Virus record (IMG/VR): IMGVR_UViG_3300030060_007423 | Span: 64,001-128,000 of that record | Source: a virus | DNA length: 64,000 nucleotides | Strand: one strand, 5' to 3' | In this document: piece after piece, positions 1 to 64,000 of the stretch | Layout of the letters: every line of letters begins with the position of its first letter | Numbering within the stretch: the first letter of the stretch is position 1 | Notes under the pieces: generated by a model | The model's database searches: none | Told to the model about the DNA's origin: nothing | The model's input: the letters and a program-made list of their open reading frames with translations, nothing else | Program-made: the position numbers and the translations under genes

Positions 1-201
1 TATGAAGCGGCAATAAAGGCAGGTGATGAACTAAAAGGTAAATTACCTCCTCACCGCTTTCACCCAAAAGGTAGAAATTCATATGCACATGTTTTTGAAA
101 GAATTAGAAGCAAAATGGGAAAGAGTTACAAACAATGTGATGATTCTGATGCAGAACAGATAATAAATCTCATAGAATACTATGTAAAGAATCCTTGTTA
201 A
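1..201 (+). CDS. hypothetical protein, 5'-truncated (…HPKGRNSYAH…NPC*)
   Basis: Open frame 1 from window start to TAA at 199-201; not in ORF track. Confidence 0.7.
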   Translation, partial: YEAAIKAGDELKGKLPPHRFHPKGRNSYAHVFERIRSKMGKSYKQCDDSDAEQIINLIEYYVKNPC

Positions 202-280
202 TAACTTTTTTCATATTTTAGTGAAAATAACTATGAAAATATTTTTATTTCCCAAATATTCTAGTTATATTTATATATAA
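196..280 (+). promoter_or_regulatory. repeated promoter element: TGTTAATAAC box, T-tract-CCCAA, TAGTTATATTTATA
   Basis: Near-identical copies at 53725, 54281, 61057 and 62446, plus a boxless copy at 60805; always intergenic and upstream of an ATG. Confidence 0.75.
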
Positions 281-296
281 ATAATTAATAAAAGAT

Positions 297-518
297 ATGA
301 TAAAAAGCAAAAAAGACAAACCAAGACTACCTATTGAAATAGACCTAACAGGACCAGATGGTAATGTTTTTGTACTAATGGGTATGGCAAAAAGATTTGC
401 TAAAGACTTAGGTTTAGATGGAAATAAAATAATTGAAGCAATGATGAGTAGTGATTATGAAAATGCTGTTAAAGTATTTGACAATAATTTTGGTTCATTT
501 GTAACATTATATAGATAA
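297..518 (+). CDS. conserved phage hypothetical protein (IDLTGPDGNVF motif)
   Basis: ORF directly downstream of promoter repeat. Confidence 0.75.
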   Translation: MIKSKKDKPRLPIEIDLTGPDGNVFVLMGMAKRFAKDLGLDGNKIIEAMMSSDYENAVKVFDNNFGSFVTLYR

Positions 519-524
519 GAAAAT

Positions 525-890
525 ATGAAAAATGAAATGACAGATGGAATGGTTTATTCCAAAGAAATGGGACATTATGTAGATGTAGTTGAATGGCTTC
601 AACATGTAAAGAGTGTAGCTAATACATTAATACCTGGATTTCAATATGATATGAGATTTACATCTTGCACTGATGTTAATGGTAATACCACATATGAACC
701 TTACATAAGAGTTGCAATGCAAGCTCATGGTGAAGCTATGGTTGAACTGTTTAGTGGTGAAGACATACATTCAGAATTGGATCTTTATGAAGATGAAGAC
801 GGTGATGGAGAATATGGAAGACCAATTATTAGAAAGATTTGGTCAGTTAGATTACCTGGAATAAATTTAGATAGTCAAATAAGTATTTAA
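525..890 (+). CDS. hypothetical protein
   Basis: 121 aa ORF in tandem gene run. Confidence 0.7.
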   Translation: MKNEMTDGMVYSKEMGHYVDVVEWLQHVKSVANTLIPGFQYDMRFTSCTDVNGNTTYEPYIRVAMQAHGEAMVELFSGEDIHSELDLYEDEDGDGEYGRPIIRKIWSVRLPGINLDSQISI

Positions 891-898
891 CATTAAGT

Positions 899-960
899 TG
901 TTAATAACTTTATAAAAAACATAGCATTAATTAGGAAAAAATAGTTATATTTATTATATA
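899..960 (+). promoter_or_regulatory. promoter element (TGTTAATAAC box + TAGTTATATTTAT)
   Basis: Box 899-908, TAGTTATATTTAT 942-954. Confidence 0.65.
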
Positions 961-978
961 AATCAAAATGGTTACAAT

Positions 979-1167
979 ATGAAAAATTTTATCAACAGTA
1001 CATTATTAGTTTTAAGCGGATTAGTTTGTCTATACCTTGCATACATTACAGGTACAGGCGAAATACTAAATTACATTAATTTTGCAGACCCTCTTAATGA
1101 AATGGGATTCTTTATGTGTCTTACTTCAATGGGTGGTGGTTTAGTTTATTGCGGATTTGCAAAATAA
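979..1167 (+). CDS. small two-TM membrane protein
   Basis: Two hydrophobic segments in 62 aa. Confidence 0.65.
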   Translation: MKNFINSTLLVLSGLVCLYLAYITGTGEILNYINFADPLNEMGFFMCLTSMGGGLVYCGFAK

Positions 1168-1169
1168 AT

Positions 1170-1246
1170 GGTGGTGATAGCTCAATAGGTTAGAGCATTG
1201 GATTGTGGTTCCAAAGGTTGTGAGTTCGATTCTCATTTACCACCCA
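1170..1246 (+). tRNA. tRNA-His(GTG)
   Basis: Cloverleaf: G-1 at 1170, acceptor GTGGTGA/TTACCAC, D arm GCTC/GAGC, anticodon stem TTGGA/TCCAA with GTG, T arm GTGAG-TTCGATT-CTCAT, C discriminator. Confidence 0.95.
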
Positions 1247-1250
1247 AATA

Positions 1251-1288
1251 ATTTTTATATATCAAAAAAAATAGTTATATTATACTAT
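1251..1288 (+). promoter_or_regulatory. promoter of DNA polymerase (TAGTTATATTATA)
   Basis: Same T-tract/A-tract/GTTATATT motif seen at 6186, 15042, 21418, 50250 and 57560. Confidence 0.6.
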
Positions 1289-3727
1289 ATGAATAAATTC
1301 AAAATATCACGTATTACGTCAAAGTTTGACAAAGGAATGTGGAACATCTATCAATTTGGATATGATGAAGACGGCAAGTTTGTCACAAAAGTAGATAAAG
1401 TAAGGGATTACTTTTATTACTCATCAGATAACATAAACGACATTATGGGAGTCAATGGACTAGATTTTAGTGACACTCAATTCTATGATAGTTTTTATGG
1501 AGAAAAAGTAAATAGGGTTTACTATAATTCAATAAAAAATCGTAATGAAATATCCAGAAAGTATGGAATGAAAACATATGAAGCTGATGTTTCACCTGAG
1601 TTTAAGTTTATGTTGGATAAAAACTTAGAGTGGTCAGACAAAAGACATAAAATGTATTATGATATTGAGTGTCATGTTGATTTGGAAAACCCAGATAGTA
1701 ATAAGCCAGAAAGAGCTGAACAACCTATCACGTCAATACAGTGTTATTCAACAGAAAAGAAATCATATTTTGTTTTTGCATGGCATCCAGAATTAACAGA
1801 AGAACATGAACAACCTAACATATACACTGAAGGTGAAACAACATATGTAATGTGTAAAACTGAAGAAGATGTTATTATGGGATTCATTAATCTTCTAAAT
1901 GTTAGTCATTGCGATGTATTGACTGGATGGTACTGTTCTGGTTTTGATATGCCATATATTATTAATAGGTGTAAAAAGTTAGGATTGCCTTATGAAGACA
2001 TATCTCCAGTTAAAGATATTTACATGAGAAAAAAAGGTGATTACTGGAGAATCAATATTAGAGGATTAGACCATGTTGATATGATGGAAGCATTACAAGA
2101 CATGAACTATAATCTTCCTAATTGGAAATTGGCAACAGCATCTAAAGAAATACTAGGTGAAGGTGAAATGGAAAAACTCACTGAAGTTACTTGGAAAGAT
2201 TGGCTAACTAATTTTGATGGTTTTATAAAGTATGGTATTCGTGATGTTCAAATTCTTAAAGAGATAGATGAAAAAATACAGTTGTTTGATTTGTATTGTA
2301 CACTTCAATCAATTAGTGGTGTAGAACAAATGCCTATGTGCTTTTTCAAATCGGTCGTAGTTGATAGTTATATCTTAAAAGACAATCATAATAAGATCAT
2401 ATTTCCAAATAGGATAACACGTCCTAGAAAGAATTATGCAGGTGCAATTGTATTTAACCCAACAGAACCTGGAAGGCATAAAGATGTAACGGTTATGGAC
2501 TACACATCACTTTATCCTACTAGTATTATGTCATTCAATATTAGCCCAGAAACATTTATATGTTCAAAAGAACAATGTGACAATATGGGAATGAACATAC
2601 AGGATATTGTTGATAAACTTAAAGAAGAAGACACTGATTTTATTGATACAGGTGAAGATGAAACATTATTTGGTGGTAGGTATTTATTTTATGGCCATTC
2701 ATACAAGGTTGGACTTTTACCAAAAATATTAAAAAAGTTATTTTTACAGCGAGTTGAAATAAATAAAGGTTTAGGTGAAGGAAAATATACAGGTGATGAT
2801 GCTGTTGCAATGGATAAAAGACAATGGGCATATAAACTTGTACTTAACTCTGCTTACGGTGCAATGGGTTTTAATTTCTTTAGACTGTACAAACCTGAAT
2901 GTGCTGATGCAATTACTTTCTTTGCAAGACAAGCATTAAAATTTGCAACACTAAAGTTTAATCCTGAACATAAAGTTTTATATGGTGATACTGATAGTAT
3001 ATTTGTAAAGTCAAATGGTAGTACTGAAGATGAAATGAAAGAAAAGCTAGTTAAATTTAATGACATGTTAAGAAATGAATATGTTACAAAATATAACCCA
3101 AAAGTTTCAGACGAGTATATGATGATGGACCTTAAATTTGAGTATGATTTGGAATACATTTATTTTGGTGAATCAAAAAAGAGATACTATGCAATAATAC
3201 GAGAATCTGGTAAAAAGTATATTAGAGGAATGAATATCATTAGAAAGGATGCACCAGAATTCTTAAAGAAAGCACTAAATGTTGTCACAGAAATGGCAAT
3301 AAGAGATACATTAAATTTTGACCACTTAACACAGTTGCGCCAAAAAATAGAAACTATTAATTATAAAGATATTGGTATATCTAAAAAGTTTACAAAGAGA
3401 TTTAACCAATACTTAAAGAATAAACCACAACACCTAAAAGCTGCATTGTGGGCAAATGAAAAGTTAGGTACAAGTATAACAAATTTAGACGCACCATATT
3501 TGTTTTACATAAAGAGTAAGTGTGAAGATGATGTAAAGATTAGGGAAAGACAAACTGCAATATGTTTGAATGAAGAAGATTTACATTTGATAGATGATAG
3601 AACAGAAGTGTTTGAAATAGATTATGAAACATATTTTTCAAAACAAGTTTTGGAACAATTAGAAGAGTTCAAATTGATTGAAAATGTTGATAATTTATTA
3701 CAGCAATATGAGAGTTTAGTTAGTTAA
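1289..3727 (+). CDS. polB: family B DNA polymerase with 3'-5' exonuclease
   Basis: Exo I YDIE, Exo II GFDMPY, DYTSLYPT, KLVLNSAYG and YGDTDS motifs; start moved to ATG 1289 because the track start lies inside the tRNA. Confidence 0.95.
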   Translation: MNKFKISRITSKFDKGMWNIYQFGYDEDGKFVTKVDKVRDYFYYSSDNINDIMGVNGLDFSDTQFYDSFYGEKVNRVYYNSIKNRNEISRKYGMKTYEADVSPEFKFMLDKNLEWSDKRHKMYYDIECHVDLENPDSNKPERAEQPITSIQCYSTEKKSYFVFAWHPELTEEHEQPNIYTEGETTYVMCKTEEDVIMGFINLLNVSHCDVLTGWYCSGFDMPYIINRCKKLGLPYEDISPVKDIYMRKKGDYWRINIRGLDHVDMMEALQDMNYNLPNWKLATASKEILGEGEMEKLTEVTWKDWLTNFDGFIKYGIRDVQILKEIDEKIQLFDLYCTLQSISGVEQMPMCFFKSVVVDSYILKDNHNKIIFPNRITRPRKNYAGAIVFNPTEPGRHKDVTVMDYTSLYPTSIMSFNISPETFICSKEQCDNMGMNIQDIVDKLKEEDTDFIDTGEDETLFGGRYLFYGHSYKVGLLPKILKKLFLQRVEINKGLGEGKYTGDDAVAMDKRQWAYKLVLNSAYGAMGFNFFRLYKPECADAITFFARQALKFATLKFNPEHKVLYGDTDSIFVKSNGSTEDEMKEKLVKFNDMLRNEYVTKYNPKVSDEYMMMDLKFEYDLEYIYFGESKKRYYAIIRESGKKYIRGMNIIRKDAPEFLKKALNVVTEMAIRDTLNFDHLTQLRQKIETINYKDIGISKKFTKRFNQYLKNKPQHLKAALWANEKLGTSITNLDAPYLFYIKSKCEDDVKIRERQTAICLNEEDLHLIDDRTEVFEIDYETYFSKQVLEQLEEFKLIENVDNLLQQYESLVS

Positions 3728-3786
3728 GAAGTATATTTATATATACAAAAAGGTTATTAATATACACATAATAAATGGAGGTTACA

Positions 3787-4083
3787 ATGGAAAAATTAAA
3801 TCCAATAGGCGATAGAATCGTATTAAAAGCAATTGACCCAGATGAAATGACATCAGGAGGAGTTATTCTTCCAGATATTGCACAAGAAGAAACCATGTTA
3901 GGTACTGTATGTTCAGTTGGACCAGGTGAAGTATTATCTTCTGGCCAAATAGGATATATGCAATGTAAAGTAGGTGATACAGTAATGTACCCAAAATACG
4001 GTGCAAAAAAGATTGAGGTTGATGGTGAAGACTATTTAGTCATTCGTGAAAAAGAATTATTAGTTATTATTAAGGAGAAATAA
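3787..4083 (+). CDS. groES: co-chaperonin GroES
   Basis: LNPIGDRIV, TSGGVILPD, VGPG, KYG motifs; GGAGG RBS before ATG 3787. Confidence 0.95.
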   Translation: MEKLNPIGDRIVLKAIDPDEMTSGGVILPDIAQEETMLGTVCSVGPGEVLSSGQIGYMQCKVGDTVMYPKYGAKKIEVDGEDYLVIREKELLVIIKEK

Positions 4084-4085
4084 AA

Positions 4086-5720
4086 ATGAAAAAAGGTCCA
4101 AAAAAGATATCATTTGACAAGAATGCTAAAGAAGGATTATATTCTGGTATTGACATTTTATGCGATGCTGTAAAGACAACATTAGGCCCAAAGGGTAGAA
4201 ATGTAGTAATTGAAAAAGAATTTGGTGAATATGTTTCAACAAAGGATGGTGTAACAGTTGCAGAAGAGGTTGAATTACCTGATTCTATTGAAAATGCTGG
4301 TGCACAAATGGTGAAAGAGGTTGCCAAGCAAGTAAATGATGAAGCTGGTGATGGAACAACAACCGCAACAGTGTTGGCACATAGTATTATTAAAAGTGGT
4401 CTTGGAGTTTCTAACAGGTCAAACCCAGTTGAAGTAAAGAGAGGAATGGATAAAGCTGTAGATACTATCCGTCAAAATTTAAGTAAACTTAGTAAGCAAA
4501 TAGAGTCTGAAACTGAAATTCAACAAGTTGCAAGAATCTCTGCAAATAATGATTCTGAAATTGGAAATCTTATTTCTGAAGCAATGGATAAAGTAGGACG
4601 TGAAGGTGTAATTACTGTTGAGGAAGGAAAGTCTTCAGAGACAAATTTAGAAGTTGTTGAAGGTCTTCAGTTTGATAGAGGTTATTTATCTCCATATTTT
4701 GTAAATTCAAATGAAAAGATGATGTGCCAATTGGAGAATGCGTGGGTTCTTTTATATGACAAGAGAATATCTAGTCTAAAATCAATTGTTAAGCCATTAG
4801 AGATGGCAATACAGGCTGATAAACCATTAGTGATTATTGCTGAAGATGTTGATGGTGAAGCATTGGCAGGACTTATTGTCAATAAAGCAAGAGGAACATG
4901 TAAAGTTGCAGCTGTAAAGGCACCTGGATTTGGTGATAAGAGAAATGCAATGTTACAAGATATTGCAGTTTTAACTGGTGGTACTGTAGTTTCAACAACA
5001 AAGGGTATGAAACTTGAGAAGATAACACCTGATATGTTTGGTTCTGCTAAATTAATTAGTATAACTGGTAAAAATACAACTATCGTTGATGGTGGTGGAG
5101 ATTCTGAAGCAGTTTTAGCACGTGCAACAGAAATCAAAGACCAAATAGATACATCAGATTCAGGCTATGAAATAGAATCTCTTCAGGAAAGACTTGGAAA
5201 AATGACTGGTGGTGTTGCAATCTTAAATATTGGTGCACAATCAGAAATTGAGCTTAAGGAAAAGAAATATAGAGTAGAAGATGCATTAGCTGCAACACGT
5301 GCCGCAATTGATGAAGGTATTGTACCAGGTGGTGGTATAGCATTAAGACTAGCTTGTGAAGATATTAATTCAGATGATTTGAATAAAGACCAACAAATTG
5401 GTTTTGATATTGTAAAAGTTGCATGTAAAGCACCATTCAATGCAATCATGGAAAATGCAGGATTAAATCCAGAGGTAATATGGAACAATGTATGTACAAC
5501 ATCTGATTTAGATTTTGCAGGATTTGACGCAAGAAATGAAGAAGTTGTTGATATGTATAAGGCTGGAATCGTTGATCCTAATAAAGTTACTAGGGTTGCT
5601 CTTGAAAAAGCAGTATCCGTTTCAGGTACAATCTTAACAACAGAATGTGTAATTAATAAACTCCCAGAGGAAGAAGGCAAAGAGCCACCAATGATGGGAG
5701 GAGGATTTGGGATAGGATAA
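4086..5720 (+). CDS. groEL: chaperonin GroEL
   Basis: TLGPKGRNV, TKDGVTVA, AGDGTTTATVLA, FDRGYLSPYF, GIVPGGG; MMGGG tail. Confidence 0.98.
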   Translation: MKKGPKKISFDKNAKEGLYSGIDILCDAVKTTLGPKGRNVVIEKEFGEYVSTKDGVTVAEEVELPDSIENAGAQMVKEVAKQVNDEAGDGTTTATVLAHSIIKSGLGVSNRSNPVEVKRGMDKAVDTIRQNLSKLSKQIESETEIQQVARISANNDSEIGNLISEAMDKVGREGVITVEEGKSSETNLEVVEGLQFDRGYLSPYFVNSNEKMMCQLENAWVLLYDKRISSLKSIVKPLEMAIQADKPLVIIAEDVDGEALAGLIVNKARGTCKVAAVKAPGFGDKRNAMLQDIAVLTGGTVVSTTKGMKLEKITPDMFGSAKLISITGKNTTIVDGGGDSEAVLARATEIKDQIDTSDSGYEIESLQERLGKMTGGVAILNIGAQSEIELKEKKYRVEDALAATRAAIDEGIVPGGGIALRLACEDINSDDLNKDQQIGFDIVKVACKAPFNAIMENAGLNPEVIWNNVCTTSDLDFAGFDARNEEVVDMYKAGIVDPNKVTRVALEKAVSVSGTILTTECVINKLPEEEGKEPPMMGGGFGIG

Positions 5721-5977
5721 TGAGTGATAATAAACAAAAGATAAATATAAATCTAAACGACATGGATGATGTTGTTTGTGAATCATGTGGAAATCCTACA
5801 TTTATTCAAGTGGTACTATTAAAACGTGTTTCAGCCGTAATGTCGCCAAATGGAAAGAAAAGTTTTTTACCAATGCCTGTATTTGAGTGTAGTAGTTGTG
5901 GTCATGTTAATGACGAGCTCTTACCCCAACAAGCAGACAAGAAAGATAGTGAGGGAACATTTAATCTTGGCGGATAA
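5720..5977 (+). CDS. small zinc-ribbon protein
   Basis: CESC…CSSCGH; TAATG-coupled to groEL. Confidence 0.75.
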   Translation: MSDNKQKININLNDMDDVVCESCGNPTFIQVVLLKRVSAVMSPNGKKSFLPMPVFECSSCGHVNDELLPQQADKKDSEGTFNLGG

Positions 5978-6164
5978 TGTTAAACATCCAAAGCATTATA
6001 CTACAGGAATAGAAATGTGGGATTATGCTTATTCTCAAAAACTAGATTTTTTTGAGGGAAACATTATTAAGTATGTTACAAGATGGCGACATAAAAATGG
6101 TATGGAAGATTTATTAAAGGCAAAACAATATTTAGATAAACTTATAGAAAATAACACTAAATAA
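5967..6164 (+). CDS. DUF3310 family protein (T7 gp1.7-like nucleotide kinase)
   Basis: DNVKHPKHY…GNIIKYVTR…KNGMEDLLKAKQYL; likely TTG start at 5967. Confidence 0.85.
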   Translation: MADNVKHPKHYTTGIEMWDYAYSQKLDFFEGNIIKYVTRWRHKNGMEDLLKAKQYLDKLIENNTK

Positions 6165-6201
6165 ATTTTAATAATTCGCAAAAATTGGTTATATTATATA
6201 C

Positions 6202-7131
6202 ATGAAAATTAAAACACCTAAAGATTTGGCAATAAAGGCAAGAATGATGGGTAAGAAAACTATTTCTTACAGTCAGTTCAATATGTACAAAACTTGCCCT
6301 CGCCAATGGAAATTAAATTATATAGACAAACATAGGGAATTTGAACCTTCTATATATTTAACATTTGGTACATCTATGCACGAGGTTATTCAACATTATC
6401 TTGAAGTGATGTATGGTGATTCAATTAAAGCAGCAGATAGTATAGACCTTCATAAAATGCTAAAAGAAAGAATGCAGCATAATTATAAGGAAACATTAGC
6501 TGAATTTGATGGAAAACATTTTTCAAGTCAAAACCAAATGATGGAATTTTATTGGGATGGTGTTGAAATAATAGATTACCTAAAGAAAAAACGAGGTGCT
6601 TATTTTAGTAAAAAGAATTGTGAATTGGTTGGAATAGAAATGCCAATTTTTCATGAAACTGAAATCAATCCAAATATTATGATGACAGGTTTTATTGACT
6701 TAGTAATAAGAGAACACAATAAAATAAAAATCATAGATATTAAAACCAGTACAATGGGTTGGAGACCATCACAAAAGAAAGAAAATGGTGACCAGCTTAG
6801 AATTTATAAAGAATATTTTGCAAGACAATACGGAACTGATATTAATGATATTGAGATTGAGTATTTTATAGTCAAAAGAAAACTTTATGAAAATTTAGAT
6901 TTTCCACAGCGAAGAATACAAACATATTCACCAGCATCTGGAAAACCTAGCATTAATAAAACAAACAAAAATTTGGCAAAATTCATTTCAGAAGCATTTA
7001 CTACTGATGGAAAACATAACTTACAAGGTGAATATCCTGCAACCAAAGGTGAAAAGAATAAAAATTGTAAGTGGTGCCCGTTTAAGACAAATTATGAATT
7101 ATGCCCAAAAGATAAAAGGATTATTTTATGA
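6202..7131 (+). CDS. PD-(D/E)XK exonuclease, Cas4/RecB-AddB-like
   Basis: SYSQ…CP, FG…H, GFIDLV, IIDIKT, QL.IY, C-terminal CKWC…C (four-Cys Fe-S pattern). Confidence 0.88.
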   Translation: MKIKTPKDLAIKARMMGKKTISYSQFNMYKTCPRQWKLNYIDKHREFEPSIYLTFGTSMHEVIQHYLEVMYGDSIKAADSIDLHKMLKERMQHNYKETLAEFDGKHFSSQNQMMEFYWDGVEIIDYLKKKRGAYFSKKNCELVGIEMPIFHETEINPNIMMTGFIDLVIREHNKIKIIDIKTSTMGWRPSQKKENGDQLRIYKEYFARQYGTDINDIEIEYFIVKRKLYENLDFPQRRIQTYSPASGKPSINKTNKNLAKFISEAFTTDGKHNLQGEYPATKGEKNKNCKWCPFKTNYELCPKDKRIIL

Positions 7132-7886
7132 TATATTGGTTTACAGGCCAGCCAGGTGCTGGTAAAACAACATTGGCTAAAGCAATGATAGAAAAATGTA
7201 GTGACAACTGCATTCATATTGACGGTGATGGTTTAAGAGATTTATTCCAAAACTTTGATTACTCACCAGCTGGGCGAACAAAGAATATACAATCCGTACT
7301 GGACTTATGTAGATTTTTAGATAATAAAGGTTTAACGGTTGTTGTATCAGTTGTTGCACCATATAAAGAAATGCGTGATTCATTAAAAAATACAAATGAT
7401 GTAACTGAGATATATGTTCACACAACTGAGACTAGAGGTAGGGAAGATTATTTTGCAAAAGATTATGAAGCACCTACGGAAGATTTCATTGATATGGACA
7501 CTACAGATATTTCTATTGATGATTGCTTAGACAAAATATCATTTAATAGAGAAAAGAAGCATACATATTTTTGTGACATTGATGGAACAATATTTAAGTA
7601 TAGAAAATTTGAAACATACACAACTTCAGATGCTGAACCAATAATGTCAACAGTTGATAAATTAAATGAATGGTATGATGACGGTCATATGATAATTTTA
7701 ACAACTGCCAGACCTGAAGATATGAGAGAACATACTATCAAAGAATTAGTTGATAATAGCATACCATTTGATAGATTAATAATGGGGATTGAGCGAGGAC
7801 CAAGATATCTTATCAATGATATGGATCCTAACAAGCCAGGAGAGAGAGCAATTGCACTAAATTTACAAAGAGACAAAGGAATATGA
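7128..7886 (+). CDS. cysC: adenylyl-sulfate kinase fused to HAD phosphatase
   Basis: WFTGQPGAGKTT, IDGDGLR, YEAP; C-terminal DIDGT and TAR motifs. Confidence 0.85.
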   Translation: MIYWFTGQPGAGKTTLAKAMIEKCSDNCIHIDGDGLRDLFQNFDYSPAGRTKNIQSVLDLCRFLDNKGLTVVVSVVAPYKEMRDSLKNTNDVTEIYVHTTETRGREDYFAKDYEAPTEDFIDMDTTDISIDDCLDKISFNREKKHTYFCDIDGTIFKYRKFETYTTSDAEPIMSTVDKLNEWYDDGHMIILTTARPEDMREHTIKELVDNSIPFDRLIMGIERGPRYLINDMDPNKPGERAIALNLQRDKGI

Positions 7887-8236
7887 AATACTCAATGTTT
7901 ATAGGAAGGTGGCAGCCTTGGCATGATGGCCATCAATGGTTAATTGACCAAAGAATTAAAGAAGGAAAAAATATCTGTATAGCAATTAGAGATATTGAAC
8001 CAAATGAAAATCAACCTTGGACACCACAAGAAGTTGAAGAAAATCTTAATAACAGATTTGCAAAAGAAATAGCAGATGGAAGTATAAAGGTTGTAATAAT
8101 TCCAGATATTGAATCTGTTAATTATGGAAGAGGTGTGGGATATGAAATCATTGAACATGTACCACCAACAAAGGTTGAAAAAATATCAGCAACGAAAATT
8201 AGAAAACAAATGAGGGAAAAGGGATTACTACAGTGA
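7883..8236 (+). CDS. HxGH nucleotidyltransferase (cytidylyl/adenylyltransferase-like)
   Basis: GRWQPWHDGH and ISATKIR motifs. Confidence 0.85.
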   Translation: MKYSMFIGRWQPWHDGHQWLIDQRIKEGKNICIAIRDIEPNENQPWTPQEVEENLNNRFAKEIADGSIKVVIIPDIESVNYGRGVGYEIIEHVPPTKVEKISATKIRKQMREKGLLQ

Positions 8237-8454
8237 CAAGAAATAAGTGGGCAGCAAGAAAGAGGCATATTGTAAAAACAATTACATGGAGAATTGTTGG
8301 TACTTTAGATACAATGGCATTAGGTTGGCTTGTTAGTGGTGACCCAATGATTGGGTTAAAGGTAGGTGCACTTGAATTGTTTACAAAGATGATATTATAC
8401 TATTTTCACGAAAGAGCTTGGTATGGTTATAGACCAAATAGGAATAGAAAGTAA
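8233..8454 (+). CDS. DUF2061 small membrane protein
   Basis: KTITWRIVGTLDT…TKMILYYFHERAW. Confidence 0.85.
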   Translation: MTRNKWAARKRHIVKTITWRIVGTLDTMALGWLVSGDPMIGLKVGALELFTKMILYYFHERAWYGYRPNRNRK

Positions 8455-8855
8455 TGAAAATAGGAATAGTTGGTAGTAACACATATGAGAATAAACGAAA
8501 GATTAAGCAAACAGTATTTGACTTAACAAAGAAATTTGGTGATAGGTTAATTGTTGTTAGTGGCGGTGGCCAACACGGTGCTGACAAGTACGCTAAAAAA
8601 TATGCATTAGAACTAGGCTGTGAATATAGGGAAGTAAATCCAGCTCACACTCAAAAAACACTGTACTCAATTATGTCAGAAAATTGGTACAATAAACCAT
8701 ATAAAACAAAAAATTATTTTACAAGAAATACCATTTTGGCAAGATATGTAGATTATTTAATAGCATTTATTCCAAGAGGTGAAGAAAGTAAGGGAACAGA
8801 ATATACAATTTTTGAAGCAAGAAAATTTCGCAAAAAAGTTGTCATTATTCATTAG
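8454..8855 (+). CDS. SLOG/DprA-YspA-like nucleotide-binding protein
   Basis: IGIVGS, VSGGG..GAD, RN….YVD..IAF, SKGT.YTI. Confidence 0.75.
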   Translation: MKIGIVGSNTYENKRKIKQTVFDLTKKFGDRLIVVSGGGQHGADKYAKKYALELGCEYREVNPAHTQKTLYSIMSENWYNKPYKTKNYFTRNTILARYVDYLIAFIPRGEESKGTEYTIFEARKFRKKVVIIH

Positions 8856-8913
8856 TTTTTAATTTTATGATTATATTTATATATGTATATTCATATATAA
8901 AGGAGATAATAAG

Positions 8914-9105
8914 ATGACACAAGACAAACTTAAATTAACATCTGTTAAAATTTCTGAAGACTTACATAGAAATTTTAAGATTAAGGGAATACAAGACAAC
9001 CTTAATTTTCAAAAGATAACTAATAGGGCAATTCACCTATATTTAACAGATAAAACATTTAGACAGAAAATTTTAGAAACCACGTTATTAGGCAAAAATT
9101 TATAG
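8914..9105 (+). CDS. small DNA-binding protein, ribbon-helix-helix-like
   Basis: LTSVKI strand followed by two helices; own TATATTTAT promoter and AGGAG RBS. Confidence 0.55.
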   Translation: MTQDKLKLTSVKISEDLHRNFKIKGIQDNLNFQKITNRAIHLYLTDKTFRQKILETTLLGKNL

Positions 9106-9123
9106 ATTATTAAGGAAGAGGTT

Positions 9124-10578
9124 ATGGAAATTAAATTACCAAAATTAAGAAGTGTAGACCCAAATAAACCAAAGAAGAAAAAAATACTACTACTATCCGA
9201 TGACTTAAGATTACATTCAGGTGTTGGTACAGTATCAAAAAATTTAGTTTTTGGAACAGCTGATAGGTATGATTGGGTTCAATTAGGTGGAGCTGTAAAA
9301 CACCCAGACGATGGAAAACTTTTAGATATAAGTGACCAAGTAAAAGAAGAAACTGGTGTAAATGATGCATCAGTAAGAATATACCCAAGTTCAGGTTATG
9401 GAACTCAAGAAATTGTTAGACACATCATTTCACAAGAAAAGCCAGATGCAATCATCCATTTTACAGACCCTAGGTTTTGGCAATGGTTATATCAAATGGA
9501 ACATGAAATACGTCAAACAATACCTCTTGGCTACTTAAATATTTGGGATGATTTACCTTACCCGCATTGGAATGAACCATTTTATGAGTCATGTGATTTG
9601 TTAATGGGTATATCAAAACAAACTGTTAACATAAACAGAAATGTTTGCCAAAACAAACCACGAACTGATTGGGATTTAACGTATGTACAGCATGGTATAT
9701 CAACAGACCAATATTACCCAATAGATGAAAAACATCCAGAATTTAACGAAATGTTAAAATTTGAAAATACATTATTTGGTGGTAAAACTCCAGGATTCGT
9801 TGTAATGTATAATAGCAGAAATATTAGAAGAAAGGCTACTTCTGACTTAATGTTAGCTTTTAAGCTATTTTGTGATAGGCTATCAAAAGAAGATGCTAAT
9901 GACTGTTATTTATTATTACATACAAATAAGGTTGATGATGCAGGTACTGATTTACAAGCTGTAAAAGATAACTTATTACCAAATTATAATGTAATATTTA
10001 GTGAAGCAAAATTAACAACAAAACAGTTAAACTACTTGTATAACATTTCAGATTTAGGTGCAAATATTAGTTCAGCAGAAGGTTTTGGATTAAGTTGTAT
10101 GGAGGCAATTCAATCTGGAACACCTGTACTCGTAAACTGTATTGGTGGATTGCAAGACCAAGTTGGTATAATTAAAGATGACGGAGAATATCTTAAATTA
10201 GAAGATTTTACAGCAGATTGGCCAAGTAATAGTAATGGTAGGTATAAGAATCATGGAGAATGGTCATTTGTTGTGTGGCCACAAATAAATCTACAAGGTT
10301 CACCACTTACACCATACATTTATGATTCTAGGTGTAGTATACCTGATGTAACTGACCAAATTGAAAAAGCATATAACTTAGGAACAACTGAATTGGCAAG
10401 ACGAGGTATGAAGGGAAGAGAATGGGCAATTGAAAATGGCTTTACAGCCAAAGAAATGTGTAATGCATTTGAAAGGTCTATGGAAGGTTGTTGGAAAAAT
10501 TGGACACCAAGAAAAAGATTTACATTAGTTAATGCACAAGACAAATTACCAGAATATCCAGTAGGACATAATTTTTAG
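9124..10578 (+). CDS. GT-B glycosyltransferase (GT4-like)
   Basis: SGVG, RNIRRK, EGFGLSCMEA (EX7E) motifs. Confidence 0.88.
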   Translation: MEIKLPKLRSVDPNKPKKKKILLLSDDLRLHSGVGTVSKNLVFGTADRYDWVQLGGAVKHPDDGKLLDISDQVKEETGVNDASVRIYPSSGYGTQEIVRHIISQEKPDAIIHFTDPRFWQWLYQMEHEIRQTIPLGYLNIWDDLPYPHWNEPFYESCDLLMGISKQTVNINRNVCQNKPRTDWDLTYVQHGISTDQYYPIDEKHPEFNEMLKFENTLFGGKTPGFVVMYNSRNIRRKATSDLMLAFKLFCDRLSKEDANDCYLLLHTNKVDDAGTDLQAVKDNLLPNYNVIFSEAKLTTKQLNYLYNISDLGANISSAEGFGLSCMEAIQSGTPVLVNCIGGLQDQVGIIKDDGEYLKLEDFTADWPSNSNGRYKNHGEWSFVVWPQINLQGSPLTPYIYDSRCSIPDVTDQIEKAYNLGTTELARRGMKGREWAIENGFTAKEMCNAFERSMEGCWKNWTPRKRFTLVNAQDKLPEYPVGHNF

Positions 10579-10587
10579 GAGAAAAAA

Positions 10588-11862
10588 ATGAAACCATTAT
10601 TAGTTATGAGTGCACCTGTTGCAACACGTTCAGGTTACGGAGACCACTCAAGAGATTTATTAAGAAGTTTGATAGCGATGGACAAGTATGATATAAAAGT
10701 ACTTAGTCAAAGATGGGGTTCATGCCCTATGAATGCTCTTGGAAAGGAAGACCAAGATATTATTAATGTTCTGCATTTTGGTAATTTACCAAAACAACCA
10801 GATATATGGATTCAAGTAACAGTTCCAAATGAATTCCAACCTGTAGGTAAATACAATATTGGAATAACTGCAGGAATTGAAACAACACATGTATCACACC
10901 CGTGGGTTGAAGGAATGAATAGAATGAATGTAGTTATAGTAACATCTGAACATTCAAAACAGTCATTCATAAATTCAGTATATGACAAAATAAATAACCA
11001 AACAAAACAAAAAGAAGGTGAATTTAGAGTTACAACACCAATGGAAGTTTTATTTGAAGGTGTTGATACCAAAATTTGGAAAAAGACAAGTGAAATTTCA
11101 AAAACAGTAGTTGATGAATTATCAAGTATTAAAGAAAGTTTTTGTTTTCTTTTTGTTGGACACTGGCTTCATGGAAATTTTGGTCATGATAGAAAAGATG
11201 TAGGCGGAATGTTAAAAACATTTTTTGAAACATTTAAGAGAAAAAAGAATAAACCTGCATTAATACTTAAATCAAGTCAAGCAACATTTAGTGTAATGGA
11301 TAGGGAAGCTATGCTCAAAAGAATTAGGGACATTGCACGACAATGCGGTGAAGATTTACCAAATGTTTATTTATTGCATGGTGACTTGGAACCTGAAGAA
11401 ATGAATAGTCTATATAATCACCCTAAAGTAAAAGCTATGATTAGTTTTACACATGGTGAAGGTTATGGAAGACCACTTGCAGAATTTTGTGTTACACAGA
11501 AACCAGTAATTGCATCAAACTGGTCAGGTCAAGTCGATTTCTTAAAGCATTCAATATTACTACCAGGTGAATTACAAGAAGTACACCCTTCAGCACAATG
11601 GGAAAATGTTGTAATAGACAAATCACAATGGTTCTATGTAAACCACTTATATGCATCAAGAGTACTAAAAGACGTACACAAGAAATATAAAAAATATATT
11701 CCAGATGCAAGAAAACAAGCAAGATTAATTAGAGAGGATATGAATCTTGATAAAATGACAGAAAGATTCACAGAAATAATGGAAAAGCACGTAAAGGTAC
11801 CAGAACAAGTGGCATTGAATATGCCTAAAATTACATTACCTAAATTGGAGAAAATATCATGA
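10588..11862 (+). CDS. GT-B glycosyltransferase (GT4-like)
   Basis: SGYG, DRK, GEGYGRPLAE, WSGQVDF. Confidence 0.88.
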   Translation: MKPLLVMSAPVATRSGYGDHSRDLLRSLIAMDKYDIKVLSQRWGSCPMNALGKEDQDIINVLHFGNLPKQPDIWIQVTVPNEFQPVGKYNIGITAGIETTHVSHPWVEGMNRMNVVIVTSEHSKQSFINSVYDKINNQTKQKEGEFRVTTPMEVLFEGVDTKIWKKTSEISKTVVDELSSIKESFCFLFVGHWLHGNFGHDRKDVGGMLKTFFETFKRKKNKPALILKSSQATFSVMDREAMLKRIRDIARQCGEDLPNVYLLHGDLEPEEMNSLYNHPKVKAMISFTHGEGYGRPLAEFCVTQKPVIASNWSGQVDFLKHSILLPGELQEVHPSAQWENVVIDKSQWFYVNHLYASRVLKDVHKKYKKYIPDARKQARLIREDMNLDKMTERFTEIMEKHVKVPEQVALNMPKITLPKLEKIS

Positions 11863-12314
11863 GTACAGACTTAAAAGAAAAAAGTCCATTTACGAATAGA
11901 GTAGCAGTTATAGTTGAAAAAGACGAAAAAGCTGGAATATCTAAAATGTGTATGGACACAGGATATAATACAAATAGTAATTTAACAATTGGAAATGACC
12001 AAGTAAAAGAGTTTGAAGCCCGTTCACCTAAAATAATTCTTGAAACTAGATATGAAGATAAACTTTTAGGACAGTATTGGTATTTAACAACAATTGTTAT
12101 GGAACACGGAATGCTTTATCCAGAAGGTACAAAGGAAAATTATGAATGGATTTATGCACCAGTTGTTCAGATACCAAAAGAAGAACAAATTAAATACCCT
12201 ATACCTGGAAGAGATGGTGAATACTATCAAACTAGACTTGGCGTTGACATTGCTGAAAGATTTCCACGTGATAAGTTTATGGATTGTTGTAAAAGATTAG
12301 GTGTAGCTCAATAA
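11859..12314 (+). CDS. hypothetical protein
   Basis: 151 aa, ATGA-coupled. Confidence 0.7.
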   Translation: MSTDLKEKSPFTNRVAVIVEKDEKAGISKMCMDTGYNTNSNLTIGNDQVKEFEARSPKIILETRYEDKLLGQYWYLTTIVMEHGMLYPEGTKENYEWIYAPVVQIPKEEQIKYPIPGRDGEYYQTRLGVDIAERFPRDKFMDCCKRLGVAQ

Positions 12315-12850
12315 TGTCATACTTTGCACAACACTTAGGTAAATGTGGGACTGCCCAACAAATTTCAATTGCACAATTGGAACCTGGAATGATAATCTCA
12401 GCTGTTTATAAAAAACAAGCAAGAGGTAAAGAAAAGGGTGGTGCAAAAAAATACATATTGTTGGTTTTGAATCCAAATTACTTAAGAGTGATGCATGCAC
12501 TAACACTTGACTTAATTCCACTTAATGCTTTTAATTTATTTGCTGGTGGTGTAGGAATTGAATATTCTGAAAAGTTTAAGTCAAAAAAAGTTAAATTGAG
12601 AAAAATGATTGTTGGACAAAATCCTAAACAATTCTATTCATCAGCAATAAAAAAGATTGCAAAAACAAGGTTAGGTGATAGTTATAGAACTCTTAATATT
12701 CAAAACTTTAATTCTATTAGAGTTGTAAACTATGAATTTAGTAAAAATATTTTAGATGCATATATGCCTGGTGATTCAGATACATCTGTTGGTGTACAAC
12801 CACCTGGTGAAAACCTAGACGAGCTCAATATAAAGGGAGATAAAGAATGA
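12314..12850 (+). CDS. hypothetical protein
   Basis: 178 aa, TAATG-coupled. Confidence 0.7.
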   Translation: MSYFAQHLGKCGTAQQISIAQLEPGMIISAVYKKQARGKEKGGAKKYILLVLNPNYLRVMHALTLDLIPLNAFNLFAGGVGIEYSEKFKSKKVKLRKMIVGQNPKQFYSSAIKKIAKTRLGDSYRTLNIQNFNSIRVVNYEFSKNILDAYMPGDSDTSVGVQPPGENLDELNIKGDKE

Positions 12851-13476
12851 AAATTAGTTATGCAATAACCGTGTGCAATGAACACAAAGAAATAGAGAAA
12901 TTATTAACATTTCTATTTGAACATAAGAGAGAACAAGACCAGGTTGTAGTACAAATGGATTCAAAAAATTCAACTGAAGAAGTTTGGAATGTTTGTGAAA
13001 AATTTGAAAATAGACAACATCATCATTATAGATTGATTCAATGTGAATTAAATAAAAACTTTGCTGCATATAAAAACAATCTAAATAAACAATGTGATGG
13101 AAATTGGATATTTCAAATTGATGCAGATGAAATACCAAATGAATATTTAATAGAGGCACTTCCATTTATATTAGAAGCAAACGAAGATACTGAAGCTTTT
13201 TGGGTGCCAAGAGTAAATACAGTAGCAGGAATTACAGATGCTCACATTGCCAAATGGGGTTGGAAATTAAATGAAGATGGTTGGGTAAACTTTCCAGATT
13301 GGCAAATGAGAATCTATCAAAATAAAGAAGAAATATATTGGATAAAACCAGTACACGAACAATTAAAAGGTTATACTAAATTCGCAAATCTTCCAGCAGA
13401 AGAAAAATTCTGTTTATATCATCCAAAAAATATTGGAAGACAAGAAAAGCAAAATGCCTTTTATGAAACAATTTAA
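12847..13476 (+). CDS. GT2 glycosyltransferase
   Basis: ISYAITVCNE, IDADE, VHE motifs. Confidence 0.88.
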   Translation: MKISYAITVCNEHKEIEKLLTFLFEHKREQDQVVVQMDSKNSTEEVWNVCEKFENRQHHHYRLIQCELNKNFAAYKNNLNKQCDGNWIFQIDADEIPNEYLIEALPFILEANEDTEAFWVPRVNTVAGITDAHIAKWGWKLNEDGWVNFPDWQMRIYQNKEEIYWIKPVHEQLKGYTKFANLPAEEKFCLYHPKNIGRQEKQNAFYETI

Positions 13477-13487
13477 GGAAAACATTT

Positions 13488-14129
13488 ATGGCACTTTGGT
13501 TTGTACAAAATAAGGTTGTATATTTAGCACCACAAAAAACAGCAACAACATCAATTGAAAAATATTTAAGCGATGAATTGGGTTATAGTCCGCTTGGTCA
13601 CAGACACACAATACTTACTGATGATGAAATAAAATATATGAAAGATAATAAGTTCTTTTCATTTGGTTTTGTTAGAAACCCATGGGATAGAATTGTTAGT
13701 ATGTATAAGTGGGAAGAGCAAGTAAAGAATGAACCAGCAATGAAATCAGGTGCACTACCATTTGAAAAATATTGTGAATATATTTATAAAGCATATCATG
13801 GAATTGAGAGTTTTGACCTAATAGAAGGATTTGTTTGTAATTCAATATATAGGCATATGCACCATGAAAAAGAAAAGGGTCATTTTATATCACACTACAA
13901 TAAAATGTATCGTAATGGTGAACAGATTTTTGACTTTATTGGAAAATATGAAAATCTTGCAGAGGACATGCAAATCGTATGTGATCAAATTGGAATAATA
14001 AACAAACCCTTACCAATGATTAACAAAACAAATCATGCTAGTTATAGGGAATATTATTCAGATGAAAGTAGACAAAGAATTGCTGAAGTATATCTTGAAG
14101 ATATAGATGCATTTGGTTATGAGTTTTAG
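13488..14129 (+). CDS. sulfotransferase (Sulfotransfer_2-like)
   Basis: QKTATTS (5'PSB), VRNPWDRIVSMY (3'PB), FIGKYENL, D…FGY. Confidence 0.88.
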   Translation: MALWFVQNKVVYLAPQKTATTSIEKYLSDELGYSPLGHRHTILTDDEIKYMKDNKFFSFGFVRNPWDRIVSMYKWEEQVKNEPAMKSGALPFEKYCEYIYKAYHGIESFDLIEGFVCNSIYRHMHHEKEKGHFISHYNKMYRNGEQIFDFIGKYENLAEDMQIVCDQIGIINKPLPMINKTNHASYREYYSDESRQRIAEVYLEDIDAFGYEF

Positions 14130-14131
14130 AA

Positions 14132-15016
14132 ATGGCAAACAAAATACAGATAGTCTTACACTCTCTTCCTAGGGAGATAGATGAAGTAAAGAGAATAGTT
14201 GACCAATTGGCTAGGTCACAATTTTACATTGGGGATACCAATAATGTAATACTTGACTTTACTCTAAATATATCTGATAAGTTAACAGATTGGGAAAATT
14301 CAAAAATACCAAAAGAATATTTTATAGATAAATTTACTTACATTGAGTCACTTTCACCATTTGTAAATAGATTTGATGTTAGTACTACATGTTTAGGTTG
14401 TAATGATAAAAGAAGAAATGCAATTAATTCAGATACAGATGCAACACATATTTTATATTTAGATACTGATGTATACTTTTCTGATTACAATCTTACAATG
14501 ATGTTTGATGCAATAAGCCAAATAAAAAATAAGTATCATATTATATCATCAGAAATTTTACAACTATGGGATTCTAGTTGGGATGTTATTTCAAATGAAA
14601 GAACACGAAATACAGACAGAAGTAAAAAGCTCTGGCATACAAACCCATATAGGGTTTTTGATAGGCGGGAACCGTGTATACCTAAATTAAGACAGATACA
14701 AACAGTTAAGTTTGGTGGTGGATGGTTTAATTTGTTTAACATTGAATTGTTAAAATTTATTACAATTCCAGACTCACTAGGACCTTATGGATTAGATGAT
14801 ACATTTATTGCAGAGGCATCAATGCATATGTTAAGAAAGGGTTATGATATACGACAATATGTTTTATCAGATATGATTGTTATTGAAGATAGAATGTTTA
14901 GGGATTACCCATATGATAATTATGTAAAAACAAAAAGTGACATGAAAGATTTTTGGAGAAAAGAGTCACATAAAAATTATTCTTTAGAAATGGAAAAATT
15001 TCTAAAAAGGATATGA
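14132..15016 (+). CDS. putative GT-A fold glycosyltransferase
   Basis: YLDTD DxD motif, GGGWF, YGLDD. Confidence 0.6.
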   Translation: MANKIQIVLHSLPREIDEVKRIVDQLARSQFYIGDTNNVILDFTLNISDKLTDWENSKIPKEYFIDKFTYIESLSPFVNRFDVSTTCLGCNDKRRNAINSDTDATHILYLDTDVYFSDYNLTMMFDAISQIKNKYHIISSEILQLWDSSWDVISNERTRNTDRSKKLWHTNPYRVFDRREPCIPKLRQIQTVKFGGGWFNLFNIELLKFITIPDSLGPYGLDDTFIAEASMHMLRKGYDIRQYVLSDMIVIEDRMFRDYPYDNYVKTKSDMKDFWRKESHKNYSLEMEKFLKRI

Positions 15017-15082
15017 TAAAATTTTTATTATTCAAGAAAAATTGTTATATTATATAAAATAAAATTAAAAGGAAGAAAAGTT

Positions 15083-16051
15083 ATGATGAATATTGAAAAC
15101 ATAGGACATAGGTTTACAGAAATTATCAGTACACCTGAATGGAATGATTTACAAGTAAAGTATAATGAGTGCGATGACATTTATGTATTAGGTCATGGTG
15201 GTAATATGGGAGTAGCTGACCACACGGCAGTTGATATGACAAGACTTTCTAATGGTACAAAAAATGCAATGTGCCCTGGAAGTTGTGTAGTTGCAACATC
15301 ATTGATAAATGATACAAGTTTTGATTTATGGATGGTTGCTTGGTTAAAGCAAAGAACTTCAACAAGAACAAAATCACAAATGAAGAAATCATTGGTTTAT
15401 GGAATCTCTTCTTCTGGTAAATCAATTGATGTACTAAAGGCATTACAGTGGGCATCAGATAATGGAATGAAAACATGTTTAGTTACAGCTAATCCAATAG
15501 CTGGTCAAATTAAAGGTCTTACACAAGTAGTATTAGGTGTAGATTATTACCACACAGCAGAATGTTTAAGCTTATTATTACAATATCAACTTACACATGG
15601 TTCTGGAAAAGAATGTCCTCCTATTGGAAAAAATACACCAGCTGAACTTGATAAATTAAATTGGCAAGGTGATAAAATTAGAAAGCATAGTTTTCCAGAT
15701 GAAACAAGAAACATAGGTGTAGACTTTGATGGAGTAATTCATAAAAACAGTAAAGGCTTTTATGATGGAACAGTTTATGATGAACCTATTGAAGGCTCAT
15801 ATGAAGCTCTTGAAAAATTATCAAAAAAGTATGATGTAATAATTTATACAGCAAAGGCAAAACCAGATAGAGGGCTAATAAACGGAAAAACTGGAATTCA
15901 ATTAGTATGGGATTGGCTTAGAGAAAAAGACATGGCAAAATTTGTAACTAAAGTAACATCAGAAAAACCAAGAGCAGTTGCATACATTGATGATAAAGGT
16001 ATAACATTTAAGAATTGGAAACAAACACTTGGGGAAGTAGATGCACTCTAA
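15083..16051 (+). CDS. SIS-domain sugar-phosphate isomerase (GmhA-like) fused to HAD phosphatase
   Basis: GHGGN…ADH.A.D, GISSSGKS; C-terminal VDFDGV, YTA, K.P…YIDD. Confidence 0.8.
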   Translation: MMNIENIGHRFTEIISTPEWNDLQVKYNECDDIYVLGHGGNMGVADHTAVDMTRLSNGTKNAMCPGSCVVATSLINDTSFDLWMVAWLKQRTSTRTKSQMKKSLVYGISSSGKSIDVLKALQWASDNGMKTCLVTANPIAGQIKGLTQVVLGVDYYHTAECLSLLLQYQLTHGSGKECPPIGKNTPAELDKLNWQGDKIRKHSFPDETRNIGVDFDGVIHKNSKGFYDGTVYDEPIEGSYEALEKLSKKYDVIIYTAKAKPDRGLINGKTGIQLVWDWLREKDMAKFVTKVTSEKPRAVAYIDDKGITFKNWKQTLGEVDAL

Positions 16052-16841
16052 AACTAAACAATTAAAAAAGAATATTGGTAAGCATGAGCTTATACCTCTT
16101 AGACTTCGTGAAATGAAAGATTTCTATAAAGATGACACAGCATATATTGTTACTTGTGGTCCATCATTAAATGATATTTCAAAAAAAGAGCTAAAGGAAA
16201 AACTAAAAGATAAGTTAGTGATTGCCAATAAACAAGCATATAATAGTTTAGGAAAAGTTGCAGATTTCCATATTCTCAATATTATAAACTATCAGCCATA
16301 TACTTATGAAAGTGATGAAACTATAAATATATGGGAAGTTTTTGAGCAATTTCATCCACAATTAATATTGGAAAATAAATGGCCATGCCACTTAATGCTT
16401 CCAGTTGTTGGTAATCATATTCCAAACCCTGAAAGAATGGACCAGTCACAAGCTGGTAAATTGAGTTTTGATGATTGGACATTGGACAAAACAATATATA
16501 GACAATTTGGTCCAGGAATGATGTATGAAATAATTTTTCATTTAGCAGTATATTTAGGTGTTAAGAAAATTGTTGTAGTTGGTTGGGATATTGGAGATTT
16601 AAGCCCATATTCTGGTGATGACCCAAATGAAGTTATATTTCACGACCATTGTTATTCAACTGATGAAAATAAATATGGTGAAATAACTGAAGCAAAATGT
16701 GGAATGACATACCGTGAAATGCAAGTTGTTATAGATTCAACAAAATTCTTAAAGGAATGGCTAAACTCTAAAGGAATTGAGTTAGAAATAGTTTCTGATA
16801 AGAGTTCTGCCCACAAATCAATAAAGAGAGTAAAGTTATGA
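16041..16841 (+). CDS. DUF115/Maf-like (MptE-like) putative ulosonic acid transferase
   Basis: AYIVTCGPSL…IAN, A.YLG.KKI.VVGWD. Confidence 0.65.
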   Translation: MHSKTKQLKKNIGKHELIPLRLREMKDFYKDDTAYIVTCGPSLNDISKKELKEKLKDKLVIANKQAYNSLGKVADFHILNIINYQPYTYESDETINIWEVFEQFHPQLILENKWPCHLMLPVVGNHIPNPERMDQSQAGKLSFDDWTLDKTIYRQFGPGMMYEIIFHLAVYLGVKKIVVVGWDIGDLSPYSGDDPNEVIFHDHCYSTDENKYGEITEAKCGMTYREMQVVIDSTKFLKEWLNSKGIELEIVSDKSSAHKSIKRVKL

Positions 16842-17260
16842 AATCAGACAGTGATGTAAAAAATGTATTAACAGATGATGGACTTCCAGAGGAATCATTA
16901 AAAACATTTCATTCATATGAAAATAATACCACTGTAAATATTGATGATTTAAGAAAAGAATTAGGAATGGGTAGCTGGGCTGTAAGAATTGCATATAATG
17001 ATAGGTTTGGTGGAGTTGTAATACAGCAACAAAGTGGAGAAGGAAATAGGAAACATTATCATCCACATGCAGATGAAAACTGGGTGATAATAGATGGAGA
17101 ATGGGAATGGTGGATTGATGGGCAAGGAACAAAGACAGTAAAGAAAAATGATATTATTGTTGTACCTGTAAATACTTGGCATCATATTAAATGTGTAAAA
17201 GGTCCAGGTATAAGGTATGCAATAACACAACCAGATGTAGAGCATGTATATGAAAAATAA
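16838..17260 (+). CDS. cupin domain protein
   Basis: HYHPHADE…G, VPVNTWH. Confidence 0.85.
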   Translation: MKSDSDVKNVLTDDGLPEESLKTFHSYENNTTVNIDDLRKELGMGSWAVRIAYNDRFGGVVIQQQSGEGNRKHYHPHADENWVIIDGEWEWWIDGQGTKTVKKNDIIVVPVNTWHHIKCVKGPGIRYAITQPDVEHVYEK

Positions 17261-17906
17261 GACAGTAGTTGTTGTTGGCGGAAGTACAGGTATTGGAAAG
17301 GGAATTGTTGATTCTTTCAAAAATCTTGGTGCTAGGGTTGAATCTATAAGTAGGTCAAATTGTGATATAACTAAAAAAGAAGATATTGATTTCTATTTTT
17401 CAGATATACATGAGGTAGACATACTTATTAACAATGCAGCCATCAATTACTGTAAACCTATTGAAGATATACATTTAGATGAGTGGAAAAGTGTAATAGA
17501 CACAAACCTTACATCATATTTCTATATAATTAAAAAGTGCATTCCATTAATGAAAAGAGGAAGTAAAATAGTAAATGTATCATCAATAGCTGGGAGAAAC
17601 AAGAGCTTGGTAAGTGGTGTACATTATACTTCATCAAAGGCAGGTATTATTGGTTTAACAAGACAGCTTTCACAAGAACTAGGACCAAGAGGTATAAACA
17701 TCAATTGTGTATGCCCAAGCCAAACATTAACACCAATGTTGGAAAGGTCAATGTCCTTAGAAGAATTGGCAAATTTAGAAAGTAAGATTCCATTAAGACG
17801 TGTTGCTGAAGTTGATGAAGTTGTGAAGCCTATATTATTTTTATGCTCTGAAGATGCGTCATATATTCATGGTGCATGTATAGATATAAACGGAGGACAA
17901 TTATGA
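17244..17906 (+). CDS. SDR family oxidoreductase
   Basis: GGSTGIG, NNA, SS, YTSSK. Confidence 0.9.
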   Translation: MYMKNKTVVVVGGSTGIGKGIVDSFKNLGARVESISRSNCDITKKEDIDFYFSDIHEVDILINNAAINYCKPIEDIHLDEWKSVIDTNLTSYFYIIKKCIPLMKRGSKIVNVSSIAGRNKSLVSGVHYTSSKAGIIGLTRQLSQELGPRGININCVCPSQTLTPMLERSMSLEELANLESKIPLRRVAEVDEVVKPILFLCSEDASYIHGACIDINGGQL

Positions 17907-18634
17907 AAGTAGCGGTTATTATACCAGCAAGATATAAATCAGGAAGATTTCCTGGAAAACCATTGGAAGATATTTTAGGTAAGCCAATGGTTATAAGAGT
18001 TGCAGAAATAGCAGAAAAAGCTGTTGGTAAACAAAATGTTTATGTTGCAACTGATGATTTAAGAATTAAAAATGTTGTTGACGATAGTGGTTATAATGTT
18101 ATTATGACATCTCCTAAACATCCATGTTGTACAGATAGAGTTGCTGAAGCAGCTTATCATTTAGATGCTGATATAATTGTAAATTTACAAGGAGATGAAC
18201 CAATGTTAAATCCTAATGAGATAACTTTGGCAATAAATGCAAAACAACAATACCCTGGGTATGTAATAAATTGTGCAGCAGATTTGCAAGATTTTGAAAA
18301 ACCTGAAAATAGAAACATCATAAAAATGGCAATGGGACTAACCGATAATCTTGTATGTGCATCAAGAAATCCCATACCAGTTGAAAAGTCAGGAAATGCT
18401 CCAATTTGTAAAAAACAAGTATGTATTTATGTTTATAACAAGGAAGAGTTAAAATTGTTTTTAGACCAGGGAACTACTCCTTTAGAAGGTGTAGAAGAAG
18501 TTGATATATTAAGATTTTTAGAAATGGGTGTACCCGTAAAAATAATAAATGTATCTGGAGACTCACATGCAGTTGATGTTCCAGGTGATATTGAAATAGT
18601 TGAAAAACTTTTGAAGGAGAGAGATAATGCATAA
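17903..18634 (+). CDS. kdsB: 3-deoxy-manno-octulosonate cytidylyltransferase (CMP-Kdo synthetase-like)
   Basis: IPARYKSGRFPGKPL, VATD, TDR, NLQGDEP, LE..E..LR, VD.P.D. Confidence 0.9.
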   Translation: MKVAVIIPARYKSGRFPGKPLEDILGKPMVIRVAEIAEKAVGKQNVYVATDDLRIKNVVDDSGYNVIMTSPKHPCCTDRVAEAAYHLDADIIVNLQGDEPMLNPNEITLAINAKQQYPGYVINCAADLQDFEKPENRNIIKMAMGLTDNLVCASRNPIPVEKSGNAPICKKQVCIYVYNKEELKLFLDQGTTPLEGVEEVDILRFLEMGVPVKIINVSGDSHAVDVPGDIEIVEKLLKERDNA

Positions 18635-19499
18635 GATAACACATTGTATATCGTCATTTAACAATTTGAATTATTTGAAATTGGCTGTAAAGTCAGTTCG
18701 TGAAAATTCATATTATAAAGATTCCCCACTAATTATTCATGCTGAAAATTGCCAAGATGGTACCAATGAATGGCTAGCTGAGAATAGTGAAAAGTGGAAT
18801 TTTGAATATTATGTTGAACAAAATGAAAATCCAATTGGTATTGGTGGTGGAATGAACTTTTGTGCATCAAAGGTAAAAACCGAATTCATTAACTTTTTGC
18901 ATGCTGATTTTTATGTATCAAAAAACTGGGATATTGAATTATTAAATAAATTTGAACAATACCCAGATGACAAATTAATGGTGTTTAGCCAAAGAATACA
19001 ACCAGATATTTTTAATGATAGTGAAAGACCTGGAACTATTTTTGTACCACTAAATGAATTTGGAGAGTATCATCATAATTTTGATGAAAAACATTTTTTA
19101 ACATGGGCAGAAGATTTTACATCAATAAATGATTGGGAAATTGTAAAAACTGAAGGTGTTAGTGGAATGGTAAGAAAACGTGATTGGGATTACATTGGTG
19201 GAAATGATGATAGGTTTGCACCAGCATATTGGGAAGATGCAGACTTATTTATTAGAATGATGAATGAAGGTTATAGATTTGTCTTAACATCAAAATCGTT
19301 AGTTTATCATTTTGCATCAAGAGCATCAAGGTTTCCAGATGATAACTTAAAATCAAGACCAGTTAATTTGGCACAAATAGAACAAAGAAGTTTACAAAGG
19401 TTTGTTGAAAAGTATGGAAAAACACCAGACCTAGATAATAATCAACACTATATAGCAATGCAACCAATAGATGGTTCAAAGAATAGGATAAATCAATGA
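18627..19499 (+). CDS. GT2 glycosyltransferase
   Basis: DGT, HAD, GG.D..F…WED.D, VYH. Confidence 0.85.
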   Translation: MHKITHCISSFNNLNYLKLAVKSVRENSYYKDSPLIIHAENCQDGTNEWLAENSEKWNFEYYVEQNENPIGIGGGMNFCASKVKTEFINFLHADFYVSKNWDIELLNKFEQYPDDKLMVFSQRIQPDIFNDSERPGTIFVPLNEFGEYHHNFDEKHFLTWAEDFTSINDWEIVKTEGVSGMVRKRDWDYIGGNDDRFAPAYWEDADLFIRMMNEGYRFVLTSKSLVYHFASRASRFPDDNLKSRPVNLAQIEQRSLQRFVEKYGKTPDLDNNQHYIAMQPIDGSKNRINQ

Positions 19500-20464
19500 A
19501 AAAAACAGCATTAATTACAGGTATTAGTGGAATGGATGGAAGCCATTTGGCAGATTTTTTATTGTCAAAGAATTATGTAGTATATGGCATGGAGAGACGT
19601 TCATCCCATATAAATAATATCAACACATCTCACTTGGACGGAAAAATAACAATATTAACAGGTGATATGACAGACCAAAACTCACTAACAAGATGTCTTA
19701 AGGAATCAAATCCAGATGAAGTTTATAATCTTGCAGCACAATCATTTGTTGGTGAAAGTTGGAATACTCCTGAACAAACAAGCAATGTAACTGGTTTAGG
19801 TGTATTGAGAGTATTGGAGGCAATAAGAGAGTTTAATCCAAAAATTAGATTTTACCAAGCAAGTAGTTCTGAAATGTTTGGAAGAATGGTTGAAAATCCT
19901 GCAAAAGAAACAACTCCGTTTTATCCAAGAAGTCCTTATGGTGTATCAAAGTTATATGGCCATTGGATAACTAAAAACTATAGAGAGTCATATGATATGT
20001 ATGCATGTAGTGGAATACTTTTTAATCATGAAAGTGAAAGAAGAGGTATTGAATTTGTAACAAGAAAAATTTCAGACGGTGTTGCAAAAATACATTTAGG
20101 TTTAGCCAATGATATTACTTTAGGTAATTTAGATGCAGAAAGAGATTGGGGTTATGCACCTGATTATGTTGAAGCAATGTGGCTAATGTTACAACAGGAA
20201 ACTCCAGATGATTATGTTATTGCAACAGGTGAAAAACATTCAATTAAGGATTTTTTAGATGCTGCATTTAATCACGTTGGAATCAGAAAGTGGAAAACAT
20301 ATGTTAAACAAGACCCAAGATTTATGAGACCAGCTGAAGTTGATGTGTTAAGAGGTGATTATAGTAAAGCAAAGAAAGACTTAGGATGGTCACCAAAAAC
20401 TAATTTTGCAGAGTTAGTTGCAAAAATGGTTGATAATGATATAGAATTAAATCGTACAATTTAG
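19496..20464 (+). CDS. gmd: GDP-mannose 4,6-dehydratase
   Basis: ITGISGMDGS, YNLAAQSFV, QASSSEMFG, PRSPYGVSK, GILFNHES, RDWG. Confidence 0.95.
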   Translation: MKKTALITGISGMDGSHLADFLLSKNYVVYGMERRSSHINNINTSHLDGKITILTGDMTDQNSLTRCLKESNPDEVYNLAAQSFVGESWNTPEQTSNVTGLGVLRVLEAIREFNPKIRFYQASSSEMFGRMVENPAKETTPFYPRSPYGVSKLYGHWITKNYRESYDMYACSGILFNHESERRGIEFVTRKISDGVAKIHLGLANDITLGNLDAERDWGYAPDYVEAMWLMLQQETPDDYVIATGEKHSIKDFLDAAFNHVGIRKWKTYVKQDPRFMRPAEVDVLRGDYSKAKKDLGWSPKTNFAELVAKMVDNDIELNRTI

Positions 20465-20475
20465 AGGAAATTAAT

Positions 20476-21396
20476 ATGAAAAGAAAATTAAGATTTGTAG
20501 TTTGTGGTTGGTGGTTTGATGAATTTGATAATAAAAAAGGCCAAACGAGTTTTATTGAAGAACTAAAGGAATTTAATGACAAAAATGATTTTGTTGATGT
20601 ATTTTGGACATGTCATAAAACTCCACCAAAATTGATTAAAGATAATTTCAATTGGAAAGAATTTACTAATTTAGGATTGGAGTGGGGAGCTTACGACCAA
20701 GGGTGGAGACATATACAAGCTAATGATGGATTAGAGTCTTTTTCACCAGATGATATTATATTTTTTATGCAAGATGATATATTAATTCATGATTGGTCTT
20801 TTGTAAAAAAATGTATTGATTTAATTGAGTCAGGTGCAAAGGTTATAGGTAATGGTGCAAATTATCCATTATATTTTAATCCTCTTGATATACCACCAAT
20901 TAGTAAAAATTGGATCAATCCAACAAAGAGATGGGTTGATTATATACGTGAAGAAAATCATGATTTAATTGCTGGACCTTTACAGTCAATTTCTGTAAGA
21001 GGAAGCTTTGTTTGTTTAACACATGAATCAATGAGTACAATAGGTGGATTTGATTATGTAGACACACCACTACCAAACCATGCGTTAAGAACAGTACCAA
21101 AAGGTGCACCAGATGCTCATAAACATAATATCATGGTGTATGATAAAACTAAGGTACCTCAAGGAATTAATGTATTAGAAAAGCTTCAACTCACAAATGG
21201 CTTTGGAAATACCACAATGTATCTTAATGCATATAAATTTACAAAAATGCTTGGTGCACATACATTTAAGTATTTATCAGATACATACAGAAAATCGCCA
21301 TATATGACAGAATGTGGAAATGGAATGGTTGAATTACCACAGGAAGGTGGAAGAACTATTAGAATTCCAGTTAATGAAAGTTTTATAGCACGATAA
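20476..21396 (+). CDS. putative glycosyltransferase / hypothetical protein
   Basis: N.G.EWGAY, FFMQDD, IGGFD suggest a GT-A fold. Confidence 0.5.
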   Translation: MKRKLRFVVCGWWFDEFDNKKGQTSFIEELKEFNDKNDFVDVFWTCHKTPPKLIKDNFNWKEFTNLGLEWGAYDQGWRHIQANDGLESFSPDDIIFFMQDDILIHDWSFVKKCIDLIESGAKVIGNGANYPLYFNPLDIPPISKNWINPTKRWVDYIREENHDLIAGPLQSISVRGSFVCLTHESMSTIGGFDYVDTPLPNHALRTVPKGAPDAHKHNIMVYDKTKVPQGINVLEKLQLTNGFGNTTMYLNAYKFTKMLGAHTFKYLSDTYRKSPYMTECGNGMVELPQEGGRTIRIPVNESFIAR

Positions 21397-21432
21397 ATTT
21401 TTTATTGTCAAAAAAATTAGTTATATTATATT

Positions 21433-22638
21433 ATGAAAAAAATAAACGTACTAAAACCAAAATTTGAAACTGACAAGATATTAGAACAAATGCGAGAGTG
21501 TTTGGATTCTGGATGGACAGGTATGGGATTCAAAACTGTTGAGTTTGAAGAAAAGTGGAAAGAATATACTCAATTACCTCATGCACACTTCATTGCATCA
21601 AATACTGTAGGACTTCATTTGGCATTAAACCTTTTCAAAAATAAGGATGGTTGGAAAGATGGTGATGAAATAATTACTACTCCTCTTACATTTGTATCAA
21701 CAAACCATGCAATAATGTATGAAAGACTAAAACCAGTATTTGCAGATGTTGATAGTTCAATGTGTTTAGACCCAAAGTCAATTGAAGAAAATATTACTGA
21801 TAAAACAAGAGCTGTTTTATATGTTGGTATTGGTGGAAACACAGGACAATTATTGGAAGTACAGAGAATATGTGAAAAGCATAATGTAAGATTAATTTTA
21901 GATGCAGCTCATATGTCAGGAACTAAAATTAAAAATGTATTTATGGGTGTTGGTTATACAACTGAACATATTGGAAAAGAGGCAGACGTTACTATTTTTA
22001 GTTTTCAAGCTGTAAAGAATTTACCAACAGCAGATAGTGGAATGATATGCTTTAGTGATGAAGAAGACGATAAGCTAGTACGACAACTTTCATGGTTAGG
22101 AATTGATAAAGACACATATTCACGAAGTACTGAAGGTTCATATAAATGGAAATATGATGTACCAAACATTGGATTCAAATATCATGGAAATTCTATAATG
22201 GCATCAATAGGTTTAGTTCAGTTAGATAGGTTAGATGAAGACAATAAGTATAGAAATCAAATTGCAGATTGGTATACTGAATGTTTAACTGATGATTGGG
22301 GAAGACATGATCCTAGATGTATAGAAATCGTAAAAGACGATTTGTATGTTGCAATATCATCAAAACATTTATTTCAAATATTAGTACCAGCTGAGTGTCG
22401 TGACAATTTAATTGAATTATTGTATAGCAATGAAATATATCCAGGTGTACATTATATTGATAACACAAATTATCCAATGTATAGTGATAGTCATGGAAAA
22501 TGTCCAAATGCACATTCATATTCAAAAAGATTAATTACATTACCAATACATTTAGGTATAACTAAAAATGATGTAAAAAGAATATCACAGATTATAAAGG
22601 ATTGTAAATGGTTAGGAGATTGGAAATGGATAGGATAA
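21433..22638 (+). CDS. DegT/DnrJ/EryC1/StrS sugar aminotransferase
   Basis: TFVST, DAAH, FSFQAVKNL (PLP lysine), LITLP.H. Confidence 0.93.
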   Translation: MKKINVLKPKFETDKILEQMRECLDSGWTGMGFKTVEFEEKWKEYTQLPHAHFIASNTVGLHLALNLFKNKDGWKDGDEIITTPLTFVSTNHAIMYERLKPVFADVDSSMCLDPKSIEENITDKTRAVLYVGIGGNTGQLLEVQRICEKHNVRLILDAAHMSGTKIKNVFMGVGYTTEHIGKEADVTIFSFQAVKNLPTADSGMICFSDEEDDKLVRQLSWLGIDKDTYSRSTEGSYKWKYDVPNIGFKYHGNSIMASIGLVQLDRLDEDNKYRNQIADWYTECLTDDWGRHDPRCIEIVKDDLYVAISSKHLFQILVPAECRDNLIELLYSNEIYPGVHYIDNTNYPMYSDSHGKCPNAHSYSKRLITLPIHLGITKNDVKRISQIIKDCKWLGDWKWIG

Positions 22639-23810
22639 CATTTTGTATACCAAGTAAAAGTAACTTAAGATATCTTAAAGCATGCATTCCATCAATTAGG
22701 GAAAATGCACATAGAAAAGACCATGATATTGTTGTTTTTGTTGATAGTGATGAAGATGGAACAGTTGAATGGTTAAAGGAAGTTAAAGACGATTACAATA
22801 TATCTTATCATGTAAATCCTGATTTAGGAAAGAGCTTATATGGTATTGGAATGGCATATGATTATTGTATTGAAAAATCAACAACTGATATCTTTATGAT
22901 TTTTCATGCAGACATGATGCTAGCTAAAGATGCTGATTTAATAGCTTGGAAACAACTTAAAGAAAAGCATGTTGTTTGTTCAACAAGAATTGAACCACCT
23001 ATCCATCCAAATGCAGGTGAAAAAATATTAGTTGATTTTGGTATGTGGCCAGAAGACTTTATGTCAAAAGAATTTGACAATTATGTAAAGTTAGCAAAAG
23101 AAAAATATGGTGATAAAACTACAGAAGGAATATTTGCTCCTTGGATGATGTATAAATCAGATTTTCTAAAAATAGGTGGACATGATAAAATATTACATTC
23201 TTGTAGAGAAGATAGTGATGTATTTAATAGAATGCATTTGGCAGGATATAATTTTATTCAAAGTTGGCAAAGTTTTGTTTATCACTTAACAGGAAGAGGA
23301 GCTGGTAGTTTTGATGGAGATGAAGAGAGACATAAAAATTGGCAACATATGATGACAAATTCAACTAGAGAATTTATTAGAAAATGGGGAACAGGTGTTC
23401 AACATGATGCACTAATGAAACCTTTAGTTTCTAAAAAATACAACATTTCATTTGTCATTGAAAATTGTAGTGATGCACATGTGCAATTGCTTTATCATGT
23501 TGAACCTTGGTGCGATAGTGTATATTGTAATGAATCAATTGGTAAAAAATATATAGAGTTAGAACAAAATAATACATCATTTGATTTAACAAAAAGATTA
23601 AAAAGTATAACATCACAACCAACTGAGAATGTTATTGTAAAGTTTGATTCACAACATCTTAGTACACAGGAAAGATTTAACTTTTTAACTCAGCTTTCAA
23701 ATATATTGACTGATAGCGGCCAAGTTGGACACATGAAATATGATATATTTGATATTGAAATTAAATCATTAGATACATACGAAAATGAGTTAATAAATGT
23801 CAAGAATTAA
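22626..23810 (+). CDS. GT2 glycosyltransferase
   Basis: DGT, HADM, IGGHD…EDSD, VYH; paralog of 18627. Confidence 0.85.
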   Translation: MDRITFCIPSKSNLRYLKACIPSIRENAHRKDHDIVVFVDSDEDGTVEWLKEVKDDYNISYHVNPDLGKSLYGIGMAYDYCIEKSTTDIFMIFHADMMLAKDADLIAWKQLKEKHVVCSTRIEPPIHPNAGEKILVDFGMWPEDFMSKEFDNYVKLAKEKYGDKTTEGIFAPWMMYKSDFLKIGGHDKILHSCREDSDVFNRMHLAGYNFIQSWQSFVYHLTGRGAGSFDGDEERHKNWQHMMTNSTREFIRKWGTGVQHDALMKPLVSKKYNISFVIENCSDAHVQLLYHVEPWCDSVYCNESIGKKYIELEQNNTSFDLTKRLKSITSQPTENVIVKFDSQHLSTQERFNFLTQLSNILTDSGQVGHMKYDIFDIEIKSLDTYENELINVKN

Positions 23811-23967
23811 ACAAATAGAAAAAAGATTAGATTACCTAAAGACTGAAGTTGTTCATGCACCTAGATTGGATGGTTGGACTCTAAATGGCCATAGGGAAGA
23901 AATTAAAAAGTTAATACAGGAACTAAAAGAAATACAGGAGAAAACTGATGACAAAGATAATAGCTGA
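23797..23967 (+). CDS. small hypothetical protein (56 aa)
   Basis: MSRIKQIEKRLDYLK… fills the gap between GT2 and neuB; below track cutoff. Confidence 0.55.
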   Translation: MSRIKQIEKRLDYLKTEVVHAPRLDGWTLNGHREEIKKLIQELKEIQEKTDDKDNS

Positions 23968-24748
23968 AATAGGTTGGAATCATATGGGCGATATGAAACT
24001 TGCTAAAGAAATGATTAAGGCTGCAAAGGATTCTGGTGCAGATTTTGCAAAGTTTCAAACGTGGTCTGTTGATAGATTAAAGCCAGGACCTTGGAATGAA
24101 GATGGAAGAATTGATATATACAAGAAAGCAGAATTGACTCGTGAAAATCATGAAGAGTTAATATCATATTGTAATGAAGTTGGAATTGAATTTATGTCAT
24201 CAGTATTTAGTATTGCAGACGCACAATTACTTGTTGATTTAGATATTAAGACTGTTAAGATTCCAAGTATGGAATGTAGAAATGTTGAACTTGTTAAGTT
24301 TTGCAATGAACACTTTGAATCTATTTATATGTCAACAGGTGCATCAACATTAAAAGAGGTATGTGATAGTGTTGATTTGATTGATAAGCCATTATTTTTA
24401 ATGCATTGTGTATCGTCATACCCATGTGAAATTGAAAATGCAAACTTAAATAAGATTTTTGGACTAAAGGGAATATGTCCTACTGTTGGATATAGTGATC
24501 ACTGTTTAGGTACAGACGTTGCAAAGTATGCTATAGAATATGGAATAAATGTTGTTGAAAAACATTTTACAACAGATACTTCACTTCCGGGTAGAGACAA
24601 CCAATTTGCAATAACTCCACCAGAATTAAAAAATCTTAAACAGTGGATTGACAATAAATCTCTTGCACAACAATATGTTGCACGTGATTATTTACCAGTT
24701 GAAGAAGAAGTAAGAAAAGTTTATCATGGAAGATTTAACAATGAATAA
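23948..24748 (+). CDS. neuB: NeuB-family nonulosonic acid synthase, lacking C-terminal AFP/SAF domain
   Basis: IIAEIGWNH.G, KFQ, KIPS, STG, HCVSSYP, GYSDH, EKHFT. Confidence 0.9.
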   Translation: MTKIIAEIGWNHMGDMKLAKEMIKAAKDSGADFAKFQTWSVDRLKPGPWNEDGRIDIYKKAELTRENHEELISYCNEVGIEFMSSVFSIADAQLLVDLDIKTVKIPSMECRNVELVKFCNEHFESIYMSTGASTLKEVCDSVDLIDKPLFLMHCVSSYPCEIENANLNKIFGLKGICPTVGYSDHCLGTDVAKYAIEYGINVVEKHFTTDTSLPGRDNQFAITPPELKNLKQWIDNKSLAQQYVARDYLPVEEEVRKVYHGRFNNE

Positions 24749-25445
24749 TAAAAACATATTAGGTGTAACATTGGCACGTGGTGGTTCAAAGGGTATACCA
24801 AAAAAGAACATATACCCAGTCAATGGAAAGCCACTAATATCATATACGATTGAAGCAGCATTAAAAACAAAACTTTTTAGTCCGTACATTGTAAGTACAG
24901 ATTCACAAGAAATTGCAGATGTTGCTGAAAGCTATGGTGCACAAATACCGTTCTTAAGACCAGACGAATTATCTGGTGATACGGTTTGGTCAAGAGATGC
25001 ACTAAAGCATGCAGTTTTAGAATGTGAAAGAATTTATAATACAACATATGACTGGGTTGTAGAATTACCATGTGTATCACCATTAAGAAACAGTCAACAT
25101 ATTTTTGATGCTATTAATATATTAACAACAGGTGAGTATGATAGTGTTACTTCAGTTGCACAAATGCAAGACAAACACCCAGTTAGAATGAAAAGAATTG
25201 TTGATGGAATGTTAAAAGATTTCTGTAAGGAATTTCCAGAAGGTGAAGGTAGTAGGCGACAAGACTTAGAACCATGTTATATTAGAAATGGTGCAATATA
25301 TGCAATGACTCGTGATTGTATTGTAAATGATTTTTCAAGACATGGCAAAAAATGTTATGCATTTGTAATGGATGATGATTCATCTATAAATGTTGATACA
25401 ATGCATGACTTAAAACTTGCAGAAATAATTTTAGGGAGTAAGTAA
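24741..25445 (+). CDS. neuA: acylneuraminate cytidylyltransferase
   Basis: ARGGSKGIPKKN, STDS, RP.EL, SPLR, NGAIY, VD…D. Confidence 0.9.
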   Translation: MNNKNILGVTLARGGSKGIPKKNIYPVNGKPLISYTIEAALKTKLFSPYIVSTDSQEIADVAESYGAQIPFLRPDELSGDTVWSRDALKHAVLECERIYNTTYDWVVELPCVSPLRNSQHIFDAINILTTGEYDSVTSVAQMQDKHPVRMKRIVDGMLKDFCKEFPEGEGSRRQDLEPCYIRNGAIYAMTRDCIVNDFSRHGKKCYAFVMDDDSSINVDTMHDLKLAEIILGSK

Positions 25446-26347
25446 TGAATGTAATAATAGATTGTCCTACTGATTTTTTATCTTTGAAAGCTTTTATGAA
25501 AAAGCACAATATTAGTGAATCTGAAGACCCGGATTGTATCATAGTCAATCCAGGAACTGACGAGTATCTAGATGAAAAATATTTTTCTAATTTTGAAAAC
25601 TTAAAGGTTGTAGGAACACCATCAACAGGTGTTAATCACATTGATACAAAATATTTAGAGGGTAGGAACATAAAAACATTTTGTTTACTTGATGATAGAA
25701 TTGGTTTAGAATCAATAACAGCTTCAGCAGAATTTACATGGCTACATATAATGAATGCATTTAGAAAATTTAATCTTGCATTGGAATATGTTGGTGATTG
25801 GAGGGATGATGAAAATGAACACTTTTTAAGGTCAAATGAATTAAGTGGAAAAAACATATTAATTATTGGTCTAGGTAGAATTGGTAGAAAGATTAAGAAA
25901 TATGCAAATGCATTTGAAATGAATGTTGATTGGTATGACCCATACATTGATGTTACATCAAAAAACCATATTGGTTCTCTTAGGGATTTATCCAAATATG
26001 ATGTAATATCAATAAACTGTTACTTAACAGATGAAACTACTGGAATGATAGATAAGAGACTTTTATCAACTACAAAAAGTAATGCACTTATTGTAAATAC
26101 ATCAAGAGGTGAAGTTGTTAAGGAAGATGATATTTGTACACTTATTAAAAATGGAAAAATTATTTATAGTTGTGATGTTCTATGTAATGAACAAAATGTT
26201 GAAAAATTAAAAGAATCTGAACTATTCAAATTAAATGGACAATATGATAATTTAACAATCACACCACATGTAGCTGGTGCAACTATTGAAAGTCAAACAA
26301 AGGCATTGGAGTCAATTATAAAGTTATGCAAAAAATACTTATCATAG
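25445..26347 (+). CDS. D-isomer-specific 2-hydroxyacid dehydrogenase (SerA-like)
   Basis: TGVNHID, AE, IIGLGRIG, NTSRG, TPHVAG. Confidence 0.9.
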   Translation: MNVIIDCPTDFLSLKAFMKKHNISESEDPDCIIVNPGTDEYLDEKYFSNFENLKVVGTPSTGVNHIDTKYLEGRNIKTFCLLDDRIGLESITASAEFTWLHIMNAFRKFNLALEYVGDWRDDENEHFLRSNELSGKNILIIGLGRIGRKIKKYANAFEMNVDWYDPYIDVTSKNHIGSLRDLSKYDVISINCYLTDETTGMIDKRLLSTTKSNALIVNTSRGEVVKEDDICTLIKNGKIIYSCDVLCNEQNVEKLKESELFKLNGQYDNLTITPHVAGATIESQTKALESIIKLCKKYLS

Positions 26348-26958
26348 GAAATTCGCCAAGAGTACTAACTCAAAAATTTGGTAAAATAATAGATACTGAA
26401 TTTGATGAAGTTGTAAGGGTAAATAGATTTAAGACAGATGGATTTGAAGAATTTATTGGTGAACGTGTTGATACTTGGTCATTAAGTGATGAGTGGGTAT
26501 ATGATTATATGGATAAGCCATATAATTTAACACCAAGAGATATTAGTAACATTAACAAATTAATAATATCTACACCAGGTTTCAAATATGAATATGTAAC
26601 AGATAATCTTAAATTAGATTTTCAAGCATTTAAGAAATCTTTACCTTCTGTAGTAATTAAAAAAAATGTTGAAGAAAGAATTAATTCAATTTTAGATATT
26701 AATATGTCACCTGATGGACCTTGGGCAACTACTGGTTTATTAACTATTCAGTGGGCAATTGATAATTATGATGATGTTTATATTCATGGCTTTGACTGTT
26801 ATTTTACACATGAAAACATGCATTACTTTGAAGACAATAGAAAAAGTGATAGGGTATTTACAGGAAAAGAACATGACCCAGAAAAAGAAAAGCATTATCT
26901 TGACTTATTAATAAAGACAGGACAAATAAAGACGATTGAAAATGAATACAGTATTTAA
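26326..26958 (+). CDS. GT29-family sialyltransferase-like protein
   Basis: Sialylmotif L (IIGNS…G.IID…VVRVN), S (TTG…A…D.V.I.GF), III (HYFE) and VS (HDPEKE). Confidence 0.82.
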   Translation: MQKILIIGNSPRVLTQKFGKIIDTEFDEVVRVNRFKTDGFEEFIGERVDTWSLSDEWVYDYMDKPYNLTPRDISNINKLIISTPGFKYEYVTDNLKLDFQAFKKSLPSVVIKKNVEERINSILDINMSPDGPWATTGLLTIQWAIDNYDDVYIHGFDCYFTHENMHYFEDNRKSDRVFTGKEHDPEKEKHYLDLLIKTGQIKTIENEYSI

Positions 26959-27613
26959 CAAAGATTATTTCAAAAATAGAAATTGCAACGATGATAAAAG
27001 AATGTTAGCATTTGAATCAGAGTTTGATTTTGTGATTAAACATACTGGTAGAAATCCAGGTGCATTATTAGATGTTGGATGTTCAACTGGTGAAATGATT
27101 AAATTTTGGAAAGGTATGGGACTTGAAACAAAGTTATGTTATGGTATGGAAATTTCAGACCATGCAAAAAGTGTTGCAAAAAAGAATGGCGTAAAATTCA
27201 ATAAACATCTTTTTAATTCAAAAGACTATTTTTCAACTATAGTTTTTAGAGGTACTATTCAACATGTAGATACTCCATTTCTTTATATGAAAAAAGCATA
27301 TGAATCATTAAATAAAGGTGGAAAGGTTGTTTTCTTAGCAACTCCTAATGCAAATAGTTTATATTTTAAGTTATGGAAAACACTTCCATTTCTTGATTAC
27401 CCAGAAACAAATTATTATATACCATCTGATGTTTGGTTAGAGCAAGCAATGAAAAATTTTGGATTTAAGTTGGTTGAAAAGCGATACCCATATATTGATT
27501 CACCATATTCTAATCCAATAGTTGACCACATAAAGTTTTACTTAAAGCTTTTTGGTGTTAATGTTAAATTTCCATTTTGGAGAAATAGCATGGATTTAAT
27601 ATTCGAGAAATAA
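26942..27613 (+). CDS. class I SAM-dependent methyltransferase
   Basis: LDVGCSTG, G.EIS, QH, L.KGG…TPN. Confidence 0.88.
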   Translation: MNTVFNKDYFKNRNCNDDKRMLAFESEFDFVIKHTGRNPGALLDVGCSTGEMIKFWKGMGLETKLCYGMEISDHAKSVAKKNGVKFNKHLFNSKDYFSTIVFRGTIQHVDTPFLYMKKAYESLNKGGKVVFLATPNANSLYFKLWKTLPFLDYPETNYYIPSDVWLEQAMKNFGFKLVEKRYPYIDSPYSNPIVDHIKFYLKLFGVNVKFPFWRNSMDLIFEK

Positions 27614-27615
27614 TT

Positions 27616-28926
27616 ATGCTAAAATTAATCAATGAATTATATCCAATATGCAGAAGTATTACTGGTGAAGGATTAAGAAAGTCACTTAAAATCATTTCAT
27701 CAAAGTTTAATACTAAAATGCAAATACACTCAGTACCATCAGGAACAGAAGTGTTTGATTGGGTTGTTCCAAATGAATGGAATATTCGTGATGCATGGGT
27801 AAAAGACCCGTTTGGAAATAAGATTATTGATTTTAACGATAGCAATTTACATGTCATGGGATATAGTGAACCTATTGATAAACATTTATCATGGAAAGAG
27901 CTTGATAAAAAACTTTATTGTGGAATTATGCCAAAGAGAATACCATATAGAACTTCATATTATAAGAGAGACTGGGGATTTTGTACAGGATTGCAAATGC
28001 CAGATTGGGAAGGCACACAATCAGGTTTAGTTGGAAAGACTGGAAAATACAAGGACTTAAAAGAATCTGATTGCAAATACCATGCATACATTGATTCAAC
28101 ACTGGAACCAGGACATCTTAATTATGGTGAAGTTGTAATTCCAGGAAAGTCTAATCAAGAAATATTATTTAGTACATATTTGTGTCATCCATCAATGTGT
28201 AATGACAATTTAAGTGGACCTGCAATACATACTAAATTAATTAAGAAGTTAGAAAGAACAGAAAATTTCTATACATATAGATTTATATTCATACCTGAAA
28301 CTATTGGTGCAATATGTTGGTTACATAAAAACCAAAAGGATTTAAGTAAATATGTTGGTGGCTTTGTGACTACTTGTGCAGGTGATGATGGACCTGTAAC
28401 ATATAAAAAGACAAGAAGTGGCTCAATTATAGATGATGTAGTACAATATGTTTTAGATGATTATGATTATTCATATATTAGAGATTACTCACCGTTAGGT
28501 AGTGATGAAAGACAATTTAGTTCACCAGGTTTTGACATGCCTATAGGTACACTTATGAGAACACCACCAGGTGAATTTTCAGAGTATCACAATTCTGATG
28601 ATAATATTGATTTTATATCAGAAGAGAAATTAAATGAAATTTATAGCATTTATTCAAAAATTATAGTTATATTAGAAAAAGATTATAGGTATCTATCATC
28701 AAACCTACGGTGTGAACCTAATTTTGGAAAGAGGGATTTATACAATAGGGTTGGTGCAACAACATTGGAAGATGATATTAAAGCATATAAGTGGATAATG
28801 AATTACTCAGATGGACATCATACATTATTTGATATTGCAAAACTAAGTAACTTTAGTTTTACTCAAATTTTAAGTTGTTCAGAAACGTTAGAAAAAAAGG
28901 GATTGATAACAAAATGTATAAAATAA
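27616..28926 (+). CDS. DUF4910 aminopeptidase-like polysaccharide biosynthesis protein
   Basis: RSITGEG, FDWVVP.EW, TSYY, CHPSMCNDNLSG, PETIG, GSDERQF. Confidence 0.88.
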   Translation: MLKLINELYPICRSITGEGLRKSLKIISSKFNTKMQIHSVPSGTEVFDWVVPNEWNIRDAWVKDPFGNKIIDFNDSNLHVMGYSEPIDKHLSWKELDKKLYCGIMPKRIPYRTSYYKRDWGFCTGLQMPDWEGTQSGLVGKTGKYKDLKESDCKYHAYIDSTLEPGHLNYGEVVIPGKSNQEILFSTYLCHPSMCNDNLSGPAIHTKLIKKLERTENFYTYRFIFIPETIGAICWLHKNQKDLSKYVGGFVTTCAGDDGPVTYKKTRSGSIIDDVVQYVLDDYDYSYIRDYSPLGSDERQFSSPGFDMPIGTLMRTPPGEFSEYHNSDDNIDFISEEKLNEIYSIYSKIIVILEKDYRYLSSNLRCEPNFGKRDLYNRVGATTLEDDIKAYKWIMNYSDGHHTLFDIAKLSNFSFTQILSCSETLEKKGLITKCIK

Positions 28927-29594
28927 CAGTTGCTATTTGTTGCTATAAGCAAAAAGATTGGTTACATAGATGTTTAAGAAGTTTATCTTCCCAAACAATA
29001 CCAAAGAATGATTTTGAAGTTGTCATAGTGAATGATGACCCATGTGAAAGATTAGATTATATTTGTGATAACTTTAAGGATTTCATAAATATTAGATTAA
29101 TCAATAACGAAGAAAATTTAGGATTACCTAAATCACTAAATAAAATATTGTCAGCATCTTTAGGAAAATATTTTGTTAGGGTTGATAGTGATGATTATGT
29201 ATCAAGTGATTTTTTGTATATGCTATCAACATTTTTAGATATAAACCTATCTGCAAGTCCAAGGGTGTCAGGTGAAGATACTTTCTATCAAGGAGTAGCT
29301 TGTGACTATTTTAAGGTTGGACCTACAGGTGAAGTACTTAGCAGACATTCATCTGAAAAAGAACCTGTTGCTTGTGGAATAATGTTTACATATGAATCAT
29401 TATGTGAAATAGGATTTTATGATGAAAACTTTAAGATGAGAGAAGGTCATGATTTACTAAGTAGATTTAACAAATCATATAAGATTTACAATTTACCTGT
29501 ACCATTATATAAGTATAGAATGCATGACAATAATAGAACAAATAATACTACTGAAGTTAAGAAGTATGATAAAAAATTAGGAGTAAATATATGA
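28914..29594 (+). CDS. GT2 glycosyltransferase
   Basis: Q…FEVVIVND, N.GL..SLN, RVDSDD. Confidence 0.88.
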   Translation: MYKITVAICCYKQKDWLHRCLRSLSSQTIPKNDFEVVIVNDDPCERLDYICDNFKDFINIRLINNEENLGLPKSLNKILSASLGKYFVRVDSDDYVSSDFLYMLSTFLDINLSASPRVSGEDTFYQGVACDYFKVGPTGEVLSRHSSEKEPVACGIMFTYESLCEIGFYDENFKMREGHDLLSRFNKSYKIYNLPVPLYKYRMHDNNRTNNTTEVKKYDKKLGVNI

Positions 29595-30493
29595 AAGTAT
29601 TAGTAACAGGAGGAGCTGGATTTATTGGTTCAAATCTAGTCGACAGATTAATTGATAAAGGCCATGATGTAACAATTATTGACAATATGTCAACAGGCCA
29701 TGAAAAGAATATAAACAAAAAAGCAAAGTTTGTACTTTGTGACATGTTTTCAGATATTAAATTACTTGAAGAATCCATGAAAGGTATTGAAGTTGTTTTT
29801 CATTTAGCCGCATTAGCAAGAGTACAACCATCAATTGAAAATCCATTACCTTTTAATGATGCAAATATTACAGGTACATTAAATGTATTGTTTGCTGCAC
29901 ATAAGGCAGGTGTAAGACGTGTAGTATATAGTGCAAGTAGTTCAGCTTATGGAGATGCAGAAAGAATGCCTCAACTGGAAACTGACTCTACAAATCCACT
30001 ATCACCTTATGGGTTACAAAAGTTTGTTGGTGAACAGTACTGTAAAATGTTTAGTGAAGTTTATGGGTTAGATACATGCTCTCTTAGATACTTTAATGTG
30101 TATGGTGAAAGAATGAATTTTGAAGGAGCATATAAAACAGTTGTTGCAGTATTTACTGAACAGTCACTAAATGGTGAAAAGTTAAATATTGTAAATGATG
30201 GTGAACAAAGAAGAGACTTTACATATGTTGGTGATGTATGCCAAGCCAATATACTTGCAGGTTTACATACTGATAGATTAGAAGGTAATGTATTTAATAT
30301 TGGAAACGGTGATAACTTTTCAGTTAATGAATTGGCTAAAATGTTTGAACGACCAGTTAAGTATGGTGAAAAAAGAATTGAACCATTTGAAACTTTAGCA
30401 GATAATACAAAAGCAAGAAATGTTTTAGGTTGGAATCCAACTGGTGATTTACCAAATTGGATAAAAAATTATCGTAATGAATTAGGAATATGA
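29591..30493 (+). CDS. NAD-dependent nucleotide-sugar epimerase/dehydratase
   Basis: TGGAGFIGS, HLAA, SSS.YG, YGLQK, RYFNVYG, RDFTYV. Confidence 0.93.
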   Translation: MKVLVTGGAGFIGSNLVDRLIDKGHDVTIIDNMSTGHEKNINKKAKFVLCDMFSDIKLLEESMKGIEVVFHLAALARVQPSIENPLPFNDANITGTLNVLFAAHKAGVRRVVYSASSSAYGDAERMPQLETDSTNPLSPYGLQKFVGEQYCKMFSEVYGLDTCSLRYFNVYGERMNFEGAYKTVVAVFTEQSLNGEKLNIVNDGEQRRDFTYVGDVCQANILAGLHTDRLEGNVFNIGNGDNFSVNELAKMFERPVKYGEKRIEPFETLADNTKARNVLGWNPTGDLPNWIKNYRNELGI

Positions 30494-31209
30494 AAAATAT
30501 AGCAATTATAGGATTAGGCGAAATAGGTTCATCTCTTTATGAAGTTTATAAGGCCAAAGGTATTATACCACAGACACGTGATGTAGATGGAGATATAACT
30601 GGCGATATAGATATTTTAGATATTTGTATTCCAGGACAATTACCAGATTTTGTTGATGTGGTTAATAATTATGTTGAACAATATAATGCAAAGATTGTAA
30701 TTATTCATTCAACAGTACCTGTAGGTACAACTGAAAAAATAAAAAATGCTGTACATTCTCCAGTTAGAGGTGTACACCCAAACCTTAAACAAGGTATTGA
30801 AACATTTTACAAATTTATAGGTCATAATGATTATTCGTTGGGCGAACAAGTTGCTGAACACTACAAGTCTTTAGGTATAAATTATGCTCTTTGGCCAGAT
30901 TCAAAGTCAACTGAATTAGCAAAGCTTTTGAGTACAACATATTATGGACTTTGTATTGCTTGGCATGGTGAAATGAATAAGATGTGTGAAAAGTATGGTG
31001 TAGGAATGGATACTATAGATGAATGGACAGAAACATACAATGAAGGTTATAAAGATCTTGACATGCCTCATGTTGTAAGACCTCAATTGTATGCACCAGG
31101 AAAAGGTGGAATTGGTGGCCATTGTGTAATATCAAATGTTGATATTTTAAGTAAAGATAATAATTCATTAGCATTGGATTTAATTAAAAAGTATAGACCT
31201 AAAAAATGA
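30490..31209 (+). CDS. short UDP-glucose/GDP-mannose dehydrogenase-family protein
   Basis: GLGEIG, STVPVGTT, ELAK, GIGGHCV; lacks C-terminal domain. Confidence 0.78.
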   Translation: MKNIAIIGLGEIGSSLYEVYKAKGIIPQTRDVDGDITGDIDILDICIPGQLPDFVDVVNNYVEQYNAKIVIIHSTVPVGTTEKIKNAVHSPVRGVHPNLKQGIETFYKFIGHNDYSLGEQVAEHYKSLGINYALWPDSKSTELAKLLSTTYYGLCIAWHGEMNKMCEKYGVGMDTIDEWTETYNEGYKDLDMPHVVRPQLYAPGKGGIGGHCVISNVDILSKDNNSLALDLIKKYRPKK

Positions 31210-31430
31210 CAGAGTATTTTTTAATATATGATAATGATGAACCAATTAGTTTAGGTACTGATAATAGTTTTGGTGTATTTTGGGGTGAGCAAGGAATAAC
31301 AGCTTTAATGCAAATGGTAGACAAGCACCCAGATGAATTACATAAAGTTGTTATAAAAACTGACAAAGGTAAAAAAATGAGTGTATCTGAGTTTTTATCA
31401 GCAATTGCTGAACTTAAAGTAAGAGTTTAA
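31206..31430 (+). CDS. hypothetical protein
   Basis: 74 aa, ATGA-coupled. Confidence 0.65.
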   Translation: MTEYFLIYDNDEPISLGTDNSFGVFWGEQGITALMQMVDKHPDELHKVVIKTDKGKKMSVSEFLSAIAELKVRV

Positions 31431-31457
31431 CCATTAATTTATATATTTATATATGAT

Positions 31458-31727
31458 ATGTCAACAAAGAAGAATAAGATGAAATACGGAAGTTACTTAA
31501 GTAAAGTTGGATACTTAGACATTAGGCAAAAGTTTACATTACCAAGAAAGGTAAAGAACAGGTCTACTGGAGAAATATCTACAACTGGTGGTACTACAAA
31601 CATTTGTATATTTCACGGTAAGCATGCTCTTGAAGAAAATTTGAAAAGCAAGCAACATGCAGAAAAACGTGCCTTGGAATTAATAAAAAATGGTGTGAAG
31701 TATAATAAACATGATAAGCGGAAATAA
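31458..31727 (+). CDS. basic hypothetical protein
   Basis: ORF after TATATTTAT motif. Confidence 0.65.
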   Translation: MSTKKNKMKYGSYLSKVGYLDIRQKFTLPRKVKNRSTGEISTTGGTTNICIFHGKHALEENLKSKQHAEKRALELIKNGVKYNKHDKRK

Positions 31728-31893
31728 CATAGGAAATCGTGTAAAGGTTTCTACAGTAGTTACTACTGACAAGGGAGCATTATATCCTAAAGATATATTA
31801 AAAGTTGAAAATGTTGTAAATGGCAAAGTTTTAGTCTCTACACTATCAGGTGTGCAACATTGGATAGATAAAACCCTTGTAAATCTTATTTAA
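31711..31893 (+). CDS. small beta-rich (SH3/KOW-like) hypothetical protein
   Basis: IGNRVKV…LKVENV…VLV pattern. Confidence 0.5.
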   Translation: MISGNNIGNRVKVSTVVTTDKGALYPKDILKVENVVNGKVLVSTLSGVQHWIDKTLVNLI

Positions 31894-31952
31894 TACCAGT
31901 GAATTGATATTTATTTTAGTATAATAATATATGTTTTTAGGAGAGCAAAAAA

Positions 31953-32558
31953 ATGAATATCACAAGAGAACAGGTAGAGGCGGCTGTAAAAGCAAAGGGC
32001 TACAGATGGTTTGAGAATGGCGACTATAATGTCAACATTGTTGGAATCAGAAATTCTGAAACGGGTAACACAGTTACAAACAAATTTGATGACAAAATAA
32101 CAATATCATTCAAGTGCGATGGCGAATGGGAATTTTATTGTTATGATTGTACAACAGACCCAGGAACACATTGGGTAGAAAACATAATGAGAAAGGAAGG
32201 AGTTGCTGTATTAAAACCAGGGCAATATCCAGGTTCTCATAAAATCAGATTACATCAGGGAAGATATGAAGCATTGGGACAAACAAAAAATGTCACAGTG
32301 TATCGTGATAATAATCGTGATGACAAGTATGACTTAGATGACAATAATACACAAACAGGATTATTTGGAATCAACATTCACAGAGCTACAAAATGGGGTG
32401 GAAGAAAATCTAGCCAAGTAGATAAGTGGAGTGCAGGTTGCCAAGTAATTGCTGCTAATGATGATTGGCATGAATTTTTAGATATATGTAGAGTTGCACG
32501 TGACAAATGGAGCAATAGTTTTACATATACGTTAATTGAATCAAAAGACATAGTATAA
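31953..32558 (+). CDS. putative endolysin / L,D-transpeptidase-like Cys protease
   Basis: GINIH…WSAGCQV matches the YkuD-type H…S.GC catalytic pattern; AGGAG RBS. Confidence 0.6.
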   Translation: MNITREQVEAAVKAKGYRWFENGDYNVNIVGIRNSETGNTVTNKFDDKITISFKCDGEWEFYCYDCTTDPGTHWVENIMRKEGVAVLKPGQYPGSHKIRLHQGRYEALGQTKNVTVYRDNNRDDKYDLDDNNTQTGLFGINIHRATKWGGRKSSQVDKWSAGCQVIAANDDWHEFLDICRVARDKWSNSFTYTLIESKDIV

Positions 32559-32905
32559 TGAAATTACAAGATATACTTACAGAAAAGAACAAGGGACTCT
32601 GGGCAAACATCCATGCTAAAAAGAAGCGTGGTGAAAAGTCAGACCCTCGTTCTAAATCTTACCAAGACGCAAAAAAAGCTGGTGAGAAACTTGCAAAACA
32701 AAATGAAGAACTAACAGAAGCTGAAATGGACAAACAATTTGCAAAAGAATTTGAGTCCAACTGTAAAGCATTTATTAATCATATAAAACACGAACTAAAA
32801 ACAGCTGAAAGTTCTGATGCGATGGTACTAAGAAAAATGCTAAAAGCTTTACTAGTAGTTTCAGGCTATCCAAAATTAATGTCTAGAATCGTAGGAGAGA
32901 AATAA
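32558..32905 (+). CDS. putative internal virion protein (N-terminal MKLQDILTE)
   Basis: Shared N-terminal motif; GLWANIHAK module; internal ELTE. Confidence 0.6.
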   Translation: MKLQDILTEKNKGLWANIHAKKKRGEKSDPRSKSYQDAKKAGEKLAKQNEELTEAEMDKQFAKEFESNCKAFINHIKHELKTAESSDAMVLRKMLKALLVVSGYPKLMSRIVGEK

Positions 32906-33144
32906 TGAAATTAAAAACAATAATATCACAAAAAGCTTTTGCACCTGAAAAGGAAACAAATGAAGCGGCACCTAAAATGAGAAAGAACCCAGAGGCTGAA
33001 AAAATTGACAAAATATATAAGGCAGCATACCTTCTAAAAAAAGGTGGTTCCGGTAATAGATACGCAAAAGAATTTGAAAAGGCTAAAAAGAAAGCACTTA
33101 AAGCTTTAGCAGAAATGCACCAATACGCTAAGATAGGGGTATAA
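32905..33144 (+). CDS. putative internal virion protein (MKLKTIISQ)
   Basis: Variant N-terminal motif; Lys-rich. Confidence 0.55.
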   Translation: MKLKTIISQKAFAPEKETNEAAPKMRKNPEAEKIDKIYKAAYLLKKGGSGNRYAKEFEKAKKKALKALAEMHQYAKIGV

Positions 33145-33146
33145 TC

Positions 33147-33623
33147 ATGAAATTGAAAAACATTATAAATGAAATTTCTACAAAGGCTGGACTTAATGAT
33201 GTAATCAAAGGAAGAACAACTTCTATTGAAGGAATTAAAATGTCAAAAGAAATGGCAGAAAATTTAATGTATTGGATTACAACTTCTCCTTATGGTAGAA
33301 AATATGGTAAGCATATCTTAAAGGGTAGAATTGCTTCATTGATTGGACCAGCTAATGCAATGGGATTTGGTGATAGACTTAAAGGAAAATTAAAAGGCGA
33401 ATGGAAAGCTATTGTTGCAAAGCATGGACCTAAGAGAGAATCTGTTAATGAAAGATTAAGTCTTGCAAATGCAAAAAGAATGGATGGACTTCATAATATG
33501 AAAGCAATGAAACAAGTCATTATTGGTGCAAAGGTAATACAGAAAGATTTGTATGATGAAGGATTTGAAAATGATGAAATTCTAGAATTTTTAATGGATA
33601 GAATTAGACGAGCTGCATTTTAA
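33147..33623 (+). CDS. putative internal virion protein (MKLKNIINE; internal ESVNE)
   Basis: Shared motifs. Confidence 0.6.
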   Translation: MKLKNIINEISTKAGLNDVIKGRTTSIEGIKMSKEMAENLMYWITTSPYGRKYGKHILKGRIASLIGPANAMGFGDRLKGKLKGEWKAIVAKHGPKRESVNERLSLANAKRMDGLHNMKAMKQVIIGAKVIQKDLYDEGFENDEILEFLMDRIRRAAF

Positions 33624-34012
33624 TGGATAAGTATATCTACAGGGCAAAATTAGATAGGGTAGTTGATGGTGATACTATTGATGCTCTTATCGATGTAGGT
33701 TTTGATATATGGGTTAAGAAAAGAATCAGATATATGGGAATTGATACTTGGGAAAGTAGAACTCGAGACCTGGATGAAAAGAAAAAAGGATTAGCTGCAA
33801 AGGCTAGAAATAAACAACTATTAGATGAAGTATCCAGTAAGCCTGGATACTTTAGATTAAAATCTTACGGAGTTGGTAAATATGGTAGAGTACTTGGTGA
33901 GATTTTTATAATGGACAGTGAAGGTAAGCAATATAATATAAATGAACAACTTAAAGCCGAGGGACATGCTTACGAGTATCACGGCGGCAAAAAACAAGTA
34001 TTCAAAGGATAA
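33623..34012 (+). CDS. thermonuclease (SNase) family protein
   Basis: VVDGDTID, R..GIDT.E, GKYGR.LG, EGHA. Confidence 0.9.
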   Translation: MDKYIYRAKLDRVVDGDTIDALIDVGFDIWVKKRIRYMGIDTWESRTRDLDEKKKGLAAKARNKQLLDEVSSKPGYFRLKSYGVGKYGRVLGEIFIMDSEGKQYNINEQLKAEGHAYEYHGGKKQVFKG

Positions 34013-34017
34013 AAGAA

Positions 34018-34332
34018 ATGGCAAAAAAAGTAAAAAAGGCTGTAAAGAAAACAGCAAAGAAAGTTGTAAAAAAAGTTTTAGATTCAACAACTATCGATGA
34101 AAAAATTATTGAAAACATAGACAAGAATAGAAGTCTATATAATTTAATCTTATGTTACATTAAATGTTATGGTGGCTATTTATTGGCAGTAGGTGCTGGA
34201 TGTACTTATGGTGCAAACATTTGGTGGGGATTAGCATTAACCGTTGGTGCAGGTGCATGGGCATATTGGCAAGTATGTAAATGTAAAGCTTGTAAAACAA
34301 ATATGCCAGGTGGTACTTGTTGTAATGAATAA
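34018..34332 (+). CDS. membrane protein with basic N-terminus and Cys-rich C-terminus
   Basis: KKxxKK repeats, two hydrophobic segments, CKCKAC…CC. Confidence 0.6.
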   Translation: MAKKVKKAVKKTAKKVVKKVLDSTTIDEKIIENIDKNRSLYNLILCYIKCYGGYLLAVGAGCTYGANIWWGLALTVGAGAWAYWQVCKCKACKTNMPGGTCCNE

Positions 34333-34564
34333 GTTAGTATTAATATTTATGATACTGACATTGAGTTCATGTATGGTATCACAGAAAGCATACGATACAA
34401 AATGTGCAGAATATGATGCACAAATAGTTGAGCTTGAAAGTAAAGCTCGTGGCATGGAAATGAAAGAACAACTTTTAAGAGAAAAATTGCATAATGTAAT
34501 TACAGAACTTAAAAAATTAAAAGATCCAAACAACCAGCCACCACACGACCCAGCAAACGACTAG
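34325..34564 (+). CDS. coiled-coil lipoprotein
   Basis: MNKLVLIFMILTLSS-C lipobox (ATG 34325), then coiled coil. Confidence 0.65.
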   Translation: MNKLVLIFMILTLSSCMVSQKAYDTKCAEYDAQIVELESKARGMEMKEQLLREKLHNVITELKKLKDPNNQPPHDPAND

Positions 34565-34573
34565 GAGAAAAAA

Positions 34574-34879
34574 ATGATTAAATTGTCTAAAATATTAAAT
34601 GAAGATGGCTATAAAGGATTATTAGATGATATTCCTGGAGCAAAAGTATACACTGCATCTGGTGGTGGAACTGCTGAAACACAATCAACCAAAAAGATTT
34701 GGGATGATGGAACACCTGTTCTTAAGTATATTGCAAGAGCACCTAAAAAGACAATTAAGTTACCTAGAAAGTTTAAGGTTGTTGATGATACAAAATATGG
34801 CTGGTGGTACTTTCAGATTGGAAATGTTTGGCATGGAATTGACAAAGACAAATACGGAACACCACCGTTTGAATATTAA
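34574..34879 (+). CDS. putative internal virion protein (MIKLSKILNE)
   Basis: Shared N-terminal motif; AGGAG RBS. Confidence 0.6.
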   Translation: MIKLSKILNEDGYKGLLDDIPGAKVYTASGGGTAETQSTKKIWDDGTPVLKYIARAPKKTIKLPRKFKVVDDTKYGWWYFQIGNVWHGIDKDKYGTPPFEY

Positions 34880-34895
34880 ATAAAGGAGAATTGTT

Positions 34896-35045
34896 ATGAT
34901 AAATTGGATAAACGGCTTTGATGCCGGAAATAAAAAAGAAAAGTACTACATTGAATTTAGAGTAGGTACTTTTACAGTATTAGAAATGAAGTGGGAATCT
35001 AAGAAATTTAGATTTATGATATTTAATTTGGGATTTGAAATATGA
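34896..35045 (+). CDS. small hypothetical protein (49 aa)
   Basis: AAGGAG RBS, MINWINGF…GFEI; ATGA overlap with next gene. Confidence 0.65.
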   Translation: MINWINGFDAGNKKEKYYIEFRVGTFTVLEMKWESKKFRFMIFNLGFEI

Positions 35046-38000
35046 AAAAGTTATTATTTTTATTGCTATTATTACCATCGGTTATATTAGCACAAAACAG
35101 TTGGATAAACATACAATTATTAACAGATGACTATCCAGAAGAAACTTCTTGGACTATAACACCTCCAGGTGGTTCTCCAATTATTGCTCAGTCTGATTCT
35201 ATAATGACAGACTTAACATTATATGATACAACAATTGCTGTAGGTGGAACTATAGTTGTTAATTTATACGACGAGTATGGAGATGGTTTAGGTGGATTTA
35301 ATGGTTCACCAGAAGGTTGGTTTTTAATTCAAAATGATTGTCAAGATACATTATTATATGTGGCAGGAGATTTTGGAGCTTTATATACTGACACTTTAAC
35401 AATAGCACCTTGTGCACCTCCAGTATCTGGATGTACTGATGTAAATGCTACCAATTATGATTCACTCGCCACAGCCGATGATGGTTCTTGTACCTATCCT
35501 CCATGTGGCGGTTTAGTTTTTAGTAATGCATATCAACAATGTCAACCAAATGGTCAAGCATTGGCTATATTTGAATGGGAAACAGATGCATACAATCCAA
35601 CTTGTGAAGTAGTCAAAGTATGGATTAGCAATGAAAACGGTTTAGGACCATTACAGTTTCCAGGTTCATGGCCATCAGGAGGACCTCATAACTTTGCATT
35701 TAATGCAGGTCCAGGACAAATGCCACCAAATTGGTCAGAAGAGTTTTATTGTCAAGTAGAATTTGCAGATGGTTCATTATCAGATACTATTGCATACACA
35801 CCAACACCATGTATTCCAGGTTGTACTGACCCAACACAAATAGCATATAATCCTTGGGCTACAATAGATGATGGTTCATGTAGTGGAACAACTTGTGACA
35901 CAAATACACAATATCAAATATCCATTTCAATAACATTAGATAATTGGCCAGGTGAAACAAGCTGGCAATTTGTTGATGGTTTAGGTAATACATTTGACTA
36001 TCCAGTAGGAACATATGATTTTAATGATATAGGACAAACTTATACTTACGCATTCTGTGTAGACCAAAATGCAGCTTTTGAAATGATTATCAATGATGAT
36101 TATGGTGATGGTATGGCTGGTTCAACATCAGGTGGAACAATGGATGGTGAAATTTTTATATATGATTGTTCAGGAGATACTATTTGGTATATGGACAATC
36201 CTGGTTTTGGAACTGTATTATATTCAGGTCCACAAACAGCAACACCTTGTCCTACTATTCCAGTAATAGACGGATGTACAGATGATGATTATGTTGAGTT
36301 TAATCCTCAAGCAAATAATGATGATGGTAGTTGCTTAACATTACATACTTACGGTTGTACAGACCCAGCAGCGTTTAACTATGATCCTTCAGCAACTATG
36401 ATGGACTTAACACCAGATTGTAATTACGAACTATGGATTGGAGATGCTGGCGGTGATGGTTGGGGTAATTCATTTATAGGTGTATATCAAAATGGTATTA
36501 ATCTTGGAACATATACAATGGGACCAGGTAATTATCAACAAACCTTTAATGTAATTTTAGACCCAGGAGTTCCAGTAGAAGTATTTTATTTTGAAGTAGG
36601 TGGACCACAACAACCACCAGAAGAGGTACAATTTCAAACTTGGCATAATTCATTTAAGTTAACAAATGCAGATGGTGTTGAACTAATGTATGAAGGACAG
36701 AATCCATTTGCAAATAATGGTCAAGGAGCACTTCAAGGATTTGGAGCACCATTCTTTACAAAATATGTAGCAGTTCCATTTTGTGGAAATACTTGTATTC
36801 CAACAGTATTGGGTTGTATGGACTCATTATCTGTAAACTTTGACCCAAATGCAAATGTAGATGATGGTTCTTGTATTCCTGAAATTTTAGGATGTACTAA
36901 CCTTTTAGCATTTAACTATGACCCAAATGCAACTTTGGATGATGGTTCATGTATTCCAGTTGTAAATGGATGTATGGATTCATTGGCATATAATTTTAAT
37001 CCTTTAGCTAATACACCAGATGGAAGTTGTGTATTTTTAGGATGTACAGATAATTTAGCTTGTAATTATGATGCAATTGCAAATGTAGATAATGGAGGTT
37101 GTACTTACCCAGCTCAATATTACGATTGTTATGGAGCATGTATAAATGATACTGATGGTGATGGTGTTTGTGATGAGTTGGAAGTTTTAGGATGTACGGA
37201 TCCATTATCAACTAATTTTAATCCTGCAGCTACAGATGACGATGGTACTTGTATACCAATTATTTATGGATGTACTGACCCAACAATGTATAACTATAGT
37301 GTAACTGCTAATACAGATGATGGTAGTTGTGTACCGTACATTTATGGATGTACTGACCCAACAATGTTTAATTATGATGTAACTGCAAACACTGACGATG
37401 GTACATGTATACCTATTGTTATTGGTTGTATGGATGTAACTATGTGGAACTATGATCCTTTAGCTAACACATCATCAGGAAATTGTATTCCATTCATATA
37501 TGGTTGTATGGACCCAACGATGTTTAATTATGATCCGTTGGCGAATACAGATAATGGTACATGTGAGCCATTTGTTTATGGATGTACTGACCAAACTGCA
37601 CTTAACTTTAACCCATTAGCAAATACTTTAGATAATAGTTGTTGTTATATTGCAGGATGTACTGACGCATCAGCACTTAATTATGATCCAGACGCATGTT
37701 ATGATGACAATTCATGTATAACAATTGTAACAGGTTGTACTGATGTAACGGCTTACAACTATAACCCAGCTGCAAATGTTTCAGATTCAAGTTGTTTATA
37801 TGATGCAGGTTGTTATGGTGGACCAGGAGTTCCATATTGGTTGAATGATGGATGTTATGCTTGGGTAATTGATGTTGATGATTATTGTTGTACAAATGAT
37901 TGGGATGTAAACTGTCAATCAATGTATGATTATTGTGAACAAGGTTGGCCAGTGTCAACTGAAGAATTATCTGGTTCAGGTACAATATTGGTATATCCAA

Positions 38001-38191
38001 ACCCAACGCCAGATGTATTAAATATTGATACACGATTAGATGTTGAAGTTGAATTATATGATATGATGGGAAGAAAACTTATCGTAACAACTGATAAGAG
38101 AATAGACATATCTAAATTTGATTCTGGAGTATACAACATGATAATTATATACGACAACCTTAGATTTAGTAAAAGGGTAATAAAACAGTAA
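35042..38191 (+). CDS. large secreted Cys/Asp-rich repeat protein with T9SS type A C-terminal sorting domain
   Basis: Sec signal (…VILA|Q), 16 GC(T/M)D…N(Y/F)…DDG.C repeats, C-terminal VYPNP…LYDMMG…ID…SGVY…K. Confidence 0.88.
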   Translation: MKKLLFLLLLLPSVILAQNSWINIQLLTDDYPEETSWTITPPGGSPIIAQSDSIMTDLTLYDTTIAVGGTIVVNLYDEYGDGLGGFNGSPEGWFLIQNDCQDTLLYVAGDFGALYTDTLTIAPCAPPVSGCTDVNATNYDSLATADDGSCTYPPCGGLVFSNAYQQCQPNGQALAIFEWETDAYNPTCEVVKVWISNENGLGPLQFPGSWPSGGPHNFAFNAGPGQMPPNWSEEFYCQVEFADGSLSDTIAYTPTPCIPGCTDPTQIAYNPWATIDDGSCSGTTCDTNTQYQISISITLDNWPGETSWQFVDGLGNTFDYPVGTYDFNDIGQTYTYAFCVDQNAAFEMIINDDYGDGMAGSTSGGTMDGEIFIYDCSGDTIWYMDNPGFGTVLYSGPQTATPCPTIPVIDGCTDDDYVEFNPQANNDDGSCLTLHTYGCTDPAAFNYDPSATMMDLTPDCNYELWIGDAGGDGWGNSFIGVYQNGINLGTYTMGPGNYQQTFNVILDPGVPVEVFYFEVGGPQQPPEEVQFQTWHNSFKLTNADGVELMYEGQNPFANNGQGALQGFGAPFFTKYVAVPFCGNTCIPTVLGCMDSLSVNFDPNANVDDGSCIPEILGCTNLLAFNYDPNATLDDGSCIPVVNGCMDSLAYNFNPLANTPDGSCVFLGCTDNLACNYDAIANVDNGGCTYPAQYYDCYGACINDTDGDGVCDELEVLGCTDPLSTNFNPAATDDDGTCIPIIYGCTDPTMYNYSVTANTDDGSCVPYIYGCTDPTMFNYDVTANTDDGTCIPIVIGCMDVTMWNYDPLANTSSGNCIPFIYGCMDPTMFNYDPLANTDNGTCEPFVYGCTDQTALNFNPLANTLDNSCCYIAGCTDASALNYDPDACYDDNSCITIVTGCTDVTAYNYNPAANVSDSSCLYDAGCYGGPGVPYWLNDGCYAWVIDVDDYCCTNDWDVNCQSMYDYCEQGWPVSTEELSGSGTILVYPNPTPDVLNIDTRLDVEVELYDMMGRKLIVTTDKRIDISKFDSGVYNMIIIYDNLRFSKRVIKQ
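36812..37797 (+). repeat. tandem ~26-aa (78-bp) GCTD repeats, 12 units
   Basis: Repeated ggatgtactgaccc…gatggt..ttgt units within the 35042 gene. Confidence 0.85.
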
Positions 38192-38601
38192 TGAAAAAAT
38201 TTATTAATTGGCATAAGCTTACTATAGGTAAATTACAAAATATCTTGAGAATAGATTCATATCAAACTTTATGGATAAGTTTTGTTAAGGGATTATTTAT
38301 AGGGTATTTACTATGTATGCTTACAAGTTGTGCACTAACATATGAAGCACCACATAAATGCGAATTAATGCTAAGAGGTGAACCTTGCTTAACCAGCCAT
38401 GTATGCTGTAATCCACCTCAGACATATCATTATGAAACATATCCAAATTACTATAATTGGTGGTGGCTAACACGACCAAAGCATACTACTAATTATGTAA
38501 TTGTAAAACCAAATAATAAACCTACATATAATGGTCATAGACCAAATTGGAATAATAAGCCTAATAATAAGCCTAATAAAAATAGGAGTAAAAGAAAATG
38601 A
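38191..38601 (+). CDS. membrane/lipoprotein with Asn-Lys-Pro low-complexity tail
   Basis: TM followed by LTSC; NNKP repeats. Confidence 0.6.
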   Translation: MKKFINWHKLTIGKLQNILRIDSYQTLWISFVKGLFIGYLLCMLTSCALTYEAPHKCELMLRGEPCLTSHVCCNPPQTYHYETYPNYYNWWWLTRPKHTTNYVIVKPNNKPTYNGHRPNWNNKPNNKPNKNRSKRK

Positions 38602-39677
38602 AAAAGTTACTAATCATACTATGTATGTTACCAGCATTTATGTTTGGTCAAGAAGTTAAAGACAACAAGTTTGAAAAAATACAGAAAAGTCTTAAAAAGA
38701 CATTTAAGTTTGCAACATTTTATGGAGCTGTGAACGGTGGTAATTCAGTATCAGATGTAGATGTATTTAGTGTTACAAACGGATTACAAACAAATACAAT
38801 CCAAACTCCTTTTGATTATTCACTTACAGCTGGTGTAAGAAAGATTGCTAGGTTAGGCTACGAAAATAGAGCTAACACATTTTATAATGGTACCGAGAAT
38901 AGTTTTAGTGATGCTGCAACAATTGGTAGGGTTAGTGGCTTTGAATTTCTATTTGAGGCTGACTACAGAAGACAACAAGGTCAAAACTTTTTAGACCAAA
39001 ACCACTTTTTAAGATATGTTGCAGATAGATATATTGTTAAAGTAGAGTATTTACAAGATGGTTTTGCTGATATACAATATTTTGAAGCTTCACAGAGATT
39101 TAGACAAAAAGTAGGAAACAAATTATCATTTAATATTGGTGCAGTACAAAGATTGTCTGAACCTTATGGATATGACCCATTAGAGGAATGGATGTTATCA
39201 AATGGTAATTTACATTATACATCCCTTGCTATTCAAGAAGGATATACAGTTCAATTTGATGGTCAAGGTGGTGAAACATATTATAACCCATCAGGACAAG
39301 TAGTTGCGGAAAATACACAAATATGGGAAGGTGTTGTTATACCTACTGTATTGTCAGATTATACAGAAAAGAAGAGAAATCAACTAGACCAAACATTCCA
39401 ATACTCAGTAGTTGTTGGTTTTGATTTCTATCATTTTACAAAAGAATTTTGGTTACATTCATGGGGTAATGTAATGCCATATCATTATGATGATGGTGGT
39501 GAATTTAGTTATCATGAATATAATGGTGGACAATGGGTAGACTATTCAGGTGGTCTTATATTTGGATATTATGTTATACCAAAAAAATTAGGGTTATTTG
39601 TTGAAGGAAAATACAATAAGTACTGGAATCGTAATTGGCATGATTTCAGCTTTGGACTTAACTACGTAATATTTTAG
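38598..39677 (+). CDS. putative outer-membrane beta-barrel protein
   Basis: Signal peptide (…FMFG|Q), alternating aromatic strands, C-terminal FGLNYVIF beta-signal. Confidence 0.7.
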   Translation: MKKLLIILCMLPAFMFGQEVKDNKFEKIQKSLKKTFKFATFYGAVNGGNSVSDVDVFSVTNGLQTNTIQTPFDYSLTAGVRKIARLGYENRANTFYNGTENSFSDAATIGRVSGFEFLFEADYRRQQGQNFLDQNHFLRYVADRYIVKVEYLQDGFADIQYFEASQRFRQKVGNKLSFNIGAVQRLSEPYGYDPLEEWMLSNGNLHYTSLAIQEGYTVQFDGQGGETYYNPSGQVVAENTQIWEGVVIPTVLSDYTEKKRNQLDQTFQYSVVVGFDFYHFTKEFWLHSWGNVMPYHYDDGGEFSYHEYNGGQWVDYSGGLIFGYYVIPKKLGLFVEGKYNKYWNRNWHDFSFGLNYVIF

Positions 39678-39687
39678 GAGTTTACAA

Positions 39688-39978
39688 ATGGCAAAGGAAT
39701 TAAATGAAGATTCAGGTTTTAAGGTTAGTATAAAAACTTTAATAGCAATTGGATTCGCAATGGCAACAATCATAGGGATGTGGTTTGCTCTTCAAGCAGA
39801 TATTGAAGAGGCAAAAGAATTACCAGTTCCACCACCACCTGATGTTACCAGGATGGAATTTGATATGAAAGATAAGAACATACGTCTAACTATCGAGAAT
39901 ACTCAAGAAGATGTTGAAGAAATAAAAGAAGATTTGGATAGGATTGAAGAAAAAATTGACGAATTAAACAGGAGATAA
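39688..39978 (+). CDS. single-TM coiled-coil protein
   Basis: TM, PPPP linker, acidic coiled coil. Confidence 0.7.
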   Translation: MAKELNEDSGFKVSIKTLIAIGFAMATIIGMWFALQADIEEAKELPVPPPPDVTRMEFDMKDKNIRLTIENTQEDVEEIKEDLDRIEEKIDELNRR

Positions 39979-39981
39979 GTT

Positions 39982-40335
39982 ATGAAATTTATTAAATTGA
40001 TTATAGTTATGTTTATGATGTTACCACTTATTAGTTTTGGCCAAACGTTAAAGCTTGGTAGTGGTGTACAAGTAGTTCACTTCAACGCAAATTGGAATTC
40101 AGCAAATGATGTTAAGTGGGTTAAAGGTTTAAGTGACTGTAAAATAAAATCATGTGATATAGCTACAGATACTAAAGCACAAAATAAATGGGAAATAGTA
40201 GTTGTACCAACAATTATAATTTTTAATGATGGAGAAGAGGTTAAAAGATTTCAAGCAGATATATCTTTTGCCATGAAGGCAACCCAAGAGGAGGTTCAGG
40301 AAAAAATAGATGAAATATTAATGGAGGGATTCTAA
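39982..40335 (+). CDS. exported thioredoxin-fold protein lacking CxxC
   Basis: Signal peptide; VHFNANWN in place of WCxxC; VPTIIIF.DGEEV.R. Confidence 0.75.
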   Translation: MKFIKLIIVMFMMLPLISFGQTLKLGSGVQVVHFNANWNSANDVKWVKGLSDCKIKSCDIATDTKAQNKWEIVVVPTIIIFNDGEEVKRFQADISFAMKATQEEVQEKIDEILMEGF

Positions 40336-40556
40336 TGTGGAAATTATTCAAAGACGAAAATGATATAAACGAAAAAGCTATTGTTGGCTTTGCATCTTTT
40401 ATCTTAATGGTATTATTTGCAATTTGTGATTTAATTACTGGATGGTGTGGTATGGAACTTGTAATAAATGAAGTAATATATAATTCATTTGTTATTGTAA
40501 CATTAGGTAGCTTTGGTATAAGTTCAATAGAAAAAATCAAAGGCAATGGAAAGTAA
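40335..40556 (+). CDS. small two-TM membrane protein (holin-like)
   Basis: Two TM segments, charged termini. Confidence 0.6.
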   Translation: MWKLFKDENDINEKAIVGFASFILMVLFAICDLITGWCGMELVINEVIYNSFVIVTLGSFGISSIEKIKGNGK

Positions 40557-40942
40557 TGATTAAATTAACAGATATACTATTTGAGTATGTAACAAAGAGT
40601 GACATGCGTAGTATTGAAAACTATGCAGATAAACTTTTTGCAGCAGCAGGTATTGATGTTGATTTTACACGTCACTTTAGACAACGTGTTAATGATGAAA
40701 GAAATATAAAACCAATTACAGCAGCAGAACTAATAGGTGTATTTAAGAGGACATGGAAGAAGTACGGAAAAAAACTACCAGAATTAACGGCAAATGCTGA
40801 AGCTGTAATAAAAGACATGAGAAGTGATATAAATATGCCATTTGTATTTACACAAGATAAAGGTGGCGAATTGGATTTAATTGCTAAAACCATAATGAGA
40901 AAGAAAAACTTTCGAACAACAAATAAAGTATTGGATATATAA
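40556..40942 (+). CDS. putative internal virion protein (MIKLTDILFE), possible RNase-toxin-like domain
   Basis: Shared N-terminal motif; FTRHF..R…KTIMRK. Confidence 0.55.
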   Translation: MIKLTDILFEYVTKSDMRSIENYADKLFAAAGIDVDFTRHFRQRVNDERNIKPITAAELIGVFKRTWKKYGKKLPELTANAEAVIKDMRSDINMPFVFTQDKGGELDLIAKTIMRKKNFRTTNKVLDI

Positions 40943-40944
40943 TT

Positions 40945-41418
40945 ATGACAAAATTTAATGACGCAAAATGGAGAAGAGAAATATTAGAAGGTAAGCACCA
41001 ATTAAACGAGTTTACTGAATATGGTTTTGACCCTAGAGAAATGCACCAGAGAAATTCTGAAAACCCACAAAAAGTTGTAAGTGCATTAAAGAAAGCAGGC
41101 TTTTCAAAAATAAACCTTGGTAAAGCTCAAAAACAAGTAAGAAGTTTGGATATGAATAAAACTCGAGGCGTTATGTTTGTTCATGTACAATATCACGTTA
41201 TTGAAGGAAAGGACGGAAAGAAATACTTTATACATCAATCACAATATCATCATAGAGATTTTGGAACAGGTGGTGTAAATCTAACAGCAGTGTATGTAGA
41301 GGAGAGACCTAACTATCCAGATAAAGGTGGTGAAAAAGAAATAGGAAGAGCAGTTTTTCTTAAAGATGATTTCTTAGACGGTTTGAAAAAAGTTAATGTA
41401 TTGAAACGGGCTTCATGA
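40945..41418 (+). CDS. hypothetical protein (…EILE…QLNE leader)
   Basis: 157 aa ORF in the array. Confidence 0.6.
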   Translation: MTKFNDAKWRREILEGKHQLNEFTEYGFDPREMHQRNSENPQKVVSALKKAGFSKINLGKAQKQVRSLDMNKTRGVMFVHVQYHVIEGKDGKKYFIHQSQYHHRDFGTGGVNLTAVYVEERPNYPDKGGEKEIGRAVFLKDDFLDGLKKVNVLKRAS

Positions 41419-42116
41419 TTAAACTTGTTGACATATTAACAGAAGGTGTATATGACCCAGGTATATTTAAGGCTGTGTTCACAGCTGGTGGACCTGGTAG
41501 TGGAAAGTCATATGTTGCATCTACATTATTTGGTATGCCAGAAAAAATGCCATTTGTTTCTGCAAAGGGACTAAAATCTGTTAATAGTGACAAGTACTTT
41601 GAAACATATTTGAAAATGAGTGGACTATCTCAAGATATTGCAAAGATGACACCAGCAGAATATGAACAAGCTATGGAAATAAGAAAGAAGAGTAAAAAAG
41701 TTAGAGATGCTGCTCTTAAGAATTATATAAATGGAAGACTTGGTTTGCTAATTGATGGAACTGGAAAAGATTATTCAAAAATAGCAAAACAAAAAAGTAG
41801 ATTGGAATCTGTTGGCTATGATTGTTTCATGGTGTTTGTAAATACAGATTTAGAAGTTGCACTTAAAAGAAACCAAAAACGTGAAAGAAAAGTACCAACT
41901 GATGTTGTAAAGAAAGGTTGGTCAGATGTACAAAGTAATGTTGGAAAGTTTCAAAGTTTATTTGGTGCAAGCAATATGTTAATTGTAGATAATAGTGAAT
42001 ATAAAGACTTTGGAAAAATTGTTAAGCGTGGTGCAAATTCATTTATTTCTAGACCTTTACAAAATCCAAAAGCAAAGGCATGGATTAAAAAAGAATTGGA
42101 GTTGAGAAAATCATGA
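41415..42116 (+). CDS. P-loop kinase, zeta-toxin/AAA_33-like, with MIKLVDILTE leader
   Basis: GGPGSGKS, VNSD, IDGTG, A..RN..R.R. Confidence 0.8.
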   Translation: MIKLVDILTEGVYDPGIFKAVFTAGGPGSGKSYVASTLFGMPEKMPFVSAKGLKSVNSDKYFETYLKMSGLSQDIAKMTPAEYEQAMEIRKKSKKVRDAALKNYINGRLGLLIDGTGKDYSKIAKQKSRLESVGYDCFMVFVNTDLEVALKRNQKRERKVPTDVVKKGWSDVQSNVGKFQSLFGASNMLIVDNSEYKDFGKIVKRGANSFISRPLQNPKAKAWIKKELELRKS

Positions 42117-43456
42117 GTAAATTATTAAATGAAATTAAAAATATGATACACCAAGAATTGAATGAAATCAGAAAAGGTGATTATGTTGATTCAATGGGTG
42201 AAGTTGGATTAGTTAATAAGGTTAAAGGTCAAGTGGCATATGTTAAATTTCCATCAAAGCCAGGAAGCTTTCATCCTATATTGGCCTCATCTCTAAAAAA
42301 AGCTGGTAAACATAAAGGTAAAGACTTATATTCAGAAGGCAAATTAAATGAAAATGTTAGAATGCCAGCAAAGGATTGGATAAACATTAGATTAGTACAA
42401 ATGCTACTTAAATCTGGTGACTTAAAGAAATACAAATCAGTATTACAAAAAGCTCAAGGACAAGATGGCAAAAAAGCTATTGACATGATATATAAAAAAA
42501 TCGTATTACCTTTACATAAAGCTATGAAAATAGACCCAACTAAAGTAAAAGATTTACGAAGTTATATAGCTAAGTATGGTGAAGATAAATTTACAGATGC
42601 TTGGAATAAACTTTATAAACAGGGTGTAAGTGGAAGTTATCTCTATGCACTTGCAGGAACTATATTTCAAGGTATGGAAAGATATGATTATGTTTCAAAA
42701 CCACTTGGCTTAACAGAAGCATCTACACCATCATTACCTTCTGAAGTAAAAAGATACATGGAAAAGTTTTTATCAGCAATTAAAGGTGCAAATCTAAATC
42801 GCCAAAAACAAAAAGTTTTATTGGCTGGATTGATAGAGGCATTAGGAATAGACTCTGGTGAATTGATGATGTTAGTAAACAAAATCAAAAAAGGACTTAA
42901 GACTGAAGATAAAGAAGAACAAGATGAAGTTGGATTGCAAATGCCATTCGTAATGGTTTCTTCTGTAGATGAAGGCAAATTAAATGAAAGTATGATTGGT
43001 ATAAAAACTAAAGCAAACTTCAAACCTTTACAACTTAAAGGAGCATTGGAAAGAGCTGGAATTAAAGGTTTTCAGATGAATAGATTATCTGTGACTCTAA
43101 CAGCATTAAAATTAGATAAAAAATACTTTAAGAAAGCTAAAGAGATTGTTGATAAGTTAGGACTTTCTGTTATGATGGCAAAAGAATCTGTAAATGAAGC
43201 TACTAATCTTTGGAAACACTTCGATGCAAAGATGAAATTACAAGATACTATTATGGACCTTGAATATGATATGAAAATGATAACTAAAGATATAGCTCAA
43301 CTTCATAAAGATATGGAACAAGAGGCAGAACCAGAAGGCGGTCCTAAAGCTACTAGATATGGTAGAGACATCGAAAAGAAAGAAAAAGAATACAAAAAGA
43401 AAAAAGCTGAGTTCAAAAAACTTATGGCTAAATTGGATAGAATGGAACAATACTAA
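42113..43456 (+). CDS. multi-module putative internal virion polyprotein
   Basis: Modules separated by EGKLNE (twice), GLTE and ESVNE. Confidence 0.6.
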   Translation: MSKLLNEIKNMIHQELNEIRKGDYVDSMGEVGLVNKVKGQVAYVKFPSKPGSFHPILASSLKKAGKHKGKDLYSEGKLNENVRMPAKDWINIRLVQMLLKSGDLKKYKSVLQKAQGQDGKKAIDMIYKKIVLPLHKAMKIDPTKVKDLRSYIAKYGEDKFTDAWNKLYKQGVSGSYLYALAGTIFQGMERYDYVSKPLGLTEASTPSLPSEVKRYMEKFLSAIKGANLNRQKQKVLLAGLIEALGIDSGELMMLVNKIKKGLKTEDKEEQDEVGLQMPFVMVSSVDEGKLNESMIGIKTKANFKPLQLKGALERAGIKGFQMNRLSVTLTALKLDKKYFKKAKEIVDKLGLSVMMAKESVNEATNLWKHFDAKMKLQDTIMDLEYDMKMITKDIAQLHKDMEQEAEPEGGPKATRYGRDIEKKEKEYKKKKAEFKKLMAKLDRMEQY

Positions 43457-44682
43457 TGATTAGTTTGGTTGACATAGTAAACCTTAATAAATTGGTGTAT
43501 TCAGAAGACATCAAAAAGAAACATTTGGATGTAATAAATAATCCATCTCCTCTTTTTGAAAAATTTGATTTAACACAATGGATGGGAACTCCTCCTCCAC
43601 AAAATGGTAGTAGAACAACATTTAAGGAAATACTTCAGATAGATAGTATTCCAATGGATAGTGAATTTATTCATAGTGGTGATAAAACTATAAAATATTT
43701 TGAAAATTGGTTTATTGAAAATACATGTGGATGTAATCATACATTTCCAAAAGCATATATAAATAAAATAAAAGATGCAACAAGACCTTTAATTCTAAAG
43801 TTAAAATATCATTATAATCGTCCAAGACCTATACAGGTTGCAGAAACACATGGATTAAAGTTTCATGAAGAACCATTGGAGAGTGCAAAAACTCCAGCAT
43901 ATCCAAGTGGACATGCAACACAAGGAATGTTAATAGCTATGGTTCTATCTGAAATGTACCCAGAACATACTGGTGAATTAATGAATTTAGGTACTGATGT
44001 TGCAAACTCAAGAATGGTTGCAAAGGTACATTATCCATCTGACACAAAATTTGGATGTGATTTAGCAAAAGCATTATTTAATCATATTAAACAAAATTCT
44101 AATATGAAAGAAAATATTGTAGAAAATAAAATTGTCAAAACCAAAAAACTTACCCTTAAGAATTTATTATCAGAAAATTATGATTTAGACAATCATCCAA
44201 AAAAGAAATGGATAAAGCAACAACTATCTTCAATAGATAAAAAAATAATGGAGTATTTGTTCAAACAGTACAAAGCAGTTTACTCGGCAGAAGGAATGGA
44301 CTTATCAGCGTTTAGTGCAAGTGAATTACAAAGTAGTTACCAAGTAGTAATGTTGATTGATGTTGACAAAGATCCTATGCCAGATGCATTTATATTTACA
44401 AGAGGTAATCGTGTAAAGTTATTAGCAACTGATGGACAAGGACCAAGTAAAAGTGCTGTAGTTAAAAAAGTTGTTAACATGGTAAAATCAGAAGGATACA
44501 ACTTAGAAGCTAGTAAAAAAATGAATGACATTATGATAGGTAAAGGCGCACCTGTTATAACTGATAAAAATAAAATTGAAAAAATGGTAGGACCAAAATT
44601 TATAAAACACCTTGACAATGGATATTATGAAAGAAAACTTAAAAAAGGTGGTAATGTTGTAAAAAGAATGTATGGGAAATAG
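43456..44682 (+). CDS. PAP2/haloperoxidase-family phosphatase fused to a second domain
   Basis: K…..RPRP, YPSGH, SR…..HYPSD; internal LKNLLSE. Confidence 0.82.
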   Translation: MISLVDIVNLNKLVYSEDIKKKHLDVINNPSPLFEKFDLTQWMGTPPPQNGSRTTFKEILQIDSIPMDSEFIHSGDKTIKYFENWFIENTCGCNHTFPKAYINKIKDATRPLILKLKYHYNRPRPIQVAETHGLKFHEEPLESAKTPAYPSGHATQGMLIAMVLSEMYPEHTGELMNLGTDVANSRMVAKVHYPSDTKFGCDLAKALFNHIKQNSNMKENIVENKIVKTKKLTLKNLLSENYDLDNHPKKKWIKQQLSSIDKKIMEYLFKQYKAVYSAEGMDLSAFSASELQSSYQVVMLIDVDKDPMPDAFIFTRGNRVKLLATDGQGPSKSAVVKKVVNMVKSEGYNLEASKKMNDIMIGKGAPVITDKNKIEKMVGPKFIKHLDNGYYERKLKKGGNVVKRMYGK

Positions 44683-44684
44683 AT

Positions 44685-45962
44685 ATGGCTAAAATAAAAA
44701 AAGGTAGTATTGTAATACCTAAAATCGGTGTACACAAAGGCGAAAAGCACACTGTAATTCATGACTTTGGAAATGGTACATATAATATACAACCAATGGG
44801 ATTTAGAAACAAATACCACTTAGGAGCAGCTGGTGCAAAGGCAAGTGACTTAAAATTGGTTAAAGAAGACAAAGACATTGGCCATCAAGATGATGAACCA
44901 AACATGTTAAAATCCACTGCATTGGAAATAATGGAGTATGGTAAAAAACTTATGGATAAGTTAGATAAGTATGATGATATGGAAGAAGAAGTTGATTTTC
45001 CTAATTGGTGGCAATCAAAGCTTATTATATCAAAAGAATATCTACAAAAAGCTTATCACTATCTAGATTCTGAAGAAAAAACTAAAGAAGATAAAGTAGA
45101 TGAATCAACAGAAACTGATGAGCTAAAAGTATTACTACGTGATTTAATACAGAAAGAAATGGAAGAAAGAGCCGTAGTATCTAAAATACCATCAGCTTAT
45201 GGATATGACGAAGATGTAGCAGGAATATCTGTTAATGGTTCAGATGTTGAAGAATCAACAAAAGAGTATGGTAAATCTCTCAAAAAAATAGCATTGGATA
45301 AACAATTAAAAATGTTATCTAAAAAAGATAAAGAAACATTGTTAAAAATTGCAAAACTAATGGGTAAAGAAAAACTCAAAGAAGTTATTGAAAAAGCCAA
45401 TAAATTAAATGAAGCAAACAAGTACCCAACAGTTTCAAACAAGTTTAAGAACGCATTAGACAGATTACCAGAAAAACATTTTCATAGAAAAGGTGTAAAG
45501 GCATTAATCAAAAAACTAAAAGAAAAAGACCCAGAAGCTGCAATGGCATATACAATGGCCGCATTTGGTTGGATGAAGAATATGAAAGAAGGGTTTGCTA
45601 GTTATGCACAGCAAAAAGCAGCATACGCTAGTGGATACAAAGGCAAAGGAAAGAAAAAAAGAAAAAAAGAATCTATGGCTAGTCACCCAGTTGTTAAACA
45701 AGGATTTGCAATAGGTAAAGCTAGTACTGTTGGTGGTGAGGAAATGTCATCTGCATCTGGAATATCTGATAGTGATGAAGACCCAACAGATAATCATTCT
45801 AAAAAAGTTAAAGAAATTGTAAAAGCTGAACTTAAAAAGGCAGGTCTTGAAGATGATTATAATATTTTAGATGTAATCACATCCTTAGGTTTAGAAAATA
45901 CAAATGAGTCAAAATTTATTAAAGTAGTTAGGGAAGAAATAAATAAACAGTTGGAGTTGTAA
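44685..45962 (+). CDS. multi-module putative internal virion polyprotein
   Basis: Modules (DIGHQDDEP…WWQSK; GFAS..Q.KA) separated by LVKE, VDE, LNE, TNE. Confidence 0.55.
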   Translation: MAKIKKGSIVIPKIGVHKGEKHTVIHDFGNGTYNIQPMGFRNKYHLGAAGAKASDLKLVKEDKDIGHQDDEPNMLKSTALEIMEYGKKLMDKLDKYDDMEEEVDFPNWWQSKLIISKEYLQKAYHYLDSEEKTKEDKVDESTETDELKVLLRDLIQKEMEERAVVSKIPSAYGYDEDVAGISVNGSDVEESTKEYGKSLKKIALDKQLKMLSKKDKETLLKIAKLMGKEKLKEVIEKANKLNEANKYPTVSNKFKNALDRLPEKHFHRKGVKALIKKLKEKDPEAAMAYTMAAFGWMKNMKEGFASYAQQKAAYASGYKGKGKKKRKKESMASHPVVKQGFAIGKASTVGGEEMSSASGISDSDEDPTDNHSKKVKEIVKAELKKAGLEDDYNILDVITSLGLENTNESKFIKVVREEINKQLEL

Positions 45963-46684
45963 TGGTTTTAAGAATGACATTTAGTGGTAGCCAGCAAATC
46001 ATTGAAGAAGTCTGTGAACATTGTGGTGAAAAGATTGAAGATGTACAACACAGTGAAATAATAGTACAGAAAGATACTGACAAGCGAAGATTGAGAATGC
46101 AGGATAGGGATGGACAGAGAAGAGAACTATTTAAGAAGGCAGATAAAATTGCAGGTATAAAGGCATCAGCATCTGCACAAGGAATGTATGATAGAGCTAT
46201 TGATGGAGATGACTTAAAGTATAGTGTACGTGCAGAAAGAATGTGTAGTTCAAGTGATGGCACAACTACTCAATTTTGTTATAGGGTTACAAATCCAAAA
46301 TTTTTAGCAAAGACTAAGGCAGATGGAACAAGTCTTAGTGCTAGTTTTTTTGATCCAAATGAACCATTAATAAACGAAACCGGTTCAAAGGTTGGATTAG
46401 ATAGGCGAGGAAATGTTGTTAGATTAAAAGAGGAAACTAAAGAAGGTGGTAGTAGAAGACAAAAGGGAGCCTTTGGAGTTACTTGGTTTGCAAATTTAGA
46501 TGCTAGGCGACAAAAAACTGTGTTGGAACAATATCGTGGTTGTAGCTACATGTTAAGATTAGGTGCACAACAAGCAAGTGCTGAAGATGTCCCAGGATTT
46601 CAAAAAGGTGAAATGGGTGAAGGATTGGCAACATTTAGATCTTTAGAAGAATTTAAGTTAGCACACAGTAGATACTGTAGTTAA
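45962..46684 (+). CDS. hypothetical protein (N-terminal CEHC)
   Basis: 240 aa, TAATG-coupled. Confidence 0.65.
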   Translation: MVLRMTFSGSQQIIEEVCEHCGEKIEDVQHSEIIVQKDTDKRRLRMQDRDGQRRELFKKADKIAGIKASASAQGMYDRAIDGDDLKYSVRAERMCSSSDGTTTQFCYRVTNPKFLAKTKADGTSLSASFFDPNEPLINETGSKVGLDRRGNVVRLKEETKEGGSRRQKGAFGVTWFANLDARRQKTVLEQYRGCSYMLRLGAQQASAEDVPGFQKGEMGEGLATFRSLEEFKLAHSRYCS

Positions 46685-46696
46685 GAGGAAATAATT

Positions 46697-47029
46697 ATGG
46701 AAAAAATATTATATAGAAATGAAAATTTAAGACTTGAAATATACGAGACGGCTGAACCTATATTGTTTACTGAGGCTGAATATCAAGGTCGTAAAGTTAA
46801 ACTTAACAAGATAATGCAAGGTGATGCAAAAAAGTTTAAGGTATATGTTAAAAATCCAAAGGGAAATGTTGTTAAAGTAAACTTTGGACAAGGTGGTGAT
46901 GCTAAAGGTGGAACTATGCGTATAAGAAAAAATAACCCAAAGGCCCGTAAAAACTTTAGGGCTAGATTTAATTGTGATACACCAGGACCTAAACACAAAG
47001 CAAGGTACTGGGCATGTAGAACTTGGTAG
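46697..47029 (+). CDS. conserved phage protein (DUF6321-like)
   Basis: E-AEYQGRKVKL…KKFKVYV…VKVNFG…FRAR.NC…ARYW.C..W. Confidence 0.7.
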   Translation: MEKILYRNENLRLEIYETAEPILFTEAEYQGRKVKLNKIMQGDAKKFKVYVKNPKGNVVKVNFGQGGDAKGGTMRIRKNNPKARKNFRARFNCDTPGPKHKARYWACRTW

Positions 47030-47038
47030 GAAATTATT

Positions 47039-47734
47039 ATGATAAAACAAACATTAAAAATAATTGAAAGAATTGGTTCAACTACATGGTCTGGGTATAC
47101 AGAAAAAGGTCGCTCATTAGACAATACTGTAGGTGGACAGCCAGCTGGCAAATCTCTTAAGAGACGTGTTGCAGATAATACAGTACCTGACCATGATGGA
47201 AAATCTGCACCGTATGGTTCAGCATATAAAAAAGTAAAAGACTTAGATGAGATGAGTGCAACTGCCAAAAAACATGGTAAGTTTGGTCTTACAAATGTAC
47301 CATTTCCAACTGAAGAACCAAATGAGTTTGCATATTTAGATTTTGTAAAGTATGTTAAGAAAAATGAAAAGAAAATCATGAAAGCATTATCAAATGTTAG
47401 AGGTGAAAGAATGTTTAAGGCAATTGAATCTGTATGGTCTAACTGGGATGATAAAGCAAATAAAGGAGCTTTTTCAAATATTCGTGGTAATAAGTTTGGT
47501 AGAGCATTAGTCTTAATGTTAAGAAAAGACGATTTAGTTTTTCAAAATACTGGAAACAAAATAACTAATCTAAAAGAAAAATATAATATTAGAAAGCAAT
47601 CTTGTACACAATCTGATGGAGACAAAGGAAATACAGTTTTATATTATACAACTAAAAAGGGTAAAAAACGTAGTAATTGTCATACATCAAAAAAGAATGC
47701 AAAAGACCAGATTGCAGCAATAGAGGGACCATAA
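47039..47734 (+). CDS. multi-module putative internal virion protein (MIKQTLKIIE)
   Basis: HDGKSAPYGS module; LDE and LKE linkers. Confidence 0.55.
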   Translation: MIKQTLKIIERIGSTTWSGYTEKGRSLDNTVGGQPAGKSLKRRVADNTVPDHDGKSAPYGSAYKKVKDLDEMSATAKKHGKFGLTNVPFPTEEPNEFAYLDFVKYVKKNEKKIMKALSNVRGERMFKAIESVWSNWDDKANKGAFSNIRGNKFGRALVLMLRKDDLVFQNTGNKITNLKEKYNIRKQSCTQSDGDKGNTVLYYTTKKGKKRSNCHTSKKNAKDQIAAIEGP

Positions 47735-47736
47735 TC

Positions 47737-48273
47737 ATGATAAAGAAAACATTACAACTTTTTGAAGATAAAAAATCATCCAGTGCAGATCCAAAAAAAT
47801 CACCAGAATATTACAAAGGACTTTCTGCAAAAGAAAAGAAAGAAAGATCAAATGTAATTGCACGTAGAAGTAAAATGGACGATGATGACCCAGAAGCATA
47901 TGCAAAATTTAGAAGTGATGCTGGTGAAAAAACTAAACCATCAAAGCATACTAATAAATTCAAACAAATGTTTGGTGAAGAAAAGTGGAATACTCTTAAA
48001 GAAGTATATGAAATGGCAAAAGGCCTAAATGAAATGAGTGCTGCTGTAAAAAAAGCATTAAAGAAAAAAGCTGATAAATCTGGAATGCCTTTAGGTGTAC
48101 TAAAGCAAGTATTTAACAGAGGAATGGCTGCATGGAAAACTGGACATAGACCTGGTGCAAGTCAACAACAGTGGGGATATGCAAGAGTAAATAGTTTTGC
48201 AACAAAAAGTCCAGGTACTTGGGGTAAAGCAGATAAAGATTTAGCTAAAAAGGTTAGAGGAAAAAAGAAATAG
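47737..48273 (+). CDS. DUF5824-like protein with MIKKTLQLFE leader
   Basis: TKPSKHT.KF, L.KKA..SG…L.QVF.RG.AAW.TGHRPG…WG.ARVNSF; ATG 47737. Confidence 0.7.
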   Translation: MIKKTLQLFEDKKSSSADPKKSPEYYKGLSAKEKKERSNVIARRSKMDDDDPEAYAKFRSDAGEKTKPSKHTNKFKQMFGEEKWNTLKEVYEMAKGLNEMSAAVKKALKKKADKSGMPLGVLKQVFNRGMAAWKTGHRPGASQQQWGYARVNSFATKSPGTWGKADKDLAKKVRGKKK

Positions 48274-48965
48274 TGATTAGCCTTAAACAAATATTAGAAG
48301 GTAGCAGTAATACTTCAACATACACAGCCGATAGTGGTGAACCTGATACAGGATTTTTACCAGGTGGAAAGGCAAGACGTCTTGGTATGAGAAAGGGTAA
48401 ACCTGAACCTTGGTTTGAAAATGGAGGATACACACAGGTTGATTTTCCTAAAGGTGATTACATATATGGAAAAAGAACACGAGCCGAATTTAGTGTAAAG
48501 AAACGAAACGTTAGAATGGTTGTAAAATTAAAAGAATCAAATAAACCATTGAACGAAAGATTTATTGTTGAATCATCAAAATCTGAAATTATGGATGTAG
48601 TCAATACAGTATATCCATATATAGTAAAAGATTTAGGTGGAAGAGCCGTAAAGGTTGAAGTACACAACAATATTTACAAAAGACTTGGTGCTGTTGGTGA
48701 AGAAGATTTAATGGTTGATAACAATCCTTATGGTGAATATGATTGGGATAAAAGAAAGATATATCTATACGCATCAGCAATAAAGAATACTGAACAAATA
48801 ATTAGGTCATTACTACATGAACATACCCATACATTACAGAGTAGAAAAAAGTTCAAAGCTGGATATGATAGTGGAAAATATGATTACAAAACTCATCCAT
48901 ATGAAAAAGCTGCAACACAAGCTGAAAGAAATTGGAAAAAATATTTGAAGTACCTAAATGATTAA
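48273..48965 (+). CDS. HExxH zinc metallopeptidase-domain protein with MISLKQILE leader
   Basis: LLHEHTH..Q…Y..HPYE..A; GTG start. Confidence 0.72.
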   Translation: MISLKQILEGSSNTSTYTADSGEPDTGFLPGGKARRLGMRKGKPEPWFENGGYTQVDFPKGDYIYGKRTRAEFSVKKRNVRMVVKLKESNKPLNERFIVESSKSEIMDVVNTVYPYIVKDLGGRAVKVEVHNNIYKRLGAVGEEDLMVDNNPYGEYDWDKRKIYLYASAIKNTEQIIRSLLHEHTHTLQSRKKFKAGYDSGKYDYKTHPYEKAATQAERNWKKYLKYLND

Positions 48966-49479
48966 ACTAAAAGACATATTACATGAAGGTATTACTCTCA
49001 GTATATTTGACTTTGATGATACATTGGCAAAAACTGATAGTTGGATATATGTTATTAAAAATGGACGAGAAGTAAAAAGATTAGACCCGGCACAATTTGC
49101 AACTTATACTCCAAAGGTTGGTGAAACATTTGATTTTAAGGATTTTGATAAAAAACTAAAAAACCCTAAAATCATAAAGAAAAACGTTGATTTATTACGT
49201 AAACAACTAAGTAAAGGTGGCAGGAAAGTGACTATATTAACTGCCAGAAGACTTGGTGCACCCATAAATTCTTTTTTCAAAACTCTAGGTATTCAGCCAT
49301 ACATTGTACCATTAGGTGATGCAAATCCACAAAAGAAAGCAGATTATATAGAAAAGCAAATAAGAAAAGGAAAGTATAATCCTATATACTTTATGGATGA
49401 TAGTCCAAAGAATATCAGAGCAGTTGACTCACTAAAAAAGAAATATCCTAGAATCAAACTAATAACCAAGCTTGTATGA
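48958..49479 (+). CDS. HAD-superfamily phosphatase with MIKLKDILHE leader
   Basis: FDFDDTL, ILTAR, K, FMDDS..N. Confidence 0.82.
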   Translation: MIKLKDILHEGITLSIFDFDDTLAKTDSWIYVIKNGREVKRLDPAQFATYTPKVGETFDFKDFDKKLKNPKIIKKNVDLLRKQLSKGGRKVTILTARRLGAPINSFFKTLGIQPYIVPLGDANPQKKADYIEKQIRKGKYNPIYFMDDSPKNIRAVDSLKKKYPRIKLITKLV

Positions 49480-49482
49480 TAA

Positions 49483-49851
49483 ATGTCAGATATAAAAATC
49501 ATAAAACTAGACACTCATGCTCAAGGCCTTATTGGTTGGATTGCAGTACAGAATGACCACACTTTAGGGCATATATTCATGTCCGTTGAACTCGAAATGA
49601 AAATAAAGTTTTTAGATGCTTGGGTACATGAGGAGCATAGGAGAAAAGGTATATTCAGAAAATTGTGGAATACCAGGTGGTCATTTGTTCAAGAAAATTA
49701 TAATGGCTATAAAGTATACGCATGGGCATTACCAAAAAGTTTGCCACTCCTATTAGAAAAGGGCTTTATAGAGGGTGACACTTGTGTATATGTTGAAAGG
49801 CAAGTTGAAGACTTGAAGCCTCCTGGAGAGCAATGTTTTGTCTCTTGTTAA
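49483..49851 (+). CDS. GNAT N-acetyltransferase
   Basis: WVHEEHRRKGI motif A; GF. Confidence 0.78.
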   Translation: MSDIKIIKLDTHAQGLIGWIAVQNDHTLGHIFMSVELEMKIKFLDAWVHEEHRRKGIFRKLWNTRWSFVQENYNGYKVYAWALPKSLPLLLEKGFIEGDTCVYVERQVEDLKPPGEQCFVSC

Positions 49852-49958
49852 AGAAAAATTAAGAAATAGCATAATAAAGTGTATAAATGCTATTAGCATA
49901 GCTTAAATAAATCTCCATATTTTACTTTATATTAGTTGAATTTTATATTTATTAGTAT

Positions 49959-50204
49959 ATGAAAGTAATAACTCATAGATTCAAAAGAAGTGTAGCGGAT
50001 GATAGTGATATTGTCTACTTAGTAAATTTAGTAGATTTCACTGGCAGACCGCTTGAAAGTTATATTGCAGAAACAACAGAAGAAAGAAATAATAAGTCAA
50101 ATAGTTTATTAAAAAGACATAATGTCAATGTTGTACAACACAATCAAGGTTTTAGTATTAGGACAGAAAATTCTACAGAGATTGTAGATAATGTTACTAT
50201 CTAA
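49959..50204 (+). CDS. hypothetical protein
   Basis: ORF after TATATTTAT motif. Confidence 0.6.
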   Translation: MKVITHRFKRSVADDSDIVYLVNLVDFTGRPLESYIAETTEERNNKSNSLLKRHNVNVVQHNQGFSIRTENSTEIVDNVTI

Positions 50205-50229
50205 ATAATCAATATTTTATGGTATAAAA

Positions 50230-50265
50230 TTTTTTTAATTCAAGATTTTTAGTTATATTTATAAC
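50230..50265 (+). promoter_or_regulatory. promoter (TAGTTATATTTATA)
   Basis: Exact match to repeated promoter core at 50250. Confidence 0.6.
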
Positions 50266-50339
50266 TTAAAGAAATAACTCCACTATTAGGAGCTATGCAT
50301 ACAATTTAGAATAGAGGTTAGAAAAAAAGAGGAAAATAC

Positions 50340-50753
50340 ATGAGAAATTTAATTTTAACAATTGCTTTAGTATGTGGATTAGTTTTCACATCACAAGCAC
50401 AAAACGCTAAAGGCGACTGGTATGTTGGAACTGGTGATATTGCTAATATCGCTTGGACTGACTGGGCAATAAACCCAACAATTGGATATGCAGTACATGA
50501 CAACCTTATGGTTGGCGCATCTGTATCACAAGCAAATGAAGAAGCTGATTTAGATATGGATTTCCACGCTAGATATTTCTGGAACGGATATTTCGGATAT
50601 GTAGCGACTGATGGACTTAGCACTGATGGCATGCTATTAGGTGCTGGTAAAATGTTTACACTACGAAAAGGTGTCTATGTAGACCCTAAAGTAGTATATA
50701 ACTCAGGAGATAAGACAACGAACCTACAGTTAGGTTTCGGTCTTACATTTTAA
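50340..50753 (+). CDS. small outer-membrane beta-barrel protein (OmpA/OmpW-like TM domain)
   Basis: Signal peptide (…SQA|Q), amphipathic strands, C-terminal LGFGLTF. Confidence 0.78.
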   Translation: MRNLILTIALVCGLVFTSQAQNAKGDWYVGTGDIANIAWTDWAINPTIGYAVHDNLMVGASVSQANEEADLDMDFHARYFWNGYFGYVATDGLSTDGMLLGAGKMFTLRKGVYVDPKVVYNSGDKTTNLQLGFGLTF

Positions 50754-50814
50754 TTATTAATTAAACCCTCTAATCTAAATTATTTTATTAACATTAACAA
50801 AGAAGGAGAAAACA

Positions 50815-51039
50815 ATGGATTCAGTAATTAAATACGTAACAGGTTTTTTTGGTGGATTGTTATCAATTATGATGGCAGTTTTACCAGTTACTATCGTTTG
50901 GCAAGTATTGACAGGCGGAAATGTATTTGGAATGGATGTTGTTGCTAATTTATCTGCTCTTGTAGAATCACTAGGTAATGGTGGTTTTGTAGGACTAGTA
51001 GTATTGGTAATAATTGCGTCATTCTTTACTAAGAAATAG
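50815..51039 (+). CDS. small hydrophobic two-TM protein
   Basis: AAGGAG RBS; two TM segments. Confidence 0.75.
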   Translation: MDSVIKYVTGFFGGLLSIMMAVLPVTIVWQVLTGGNVFGMDVVANLSALVESLGNGGFVGLVVLVIIASFFTKK

Positions 51040-51062
51040 TTTTATTTGATAATAATCTAGTT

Positions 51063-51099
51063 AAACGGCTCTGAAGAAATTTGGAGCCGTTTTATTTTT
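51063..51099 (+). terminator. Rho-independent terminator
   Basis: AAACGGCTCTGAA-GAAA-TTTGGAGCCGTTT hairpin followed by T-rich tract. Confidence 0.88.
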
Positions 51100-51145
51100 A
51101 TTTGTCAATTATTTTTGTTATATTTATTAAAAAGAAAATCAAACT

Positions 51146-51310
51146 ATGGAAACAATAGCAATTATTTTATTTGGAGCAGCTTGCTTCGCAATGGGAATGT
51201 ATGTAACTACTCAGATAAGTTCATGGATAGACAGTAGGATACAACATAAAAAGTTTATGAAAAACTTGGAAAACTTTGATAAAGACAAAGATGGAAATAA
51301 AAGCGTTTAA
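51146..51310 (+). CDS. small single-TM protein (54 aa)
   Basis: METIAIILFG…; follows GTTATATTTAT motif; below track cutoff. Confidence 0.6.
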   Translation: METIAIILFGAACFAMGMYVTTQISSWIDSRIQHKKFMKNLENFDKDKDGNKSV

Positions 51311-51479
51311 TAAAGGATTAAAGGTTATAAGTAGTTGTAAGAATTATTCTCAAATTAGAGGAGCTTATAATTATGTACATAACTATAGAATCTTGTTTGG
51401 TAAAACAAAATTATGGAAAGACCTCTATAATTTTTGTGGTAGAAAACGAGAAATGTTAGGAGACTATGATGGAAGATAA
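51291..51479 (+). CDS. hypothetical protein
   Basis: ATG 51291 within track ORF. Confidence 0.55.
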   Translation: MEIKAFNKGLKVISSCKNYSQIRGAYNYVHNYRILFGKTKLWKDLYNFCGRKREMLGDYDGR

Positions 51480-51544
51480 GTATTGGGTAACAACAACTAC
51501 AGCTGGTGATTACGAAGTTGTATATCATATAGTGGAGAATTAAT

Positions 51545-51763
51545 ATGGGATTTCATAAAAGATATATTAGTAATGACCAAATAATGAAAATGTATACCAA
51601 TGATGGAATGCAAAAGGTTTATGATTGGTATACAAAAGGTGTTGACGCATTAATTACAGAGACGGGCCTTGCATCAGATGTTGGAGATTTAATAGGAACA
51701 AATGATGACTGGAATAAAATGTCAATATTAATATCAACAGCTGCAATTAAACAGGCAAAGTAA
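51545..51763 (+). CDS. hypothetical protein
   Basis: 72 aa. Confidence 0.65.
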   Translation: MGFHKRYISNDQIMKMYTNDGMQKVYDWYTKGVDALITETGLASDVGDLIGTNDDWNKMSILISTAAIKQAK

Positions 51764-52278
51764 TGTCAGATATAGTTAGGAAGAGACATAGTAAAAGACC
51801 ACTTCTTCAGGCAGAACTTGAAGTTGCAATGAAAAATAGCAAATCAAATAAAGGTGCAGCTAGATTTTTAGGAGTATCGTATAACACATATAAAAAATAT
51901 GCAAAGTTATATACAGATGAAAGTGGTACTACTCTTTTTGACAAACATCGTAACTGGTATGGAAGAGGTATTCCAAAAGTTAGAGACTTAGGAAAGATTC
52001 CATTGGAAGAAATACTTGAAGGTAAACATCCAACATATCCAAGATGGAAACTTAGAGAGAGATTAGTTAAGGCTGGATATTTGGAAGGTGCATGCCAAAA
52101 TTGTGGATATTGTGAAACACGAATCACTGACGGGAGAAGTCCACTGCTTCTAGAATTTAGTGATGAAAATGTAAATAACTTGAAGGTAGATAATCTATAC
52201 GAATTATGTTATAATTGTCACTTTCAATTAATAGGTGGATTAAATCAGAAAAAATCAAATAAATTACATGGAATTTAA
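51763..52278 (+). CDS. HTH plus HNH-like zinc-finger protein
   Basis: AARFLGVSYNTYKKYA HTH; CQNCG…N…NL..LCYNCH. Confidence 0.72.
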   Translation: MSDIVRKRHSKRPLLQAELEVAMKNSKSNKGAARFLGVSYNTYKKYAKLYTDESGTTLFDKHRNWYGRGIPKVRDLGKIPLEEILEGKHPTYPRWKLRERLVKAGYLEGACQNCGYCETRITDGRSPLLLEFSDENVNNLKVDNLYELCYNCHFQLIGGLNQKKSNKLHGI

Positions 52279-52289
52279 TAGAATTAGTT

Positions 52290-52895
52290 ATGAATAAAAT
52301 AGATAGAAATAAATTAAATCCAAACAAGGTTGTTGGATTTACAGCAGGAAATTTTGACCTACTACATCCAGGTTATATTTATACATTTGAAGACGCAAGA
52401 AAACATTGTGATCACTTCATTGTATTTTTACAGAGAGACCCTTCAGCAACACGGTTTACTAAATATAAACCTGTGATACCATTGTATGAAAGATATAGGG
52501 CATTGATGTCAATACAATATATTGATGAAGTATACATTTATCAAACTGAGGAGGAACTTTATGAATTAATTAAATTCTTCAAACCAGATGTAAGAATCCT
52601 TGGAGAAGATTATATTGGTAAACCTTGCACAGGAGATGATCTTCCTCCAAAAATTATTTATACAAGTAGAGCTCATGGTTGGTCAACAACTAAGTTAAAG
52701 GATTTAATTACAAAGCAAACTGTAAAACAAAATCCAGATATACTTAATAATGAAAAAGATGAAGAAGACATGAGTGATGAGGTTGATAGAGAAGCAGAAT
52801 GGTTAATTGACCAACATAATAGAAATAGACCAGCTGAAGAACATATTGATAACATTGATGATTTGCCACAGAATAATCAAGCATTTGGAGATTAA
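52290..52895 (+). CDS. cytidylyltransferase, TagD-like
   Basis: GNFDLLHPGY, LGEDY, R.HG.STT. Confidence 0.85.
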   Translation: MNKIDRNKLNPNKVVGFTAGNFDLLHPGYIYTFEDARKHCDHFIVFLQRDPSATRFTKYKPVIPLYERYRALMSIQYIDEVYIYQTEEELYELIKFFKPDVRILGEDYIGKPCTGDDLPPKIIYTSRAHGWSTTKLKDLITKQTVKQNPDILNNEKDEEDMSDEVDREAEWLIDQHNRNRPAEEHIDNIDDLPQNNQAFGD

Positions 52896-52897
52896 TT

Positions 52898-53221
52898 ATG
52901 AAACATCCGTATTATGACAGTGATAGAAAAAAGAGAACAGAAAGATTTGCAATGGCAGCATGTTCCTTTAGCATAATTGGAATAGTTATCTTAATGATAG
53001 TTGCTTCATTCCTAAATTCTTGTAAAGATGCTCCAGAACCAACATTAGGCGATTTTCTTTCAGGTGATGAAAAAAATTTATTAGATACATTACAATCTAT
53101 AATACCAAATGGTGTTGGAATAATTGAATATGAAGATGGTACATGTGATAGTATAAGATACACTGAATCTGATGAAGATGTAAAGTGGATTGGAAATGAT
53201 GGGGTAGAGTTTTATGATTAA
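52898..53221 (+). CDS. membrane-anchored or lipoprotein hypothetical protein
   Basis: TM ending LNSC. Confidence 0.6.
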   Translation: MKHPYYDSDRKKRTERFAMAACSFSIIGIVILMIVASFLNSCKDAPEPTLGDFLSGDEKNLLDTLQSIIPNGVGIIEYEDGTCDSIRYTESDEDVKWIGNDGVEFYD

Positions 53222-53375
53222 AAAGACATGGGCAAACATATTATTTGTTTTAGCTTGTATTATAACAATACCAGTAGCAATAGGAATGACAGTATTTTTA
53301 TGGGTACTTGGTTCAGTTGCAATAGTATTGTCATCAATATTAACAACAATAGAAACATTAAGGAATAAGAAATGA
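53214..53375 (+). CDS. small hydrophobic protein (53 aa)
   Basis: Overlap-coupled; long hydrophobic stretch. Confidence 0.55.
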   Translation: MIKKTWANILFVLACIITIPVAIGMTVFLWVLGSVAIVLSSILTTIETLRNKK

Positions 53376-53590
53376 AAGTACATATTTACATACATAGAGA
53401 TGATGCAGCCACTGAAACTCTTGACCCTAAAACATATTGCATAAATCAACCTCCACAATACACTGAAGGTAAAAGTGATTATGTAATGGTTTCAATAACA
53501 ACAGACGAGTTTTGTGAGTTGGAAGATATGAGAGGTGATGCGACAGTTCAGGGCGACATATTAGATTCTGAAAAGCTACAGAATATTTAA
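53372..53590 (+). CDS. hypothetical protein
   Basis: ATGA-coupled. Confidence 0.6.
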   Translation: MKVHIYIHRDDAATETLDPKTYCINQPPQYTEGKSDYVMVSITTDEFCELEDMRGDATVQGDILDSEKLQNI

Positions 53591-53724
53591 CAATAGATTA
53601 ACATTAGATTAATATAATTGTAGCATATTTTCTATATTTATTAATATGGAAACCAAAAAACTTGATATAACTCCTGCAATTTATGTAACAATAATGATTG
53701 TTGTATTCCTATTAGCACTCTAAT

Positions 53725-53810
53725 TGTTAATAACTTTTTTAGCTTTTTTTAGAAAAAAGTCTCCCAAAAATTTTTTTTTCCCAATAATTCTAGTTATATT
53801 TATATATAAA
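53725..53810 (+). promoter_or_regulatory. repeated promoter element
   Basis: TGTTAATAAC 53725; TTCCCAATAATTCTAGTTATATTTATATATAA. Confidence 0.75.
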
Positions 53811-53830
53811 TAATTGATAATACTAAAACT

Positions 53831-54286
53831 ATGATAATATACATTGACTTAGACGGTGTACTTGCTGACTTTCAAAAGGCTGCATCACAACATCCAGATT
53901 ATGGAACAAAAGGTTTCAGACCAGATTTAACATTAGATTTTTCTAAATTTGATATAATTCCTGGAGCAAAAGATGCGGTAAAACAAATACTAGATATGGG
54001 ACATGATGTTTATATTGCAAGCACGGCTCCTTGGGACAATCCAAATGCTTGGACTCAGAAGAGAGAATGGGTAGGAAAAAACTTTCCAGAACTAAAAAGA
54101 AAAGTATTTTTAACTCACCACAAAAACCTGCTTAAAGGTGACATTCTTATTGATGATTCAACATACAGAGGACAAACTGAGTTTGAAGGAGAATTTATGA
54201 AGTTTGACCCTAGCATTGGTTACGATTGGGATTTCATGGTTAAGTCAATTGATAATATGACTAAGTTGTTAAAAATAATTTGTTAA
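53831..54286 (+). CDS. 5'(3')-deoxyribonucleotidase (NT5C, HAD)
   Basis: YIDLDGVLADF, STAPW, K..WV, GDILIDD. Confidence 0.9.
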   Translation: MIIYIDLDGVLADFQKAASQHPDYGTKGFRPDLTLDFSKFDIIPGAKDAVKQILDMGHDVYIASTAPWDNPNAWTQKREWVGKNFPELKRKVFLTHHKNLLKGDILIDDSTYRGQTEFEGEFMKFDPSIGYDWDFMVKSIDNMTKLLKIIC

Positions 54287-54352
54287 TAACTTTTATAAAA
54301 AAGTTGTGAAAATAGTTTTTTTTCCCAATAATTCTAGTTATATTTATATATA
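54281..54352 (+). promoter_or_regulatory. repeated promoter element
   Basis: TGTTAATAAC 54281; same core as 53778-53810. Confidence 0.75.
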
Positions 54353-54382
54353 ACAAATTGGTAATAATAATAAATACTAAAT

Positions 54383-54724
54383 ATGAAAATAGATAAATCT
54401 ATCGCTACAAAGTTCAGAGCAGACTTTCAGAAAACTGTTCAAAAGTTAGAAAAAAAATACGGAATGAGAATCTCTTTAGGTAACATTCGCTATGATTCAG
54501 AAGAATTAAAGAGTACTTTGACAGCAATATCTGTTAAAGGTGGTGGTACCAAAAGACTTTCAATGTCTGATATATTTATTGGTGACAAGGTTTTGATTAA
54601 CCACAGAAAAACTAAAGGTCAATCATTTGAAGTTACTAAGAAAGCAATCAAGAATGTACAAGTTCAAAACACAAAAACTGGTGAAAGGTTTACTGTAGCG
54701 CCAAGTTTATTAATTAAAATATAA
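54383..54724 (+). CDS. hypothetical protein (C-terminal SH3-like)
   Basis: ORF behind promoter repeat. Confidence 0.7.
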   Translation: MKIDKSIATKFRADFQKTVQKLEKKYGMRISLGNIRYDSEELKSTLTAISVKGGGTKRLSMSDIFIGDKVLINHRKTKGQSFEVTKKAIKNVQVQNTKTGERFTVAPSLLIKI

Positions 54725-54727
54725 TAT

Positions 54728-56008
54728 ATGAAAGAATTAAAGCAGTTTATAGATGAAATGAAAAATACTTCTTCACTTAATGAAAAGAAGAAGATTATTG
54801 AAAAGTACAAAGACAATAAATTTATTATGAAGGTTATACAATATACTTATGACCCTTATAAGAAATACAATGTCACAAGTAAAAATTGTAAAAAGCTCTC
54901 TCATATTTGTGATGAAGATTGTGGATTTGTAGATTTGTTTGAATTGTTAGATGATTTAGATAATAGAACTTATACAGGACATGATGCAATTGCAATGGTT
55001 AATGGATATATCTTTCAGAATTCAGATTATGAAGATGTAATTTTTGGTATCATTGACAGAAATATTGAGATTCGTGCAAATGCCAGTGTATTCAATAAAA
55101 TAATTCCAGGACTTGTACCAACATTTGATGTTGCATTAGCAACTAAATATGAATCAAGATTTTGTGATTTTGATAATGAAGAGTGGTATGCAAGTAGAAA
55201 ACTTGACGGTGTAAGATGTATTGTTAGAAAGGATGGAGATACTATTAAAGCTTACTCACGAGCTGGTAATGAATTCACAACTTTACAAAAAGTATTGGAT
55301 GATGTAAAGTTAATGCCTGGTGATTTTGTATTAGATGGTGAGATTTGTATGATGGATGAAAATGGCAATGAAGATTTTCAAGGTATCATGAAACAAATCA
55401 AAAAGAAGAATCATACTATTGAAAATCCAAAATTTGTTATATTTGATTACTTAAGTCTTAGTGAATTTGATAATAAAACTAGCCAAATGATTTTATCAGA
55501 AAGACTTAATGAACTCAAAGGAGAAATTCCACATGATGGGTATTATGATTACTTAACTTTACTTCCTCAGCAACTTGTAAATAGTGAAGAAGAACTTTTA
55601 GAGATGACAGCTGAAGCTGAAACCAATGGTTATGAAGGAGTTATGTTAAGAAAGAATGTTGGTTATGAAGGTAAGAGAAGCAAAAATCTTTTGAAATGTA
55701 AAAAATTCCATGATGCAGAATATAAAGTTATGGGAGCTACCAATGGAGATATTAGAATTATTGAAGATGGAAAAGAAAAGACAATAAATTGTTTGAGTAT
55801 GATTACAATAAATCATAAAGGAACTCAAGTTGGTGTTGGTTCAGGATTTAATTTTGACCAAAGAAAAGAATTTGGAAAGGATCACAGTAAAATTTTAGGT
55901 AAGACAATTACCGTACAATATTTTGAAGAAAGTAAAAATCAATTTGGAGAATACTCATTGAGATTTCCAGTAATTAAACATATATTTGAAAATGGAAGAA
56001 ATGTCTAA
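54728..56008 (+). CDS. lig: ATP-dependent DNA ligase
   Basis: RKLDGVR (KxDG), LDGE, FD, EGVMLR, K.K, VGSG, SLRFP. Confidence 0.95.
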   Translation: MKELKQFIDEMKNTSSLNEKKKIIEKYKDNKFIMKVIQYTYDPYKKYNVTSKNCKKLSHICDEDCGFVDLFELLDDLDNRTYTGHDAIAMVNGYIFQNSDYEDVIFGIIDRNIEIRANASVFNKIIPGLVPTFDVALATKYESRFCDFDNEEWYASRKLDGVRCIVRKDGDTIKAYSRAGNEFTTLQKVLDDVKLMPGDFVLDGEICMMDENGNEDFQGIMKQIKKKNHTIENPKFVIFDYLSLSEFDNKTSQMILSERLNELKGEIPHDGYYDYLTLLPQQLVNSEEELLEMTAEAETNGYEGVMLRKNVGYEGKRSKNLLKCKKFHDAEYKVMGATNGDIRIIEDGKEKTINCLSMITINHKGTQVGVGSGFNFDQRKEFGKDHSKILGKTITVQYFEESKNQFGEYSLRFPVIKHIFENGRNV

Positions 56009-56009
56009 T

Positions 56010-56528
56010 ATGAAGATAGCATACCTACATGGATTAGAAAGTAAAGTTGGTGGACCAAAAGTAGATTGGTTAATGAGTCTTGGTCATAAAGTTATATTTC
56101 CAAAAATGGACTATAGTGATGTAAATGAGTTTAGAGATACACTCCACCTTTTAGAAATGTATAAGCCAGATTTAATTATTGGTTCAAGTATGGGTGGTTG
56201 GTTTGCATGGAATATTGGAAAGATATTAAAAGTTCCAGTATTATTGTACAATCCTGCAATACTTGCACCTACATTAATTGATGTACCATTATGGGACAGT
56301 AAAGTATTTTTGGCATTAGGTACAAGTGATGAAGTAATAAATCCTAATCAAACAATTAAGTTATTGAACATGATTGATAAACATGATTTCAATATGAACA
56401 ATGTTTGGAAAGGTCCACATGGACATCAAACTCCACTCGATGTATTTCAATCAGCATTTTTATATTTTCAAAACAATATAAAAGCAAATATTAATCTATA
56501 TAAAAGACATAAACATGATAAAATATAA
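56010..56528 (+). CDS. YqiA/YcfP-like alpha/beta hydrolase
   Basis: YLHGLES, GSSMGG, NPA, DEV, H. Confidence 0.85.
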   Translation: MKIAYLHGLESKVGGPKVDWLMSLGHKVIFPKMDYSDVNEFRDTLHLLEMYKPDLIIGSSMGGWFAWNIGKILKVPVLLYNPAILAPTLIDVPLWDSKVFLALGTSDEVINPNQTIKLLNMIDKHDFNMNNVWKGPHGHQTPLDVFQSAFLYFQNNIKANINLYKRHKHDKI

Positions 56529-56820
56529 AGGAATTGCTCCACCAACATTTATGGAATTAAATGGTAAAAATTATTTAATGCCAGGTTTTACAGAAGTACC
56601 ACATTCGTGCGGTGTACACAACTGGAATGATTACATTGTTTGGGAAAGAATTGAAAGTAAAGATTCTCCAAGTGATAAGTGGACAGTTGAAAGTTCATCA
56701 ACAGCTGGAATATTTTACACTGTGAAAAAAGTTGGAGAAAATTATGAATGTGATTGTCCTGGCTATAGGTTTAGAAGAAAAGAATGTAGACACATTAGGG
56801 GAATAAAAGAGTCAGTATAA
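56515..56820 (+). CDS. SWIM zinc-finger protein
   Basis: YTV…CDCPG…CRH. Confidence 0.8.
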   Translation: MIKYKGIAPPTFMELNGKNYLMPGFTEVPHSCGVHNWNDYIVWERIESKDSPSDKWTVESSSTAGIFYTVKKVGENYECDCPGYRFRRKECRHIRGIKESV

Positions 56821-56857
56821 ATCACAAATTGAATGTATAACTTAATATTTATAATAA

Positions 56858-57169
56858 ATGGAGAACTTTAATATGTTTAACTTTAATTCAGATAATGACA
56901 AATATGACGAAGTTGATTTACAAGATATCTTATATCAACTAAGAGGTGATGCAATGGAAAGAGGATTTGAAATTGTAATGGAAGAAGGAATTTCTGGATT
57001 AAGAGACTTAGGAAGTAATAAACCAAGGTTAATAGTAGAAAAAATGATAAAGTACTATTCACAGCCCGACATTGAGGAATATGAAAAGTGCGCCGAACTC
57101 GTTAAATTGTTACGTAATGACAAAATCAAAGAAGCAACGCTACCACAGAACATATCTAAAACTAGCTAA
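56858..57169 (+). CDS. hypothetical protein with UVR-like motif
   Basis: EEYEKCAEL. Confidence 0.6.
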   Translation: MENFNMFNFNSDNDKYDEVDLQDILYQLRGDAMERGFEIVMEEGISGLRDLGSNKPRLIVEKMIKYYSQPDIEEYEKCAELVKLLRNDKIKEATLPQNISKTS

Positions 57170-57539
57170 AGAGTGGTCCAAACTTTCTCATGCAAAGAGA
57201 ATGCAAGTTGGAGCCATTATGGTTAAAGATGGAATGATAATTTCAGACGGGTACAATGGTACTCCATCAGGATTTAATAATTCTTGTGAAGATAGTGAAG
57301 GCAATACAAAACCAGAAGTATTACATGCAGAGGCCAATGCAATACTTAAGTGTGCAAAACATGGTACAAGTTGCGAAGGTGCAACATTATACATCACATT
57401 AAGTCCATGTCAAGATTGTGCAAAATTAATTCATCAAGCAGGTATTAAAGAAGTAATCTATGAAGATGAATATAGATATGGAAATGGCTTAGAATTCCTA
57501 AAAAAATGTGGTGTCAATGTTAAAAAAATAGCAAAATAA
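57117..57539 (+). CDS. dCMP deaminase
   Basis: VGA, GYNGTPSG, HAEANA, PCQDC; ATG 57117. Confidence 0.93.
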   Translation: MTKSKKQRYHRTYLKLAKEWSKLSHAKRMQVGAIMVKDGMIISDGYNGTPSGFNNSCEDSEGNTKPEVLHAEANAILKCAKHGTSCEGATLYITLSPCQDCAKLIHQAGIKEVIYEDEYRYGNGLEFLKKCGVNVKKIAK

Positions 57540-57593
57540 TTTTTTTATATCAAAAAAAATGGTTATATTAATTAAAAATTTAGAATAAAAGTT

Positions 57594-57968
57594 ATGATAA
57601 ACGAGAGAAGATACGAACAGTTTAAGAAGTACAAAAGAACAGTATTAAGAATGTTTCCACATGCAGAGACAAAGATAAGACCAAATGGCAAATTTACTGT
57701 TGAAGATGGCTTTGGTAGATGTATATTAAGACATTACCCTGATGTTGCAATGTGTGACAATATTTTCAATGCATGGAAAAATATTACAATTGTAAAGCAT
57801 TGGGATAGAATTGAACAACGAAACATTAAGAAGTCAAGAATTGATGTTAAAAATGTTGTAGGAAATACATCAAACATGCCAAGAAAAGAAGGCTGGGAGT
57901 ATCAAGATAATAATATATCAAATACTGGAGAAGTATATGATGAAGCAAATCAATATTCAAACGATTAA
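57594..57968 (+). CDS. hypothetical protein
   Basis: ORF after GGTTATATT promoter motif. Confidence 0.65.
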   Translation: MINERRYEQFKKYKRTVLRMFPHAETKIRPNGKFTVEDGFGRCILRHYPDVAMCDNIFNAWKNITIVKHWDRIEQRNIKKSRIDVKNVVGNTSNMPRKEGWEYQDNNISNTGEVYDEANQYSND

Positions 57969-57985
57969 AAATAGGAGAAATAGTT

Positions 57986-58201
57986 ATGAAAATGTATTAT
58001 GTAGCAAATGTAAGGTTTACAGACGATAGTCGTAAAGGTGCAAAACAATTTACCAAAGAATTTTTAGTAGAAGCAGTAAGTATCACAGATGCTGAAACAA
58101 CTCTCACAAAAGCATTAAGAGAGGAAGGTACTGTTTTAGACTTTGAGGTCAGAGGTATAAGAGCAAGTAGAGTTGAAGAAGTTTATGCAAAACCTGAATA
58201 A
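57986..58201 (+). CDS. DUF4494-like protein
   Basis: E.LVEA.S.TDAE…FEV..I…EV. Confidence 0.6.
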   Translation: MKMYYVANVRFTDDSRKGAKQFTKEFLVEAVSITDAETTLTKALREEGTVLDFEVRGIRASRVEEVYAKPE

Positions 58202-58308
58202 TAGAATTGAAATAGAAATGTCAAATGTAACTGTTAAAGATTTTAACAATTGGCATGAAGGACTAAGTCCAATAGAATTATGGATGTATAATAAATTAAT
58301 AAATAAAA

Positions 58309-58695
58309 ATGGCAAAGAAAAGTAAATATCAGAGAAGACGAGCTATCGAATGTAAGATAGTCGAAAAGAGTAAAAAGAATCCAGGTTATTGTAAGTATGA
58401 TATTACAATACAGGAATTGGATGGAAAAGTACATACTCAACCAGCTTATGGTACAGATATGCAAGATGCATTATCCAGATTAATGAATACAGAAAGAACA
58501 ACAAAGATAGAAAAGAAATTAGAGAAAAATCCTTTAATATTCTTTCTTATGTGGTTAGGACTTATGGCATTGCCAGTTATATGGCATGGTGATATAACAT
58601 ATACTCCTTGGTTTATATTGTATATGTTTGCTAGTTTTGCTGCAATGTTTTTATTCGCAGGATTGTGGCAAAGTTATTTGGAAAAGGGAAAGTAA
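58309..58695 (+). CDS. membrane protein (PAYG.DMQDAL motif, two C-terminal TM)
   Basis: 128 aa. Confidence 0.7.
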   Translation: MAKKSKYQRRRAIECKIVEKSKKNPGYCKYDITIQELDGKVHTQPAYGTDMQDALSRLMNTERTTKIEKKLEKNPLIFFLMWLGLMALPVIWHGDITYTPWFILYMFASFAAMFLFAGLWQSYLEKGK

Positions 58696-59009
58696 TGAAT
58701 TATGTTCCAATACCTAAAGGTGCTGAGCCACCAATGTTGAGATTTGAAACGGATATGGAGTTTCATCAAGAATTATCAAAGTATGAACATGAAATTCATA
58801 TTAGAACATTATATGCAATTCAATACGCATATGATACAAATTTTGAAGATGATGTAACAATTGCATTTATGAATGATGAAGAGACTATACTAAGTGTACC
58901 AAAGGATTGTTGGAAAGAAAATCTAGAGAATACACTTAAGTATTTTATTGATATAGAAGATTACAAAAAATGTAAAGAAGTACAACAATTAATGGATAAA
59001 GTAAAATGA
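58695..59009 (+). CDS. hypothetical protein with UVR-like motif
   Basis: YF…EDYKKC..V; TAATG start 58695. Confidence 0.6.
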   Translation: MNYVPIPKGAEPPMLRFETDMEFHQELSKYEHEIHIRTLYAIQYAYDTNFEDDVTIAFMNDEETILSVPKDCWKENLENTLKYFIDIEDYKKCKEVQQLMDKVK

Positions 59010-59311
59010 AATTGGATATTAACAAAATTGATTTAGACCAATTGGCTCATGATTTTAGAATGGAAAGTATAAAGTGGTATGATAAAGAATACTTTATATG
59101 GTTTGTCAAATCAGTGGTATTATGTAGAGATGTAAAGCAAACAGGTGTACCGTTTAGGCGAATGTACAAGAATGCTAATAACTTTATGTTAGTTAAAGAT
59201 AAGAATACAGCTCTTCTTGATTATAGAAATAAAGGTCAAGATAACTGGGATTGTATACCTACACATCTTTTACATGGTGAAAAATATTATTTGTGTTGGA
59301 CATATGAGTAG
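59006..59311 (+). CDS. hypothetical protein
   Basis: ATGA-coupled. Confidence 0.6.
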   Translation: MKLDINKIDLDQLAHDFRMESIKWYDKEYFIWFVKSVVLCRDVKQTGVPFRRMYKNANNFMLVKDKNTALLDYRNKGQDNWDCIPTHLLHGEKYYLCWTYE

Positions 59312-59582
59312 ACGGGATAGATTTTATATTGTAATTAAGTGGCATTACAACCCAACAACAAATGAAGTAGGTAAAAGAAAAAAGCTACCAGTGTTGATGA
59401 TGGATTCAGATGGTAACCCGTTAGAGTTTGATACATTAACATCGGCAGAAGAATTTACAGAGATTATGAACTTCAATACTAATCAAGGATTTCATTATGA
59501 GATACGAGAATTAGGAAAGAAGTACTTAAAGGTCAATAACAATAGTAGTAACAATGATGGATTTGATGACAGGTGCGGCTGA
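59304..59582 (+). CDS. hypothetical protein
   Basis: ATG 59304 (MSRRDRFYIV…). Confidence 0.6.
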   Translation: MSRRDRFYIVIKWHYNPTTNEVGKRKKLPVLMMDSDGNPLEFDTLTSAEEFTEIMNFNTNQGFHYEIRELGKKYLKVNNNSSNNDGFDDRCG

Positions 59583-59632
59583 CCCCCGCCCGGCCCGGCG
59601 AAGTTCGCACATGCGATGTCGCACATCAAACC
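59559..59632. other. GC-rich structured element (three-way junction)
   Basis: About 74% GC over 59572-59624; TTTGAT/ATCAAA and GTGCGGC/GTCGCAC closing stems enclose two hairpins. Confidence 0.5.
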
Positions 59633-59698
59633 CTAACCAGAAAATTGCCTTTACAAGTTATCAACAACTTTACAAGGCCAGACAAGGAGCAACAAATT

Positions 59699-59920
59699 AT
59701 GGCATGGGAAGATTTTTGGTGGGATATAACAAAAGAAATAGAAGAGTTGGGAATCAAACGAGATTTTGACAAACAACTCAAAAAAATGGATATGCAAGAC
59801 AAACACAAGTATCGTGACACACGGGACAGATGGAGTTATGCACTTGACAAAGTAAAGAAGAGATTATATGCAAAGCAAAATGGCAAGAAAACACGTAAAG
59901 ATGGCAACAACAAATCATGA
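59699..59920 (+). CDS. hypothetical protein (MAWEDFWW…)
   Basis: AAGGAG RBS before ATG 59699. Confidence 0.65.
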   Translation: MAWEDFWWDITKEIEELGIKRDFDKQLKKMDMQDKHKYRDTRDRWSYALDKVKKRLYAKQNGKKTRKDGNNKS

Positions 59921-60065
59921 TATAGAACCTTGGGCGAAAGTCCTGATGTTGGAAATCGACCAGTTATTAAAGCGTGATAATAGAGATGTAACAGCCAGTG
60001 TTAGGAAAGACCTGACACGTTTTATAGATTATATAACAAACGGAGACAAAAATGGAAATGACTAA
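59901..60065 (+). CDS. small hypothetical protein
   Basis: ATG 59901, overlap-coupled. Confidence 0.5.
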   Translation: MATTNHDIEPWAKVLMLEIDQLLKRDNRDVTASVRKDLTRFIDYITNGDKNGND

Positions 60066-60294
60066 ACAAATTATGGACGCCTTGTTGGCAAAGTATGAAG
60101 CAGACAAAATGAGAGCATTCGCTAATCTTCAAAATTATTTGACAAACCCAGCAGGTATTGGAGAACATCCAGATATAGTTGCGGAATGTGATAAACTAGT
60201 TAGTGATATTGATGATGCGATTGGCAAGATAGATACATTAAGACAATTATTTAGTAGTGGTGACCAGGGTGAGCAAAAAGAAGGCAATGAATAA
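60052..60294 (+). CDS. conserved phage protein (YL.NP.GIGEHPDI motif)
   Basis: Motif recalled from T4-like marine phages. Confidence 0.75.
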   Translation: MEMTKQIMDALLAKYEADKMRAFANLQNYLTNPAGIGEHPDIVAECDKLVSDIDDAIGKIDTLRQLFSSGDQGEQKEGNE

Positions 60295-60307
60295 TAGCGA
60301 TAGATAA

Positions 60308-60712
60308 ATGACAGAGAAACAACCAGACAAATTTGTAATACCAGATTGGTGTGTAGCTACATATGATTGGAATAGACTAGATATACGGATAGAATACGAG
60401 GAAGGTATGGTATATCAGTTTCATGGCGTACATCCAGATAGATGGACACAATGGAAGCAGGCTGATGATCCCCTATTCTATTATTATAGACACATCATGA
60501 CGTGTAGATGGACCTGTGAAAGCCATCCCAACTGGTCTCCTGTGTCATTACCGGTAGAAGTGGCAGGAAATGCCAGTGAATCCTCTAGTCAAAGTGATAG
60601 TGAAGCACAAGAGAATCAAATGGCTGAAAAAACTATGAGTGTGACTAGGAAGGAGCCCATTTCTGGCAGTCTGGATGATACTCATGAGCACGACACAAGT
60701 GTGGCAAAGTAA
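60308..60712 (+). CDS. KTSC-domain protein with acidic tail
   Basis: YD….I.IEY..G.VYQF.GV….W..W..A…YY..HI. Confidence 0.6.
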   Translation: MTEKQPDKFVIPDWCVATYDWNRLDIRIEYEEGMVYQFHGVHPDRWTQWKQADDPLFYYYRHIMTCRWTCESHPNWSPVSLPVEVAGNASESSSQSDSEAQENQMAEKTMSVTRKEPISGSLDDTHEHDTSVAK

Positions 60713-60804
60713 TCGTTAGATAGACTATCCGGCATGGCTAGACTCACGATAAGAGTGATGGATGGTATGTCAGATTTGCCACTGGTCGTGCCACATTGTC
60801 ATGG

Positions 60805-60860
60805 AAAAAAGTTGTGAAAATATTTTTTTTTCCCAATTATTCTAGTTATATTTATAGTAT
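60805..60860 (+). promoter_or_regulatory. repeated promoter element
   Basis: About 50 bp nearly identical to 54297-54348. Confidence 0.75.
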
Positions 60861-60885
60861 AATAATGGTTAAAAAATATAATACT

Positions 60886-61062
60886 ATGAATGAAAAAAAT
60901 CACTTAGAAAATCTTTATGACGTTTATCTTTACTGTCCATCTATCGACTCTGCAAAGGTCTGTACTGTGGAAGCAACTCACTACACTAATGCTAAGACAA
61001 AAGCTTTGGATATGTATCCTGGTTATGTATTGCTTGAGGATCAACTGTCTACACAATGTTAA
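60886..61062 (+). CDS. small hypothetical protein
   Basis: ATG 60886 after promoter; track start overlaps the promoter. Confidence 0.6.
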   Translation: MNEKNHLENLYDVYLYCPSIDSAKVCTVEATHYTNAKTKALDMYPGYVLLEDQLSTQC

Positions 61063-61140
61063 TAACTTTGACAATATTGTTAATAACTTTACGTAAAAGT
61101 ATAGCATAAAACCCAATAAATCTAGTTATATTTATAATAT
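61057..61140 (+). promoter_or_regulatory. repeated promoter element with two TGTTAATAAC boxes
   Basis: Boxes 61057 and 61078; CCCAATAAATCTAGTTATATTTATA. Confidence 0.72.
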
Positions 61141-61187
61141 AATTGGTTCGGATAGAAATTAAAAATTAAAACAAAAAAACGTCGCTT

Positions 61188-62393
61188 ATGAAAAATGTAA
61201 TCTTAAAAGCTGGTCTTAACGAGAGTGGTAAACCAGTATTGACTGACAAGGTTGGCAATCAGTTTGAATGTCCTGTAAAGGATAAAGCCAACAAACAAAA
61301 ATTAACGTGGGCTGTTAAAAAAGAAGCCTATGTAAAAGTAATAATGAAGGAGGGCGGAGCCATGTCCTACTCAGTATCTAATAGTAGTACTGAAAAGGAT
61401 TGGACTAAAGATGCCACGTCTATATTGACAGACCAGTGGTTGAATAAACCTGCTGCTAATGTACCTGCTGAACAGGCTGAGGTAATGGCATTCATTCAGA
61501 AATCTCCTGAGTTAAAACCAGATACTCTTAAGATGCAAGACCTTAAATGGAAATATCTTGTTAGGTCTGCAATGAGAGGTAAAAATATTATGATGACTGG
61601 TCCTGCAGGATGTGGTAAAACTATGGCAGCTAAAACTGTTGTGAACGCATTAGACAGACCAGAATTTTATTTCAACCTTGGGGCAACTCAAGATCCTAGA
61701 GCTACCTTAATTGGTAATGTCCACTTCAATAAAGAGAGTGGTACGTTCTTCTCTGAATCAATGTTTGTGAAAGCAATACAGACTGAGAATGCTGTAATAC
61801 TCATGGATGAGCTTTCACGTGCTCACCCCGAGGCTTGGAATATATTAATGACTGTATTAGACGAAGGTCAGAGATACTTAAGGTTAGATGAAGCTGATGG
61901 CTCTCCAACTATTAAAGTAGCTCCAGGTGTAACATTTATCGCTACTGCCAATATAGGTAATGAATATACAGCGACAAGAGTTATGGACCGAGCGTTATTA
62001 GACAGGTTTATTATTGTAGAGATGGATACTCTAAATGCTTCTGAGGAGTTTGAGTTGTTAACAAAACTATTTCCTAATGTGGATACTAAAACAGTTAACG
62101 CCATATCTGAAATTGCTCATGCTACTAGAGTTGAGGTTAAGAGTGAAGTTGCGAGAATCTCTACTTCTATTTCTACCAGAGCTTGTGTTGAAATGACTAG
62201 CCTTGTTTACGACGGGTTTAGTTTAACAGAAGCTGCTGAGGTTATTATGTATCCACAATACGATGATGCGGGTGGAGCTGATAGCGAAAGAACATTCGTA
62301 AAACAACTTGTACAGAAATTCTGTGACGATGGTACCGATGAAGATTTATTCAACACTGAAGATGTTGACGGTGCTGATGACAACCAGCAATAA
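61188..62393 (+). CDS. MoxR/CbbQ/CobS-like AAA+ ATPase (AAA_5)
   Basis: GPAGCGKT, ILMDE.SRA, ATAN.G..Y…MDRALLDRF, STR. Confidence 0.9.
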   Translation: MKNVILKAGLNESGKPVLTDKVGNQFECPVKDKANKQKLTWAVKKEAYVKVIMKEGGAMSYSVSNSSTEKDWTKDATSILTDQWLNKPAANVPAEQAEVMAFIQKSPELKPDTLKMQDLKWKYLVRSAMRGKNIMMTGPAGCGKTMAAKTVVNALDRPEFYFNLGATQDPRATLIGNVHFNKESGTFFSESMFVKAIQTENAVILMDELSRAHPEAWNILMTVLDEGQRYLRLDEADGSPTIKVAPGVTFIATANIGNEYTATRVMDRALLDRFIIVEMDTLNASEEFELLTKLFPNVDTKTVNAISEIAHATRVEVKSEVARISTSISTRACVEMTSLVYDGFSLTEAAEVIMYPQYDDAGGADSERTFVKQLVQKFCDDGTDEDLFNTEDVDGADDNQQ

Positions 62394-62410
62394 GCGACGA
62401 TTGCTAAGAA

Positions 62411-62443
62411 GGGGGGTGGACATTTAGAGCCATCCCCTATTCT
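62411..62443 (+). terminator. putative intrinsic terminator
   Basis: GGGGGTGG/CCATCCCC stem after AAA stop, T-rich tail. Confidence 0.55.
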
Positions 62444-62445
62444 AT

Positions 62446-62530
62446 TGTTAATAACTTTGTTAATAACTTTAGAAAATAACTATGAAATAATTTTTATTTC
62501 CCAACAATAATAGTTATATTTATATTATAA
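62446..62530 (+). promoter_or_regulatory. repeated promoter element with tandem TGTTAATAAC boxes
   Basis: Boxes 62446 and 62458; AATAACTATGAAA..ATTTTTATTTCCCAA..TAGTTATATTTATA, as at 226-275. Confidence 0.72.
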
Positions 62531-62557
62531 ATAACGGATTAAACTAATAGAGATACT

Positions 62558-64000
62558 ATGACAAATTATTCAAGCTTTTGGTTAGATGACAATTTTGACA
62601 ATGACATTGACATTCTGACAGGTGAATCAATCGTGAAACCTGGTAAGGACCTCATCAAGCTAGCCGGTTATCAAAGAGCAATCGCTAACTTTGTTAACAT
62701 CGTAACAGGTAAACACGTTCCTGTTAAATTCAAACAAAATGGTAATAGCTATACTGATGGCAAATCTATCGTGATTAGCTCAAGTCTAAAGGACAAGGAT
62801 TTCGACCCTGCTGTTGGACTTGCTCTTCACGAAGGTAGCCACATATTGTTGTCTGACTTTCAATTCCTTAAAGACTTAGAGAGCCACATACCTGCTGACA
62901 TTACAAATACAGTAATGATTAAATATGATTATGATAGATACAACGCTAACTATCATATCTTAAATAATCTAAAAGATTTGTTAAACATTGTTGAGGACAG
63001 ACGTATTGACAACTACGTGTTTAAGTCTGCTCCTGGTTATAAAGGTTACTACCACTCAATGTATGACAAATACTTTAACTCTAAAATTATAGACAAAGGA
63101 TTGGCAAGTTCTGAATTTAGAATCCCAACCTTTGAAGCTTATATGTTCCGTATCTGTAACATTACTAATAACCATAGAGACCTCAACGCATTACCTGGTC
63201 TAAGAAAGATATGGAATCTAATGGACTTAAAGAATATCGGTGATGTAAAGAGTACTGAAGAGGCCTTTCAAATTGCTTGTGAAATATATAAAGTAATTGA
63301 AGAAAACATTGAGGCTCCTAAACCAGAGGATAATGATTGTGATGGCAATTGTGATGGTGATGGTAATGAACAACAAACTGAGAATAGAGATGGCGGTACT
63401 CCTAAAACACCAGAAGGAGAATCTGATGACGATGGTTCTACTACAACAGGTACTGATTGTACTAATGGTAATACCACATCAACTATTGACTTAGAGGATT
63501 TAACTGACAAACAAAAACAACAGTTAAAGAAAGCTATTCAAAAGCAAAAGAGTTTCCAGGATGGAGATATTAAGAAAGGCGGAATGAGTAAGAAAGATGC
63601 TAGTTCATTAAATGCTATTCAGCAAGGAGATGTTGAGGTTACTAATGTTGGTAATGGAGTAGACGGATGGAGAAAGACTAGTGGTGGTACTAACTGTATT
63701 GTTATTAATGGTATTACTAAAACATTGATTGATGAGAATCCATTTGACGTGTTTATCAACAAAGACTGGTATGGTAGTAGAATGGAGCAGTTTCAACACT
63801 CTGTAGACAAAGGACTTGTATTAGGACAAAAACTTGGTAGAAAGTTACAGGTTAGAAACGAGGAGAACAGCCTTAGATACACACGATTGAATACAGGAAA
63901 GATAGATAAAAGATTGATTGCTAGTTTAGGCTATGGTGCTGAGAGTGTATTTGAACAAGTATTTACTAGCAGCCATAACGATGCCAACGTACATATCTCA
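62558..64000 (+). CDS. CobT-like metallopeptidase/VWA partner protein, 3'-truncated
   Basis: Open from ATG 62558 to window end (MTNYSSFW…); YTDG, LHEGSH, NIVEDRRID, acidic linker, TGKID.R.I; ends at VHIS where a MIDAS DxSxS is expected; missing from track. Confidence 0.85.
   Translation, partial: MTNYSSFWLDDNFDNDIDILTGESIVKPGKDLIKLAGYQRAIANFVNIVTGKHVPVKFKQNGNSYTDGKSIVISSSLKDKDFDPAVGLALHEGSHILLSDFQFLKDLESHIPADITNTVMIKYDYDRYNANYHILNNLKDLLNIVEDRRIDNYVFKSAPGYKGYYHSMYDKYFNSKIIDKGLASSEFRIPTFEAYMFRICNITNNHRDLNALPGLRKIWNLMDLKNIGDVKSTEEAFQIACEIYKVIEENIEAPKPEDNDCDGNCDGDGNEQQTENRDGGTPKTPEGESDDDGSTTTGTDCTNGNTTSTIDLEDLTDKQKQQLKKAIQKQKSFQDGDIKKGGMSKKDASSLNAIQQGDVEVTNVGNGVDGWRKTSGGTNCIVINGITKTLIDENPFDVFINKDWYGSRMEQFQHSVDKGLVLGQKLGRKLQVRNEENSLRYTRLNTGKIDKRLIASLGYGAESVFEQVFTSSHNDANVHIS

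Follow-up and report, generated by a model that had tools for sequence, protein, structure and literature searches.

Why should a block of phage genes that are otherwise unrelated begin with one and the same short peptide? In the window, which is the whole 64,000-nucleotide stretch of DNA analyzed here and comes from an uncultured marine T4-like phage of a distant lineage whose host is probably a member of the Bacteroidota, nine genes located from 32558 to 49479 open with M(I)KLxxI(L/I)xE or a near variant of it, and four or five further genes carry weaker leaders. A common ten-residue start with a head-protease motif makes it most likely that these proteins are packaged into the capsid and clipped there. 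We put at roughly 0.8 the probability that the shared peptide is a capsid targeting sequence (CTS) of the T4 type, cleaved by the protease, with the cargo held in the head. The initial annotation had proposed such a sequence, cut by a gp21-type protease at (L/I)xE, and the proposal is supported indirectly by the protease, the motif match, the specificity of the leader for phages and ORF starts, leader exchange, and the basic, motif-poor nature of the cargo.

The gene starts listed previously are all present and all read as given. An unbiased all-against-all comparison of N-termini returned the same gene set, with at least six of nine residues common to 9 to 10 pairs as against zero at every one of four internal offsets used as controls, and past residue 12 the tagged proteins are mutually dissimilar (best pair, blastp E 0.25); the array of otherwise unrelated genes with one N-terminal peptide is thus borne out. 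The leader has the consensus MIKLxDILxE and ranges from 7 to 15 residues in length, with positions 5 and 9 free at the protein level and the remaining positions fixed. In the nine canonical members it takes the form hydrophobic-hydrophobic-x-E or hydrophobic-x-E, its final residue being residue 9 or 10, and hydrophobic-hydrophobic-x-E ends at residue 10 in six proteins, against a background of 0.75 per position (Poisson tail about 1e-4, our own arithmetic). A genome-wide check of N-termini, suggested in the initial annotation, found the motif concentrated in the array: the 12 M(I)KL-type starts (the 13 listed minus 40945) are confined to 27 of the 218 ORFs (hypergeometric, 1e-12). Nine listed members stand as canonical; the listing was less apt for 32905, which has Gln for Glu, 43456, which has no Glu, 42113, whose leader has 7 residues, and 40945, which has a leader of another class. 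An ending in (L/I)-x-Glu is found in the nine canonical members, 42113 and 40945, but not in 32905 (Gln) or 43456 (Leu). The start of the sugar-pathway gene 27616, MLKLINE, had been called a partial look-alike, and the resemblance is due to chance.

The tagged genes all lie on the plus strand. The candidate cargo gene at 32558..32905 encodes a protein of 115 aa with the leader MKLQDILTE, a body pI of 9.6 and a GLWANIHAKKKRG motif; this protein matches phrog_11180 and phrog_22379, the latter also matched by the head-module protein at genome position 20027. Next to it lie a weak member at 32905..33144 (79 aa; pI 9.8), whose leader MKLKTIISQ has Gln in the cut position, and a candidate cargo gene at 33147..33623 (158 aa; leader MKLKNIINE; pI 9.9), for whose product family searches gave no match. 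Another candidate is found at 34574..34879 (101 aa; MIKLSKILNE; pI about 9.2). The 128-aa protein encoded at 40556..40942 (MIKLTDILFE) belongs to a family that has T4-type leaders in other phages, and in its AF2 model residues 1 to 9 have a pLDDT below 50 and are unstructured, outside the fold; the model gave no fold match against the PDB, and the earlier suggestion of a possible RNase here is unsupported. The weak member at 40945..41418 (157 aa; pI 9.5) has the leader MTKFNDAKWRREILE followed by Gly, similar to the immuto leader class MENNFDIHKWQAKFLKE. At 42113..43456 lies a gene for a basic protein of 447 aa with the short leader MSKLLNE, in which EGKLNE occurs twice internally, encoded by an identical 19-nt word. 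Further candidates are the gene at 47039..47734 (231 aa; MIKQTLKIIE; pI 9.9) and one missing from the initial list at 46697..47029 (110 aa; pI 10.3), a probable further cargo gene with a longer leader, MEKILYRNENLRLE...PILFTE, followed by Ala; its match to phrog_7595 begins at residue 26. Of 120 tag-bearing loci, 41 have a domain of this last type, in most cases following a MIKL- or MERLRKLIKE-type leader, and it is the commonest cargo module elsewhere.

Three enzymes or domains that had been named as part of the payload were confirmed by family matches. The gene at 41415..42116 encodes a P-loop kinase of the Zeta-toxin/AAA_33 type (233 aa; Pfam PF06414, E 1.6e-11) with the leader MIKLVDILTE followed by GVYDPGIFKA; the leader is kept in 120 close homologues, and orthologues elsewhere have lineage-specific leaders. 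The PAP2 phosphatase-domain protein encoded at 43456..44682 (408 aa; pI 9.4; PF01569, E 2.5e-12) has the degenerate leader MISLVDIVNL and no TM-like segment. The tagged DUF5824 protein encoded at 47737..48273 (178 aa; MIKKTLQLFE; pI 10.1; PF19141, E 1.5e-20) starts at an ATG 3 nt past the preceding stop, and its homologue in HTVC008M is a fusion with a cytidyltransferase. A proposed HAD phosphatase finds weaker backing at 48958..49479, where the leader MIKLKDILHE of a 173-aa HAD-type phosphatase-like protein is followed by an FDFDDTL motif and the matches are to phrog_415 and DUF2608. As for the proposed HExxH peptidase, the gene at 48273..48965 (GTG start; 230 aa; MISLKQILE) does encode the motif, HEHTH at residue 182, but its product matched no peptidase family and only weakly DUF3920. 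An untagged HAD protein, encoded in the window at 53831, begins MIIYIDLDGVLADF. Sec, lipoprotein and T9SS signal peptides were rejected as an identity for the leader, as none of the tagged proteins has a TM-like segment; real signal peptides are found on the untagged genes 35042, 38598 and 39982.

The head set of this genome is of the T4 type, with Pfam matches to Peptidase_S77 (PF03420; E 8.8e-29), Gp23 (E 2e-78) and Portal_T4 (gp20; E 3e-74). The initial annotation had advised a search for a gp21/S77 prohead protease, and one was found: it matches 5JBL (E 2.7e-18), and its catalytic His (GELDHP) and Ser (GISSRG) are conserved in alignment with T4 gp21. Likewise, among tag-bearing records with a completeness of 79% or more, seven of seven have S77. 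At the maturation cut (marked here by a slash), T4 gp23 (FLTE/A) and gp24 (LLRE/S) align opposite LIDE/N in this phage, LVTE/A in its complete relative G002 and IVSE/A in immuto, and the last four residues of the leader are of the same motif type as this capsid site. On this alignment, the specificity of the prohead protease looks conserved. The residue past the leader cut is often Ile or Val, whereas the T4 sites examined have Ala or Ser, which we count against a T4-type cut. The four proteins of the genome with the highest [LI]xE density (38 to 44 per 1,000 aa; median, 10) are all encoded in the interval from the portal to the capsid gene, and the candidate for the scaffold has a pI of 4.05; T4 gp22, for comparison, has 59.5 [LI]xE per 1,000 aa and a pI of 4.58. 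Searches of the head module revealed no homologue of gp22, gp67 or gp68 at the sequence level. Core proteins of this module have N-termini similar to the tag, and past the limits of the window, next to the head genes, tag-like N-termini occur at genome positions 11019 (MKKKTLQKLVKE), 17633 (from the second Met, MSLIKKFDTLVE) and 20027 (from an internal Met, MKLKKLYE).

In the T4 CTS, residues 4 and 7 govern targeting and residues 8 and 10 govern processing, and the cut motif of gp21 is L/I-X-E (PMC9026906). At positions 4 and 7 the leader form MIKLKDILNE is hydrophobic; residue 6 is acidic, residue 8 is Leu and residue 10 is Glu. The T4 CTS is MKTYQEFIAE. In two cargo families, those of the kinase and of 40556, the present leader is replaced in certain phages by a T4-type MKTF...E leader, with the junction at the same Glu. 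The kinase family has MIKLVDILTE here, MIPFILKE in HTVC008M and MKTFAELQE in Melnitz, and in coliphage phT4A the kinase has the leader MKSFKQFTESTLTE followed by Ala, to be compared with MKTFKEFTSTTTPVSTITE, also followed by Ala, in T4 IPI. In the 40556 family, one conserved body stands behind MIKLTDILxE, MKTFKQFTE, MKTFSQYIFE or MKKFKEYISE. Judged from these sequences, the present leader and T4-type leaders can replace one another on a given cargo family.

The bodies of the tagged proteins are distinctive in charge and in cut-site content. All 13 have a pI of about 9.25 to 10.1, a range reached by 17% of the remaining ORFs (P = 1.4e-7), and 48% of the 123 listed metagenomic tagged proteins have a pI above 9, whereas in related genomes about 16% of ORFs overall do. 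The motif [LI][LI]xE occurs 0.93 times per 1,000 aa in tagged bodies and 2.3 to 2.4 times in their untagged neighbors, and its Asp version is in excess in tagged bodies (Fisher, 4e-5); when each family is reduced to a single representative, the significance of the depletion drops to a moderate level (median, 0.012). It is the double-hydrophobic form alone that is depleted, single [LI]xE standing at 0.98 of expectation in tagged bodies, so that there is no absolute depletion. T4 IPI to IPIII show the same pattern, with no [LI][LI]xE sites where about four are expected. That most tagged bodies avoid the double-hydrophobic motif suggests selection to survive the protease, and that all tagged proteins are basic fits with their staying with the DNA. 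Both features, together with the many recognizable enzymes among the tagged proteins, make it unlikely that the leader targets the prohead core but the proteins are assembly helpers or filler, degraded and expelled like T4 gp67, gp68 and most of gp22. Such a fate would suit the 447-aa product of 42113, whose repeated internal EGKLNE, ELNE and SVNE sites would lead to its fragmentation, and the tag-like N-termini of head-module core proteins also speak for it.

The leader could instead be a handle for some other cytoplasmic partner, such as the phage GroEL/GroES, a regulatory protease (for which it would be a degron acting in one infection phase) or a RiPP-like modifying enzyme. GroEL does occur alongside the tag in four of five related records and in the present genome, but T4- and HTVC008M-type leaders occur in phages in which no chaperonin link was found, and a radical-SAM enzyme (PF04055) with the tagged genes was found neither in the present genome nor in its two 100%-complete relatives, G002 and G003. 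Partners of this kind would leave unexplained the invariant final Glu, its identity with the motif for capsid maturation, the exchange with T4-type CTS leaders on one cargo, the basic charge and the avoidance of the cut motif, and we consider them very unlikely.

Beyond this genome, the back-translated leader has matches on at least 120 IMG/VR contigs, and 118 of 141 listed matches coincide with the first start codon of an ORF. Viral metagenomes contain at least 123 distinct tagged proteins in at least 67 families, and their cargo domains include tail lysozyme, M23 peptidase and cell-wall hydrolase, in line with virion-borne proteins. Prokaryote genomes, 596 Gb in all, contain just 89 leader matches; ORF starts account for 22, many of which lie on phage-like MAG contigs. 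The leader shows specificity both for phages and for the starts of ORFs. Its coding sequence has one peculiarity: GAC is used at codon 6 in 67% of leaders, compared with 18% in gene bodies, and ATA at codon 7 in 96%, compared with 46%, a nucleotide-level bias that a purely protein-level signal leaves unexplained and that we count against targeting as the full explanation. The conserved start might then be mainly a nucleic-acid feature, either an mRNA region for translation initiation or repressor binding or a DNA joint for recombination of cargo cassettes, the peptide being a by-product; in T4-like phages, hyperplastic regions are sites of gene shuffling (PMC4122927), which speaks for this reading. 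We regard this as less probable still, since codons 2, 3, 4, 8 and 10 follow ordinary usage, the freedom of positions 5 and 9 and the fixity of the others are properties of the protein, and leaders of very unlike DNA sequence occupy one place on one cargo family. Leucine is encoded by up to six kinds of codon, and this variation of Leu and Ile codons between leader copies indicates conservation at the protein level. A DNA role could coexist with targeting. An artefact of chance or composition, for which one could cite the 30% G+C content, the Ile, Lys, Leu and Asn codons it favors past the ATG and the many unrelated genes that start with MKK or MIK, is refuted by the internal-offset, position, clustering and conservation controls.

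For the capsid-targeting interpretation, we infer core binding, packaging, cleavage, head retention, ejection and a role of the cargo in the host (takeover or anti-defence). The leader would bind the very acidic scaffold core during head building, and closure of the gp23-type shell would enclose the leader-bound protein. The gp21/S77 prohead protease would cut past the final Glu of the leader, in the context Ile/Leu-Leu/Ile-x-Glu, releasing a basic mature protein that would remain in the head alongside the DNA and would probably exit with it at the next infection. The portal and tail would have to let through cargo of 400 to 450 aa, a demand that we count against this interpretation. A literature search for a virion proteome or an N-terminal sequence yielded none for the phage itself, for immuto or for the Slopekvirus kinase homologue. 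T4 already offers the mechanism, which here would appear in a distant lineage, with a tag sequence that is new and a far larger set of cargo.

Among known systems, encapsulins and scaffold-mediated loading share with the present one a short terminal peptide that suffices for unrelated enzymes to be taken up by an HK97-fold shell, but encapsulin peptides are usually C-terminal, bound to the shell protein and uncleaved, with no protease and no DNA involved. The giant phages SPN3US, phiKZ and 201phi2-1 have propeptide-bearing ejection proteins and a gp21-related protease (PMC5694885, PMC7411985). As is proposed here, many head-internal proteins have N-terminal propeptides ending in x-x-Glu that are cut by a T4-related protease and have a proposed targeting role; however, these propeptides mostly exceed 100 residues and share no single short peptide, whereas the consensus here has 10 residues, as in T4.

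The closest likeness is to T4 itself, and Mullaney and Black reportedly described the CTS on its internal proteins in 1996. It is carried by IPI, IPII, IPIII and Alt and removed by the gp21 prohead protease (PMC9026906, PMC3012670), the Alt propeptide having 7 residues (PMC9026906), and the 7-residue leader of 42113 is comparable to the start of Alt, MMELITE. Both systems place a short N-terminal leader (7 to 19 residues in T4) on unrelated basic proteins, with hydrophobic residues at 4 and 7, an end in (L/I)-x-Glu and few cut motifs in the cargo. The S77 protease has identical catalytic residues in the two, each has an acidic scaffold (a candidate here) rich in cut sites, a gp23 capsid and a gp20 portal, and in other T4-like phages orthologous cargo stands behind a T4-type leader. 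They differ in the leader itself (MKTYQEFIAE as against MIKLxDILxE) and in the number of cargo genes, three or four in T4 and 12 to 14 candidates in one block here. The cargo here, known from sequence alone, is largely enzyme sized (kinase, PAP2, HAD-like, DUF5824) and extends to at least 67 tagged families across metagenomes. The diversity of internal proteins among T-even phages offers a further parallel, with variable cargo behind a conserved leader and differing sets in related phages; there it concerns close relatives and the T4 leader, whereas here another leader class is found in a distant marine lineage, with leader classes swapped on the same cargo.

The gene starts listed in the initial annotation are all present as read, and an unbiased all-versus-all comparison of N termini across the genome returned the same gene set, with 9 to 10 pairs sharing at least 6 of 9 residues versus none at four internal control offsets. 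These controls exclude chance as the origin of the shared leader. Nine genes carry canonical leaders (consensus MIKLxDILxE), in which a hydrophobic-(hydrophobic)-x-Glu motif ends at residue 9 or 10, and four carry weaker versions: 32905 ends in Gln, 43456 is without Glu, 42113 has the 7-residue MSKLLNE, and 40945 starts with a different 15-residue leader. Leaving 40945 aside, the 12 remaining genes have M(I)KL-type starts and fall within 27 of the 218 ORFs (p ~1e-12); past the leader the array proteins are unrelated. Leu and Ile codons differ between leader copies, and thus it is the peptide that is conserved. Six proteins have the end of the four-residue motif exactly at residue 10 (background, 0.75 per position), as do nine in the complete relative G002 (background, 1.27), while in Flavobacterium phage vB_FspM_immuto the peak is at residue 12 (8 proteins versus 1.68) and a second leader type, MKKSxLxxIIKE, dominates; one immuto leader reads MIKLIDLLTE. 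An additional common N terminus, MENFDLKKFLVENKLT, was seen on five immuto proteins (NC_055915, stretches L005 and L136-L141; for example, at record positions 1803, 103806, 117631, 118632, and 125241), some of them near head genes, and the 40945 leader in the window resembles this class.

The source virus contig is 170.8 kb long (window, bases 64001-128000), with an estimated completeness of 80% (CheckV), a G+C content of ~30%, and nearly every gene on the same strand. Its head module, which lies outside the window, is of the T4 type and comprises a large terminase, a gp20-type portal (PF07230, E 3e-74), a gp21-type prohead protease (PF03420 Peptidase_S77, E 9e-29; genome 19364-20026), and a gp23-type major capsid protein (PF07068, E 2e-78). 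Judged by the capsid protein, the closest cultured relatives are immuto, Microcystis phage Mel-JY01, and Rhodothermus phage RM378; megablast matched the array to no cultured phage. Untagged genes with signal peptides break the array at window positions 35042-40556, encoding a 1049-aa protein with a T9SS C-terminal sorting domain and TSP3 repeats, and secreted proteins of 359 and 117 aa. The T9SS sorting domain of the 1049-aa protein suggests that the host belongs to Bacteroidota. A promoter-like word, ATATTTAT(A), lies 5 to 40 nt upstream of 29 gene starts genome-wide (for example, at window positions 267, 947, 3733, 8873, 31443, 31907, 49945, 53796, 54340, and 62516). The form GATATTTAT occurs mostly before structural genes and also at 31907, directly ahead of the array, and a longer form, TAGTTATATTTATATATAAATAA, recurs ahead of several small genes. 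Overall, ATATTTAT and GATATTTAT are found upstream of structural and nonstructural genes alike, including the gene just before the array, and so give no indication of when the array is expressed.

The leader had been proposed to be a capsid address tag removed by a prohead protease, and the S77-type enzyme sought elsewhere in the genome is present and retains the His and Ser that are catalytic in T4 gp21. Of the tag-bearing records, the seven with a completeness of at least 79% all have Peptidase_S77; the records without it are only fragments, estimated to be 2-41% complete. The N-terminal regions of T4 gp23 and gp24 align with LIDE/N here (the slash marks the presumed cut, after Glu61 in this capsid protein), LVTE/A in G002, and IVSE/A in immuto; the T4 sites are FLTE/A (gp23) and LLRE/S (gp24), and the gp24 propeptide is 10 residues long. 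The gp23 propeptide has 65 residues, and gp21 cleaves after L/I-X-E (PMC9026906). When the proteins of this genome are ranked by [LI]xE density, the top four (38-44 per 1000 residues; median, 10) are all encoded between portal and capsid (genome positions 16804-22272; 3805-9273 of extracted stretch L002). They are 291, 176, 183, and 353 aa long, have no family match, and, by analogy with T4 gp22, gp67, and gp68, probably make up the prohead core and scaffold; one, a scaffold candidate at genome 21211-22272, has a pI of 4.05, compared with a pI of 4.58 and 59.5 [LI]xE per 1000 residues for gp22. Together, the aligned maturation sites and the motif-dense head proteins indicate that protease specificity is conserved between T4 and this phage and suggest that the I-L-x-E ending the leader is the same kind of site. 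The 447-aa 42113 protein has an internal repeat, with an identical 19-nt GAAGGCAAATTAAATGAAA at window positions 42335-42353 and 42971-42989, each copy encoding EGKLNE; since it also contains ELNE18 and SVNE362, the head protease may cleave this protein into several fragments.

All 13 tagged bodies have a pI of 9.25-10.1, compared with 17% of other ORFs (Mann-Whitney, 1.4e-7), and among the 123 listed metagenomic tagged proteins 48% have a pI of >9, compared with ~16% of all ORFs in related genomes. Tagged bodies also contain fewer [LI][LI]xE motifs than their untagged neighbours (0.93 versus 2.3-2.4 per 1000 residues; observed/expected, 0.62 versus 1.37), whereas the Asp version, [LI][LI]xD, is in excess (1.37 versus 0.98). 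Overall Glu and Asp contents are alike in the two sets, and the Glu-versus-Asp contrast has a Fisher p of 4e-5 (median 0.012 with one representative per family). The bodies of T4 IPI-III follow the same pattern, with no [LI]xE where ~4 are expected, five [LI]xD, and pIs of 9.6, 9.7, and 7.9. Basic charge and cut-motif avoidance would be two independent signatures of life inside the head.

Cargo in the window includes a Zeta-type kinase, a soluble PAP2 phosphatase domain, DUF5824, a HAD-like protein, and a HEHTH-motif protein, as well as several lysine-rich proteins without family matches. The P-loop kinase, PAP2, and DUF5824 entries of the payload originally proposed stand, and the HAD entry is weakly confirmed; the HExxH motif is present but matched no peptidase family. 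The possible RNase (40556) is unsupported, because only one of five runs for its family gave a model good enough to use (pLDDT 74), and a PDB fold search with that model found no match. Among the metagenomic matches listed, cargo domains include DUF5872, Zeta/AAA_33 kinases, DUF6934, LRR, DUF5824, NUDIX, RimK-type ATP-grasp, and NT5C, along with the wall-degrading tail lysozyme, M23, and Hydrolase_2. The 110-aa product of 46697 was considered as a conserved companion or adaptor, but in the loci listed it is instead the commonest cargo domain and is usually tagged itself. Our guess, by analogy with the T4 internal proteins Alt and IPI, is that the cargo acts in host takeover or counter-defence. 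An untagged staphylococcal nuclease homologue lies inside the array (window 33623-34012; PF00565, E 8e-7; pI 9.2); staphylococcal nuclease is a foreign protein that has been loaded experimentally into T4 heads via the capsid targeting sequence (CTS). DUF5824, a separate tagged gene in this phage, forms in Pelagibacter phage HTVC008M (L143 12648-14438) the C-terminal part of a 596-aa "cytidyltransferase" starting MKTLKELLRK, and an 815-aa cytidyltransferase-like protein with a weak phrog_395 match adjoins the head module here (genome 7681-10128).

The strongest comparative result is the presence of the same cargo behind different leaders. The Zeta/AAA_33-type kinase 41415 begins MIKLVDILTE/GVYDPGIFKA here, MIPFILKE/GLYDPGIFKA in HTVC008M, and MKTFAELQE/GVYDPNIFKA in Methylophilales phage Melnitz, and a more distant homologue in coliphage phT4A starts with MKSFKQFTESTLTE, resembling T4 IPI, followed by A after the presumed cut. 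Across 120 close kinase homologues, leader positions 1-4, 6-8, and 10 are kept and positions 5 and 9 are free. The best 120 homologues of 40556 have one conserved body behind varied leaders, with the junction always after Glu: MIKLTDILxE in 5, short T4-type leaders in ~35 (e.g., MKTFKQFTE, MKTFSQYIFE, MKKFKEYISE, and MITFKQFTE), and in 50 an MI[ST]FKEY start plus a ~70-residue basic module ending SIRE/D. In the AlphaFold model of this family, residues 1-9 lie outside the fold (pLDDT <50). The leader of the HAD-like 48958 precedes an N terminus that is otherwise complete, and an untagged HAD in the window begins straight at the catalytic strand.

A back-translated MIKLxDILxE pattern gave at least 141 matches on at least 120 contigs in IMG/VR. 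Among the matches listed, 118 of 141 are at the first start codon of the ORF, and the 123 distinct proteins fall into 67 families after leader removal; 111 of the 120 viral loci listed share other genes with this phage, often with terminase, portal, protease, or capsid within 15 kb. The same pattern gave only 89 matches in 596 Gb of bacterial and archaeal genomes, of which 22 are at the start of an ORF of 50 aa or more. Many of these 22 are on short low-GC MAG or SAG contigs with the same cargo families and are therefore probably binned phage DNA; for two tagged ORFs from a Prochlorococcus single-cell contig, cultured phages gave no match.

The leader DNA or RNA may have a nucleic acid role in addition to the role of the peptide. 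In the tagged genes (e.g., window 41430-41435 and 48973-48978) and the 123 listed IMG/VR ORFs, Asp codon 6 is GAC in 67% (18% in gene bodies) and Ile codon 7 is ATA in 96% (46% in bodies), with normal usage in the remaining leader codons. Possible sources of this bias are avoidance of GATATTTAT and recombination through leader DNA. GroEL co-occurs with the tag, but, being a lineage trait, it does not discriminate as a leader partner, and it leaves the Glu, the charge, and the motif avoidance all unexplained. A radical-SAM-linked leader is rejected, the radical-SAM gene being absent here and in both complete relatives. A more novel reading, to which we give roughly one chance in four, is that proteins behind the leader form an open library, exchanged horizontally, that marine T4-like phages inject with their DNA. 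It would span at least 67 families (among them Zeta-type kinases, phosphatases, NUDIX, ATP-grasp, LRR, and wall hydrolases), and the GAC-ATA-biased leader DNA would double as a recombination joint that swaps cargo and leader classes between lineages infecting different bacterial phyla.

If the leader is indeed a T4-type capsid targeting signal, a sequence rule (a 10-residue leader ending in the protease motif, plus S77) would predict capsid-borne proteins in uncultured T4-like phages and single out the earliest-acting phage proteins in a newly infected cell. It would supply candidates for host takeover or counter-defence in phages of Bacteroidota, SAR11, and OM43, which are abundant in the sea and hardly studied by experiment, and a ready loading tag for engineering them. 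PMC13119998, PMC5219037, and PMC6412083 contain no virion proteomics for relatives or for the kinase homologue from Slopekvirus, and no immuto paper with proteomics was found. Searches of open-access papers for the leader strings found only the T4 CTS itself, in an engineering paper, and the cyanophage genomics reviews examined do not mention internal proteins or the CTS.

CTS loading is textbook for T4; this case stands out by its different leader, its large cargo set, and the exchange of leaders on conserved cargo. What unites the otherwise diverse internal proteins of T-even phages is the CTS alone (PMC3012670), and the CTS may be a general protein-loading route for T4-like phages (PMC9026906). 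In the T4 record, IPII and IPIII start MKTYQEFIAE and IPI starts MKTFKEFTSTTTPVSTITE. The first ten residues of IPIII are enough for encapsidation, residues 4 and 7 being the main determinants of targeting and residues 8 and 10 those of processing, and Asp at position 10 blocks cutting while targeting is kept (PMC9026906). By analogy, members without Glu (32905 and 43456) could be targeted yet uncut. MIKLKDILNE matches the T4 CTS at positions 4, 7, 8, and 10 and has an acidic residue at position 6. If the capsid-targeting reading is correct, the T4 targeting system is old and widespread, its leader sequence having been replaced and its cargo kept.

Follow-up and report, generated by a model that had tools for sequence, protein, structure and literature searches.

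The genes at 42113–45962 of the window (the whole 64,000-nt stretch of viral DNA analyzed, from a large Flavobacterium-type phage) encode proteins in which short linkers ending in Glu recur, and the question is what these linkers separate and why both their peptide and their DNA are kept so much alike. We found that the linkers are module boundaries, and that gain, loss, substitution, and rearrangement of modules take place precisely there, both between paralogous genes and between phages. The genes are members of a large uncharacterized family in T4-like myoviruses of Flavobacteriia; each protein of the family strings together small modules of ~50–200 residues that fold independently of one another.

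Modules and linkers of the gene 42113 product

The layout of gene 42113 is as follows (basis in parentheses; arrows mark the position after the linker or leader Glu).

42113..43456, + strand: polyprotein gene, leader and five modules, A to E, 447 aa (ORF and translation)
42113..42166, + strand: N-terminal leader MSKLLNE↓IKNMIHQELNE↓, predicted helix, two L-N-E sites (translation)
42167..42352, + strand: module A, residues 19–80, small beta-barrel, ends in EGKLNE linker (AlphaFold model, HSP ends)
42335..42353, + strand: 19-nt linker repeat, copy 1, EGKLNE, with the rare Gly codon GGC (exact match)
42353..42718, + strand: module B, residues 81–202, helical, ends in LGLTE linker (AlphaFold model)
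42719..42988, + strand: module C, residues 203–292, helical with acidic tail, ends in EGKLNE linker (DNA HSP vs. locus L006, AlphaFold model)
42971..42989, + strand: 19-nt linker repeat, copy 2 (exact match)
42989..43198, + strand: module D, residues 293–362, alpha/beta ferredoxin/ACT-like fold, ends in ESVNE linker (AlphaFold model)
43199..43453, + strand: module E, residues 363–447, helical hairpin with loop MEQEAEPEGG, always last (position counts, AlphaFold model)

When cut by motif, this product (P0001) reads as segment families F2-F25-F30-F1-F0. There are six [LIV][NT]E sites in the gene against 0.46 expected (P = 9e-6), the only significant enrichment among the 203 ORFs of the phage proteome, and every one of the six marks a module boundary and avoids the regions that AlphaFold models as confidently folded. 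In that model the leader is a helix at residues 2–14, pLDDT is ~96 at residues 24–75 (module A) and >90 at residues 292–357 (module D) and in module E, and the helices of module B extend over residues 86–191. Values fall below 50 at residues 78–84, 186–207, and 262–290. The first and third linkers are thus flanked by domains with pLDDT >90, with moderately confident helical domains in between. The initial annotation had proposed that the linkers separate modules and would fall at domain boundaries in predicted structures, and this is what the HSPs, the DNA comparisons, and the low pLDDT between folded domains all show.

It had also reported that EGKLNE occurs twice through an identical 19-nt repeat. 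The repeat is exact: GAAGGCAAATTAAATGAAA stands at 42335–42353 and 42971–42989, both copies encoding EGKLNE (residues 75–80 and 287–292), and has no match in 100 shuffles. Across the window, exact direct repeats of 19 nt or longer fall into just three classes, and within-gene codon shuffling yields 0.15 such events per window. A second match, between the ESVNE of this gene (43184–43198) and that of gene 33147 (33438–33452), does hold at 14/15 nt, but gene 33147 has no module shared with the homologue pool, and the match is weak on its own because the same peptide is encoded under strong codon bias.

Modules are exchanged at the linkers

P0001 has 274 homologues, mostly 70%–98% identical across only 14%–40% of the query, and the ends of the HSPs cluster at residues 11–19, 73–82, 282–290, and 351–364, where the linkers lie. 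When 121 proteins were cut at [LIV][NTS]E, 134 segment families of variable order resulted, each with many different left and right neighbors. End-to-end alignment was found for 43% of homologous segment pairs, compared with 2% when the cuts were random.

Each module of P0001 has a distribution of its own. The leader is also present on P0013 and on the L006 orthologue. Module A changes position among P0014, P0057, P0065, and L005; module B occurs alone after another leader in P0047; module C is found in different contexts in P0013 and P0017; and module D (family F1) has 53 copies with many differing neighbors. Module E is C-terminal in 77 out of 77 cases among the segmented proteins. It is found in 278 clusters at 50% identity, comprising proteins of 74–1005 aa in which it is nearly always at the C terminus, and the smallest family members consist of a leader and module E.

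Against the syntenic locus L006, the DNA breakpoints are at 42170, where homology stops directly after ELNE, at 42711–42988, an HSP whose edges are LTE and EGKLNE, and at 43191. They therefore describe two in-frame, linker-bounded cassette indels; the contigs compared are long, syntenic, and 80%–90% identical apart from these indels. L006 lacks module D, and P0005 has an unrelated cassette in its place; both differences lie between linkers. The order of modules A and B is inverted in L005, with B upstream, and the two HSPs overlap at the 19-nt linker. The homologues of the gene 44685 product are mosaics as well. Some metagenomic mosaics could be assembly chimeras; the cultured phage immuto, however, shows the same architecture, as do protein clusters found on up to 36 contigs. 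The expectation that modules would recur in different orders, with homology breaking at the linkers, was thus borne out in both protein and DNA comparisons, and none of the three findings that had been named as speaking against it (collinear homologues, breakpoints unrelated to the linkers, linkers inside folds) was made.

Few of the modules resemble anything described. Neither PHROG nor Pfam has a match for P0001 or P0003, so that no homology to a known internal protein (IP) family is seen, and a tblastn search of P0001 against 50,697 phage records gave no match. Pfam left 90 of 92 family members without a match, finding DUF5824 in two and one weak MS_channel match, and detected no processing peptidase (MPTase) and no anchor domain (MuF, portal fusion) in the 92. 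Fold searches on the modules returned nothing significant, the matches for module D being weak. A ParB-like module (in L018) and a PAP2 module do occur within the family.

Stand-alone modules, leaders, and linker DNA

The neighboring genes that bear on the linkers are the following.

43456..44682, + strand: two-module protein with leader, PAP2 phosphatase domain, internal linker, and C-terminal module (Pfam PAP2, E = 2.5e-12)
44143–44175, + strand: leader-like internal linker KKLTLKNLLSE of gene 43456 (aligns with stand-alone leader)
44176–44679, + strand: C-terminal module of gene 43456 (stand-alone homologues)
44685..45962, + strand: polyprotein, 425 aa, degenerate linkers LVKE, KVDE, DVEE, and KLNE, without module E (mosaic homologues)
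32558..32905, + strand: stand-alone gene, leader MKLQDILTE↓, two small modules, internal ELTE↓ (match to P0010)
34574..34879, + strand: stand-alone module gene, leader MIKLSKILNE↓ (match to P0047)
46697..47029, + strand: stand-alone module gene, module begins AEYQGRKV directly after ...FTE↓ (shared module)
47039..47734, + strand: gene with leader MIKQTLKIIE↓, module at residues ~65–181 between DLDE↓ and NLKE↓ (shared module)
47737..48273, + strand: gene with leader MIKKTLQLFE↓, DUF5824-like module after GLNE↓ (match to pool modules)

Several small nearby genes are stand-alone module copies, each following an N-terminal M(I)KLxxILxE leader. Residues 33–113 of gene 32558 match the C-terminal module of P0010, where KLTE↓ precedes it; gene 34574 matches the last module of P0047, preceded there by DILTE↓; and the gene 46697 module stands at the C termini of P0094, P0093, and P0053 after NIEE↓, VITE↓, and SVNE↓. 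The gene 47039 module is common to 49 pool proteins, and residues 93–169 of gene 47737 match the first module of P0099, L008, L019, and P0015, DUF5824 being found by Pfam in members of the pool. A module at residues 57–144 of the gene 44685 product recurs in dozens of other architectures at 73%–94% identity, with edges at KIKE↓, KVTE↓, and ESINE↓ in its partners, and is also carried by a gene of Flavobacterium phage immuto. The initial annotation had listed similar linkers in 44685, 47039, 47737, 48273, and 32558; all but 48273, for which no such evidence was found, share modules with the pool, with edges directly after x-x-E. Genes 34574, 46697, and 43456, absent from that list, also belong to the modular set.

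The C-terminal module of gene 43456 is also found as stand-alone proteins of 232–244 aa, whose leader MKLLLENWREFLKE aligns with the internal linker of gene 43456. The N-terminal leader is thus interchangeable with an internal linker. Leaders of the form M(I)K(L)xxI(L)xE are present on ten ORFs of the genome, eight of them at 32.5–49.5 kb of the window and one adjoining the protease described below.

The linker consensus is E-[G/E/S]-[K/S]-[L/V/I]-[N/T]-E followed by A, S, or G, so that in the logo P3 is L/V/I, P2 is N/T, P1 is E, and P1′ is A/S/G; the DNA is GAAGGCAAATTAA[A/C]TGAA. Conservation of this DNA exceeds what codon bias explains. The rare codon GGC is used in 14 out of 19 EGK[LI][NT]E linkers but in 9 out of 153 non-linker EGK (P = 5e-11, Fisher's test), its use away from linkers being 6%–8%, and codons are identical in 88.7% of cases among linkers of unrelated junctions compared with 70% in orthologous copies of module D. 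Instead of selection for recombination, the excess of GGC may reflect pauses in translation where domains meet, or the simple descent of a single linker copy. Together with the linker-bounded in-frame indels, this conservation supports the suggestion that linker DNA could act as an in-frame recombination joint. Within the window the exact 19-mer has no occurrence beyond the two copies above; its single near-match (two mismatches, at 28621) is also inside a gene, so a wider DNA signal outside coding sequence is not in evidence. The joints are in-frame coding linkers within ORFs, and no intergenic promoter and stem-loop of the PeSL type was found at them. A promoter-like repeat, ATTCTAGTTATATTTATATATAA, occurs away from the linkers, at 258, 53787, 54331, and 60838.

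Candidate cleavage by the head protease

The phage's own genome encodes a Peptidase_S77 (G000:C1:19448-19885; Pfam, 100.8 bits against a cut-off of 27, E = 6.2e-30), which is also PHROG 207, head maturation protease (E = 6e-55). Pairwise alignment with T4 gp21 shows GELNHP/GELDHP and SSRGLGS/SSRGLGS to be kept, motifs that we take to contain the catalytic His and Ser of gp21. Eight of the nine other records with these proteins have an S77 protease, and the remaining one is only 42% complete; relatedness confounds this co-occurrence, since the phages that carry them are all related to one another. In T4 gp23 the cut falls at L-T-E↓A, within FLTE↓AEIGG at the boundary of a 65-residue propeptide (PMC5694885). 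The capsid protein of our phage has QLIDE↓N at the gp23 cleavage column of the alignment and an N terminus MSNIGNLLNE↓A; among its relatives, four out of five have [LF]xE near residues 6–11 and one has LLND. The scaffold-position gene adjoining the protease has a MKLKKLYE leader and SEVNE↓A. P0001 itself begins with a T4-type leader, 10–20 residues ending in [L/I]-x-E (MSKLLNE↓IKNMIHQELNE↓). These findings lend indirect support to the initial annotation's reading of the linkers as prohead-protease sites: the linker pattern appears to match the site at which the phage's T4-type head protease would cut.

These proteins are shuffled strings of modules, and we consider it probable that they are packaged into the head as precursors, with linker and leader as S77 substrates and the linker doubling as recombination joint. 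The gp21-type protease would cut linker and leader after the Glu of [L/I/V]-x-E. If they are prohead-protease substrates, the precursors would be loaded into the prohead core, targeted by the leader and possibly also by the invariant C-terminal helical-hairpin module; the protease would then cut these into separate mini-proteins, comparable to the internal proteins of T4 and probably injected with the DNA. Since every junction has the same short in-frame sequence, linker-to-linker recombination would give viable new combinations, and the protease site would double as the joint. A bolder version, which we hold tentatively and put a little below an even chance, is an integron-like in-frame cassette system for protein domains, in which a uniform 18-nt linker encodes the prohead-protease site. 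Uniformity in DNA would allow phage recombination to string, reorder, and exchange mini-protein effectors, which the head protease would release inside the capsid at fixed stoichiometry for injection; interconvertible leaders and linkers would let genes fuse into strings and break out freely. If so, one short coding sequence serves both domain shuffling and protein release.

The most serious alternative, although an unlikely one, is that these are uncleaved multidomain proteins acting as intact chains in the virion or the cell, the linker being a conserved flexible spacer that travels with cassettes and resembles a gp21 site by coincidence. The linkers do lie in disordered regions, as ordinary spacers would; [LIV]xE is a short motif in proteins rich in Lys and Glu, which also counts against the protease reading; and ~86 kb separate the head module from the gene cluster, which sits among DNA-metabolism genes, with no late-promoter signal found. 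However, the same modules exist as small stand-alone proteins behind a leader ending in the same motif, a leader has been fossilized as an internal linker, which is hard to fit with an intact functional chain, and module order is nearly free, unlike that of a cooperative multidomain machine. Moreover, the P3-P2-P1-P1′ pattern is the very one seen at the T4 capsid site L-T-E↓A, and the scaffold-position gene beside the protease has the leader too.

Less probable again is that the linker is kept for a nucleic-acid or translational reason, as a recombinase or nuclease target or a rare-codon pause aiding folding, the peptide being a by-product without proteolysis. The strong over-use of GGC and TTA in linkers, and codon identity higher across unrelated junctions than in an orthologous module, would fit this, but the peptide pattern is kept where the DNA differs (ESVNE, EGINE, and GGT versions), so the peptide, at the least, is under selection. 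N-terminal leaders follow the same peptide rule without having the 18-nt sequence, and the scarcity of the 19-mer in the window argues against a wider signal. That repeat and motif recur by chance or through metagenome assembly we regard as barely credible: composition might give ~1 within-protein hexapeptide repeat per window by our estimate, codon bias favors identical codons, and many homologues come from short metagenomic contigs, but this origin is rejected by the codon-shuffling null (far fewer events still within one gene), the motif enrichment, the end-to-end segment pairs, the indels between two long syntenic contigs, and the architecture in cultured immuto and multi-contig clusters.

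The preferred reading, packaged and protease-released module strings, has its closest parallel in the T4 internal proteins (IPI, IPII, IPIII, and Alt), which carry a capsid targeting sequence, are processed by gp21, are injected, and counter host defenses (PMC5694885, PMC3012670, PMC12373910). Both systems have an S77 family protease, a cut (putative here) after Glu in an L/I-x-E context, and small, highly diverse, fast-evolving products, and the M(I)KLxxILxE leaders have the layout of the 10–20-residue N-terminal leader removed in T4. However, the T4 proteins are single-domain with one cut, whereas here one reading frame chains as many as 15 modules or more, the site recurs internally, the family has an invariant module at the C terminus, and the linker DNA is itself conserved; packaging and injection are known for T4 and proposed here. 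In the giant phages phiKZ, 201phi2-1, and SPN3US, whose head and inner-body proteins are multiply cleaved, a gp21-related protease cuts ejection-protein precursors after Glu at several sites (PMC5694885, PMC10052503), but the motif there is A/S/G-x-E, single proteins lose long propeptides, and neither combinatorial module shuffling nor a stereotyped linker is described for these phages.

Recombination joints are known in T4-like hyperplastic regions as PeSL, promoter/stem-loop sequences, with PeSL-like sequences at T-even IP loci (PMC2839356, PMC4122927). In both cases short conserved flanks serve as homology patches for cassette insertion, deletion, and exchange without dead chimeras, but PeSL are intergenic, ~100 bp long, and move whole genes, whereas an 18–19-nt coding joint here moves domains in frame. 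Polyvalent proteins of phages and conjugative elements have 2–15 domains in mosaic arrangement and are predicted to be packaged, delivered into the host, and then processed into separate units (Iyer et al. 2017, PMC5512222). Their release is predicted to depend on an embedded MPTase and their domains are recognized enzymes, whereas nearly all modules here are unrecognized mini-domains, and it is the prohead protease, acting on a stereotyped linker, that is proposed to release them. The family nevertheless has their architecture, several unrelated domains per phage polypeptide in mosaic order, ParB-like and PAP2 modules among them.

Linker-bounded modules in the gene 42113 family

A search of 5.8 billion proteins recovered 274 relatives of P0001, the 447-aa product of gene 42113 (42113-43456, + strand), which consists of a leader (residues 1-18) followed by modules A (19-80), B (81-202), C (203-292), D (293-362), and E (363-447). 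Most of these relatives are 250-780 aa long and show 70-98% identity across merely 14-40% of the query. The ends of the BLAST segments cluster at query residues 11-19, 73-82, 282-290, and 351-364, coinciding with the sites ELNE18, EGKLNE80, EGKLNE292, and ESVNE362. Of the distinct HSP boundaries, 35% are no more than 5 residues away from an [LIV][NTS]E motif, compared with 12% of random positions. Module order also varies: The homologue P0014 reads D-A-E, and D precedes A in P0057 and P0065. In the closest relative (P0005, 86% identical), an unrelated cassette substitutes for module D, and the swap is bounded exactly by ...SSVDE and ...NVNE.

Splitting 121 proteins at [LIV][NTS]E sites produced 573 segments, which group into 134 families. 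End-to-end alignment is seen in 43% of homologous segment pairs, against 2% with random cuts, and every common segment family has many different neighbors on both its left and its right. Family F0, corresponding to module E, comes last in 77 out of 77 occurrences. The initial annotation had anticipated that pieces split at the linkers would recur in different orders, with homology breaking at the linkers, and this is the pattern found among the 274 relatives and the 121 proteins cut.

The same architecture is visible in DNA, for which the tests used IMG/VR loci only. One syntenic contig (L006) is 79-91% identical to the window apart from three breaks in gene 42113. Its homology stops at 42170, immediately past the ELNE of the leader, returns at 42711-42988 (LTE to EGKLNE), and resumes from 43191 (VNE); gene 42113 thus differs from its 206-aa orthologue by two linker-bounded in-frame cassettes. 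Another locus (L005) has the reverse order, B ahead of A, and the alignments of the two modules share the 19-nt linker as their overlap.

An AlphaFold model of P0001, built on 92 homologues, contains five folded units.

Folded units in the AlphaFold model of P0001
Residues 24-75: beta-barrel (pLDDT ~96)
Residues 86-191 and 210-261: two helical domains
Residues 292-357: alpha/beta domain (pLDDT >90)
Residues 362-446: helical hairpin (pLDDT >90)

The linker stretches 78-84, 186-207, and 262-290 have a pLDDT below 50, as does a short dip at 154-157. ESVNE separates the final strand of module D from the helix that opens module E. The model thus places the linkers between folded units, where domain boundaries had been expected. 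Annotation yielded no function: neither P0001 nor P0003, the product of gene 44685, has a match in Pfam or PHROGs, and a Pfam scan of 92 family members returned DUF5824 only. Foldseek searches of PDB and BFVD, together with the ESM Atlas, gave nothing significant, module D being weakly ACT/ferredoxin-like. Whole P0001 had no tblastn match in cultured phages, among which the immuto phages alone share a module.

P0003, likewise proposed to be modular, is a mosaic of the same kind. Its module at residues 57-144 occurs in dozens of other architectures at 73-94% identity; in these partner proteins it is preceded by KIKE/ or KVTE/, with ESINE/ at its end (a slash after Glu marks the putative cut point here and below).

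Conservation of the linker at the DNA level

The 19-nt repeat described in the initial annotation is exact at 42335-42353 and 42971-42989, each copy encoding EGKLNE. Exact direct repeats this long (at least 19 nt) fall into just three classes across the whole window, and codon shuffling inside genes yields 0.15 such repeats per window. Gene 42113 carries six [LIV][NT]E sites against 0.46 expected (P = 9e-6), and is the only clearly enriched ORF among the genome's 203. We reject a chance origin on three grounds: the codon shuffling, the enrichment of the motif, and the segmentation test. An origin of the two copies by internal duplication is rejected as well: their flanks share only EGKLNE, and the same 18-mer is found at unrelated junctions of other phages. 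The ESVNE of gene 42113 does match that of gene 33147 at 14 of 15 nt as claimed, but this is uninformative by itself.

Codon choice shows that the linker is conserved as DNA. The rare Gly codon GGC is used in 14 out of 19 EGK[LI][NT]E linkers at distinct junctions, compared with nine of 153 EGK triplets outside linkers and ~8% of all Gly codons (P = 5e-11, Fisher's test), and TTA is over-used in linkers too. Linkers of unrelated junctions have 88.7% identical codons, against 70% in orthologous copies of module D. This uniformity fits either recombination homogenizing the linkers or descent from one linker; codon conservation does not prove selection for recombination. The linker may be actively used as a recombination substrate.

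Leaders, stand-alone modules, and the prohead protease

A leader of the form M(I)K(L)xxI(L)xE opens ten ORFs of the genome, eight of them in the window between 32558 and 49479.

Leader-bearing ORFs
32558, 33147, 34574, 40556, 41415, 47039, 47737, and 48958 (window): eight of the ten; 41415 is a zeta-toxin-like kinase
G000:C1:20039-20578 (whole record, outside the window): scaffold-position gene adjoining the prohead protease gene

Genes 32558, 34574, 46697, 47039, and 47737 are stand-alone versions of beads that are internal in other proteins, their homology beginning immediately past the x-x-E of the leader. Among the other genes to which linkers had been ascribed, 32558, 47039, and 47737 share modules, and for 48273 no sharing was seen; neither 48273 nor 33147 showed a module in common with the homologue pool, and they are not counted as members. 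Leader and linker are interchangeable. P0002, the product of gene 43456, combines a PAP2 domain with a second module that also occurs in stand-alone proteins of ~240 aa, whose N-terminal leader MKLLLENWREFLKE aligns with KLTLKNLLSE inside P0002, indicating a leader turned into a linker. The N-terminal sequence of the ten ORFs looks like a capsid-targeting leader common to an array of cargo genes.

The phage genome encodes a Peptidase_S77 protein that scores far over the cut-off and has the T4 gp21 His and Ser motifs intact. Cleavage follows Glu in all prohead proteases of the gp21 lineage, and the leaders of T4 have 10-20 residues (PMC5694885). In T4, FLTE/AEIGG closes the 65-residue propeptide of gp23, and gp24 begins MAKINELLRE/S. 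The capsid protein of our phage has QLIDE/N aligned at the gp23 site and the N-terminus MSNIGNLLNE/A; [LF]-x-E/[SAG] lies near the N-terminus of four out of five related capsid proteins, the fifth having LLND. The scaffold-position gene beside the protease encodes a MKLKKLYE leader and SEVNE/A. The logo of the linkers (514 distinct contexts) reads E, G/E/S, K/S, L/V/I, N/T, E, then A, S, or G; the known site of the gp21-type protease matches it. An S77 protease is present in eight of nine other records with family proteins; the one lacking it is only 42% complete.

We infer that the polyproteins would be targeted to the prohead, cleaved there, and injected, with the modules acting as cargo. 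Among known systems, T4 CTS internal proteins, polyvalent proteins, and PeSL cassettes come closest (PMC3012670, PMC12373910, PMC5512222, PMC2839356), and the family merges their logic in a form not found in the literature searched. If cleavage occurs, it would represent a new way for tailed phages to organize their packaged cargo and let it evolve: the capsid maturation protease would cut a combinatorial polyprotein library, and the protease site would double as a recombination joint. Such a reading would account for the hundreds of mosaic ORFs that lack annotation in marine and freshwater phages of Flavobacteriia, and would yield a simple sequence rule predicting mature virion mini-proteins, candidate anti-defense effectors. 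It also points to a natural way of packing several foreign proteins into T4-type capsids with a single gene. Flavobacterium sp. LMO8 and phage immuto form a host-phage pair in culture.

Spread of the family and genomic setting

The C-terminal module E forms 278 clusters at 50% identity, in proteins of 74-1005 aa and nearly always at the extreme end, and IMG/VR holds 323 stretches encoding a relative of modules D and E. The smallest members are a leader and module E alone (e.g., MIKLKTILE/ joined directly to the module); in the largest, the linkers number about 15 or more. An 841-aa member of the cultured Flavobacterium phage vB_FspM_immuto, immuto26A_192 (L089:6007-8532; MW353175.1 114006-116531), is encoded close upstream of the terL and portal genes. 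Its MEQEAEPEGG module is internal rather than C-terminal, it has two diverged copies of the DVGHQDNEP... module, and its C-terminal tail is acidic and Gly/Glu/Pro-rich. A 952-aa member (L018:1412-4270; IMGVR_UViG_3300027704_000015) has one module with a ParB/sulfiredoxin-like DGHHR motif, suggesting enzymatic cargo flanked by these same linkers.

The window takes in bases 64001-128000 of an IMG/VR virus record 170.8 kb in length; GC content is ~31%, and all genes treated as real are on the + strand. Products of the record include DNA polymerase B, many glycosyltransferases, and a chaperonin; another protein carries a T9SS sorting domain, which points to a Bacteroidota host. Flavobacterium immuto myoviruses are the sole cultured relatives. 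Upstream of the window lies a head module with large terminase, T4-type portal, gp21-type protease, scaffold-like proteins, and a gp23-type capsid protein.

The T9SS protein (35042-38191; 1049 aa) has a Por_Secre_tail C-terminal sorting domain (E = 1e-9) and TSP3-like repeats, features that mark it as putative phage-encoded cargo for the host type IX secretion system; within its gene, a 28-nt stretch is repeated exactly (37262 and 37340). The T4-type late promoter TATAAATA has 24 matches against 14 expected, none placed informatively for expression timing. A promoter-like intergenic repeat, TTTTTTTTCCCAATAATTCTAGTTATATTTATATATAA, lies at 258-286, 53772-53815, 54316-54353, and 60838-60856; its core ATTCTAGTTATATTTATATATAA, exact over 19-38 nt at four places in the window, probably marks a phage promoter class. 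Finally, the DNA polymerase B ORF as listed (1205-3727) begins at a GTG that a tRNA-His gene (1171-1245) overlaps; its real start is probably a downstream ATG near 1289.
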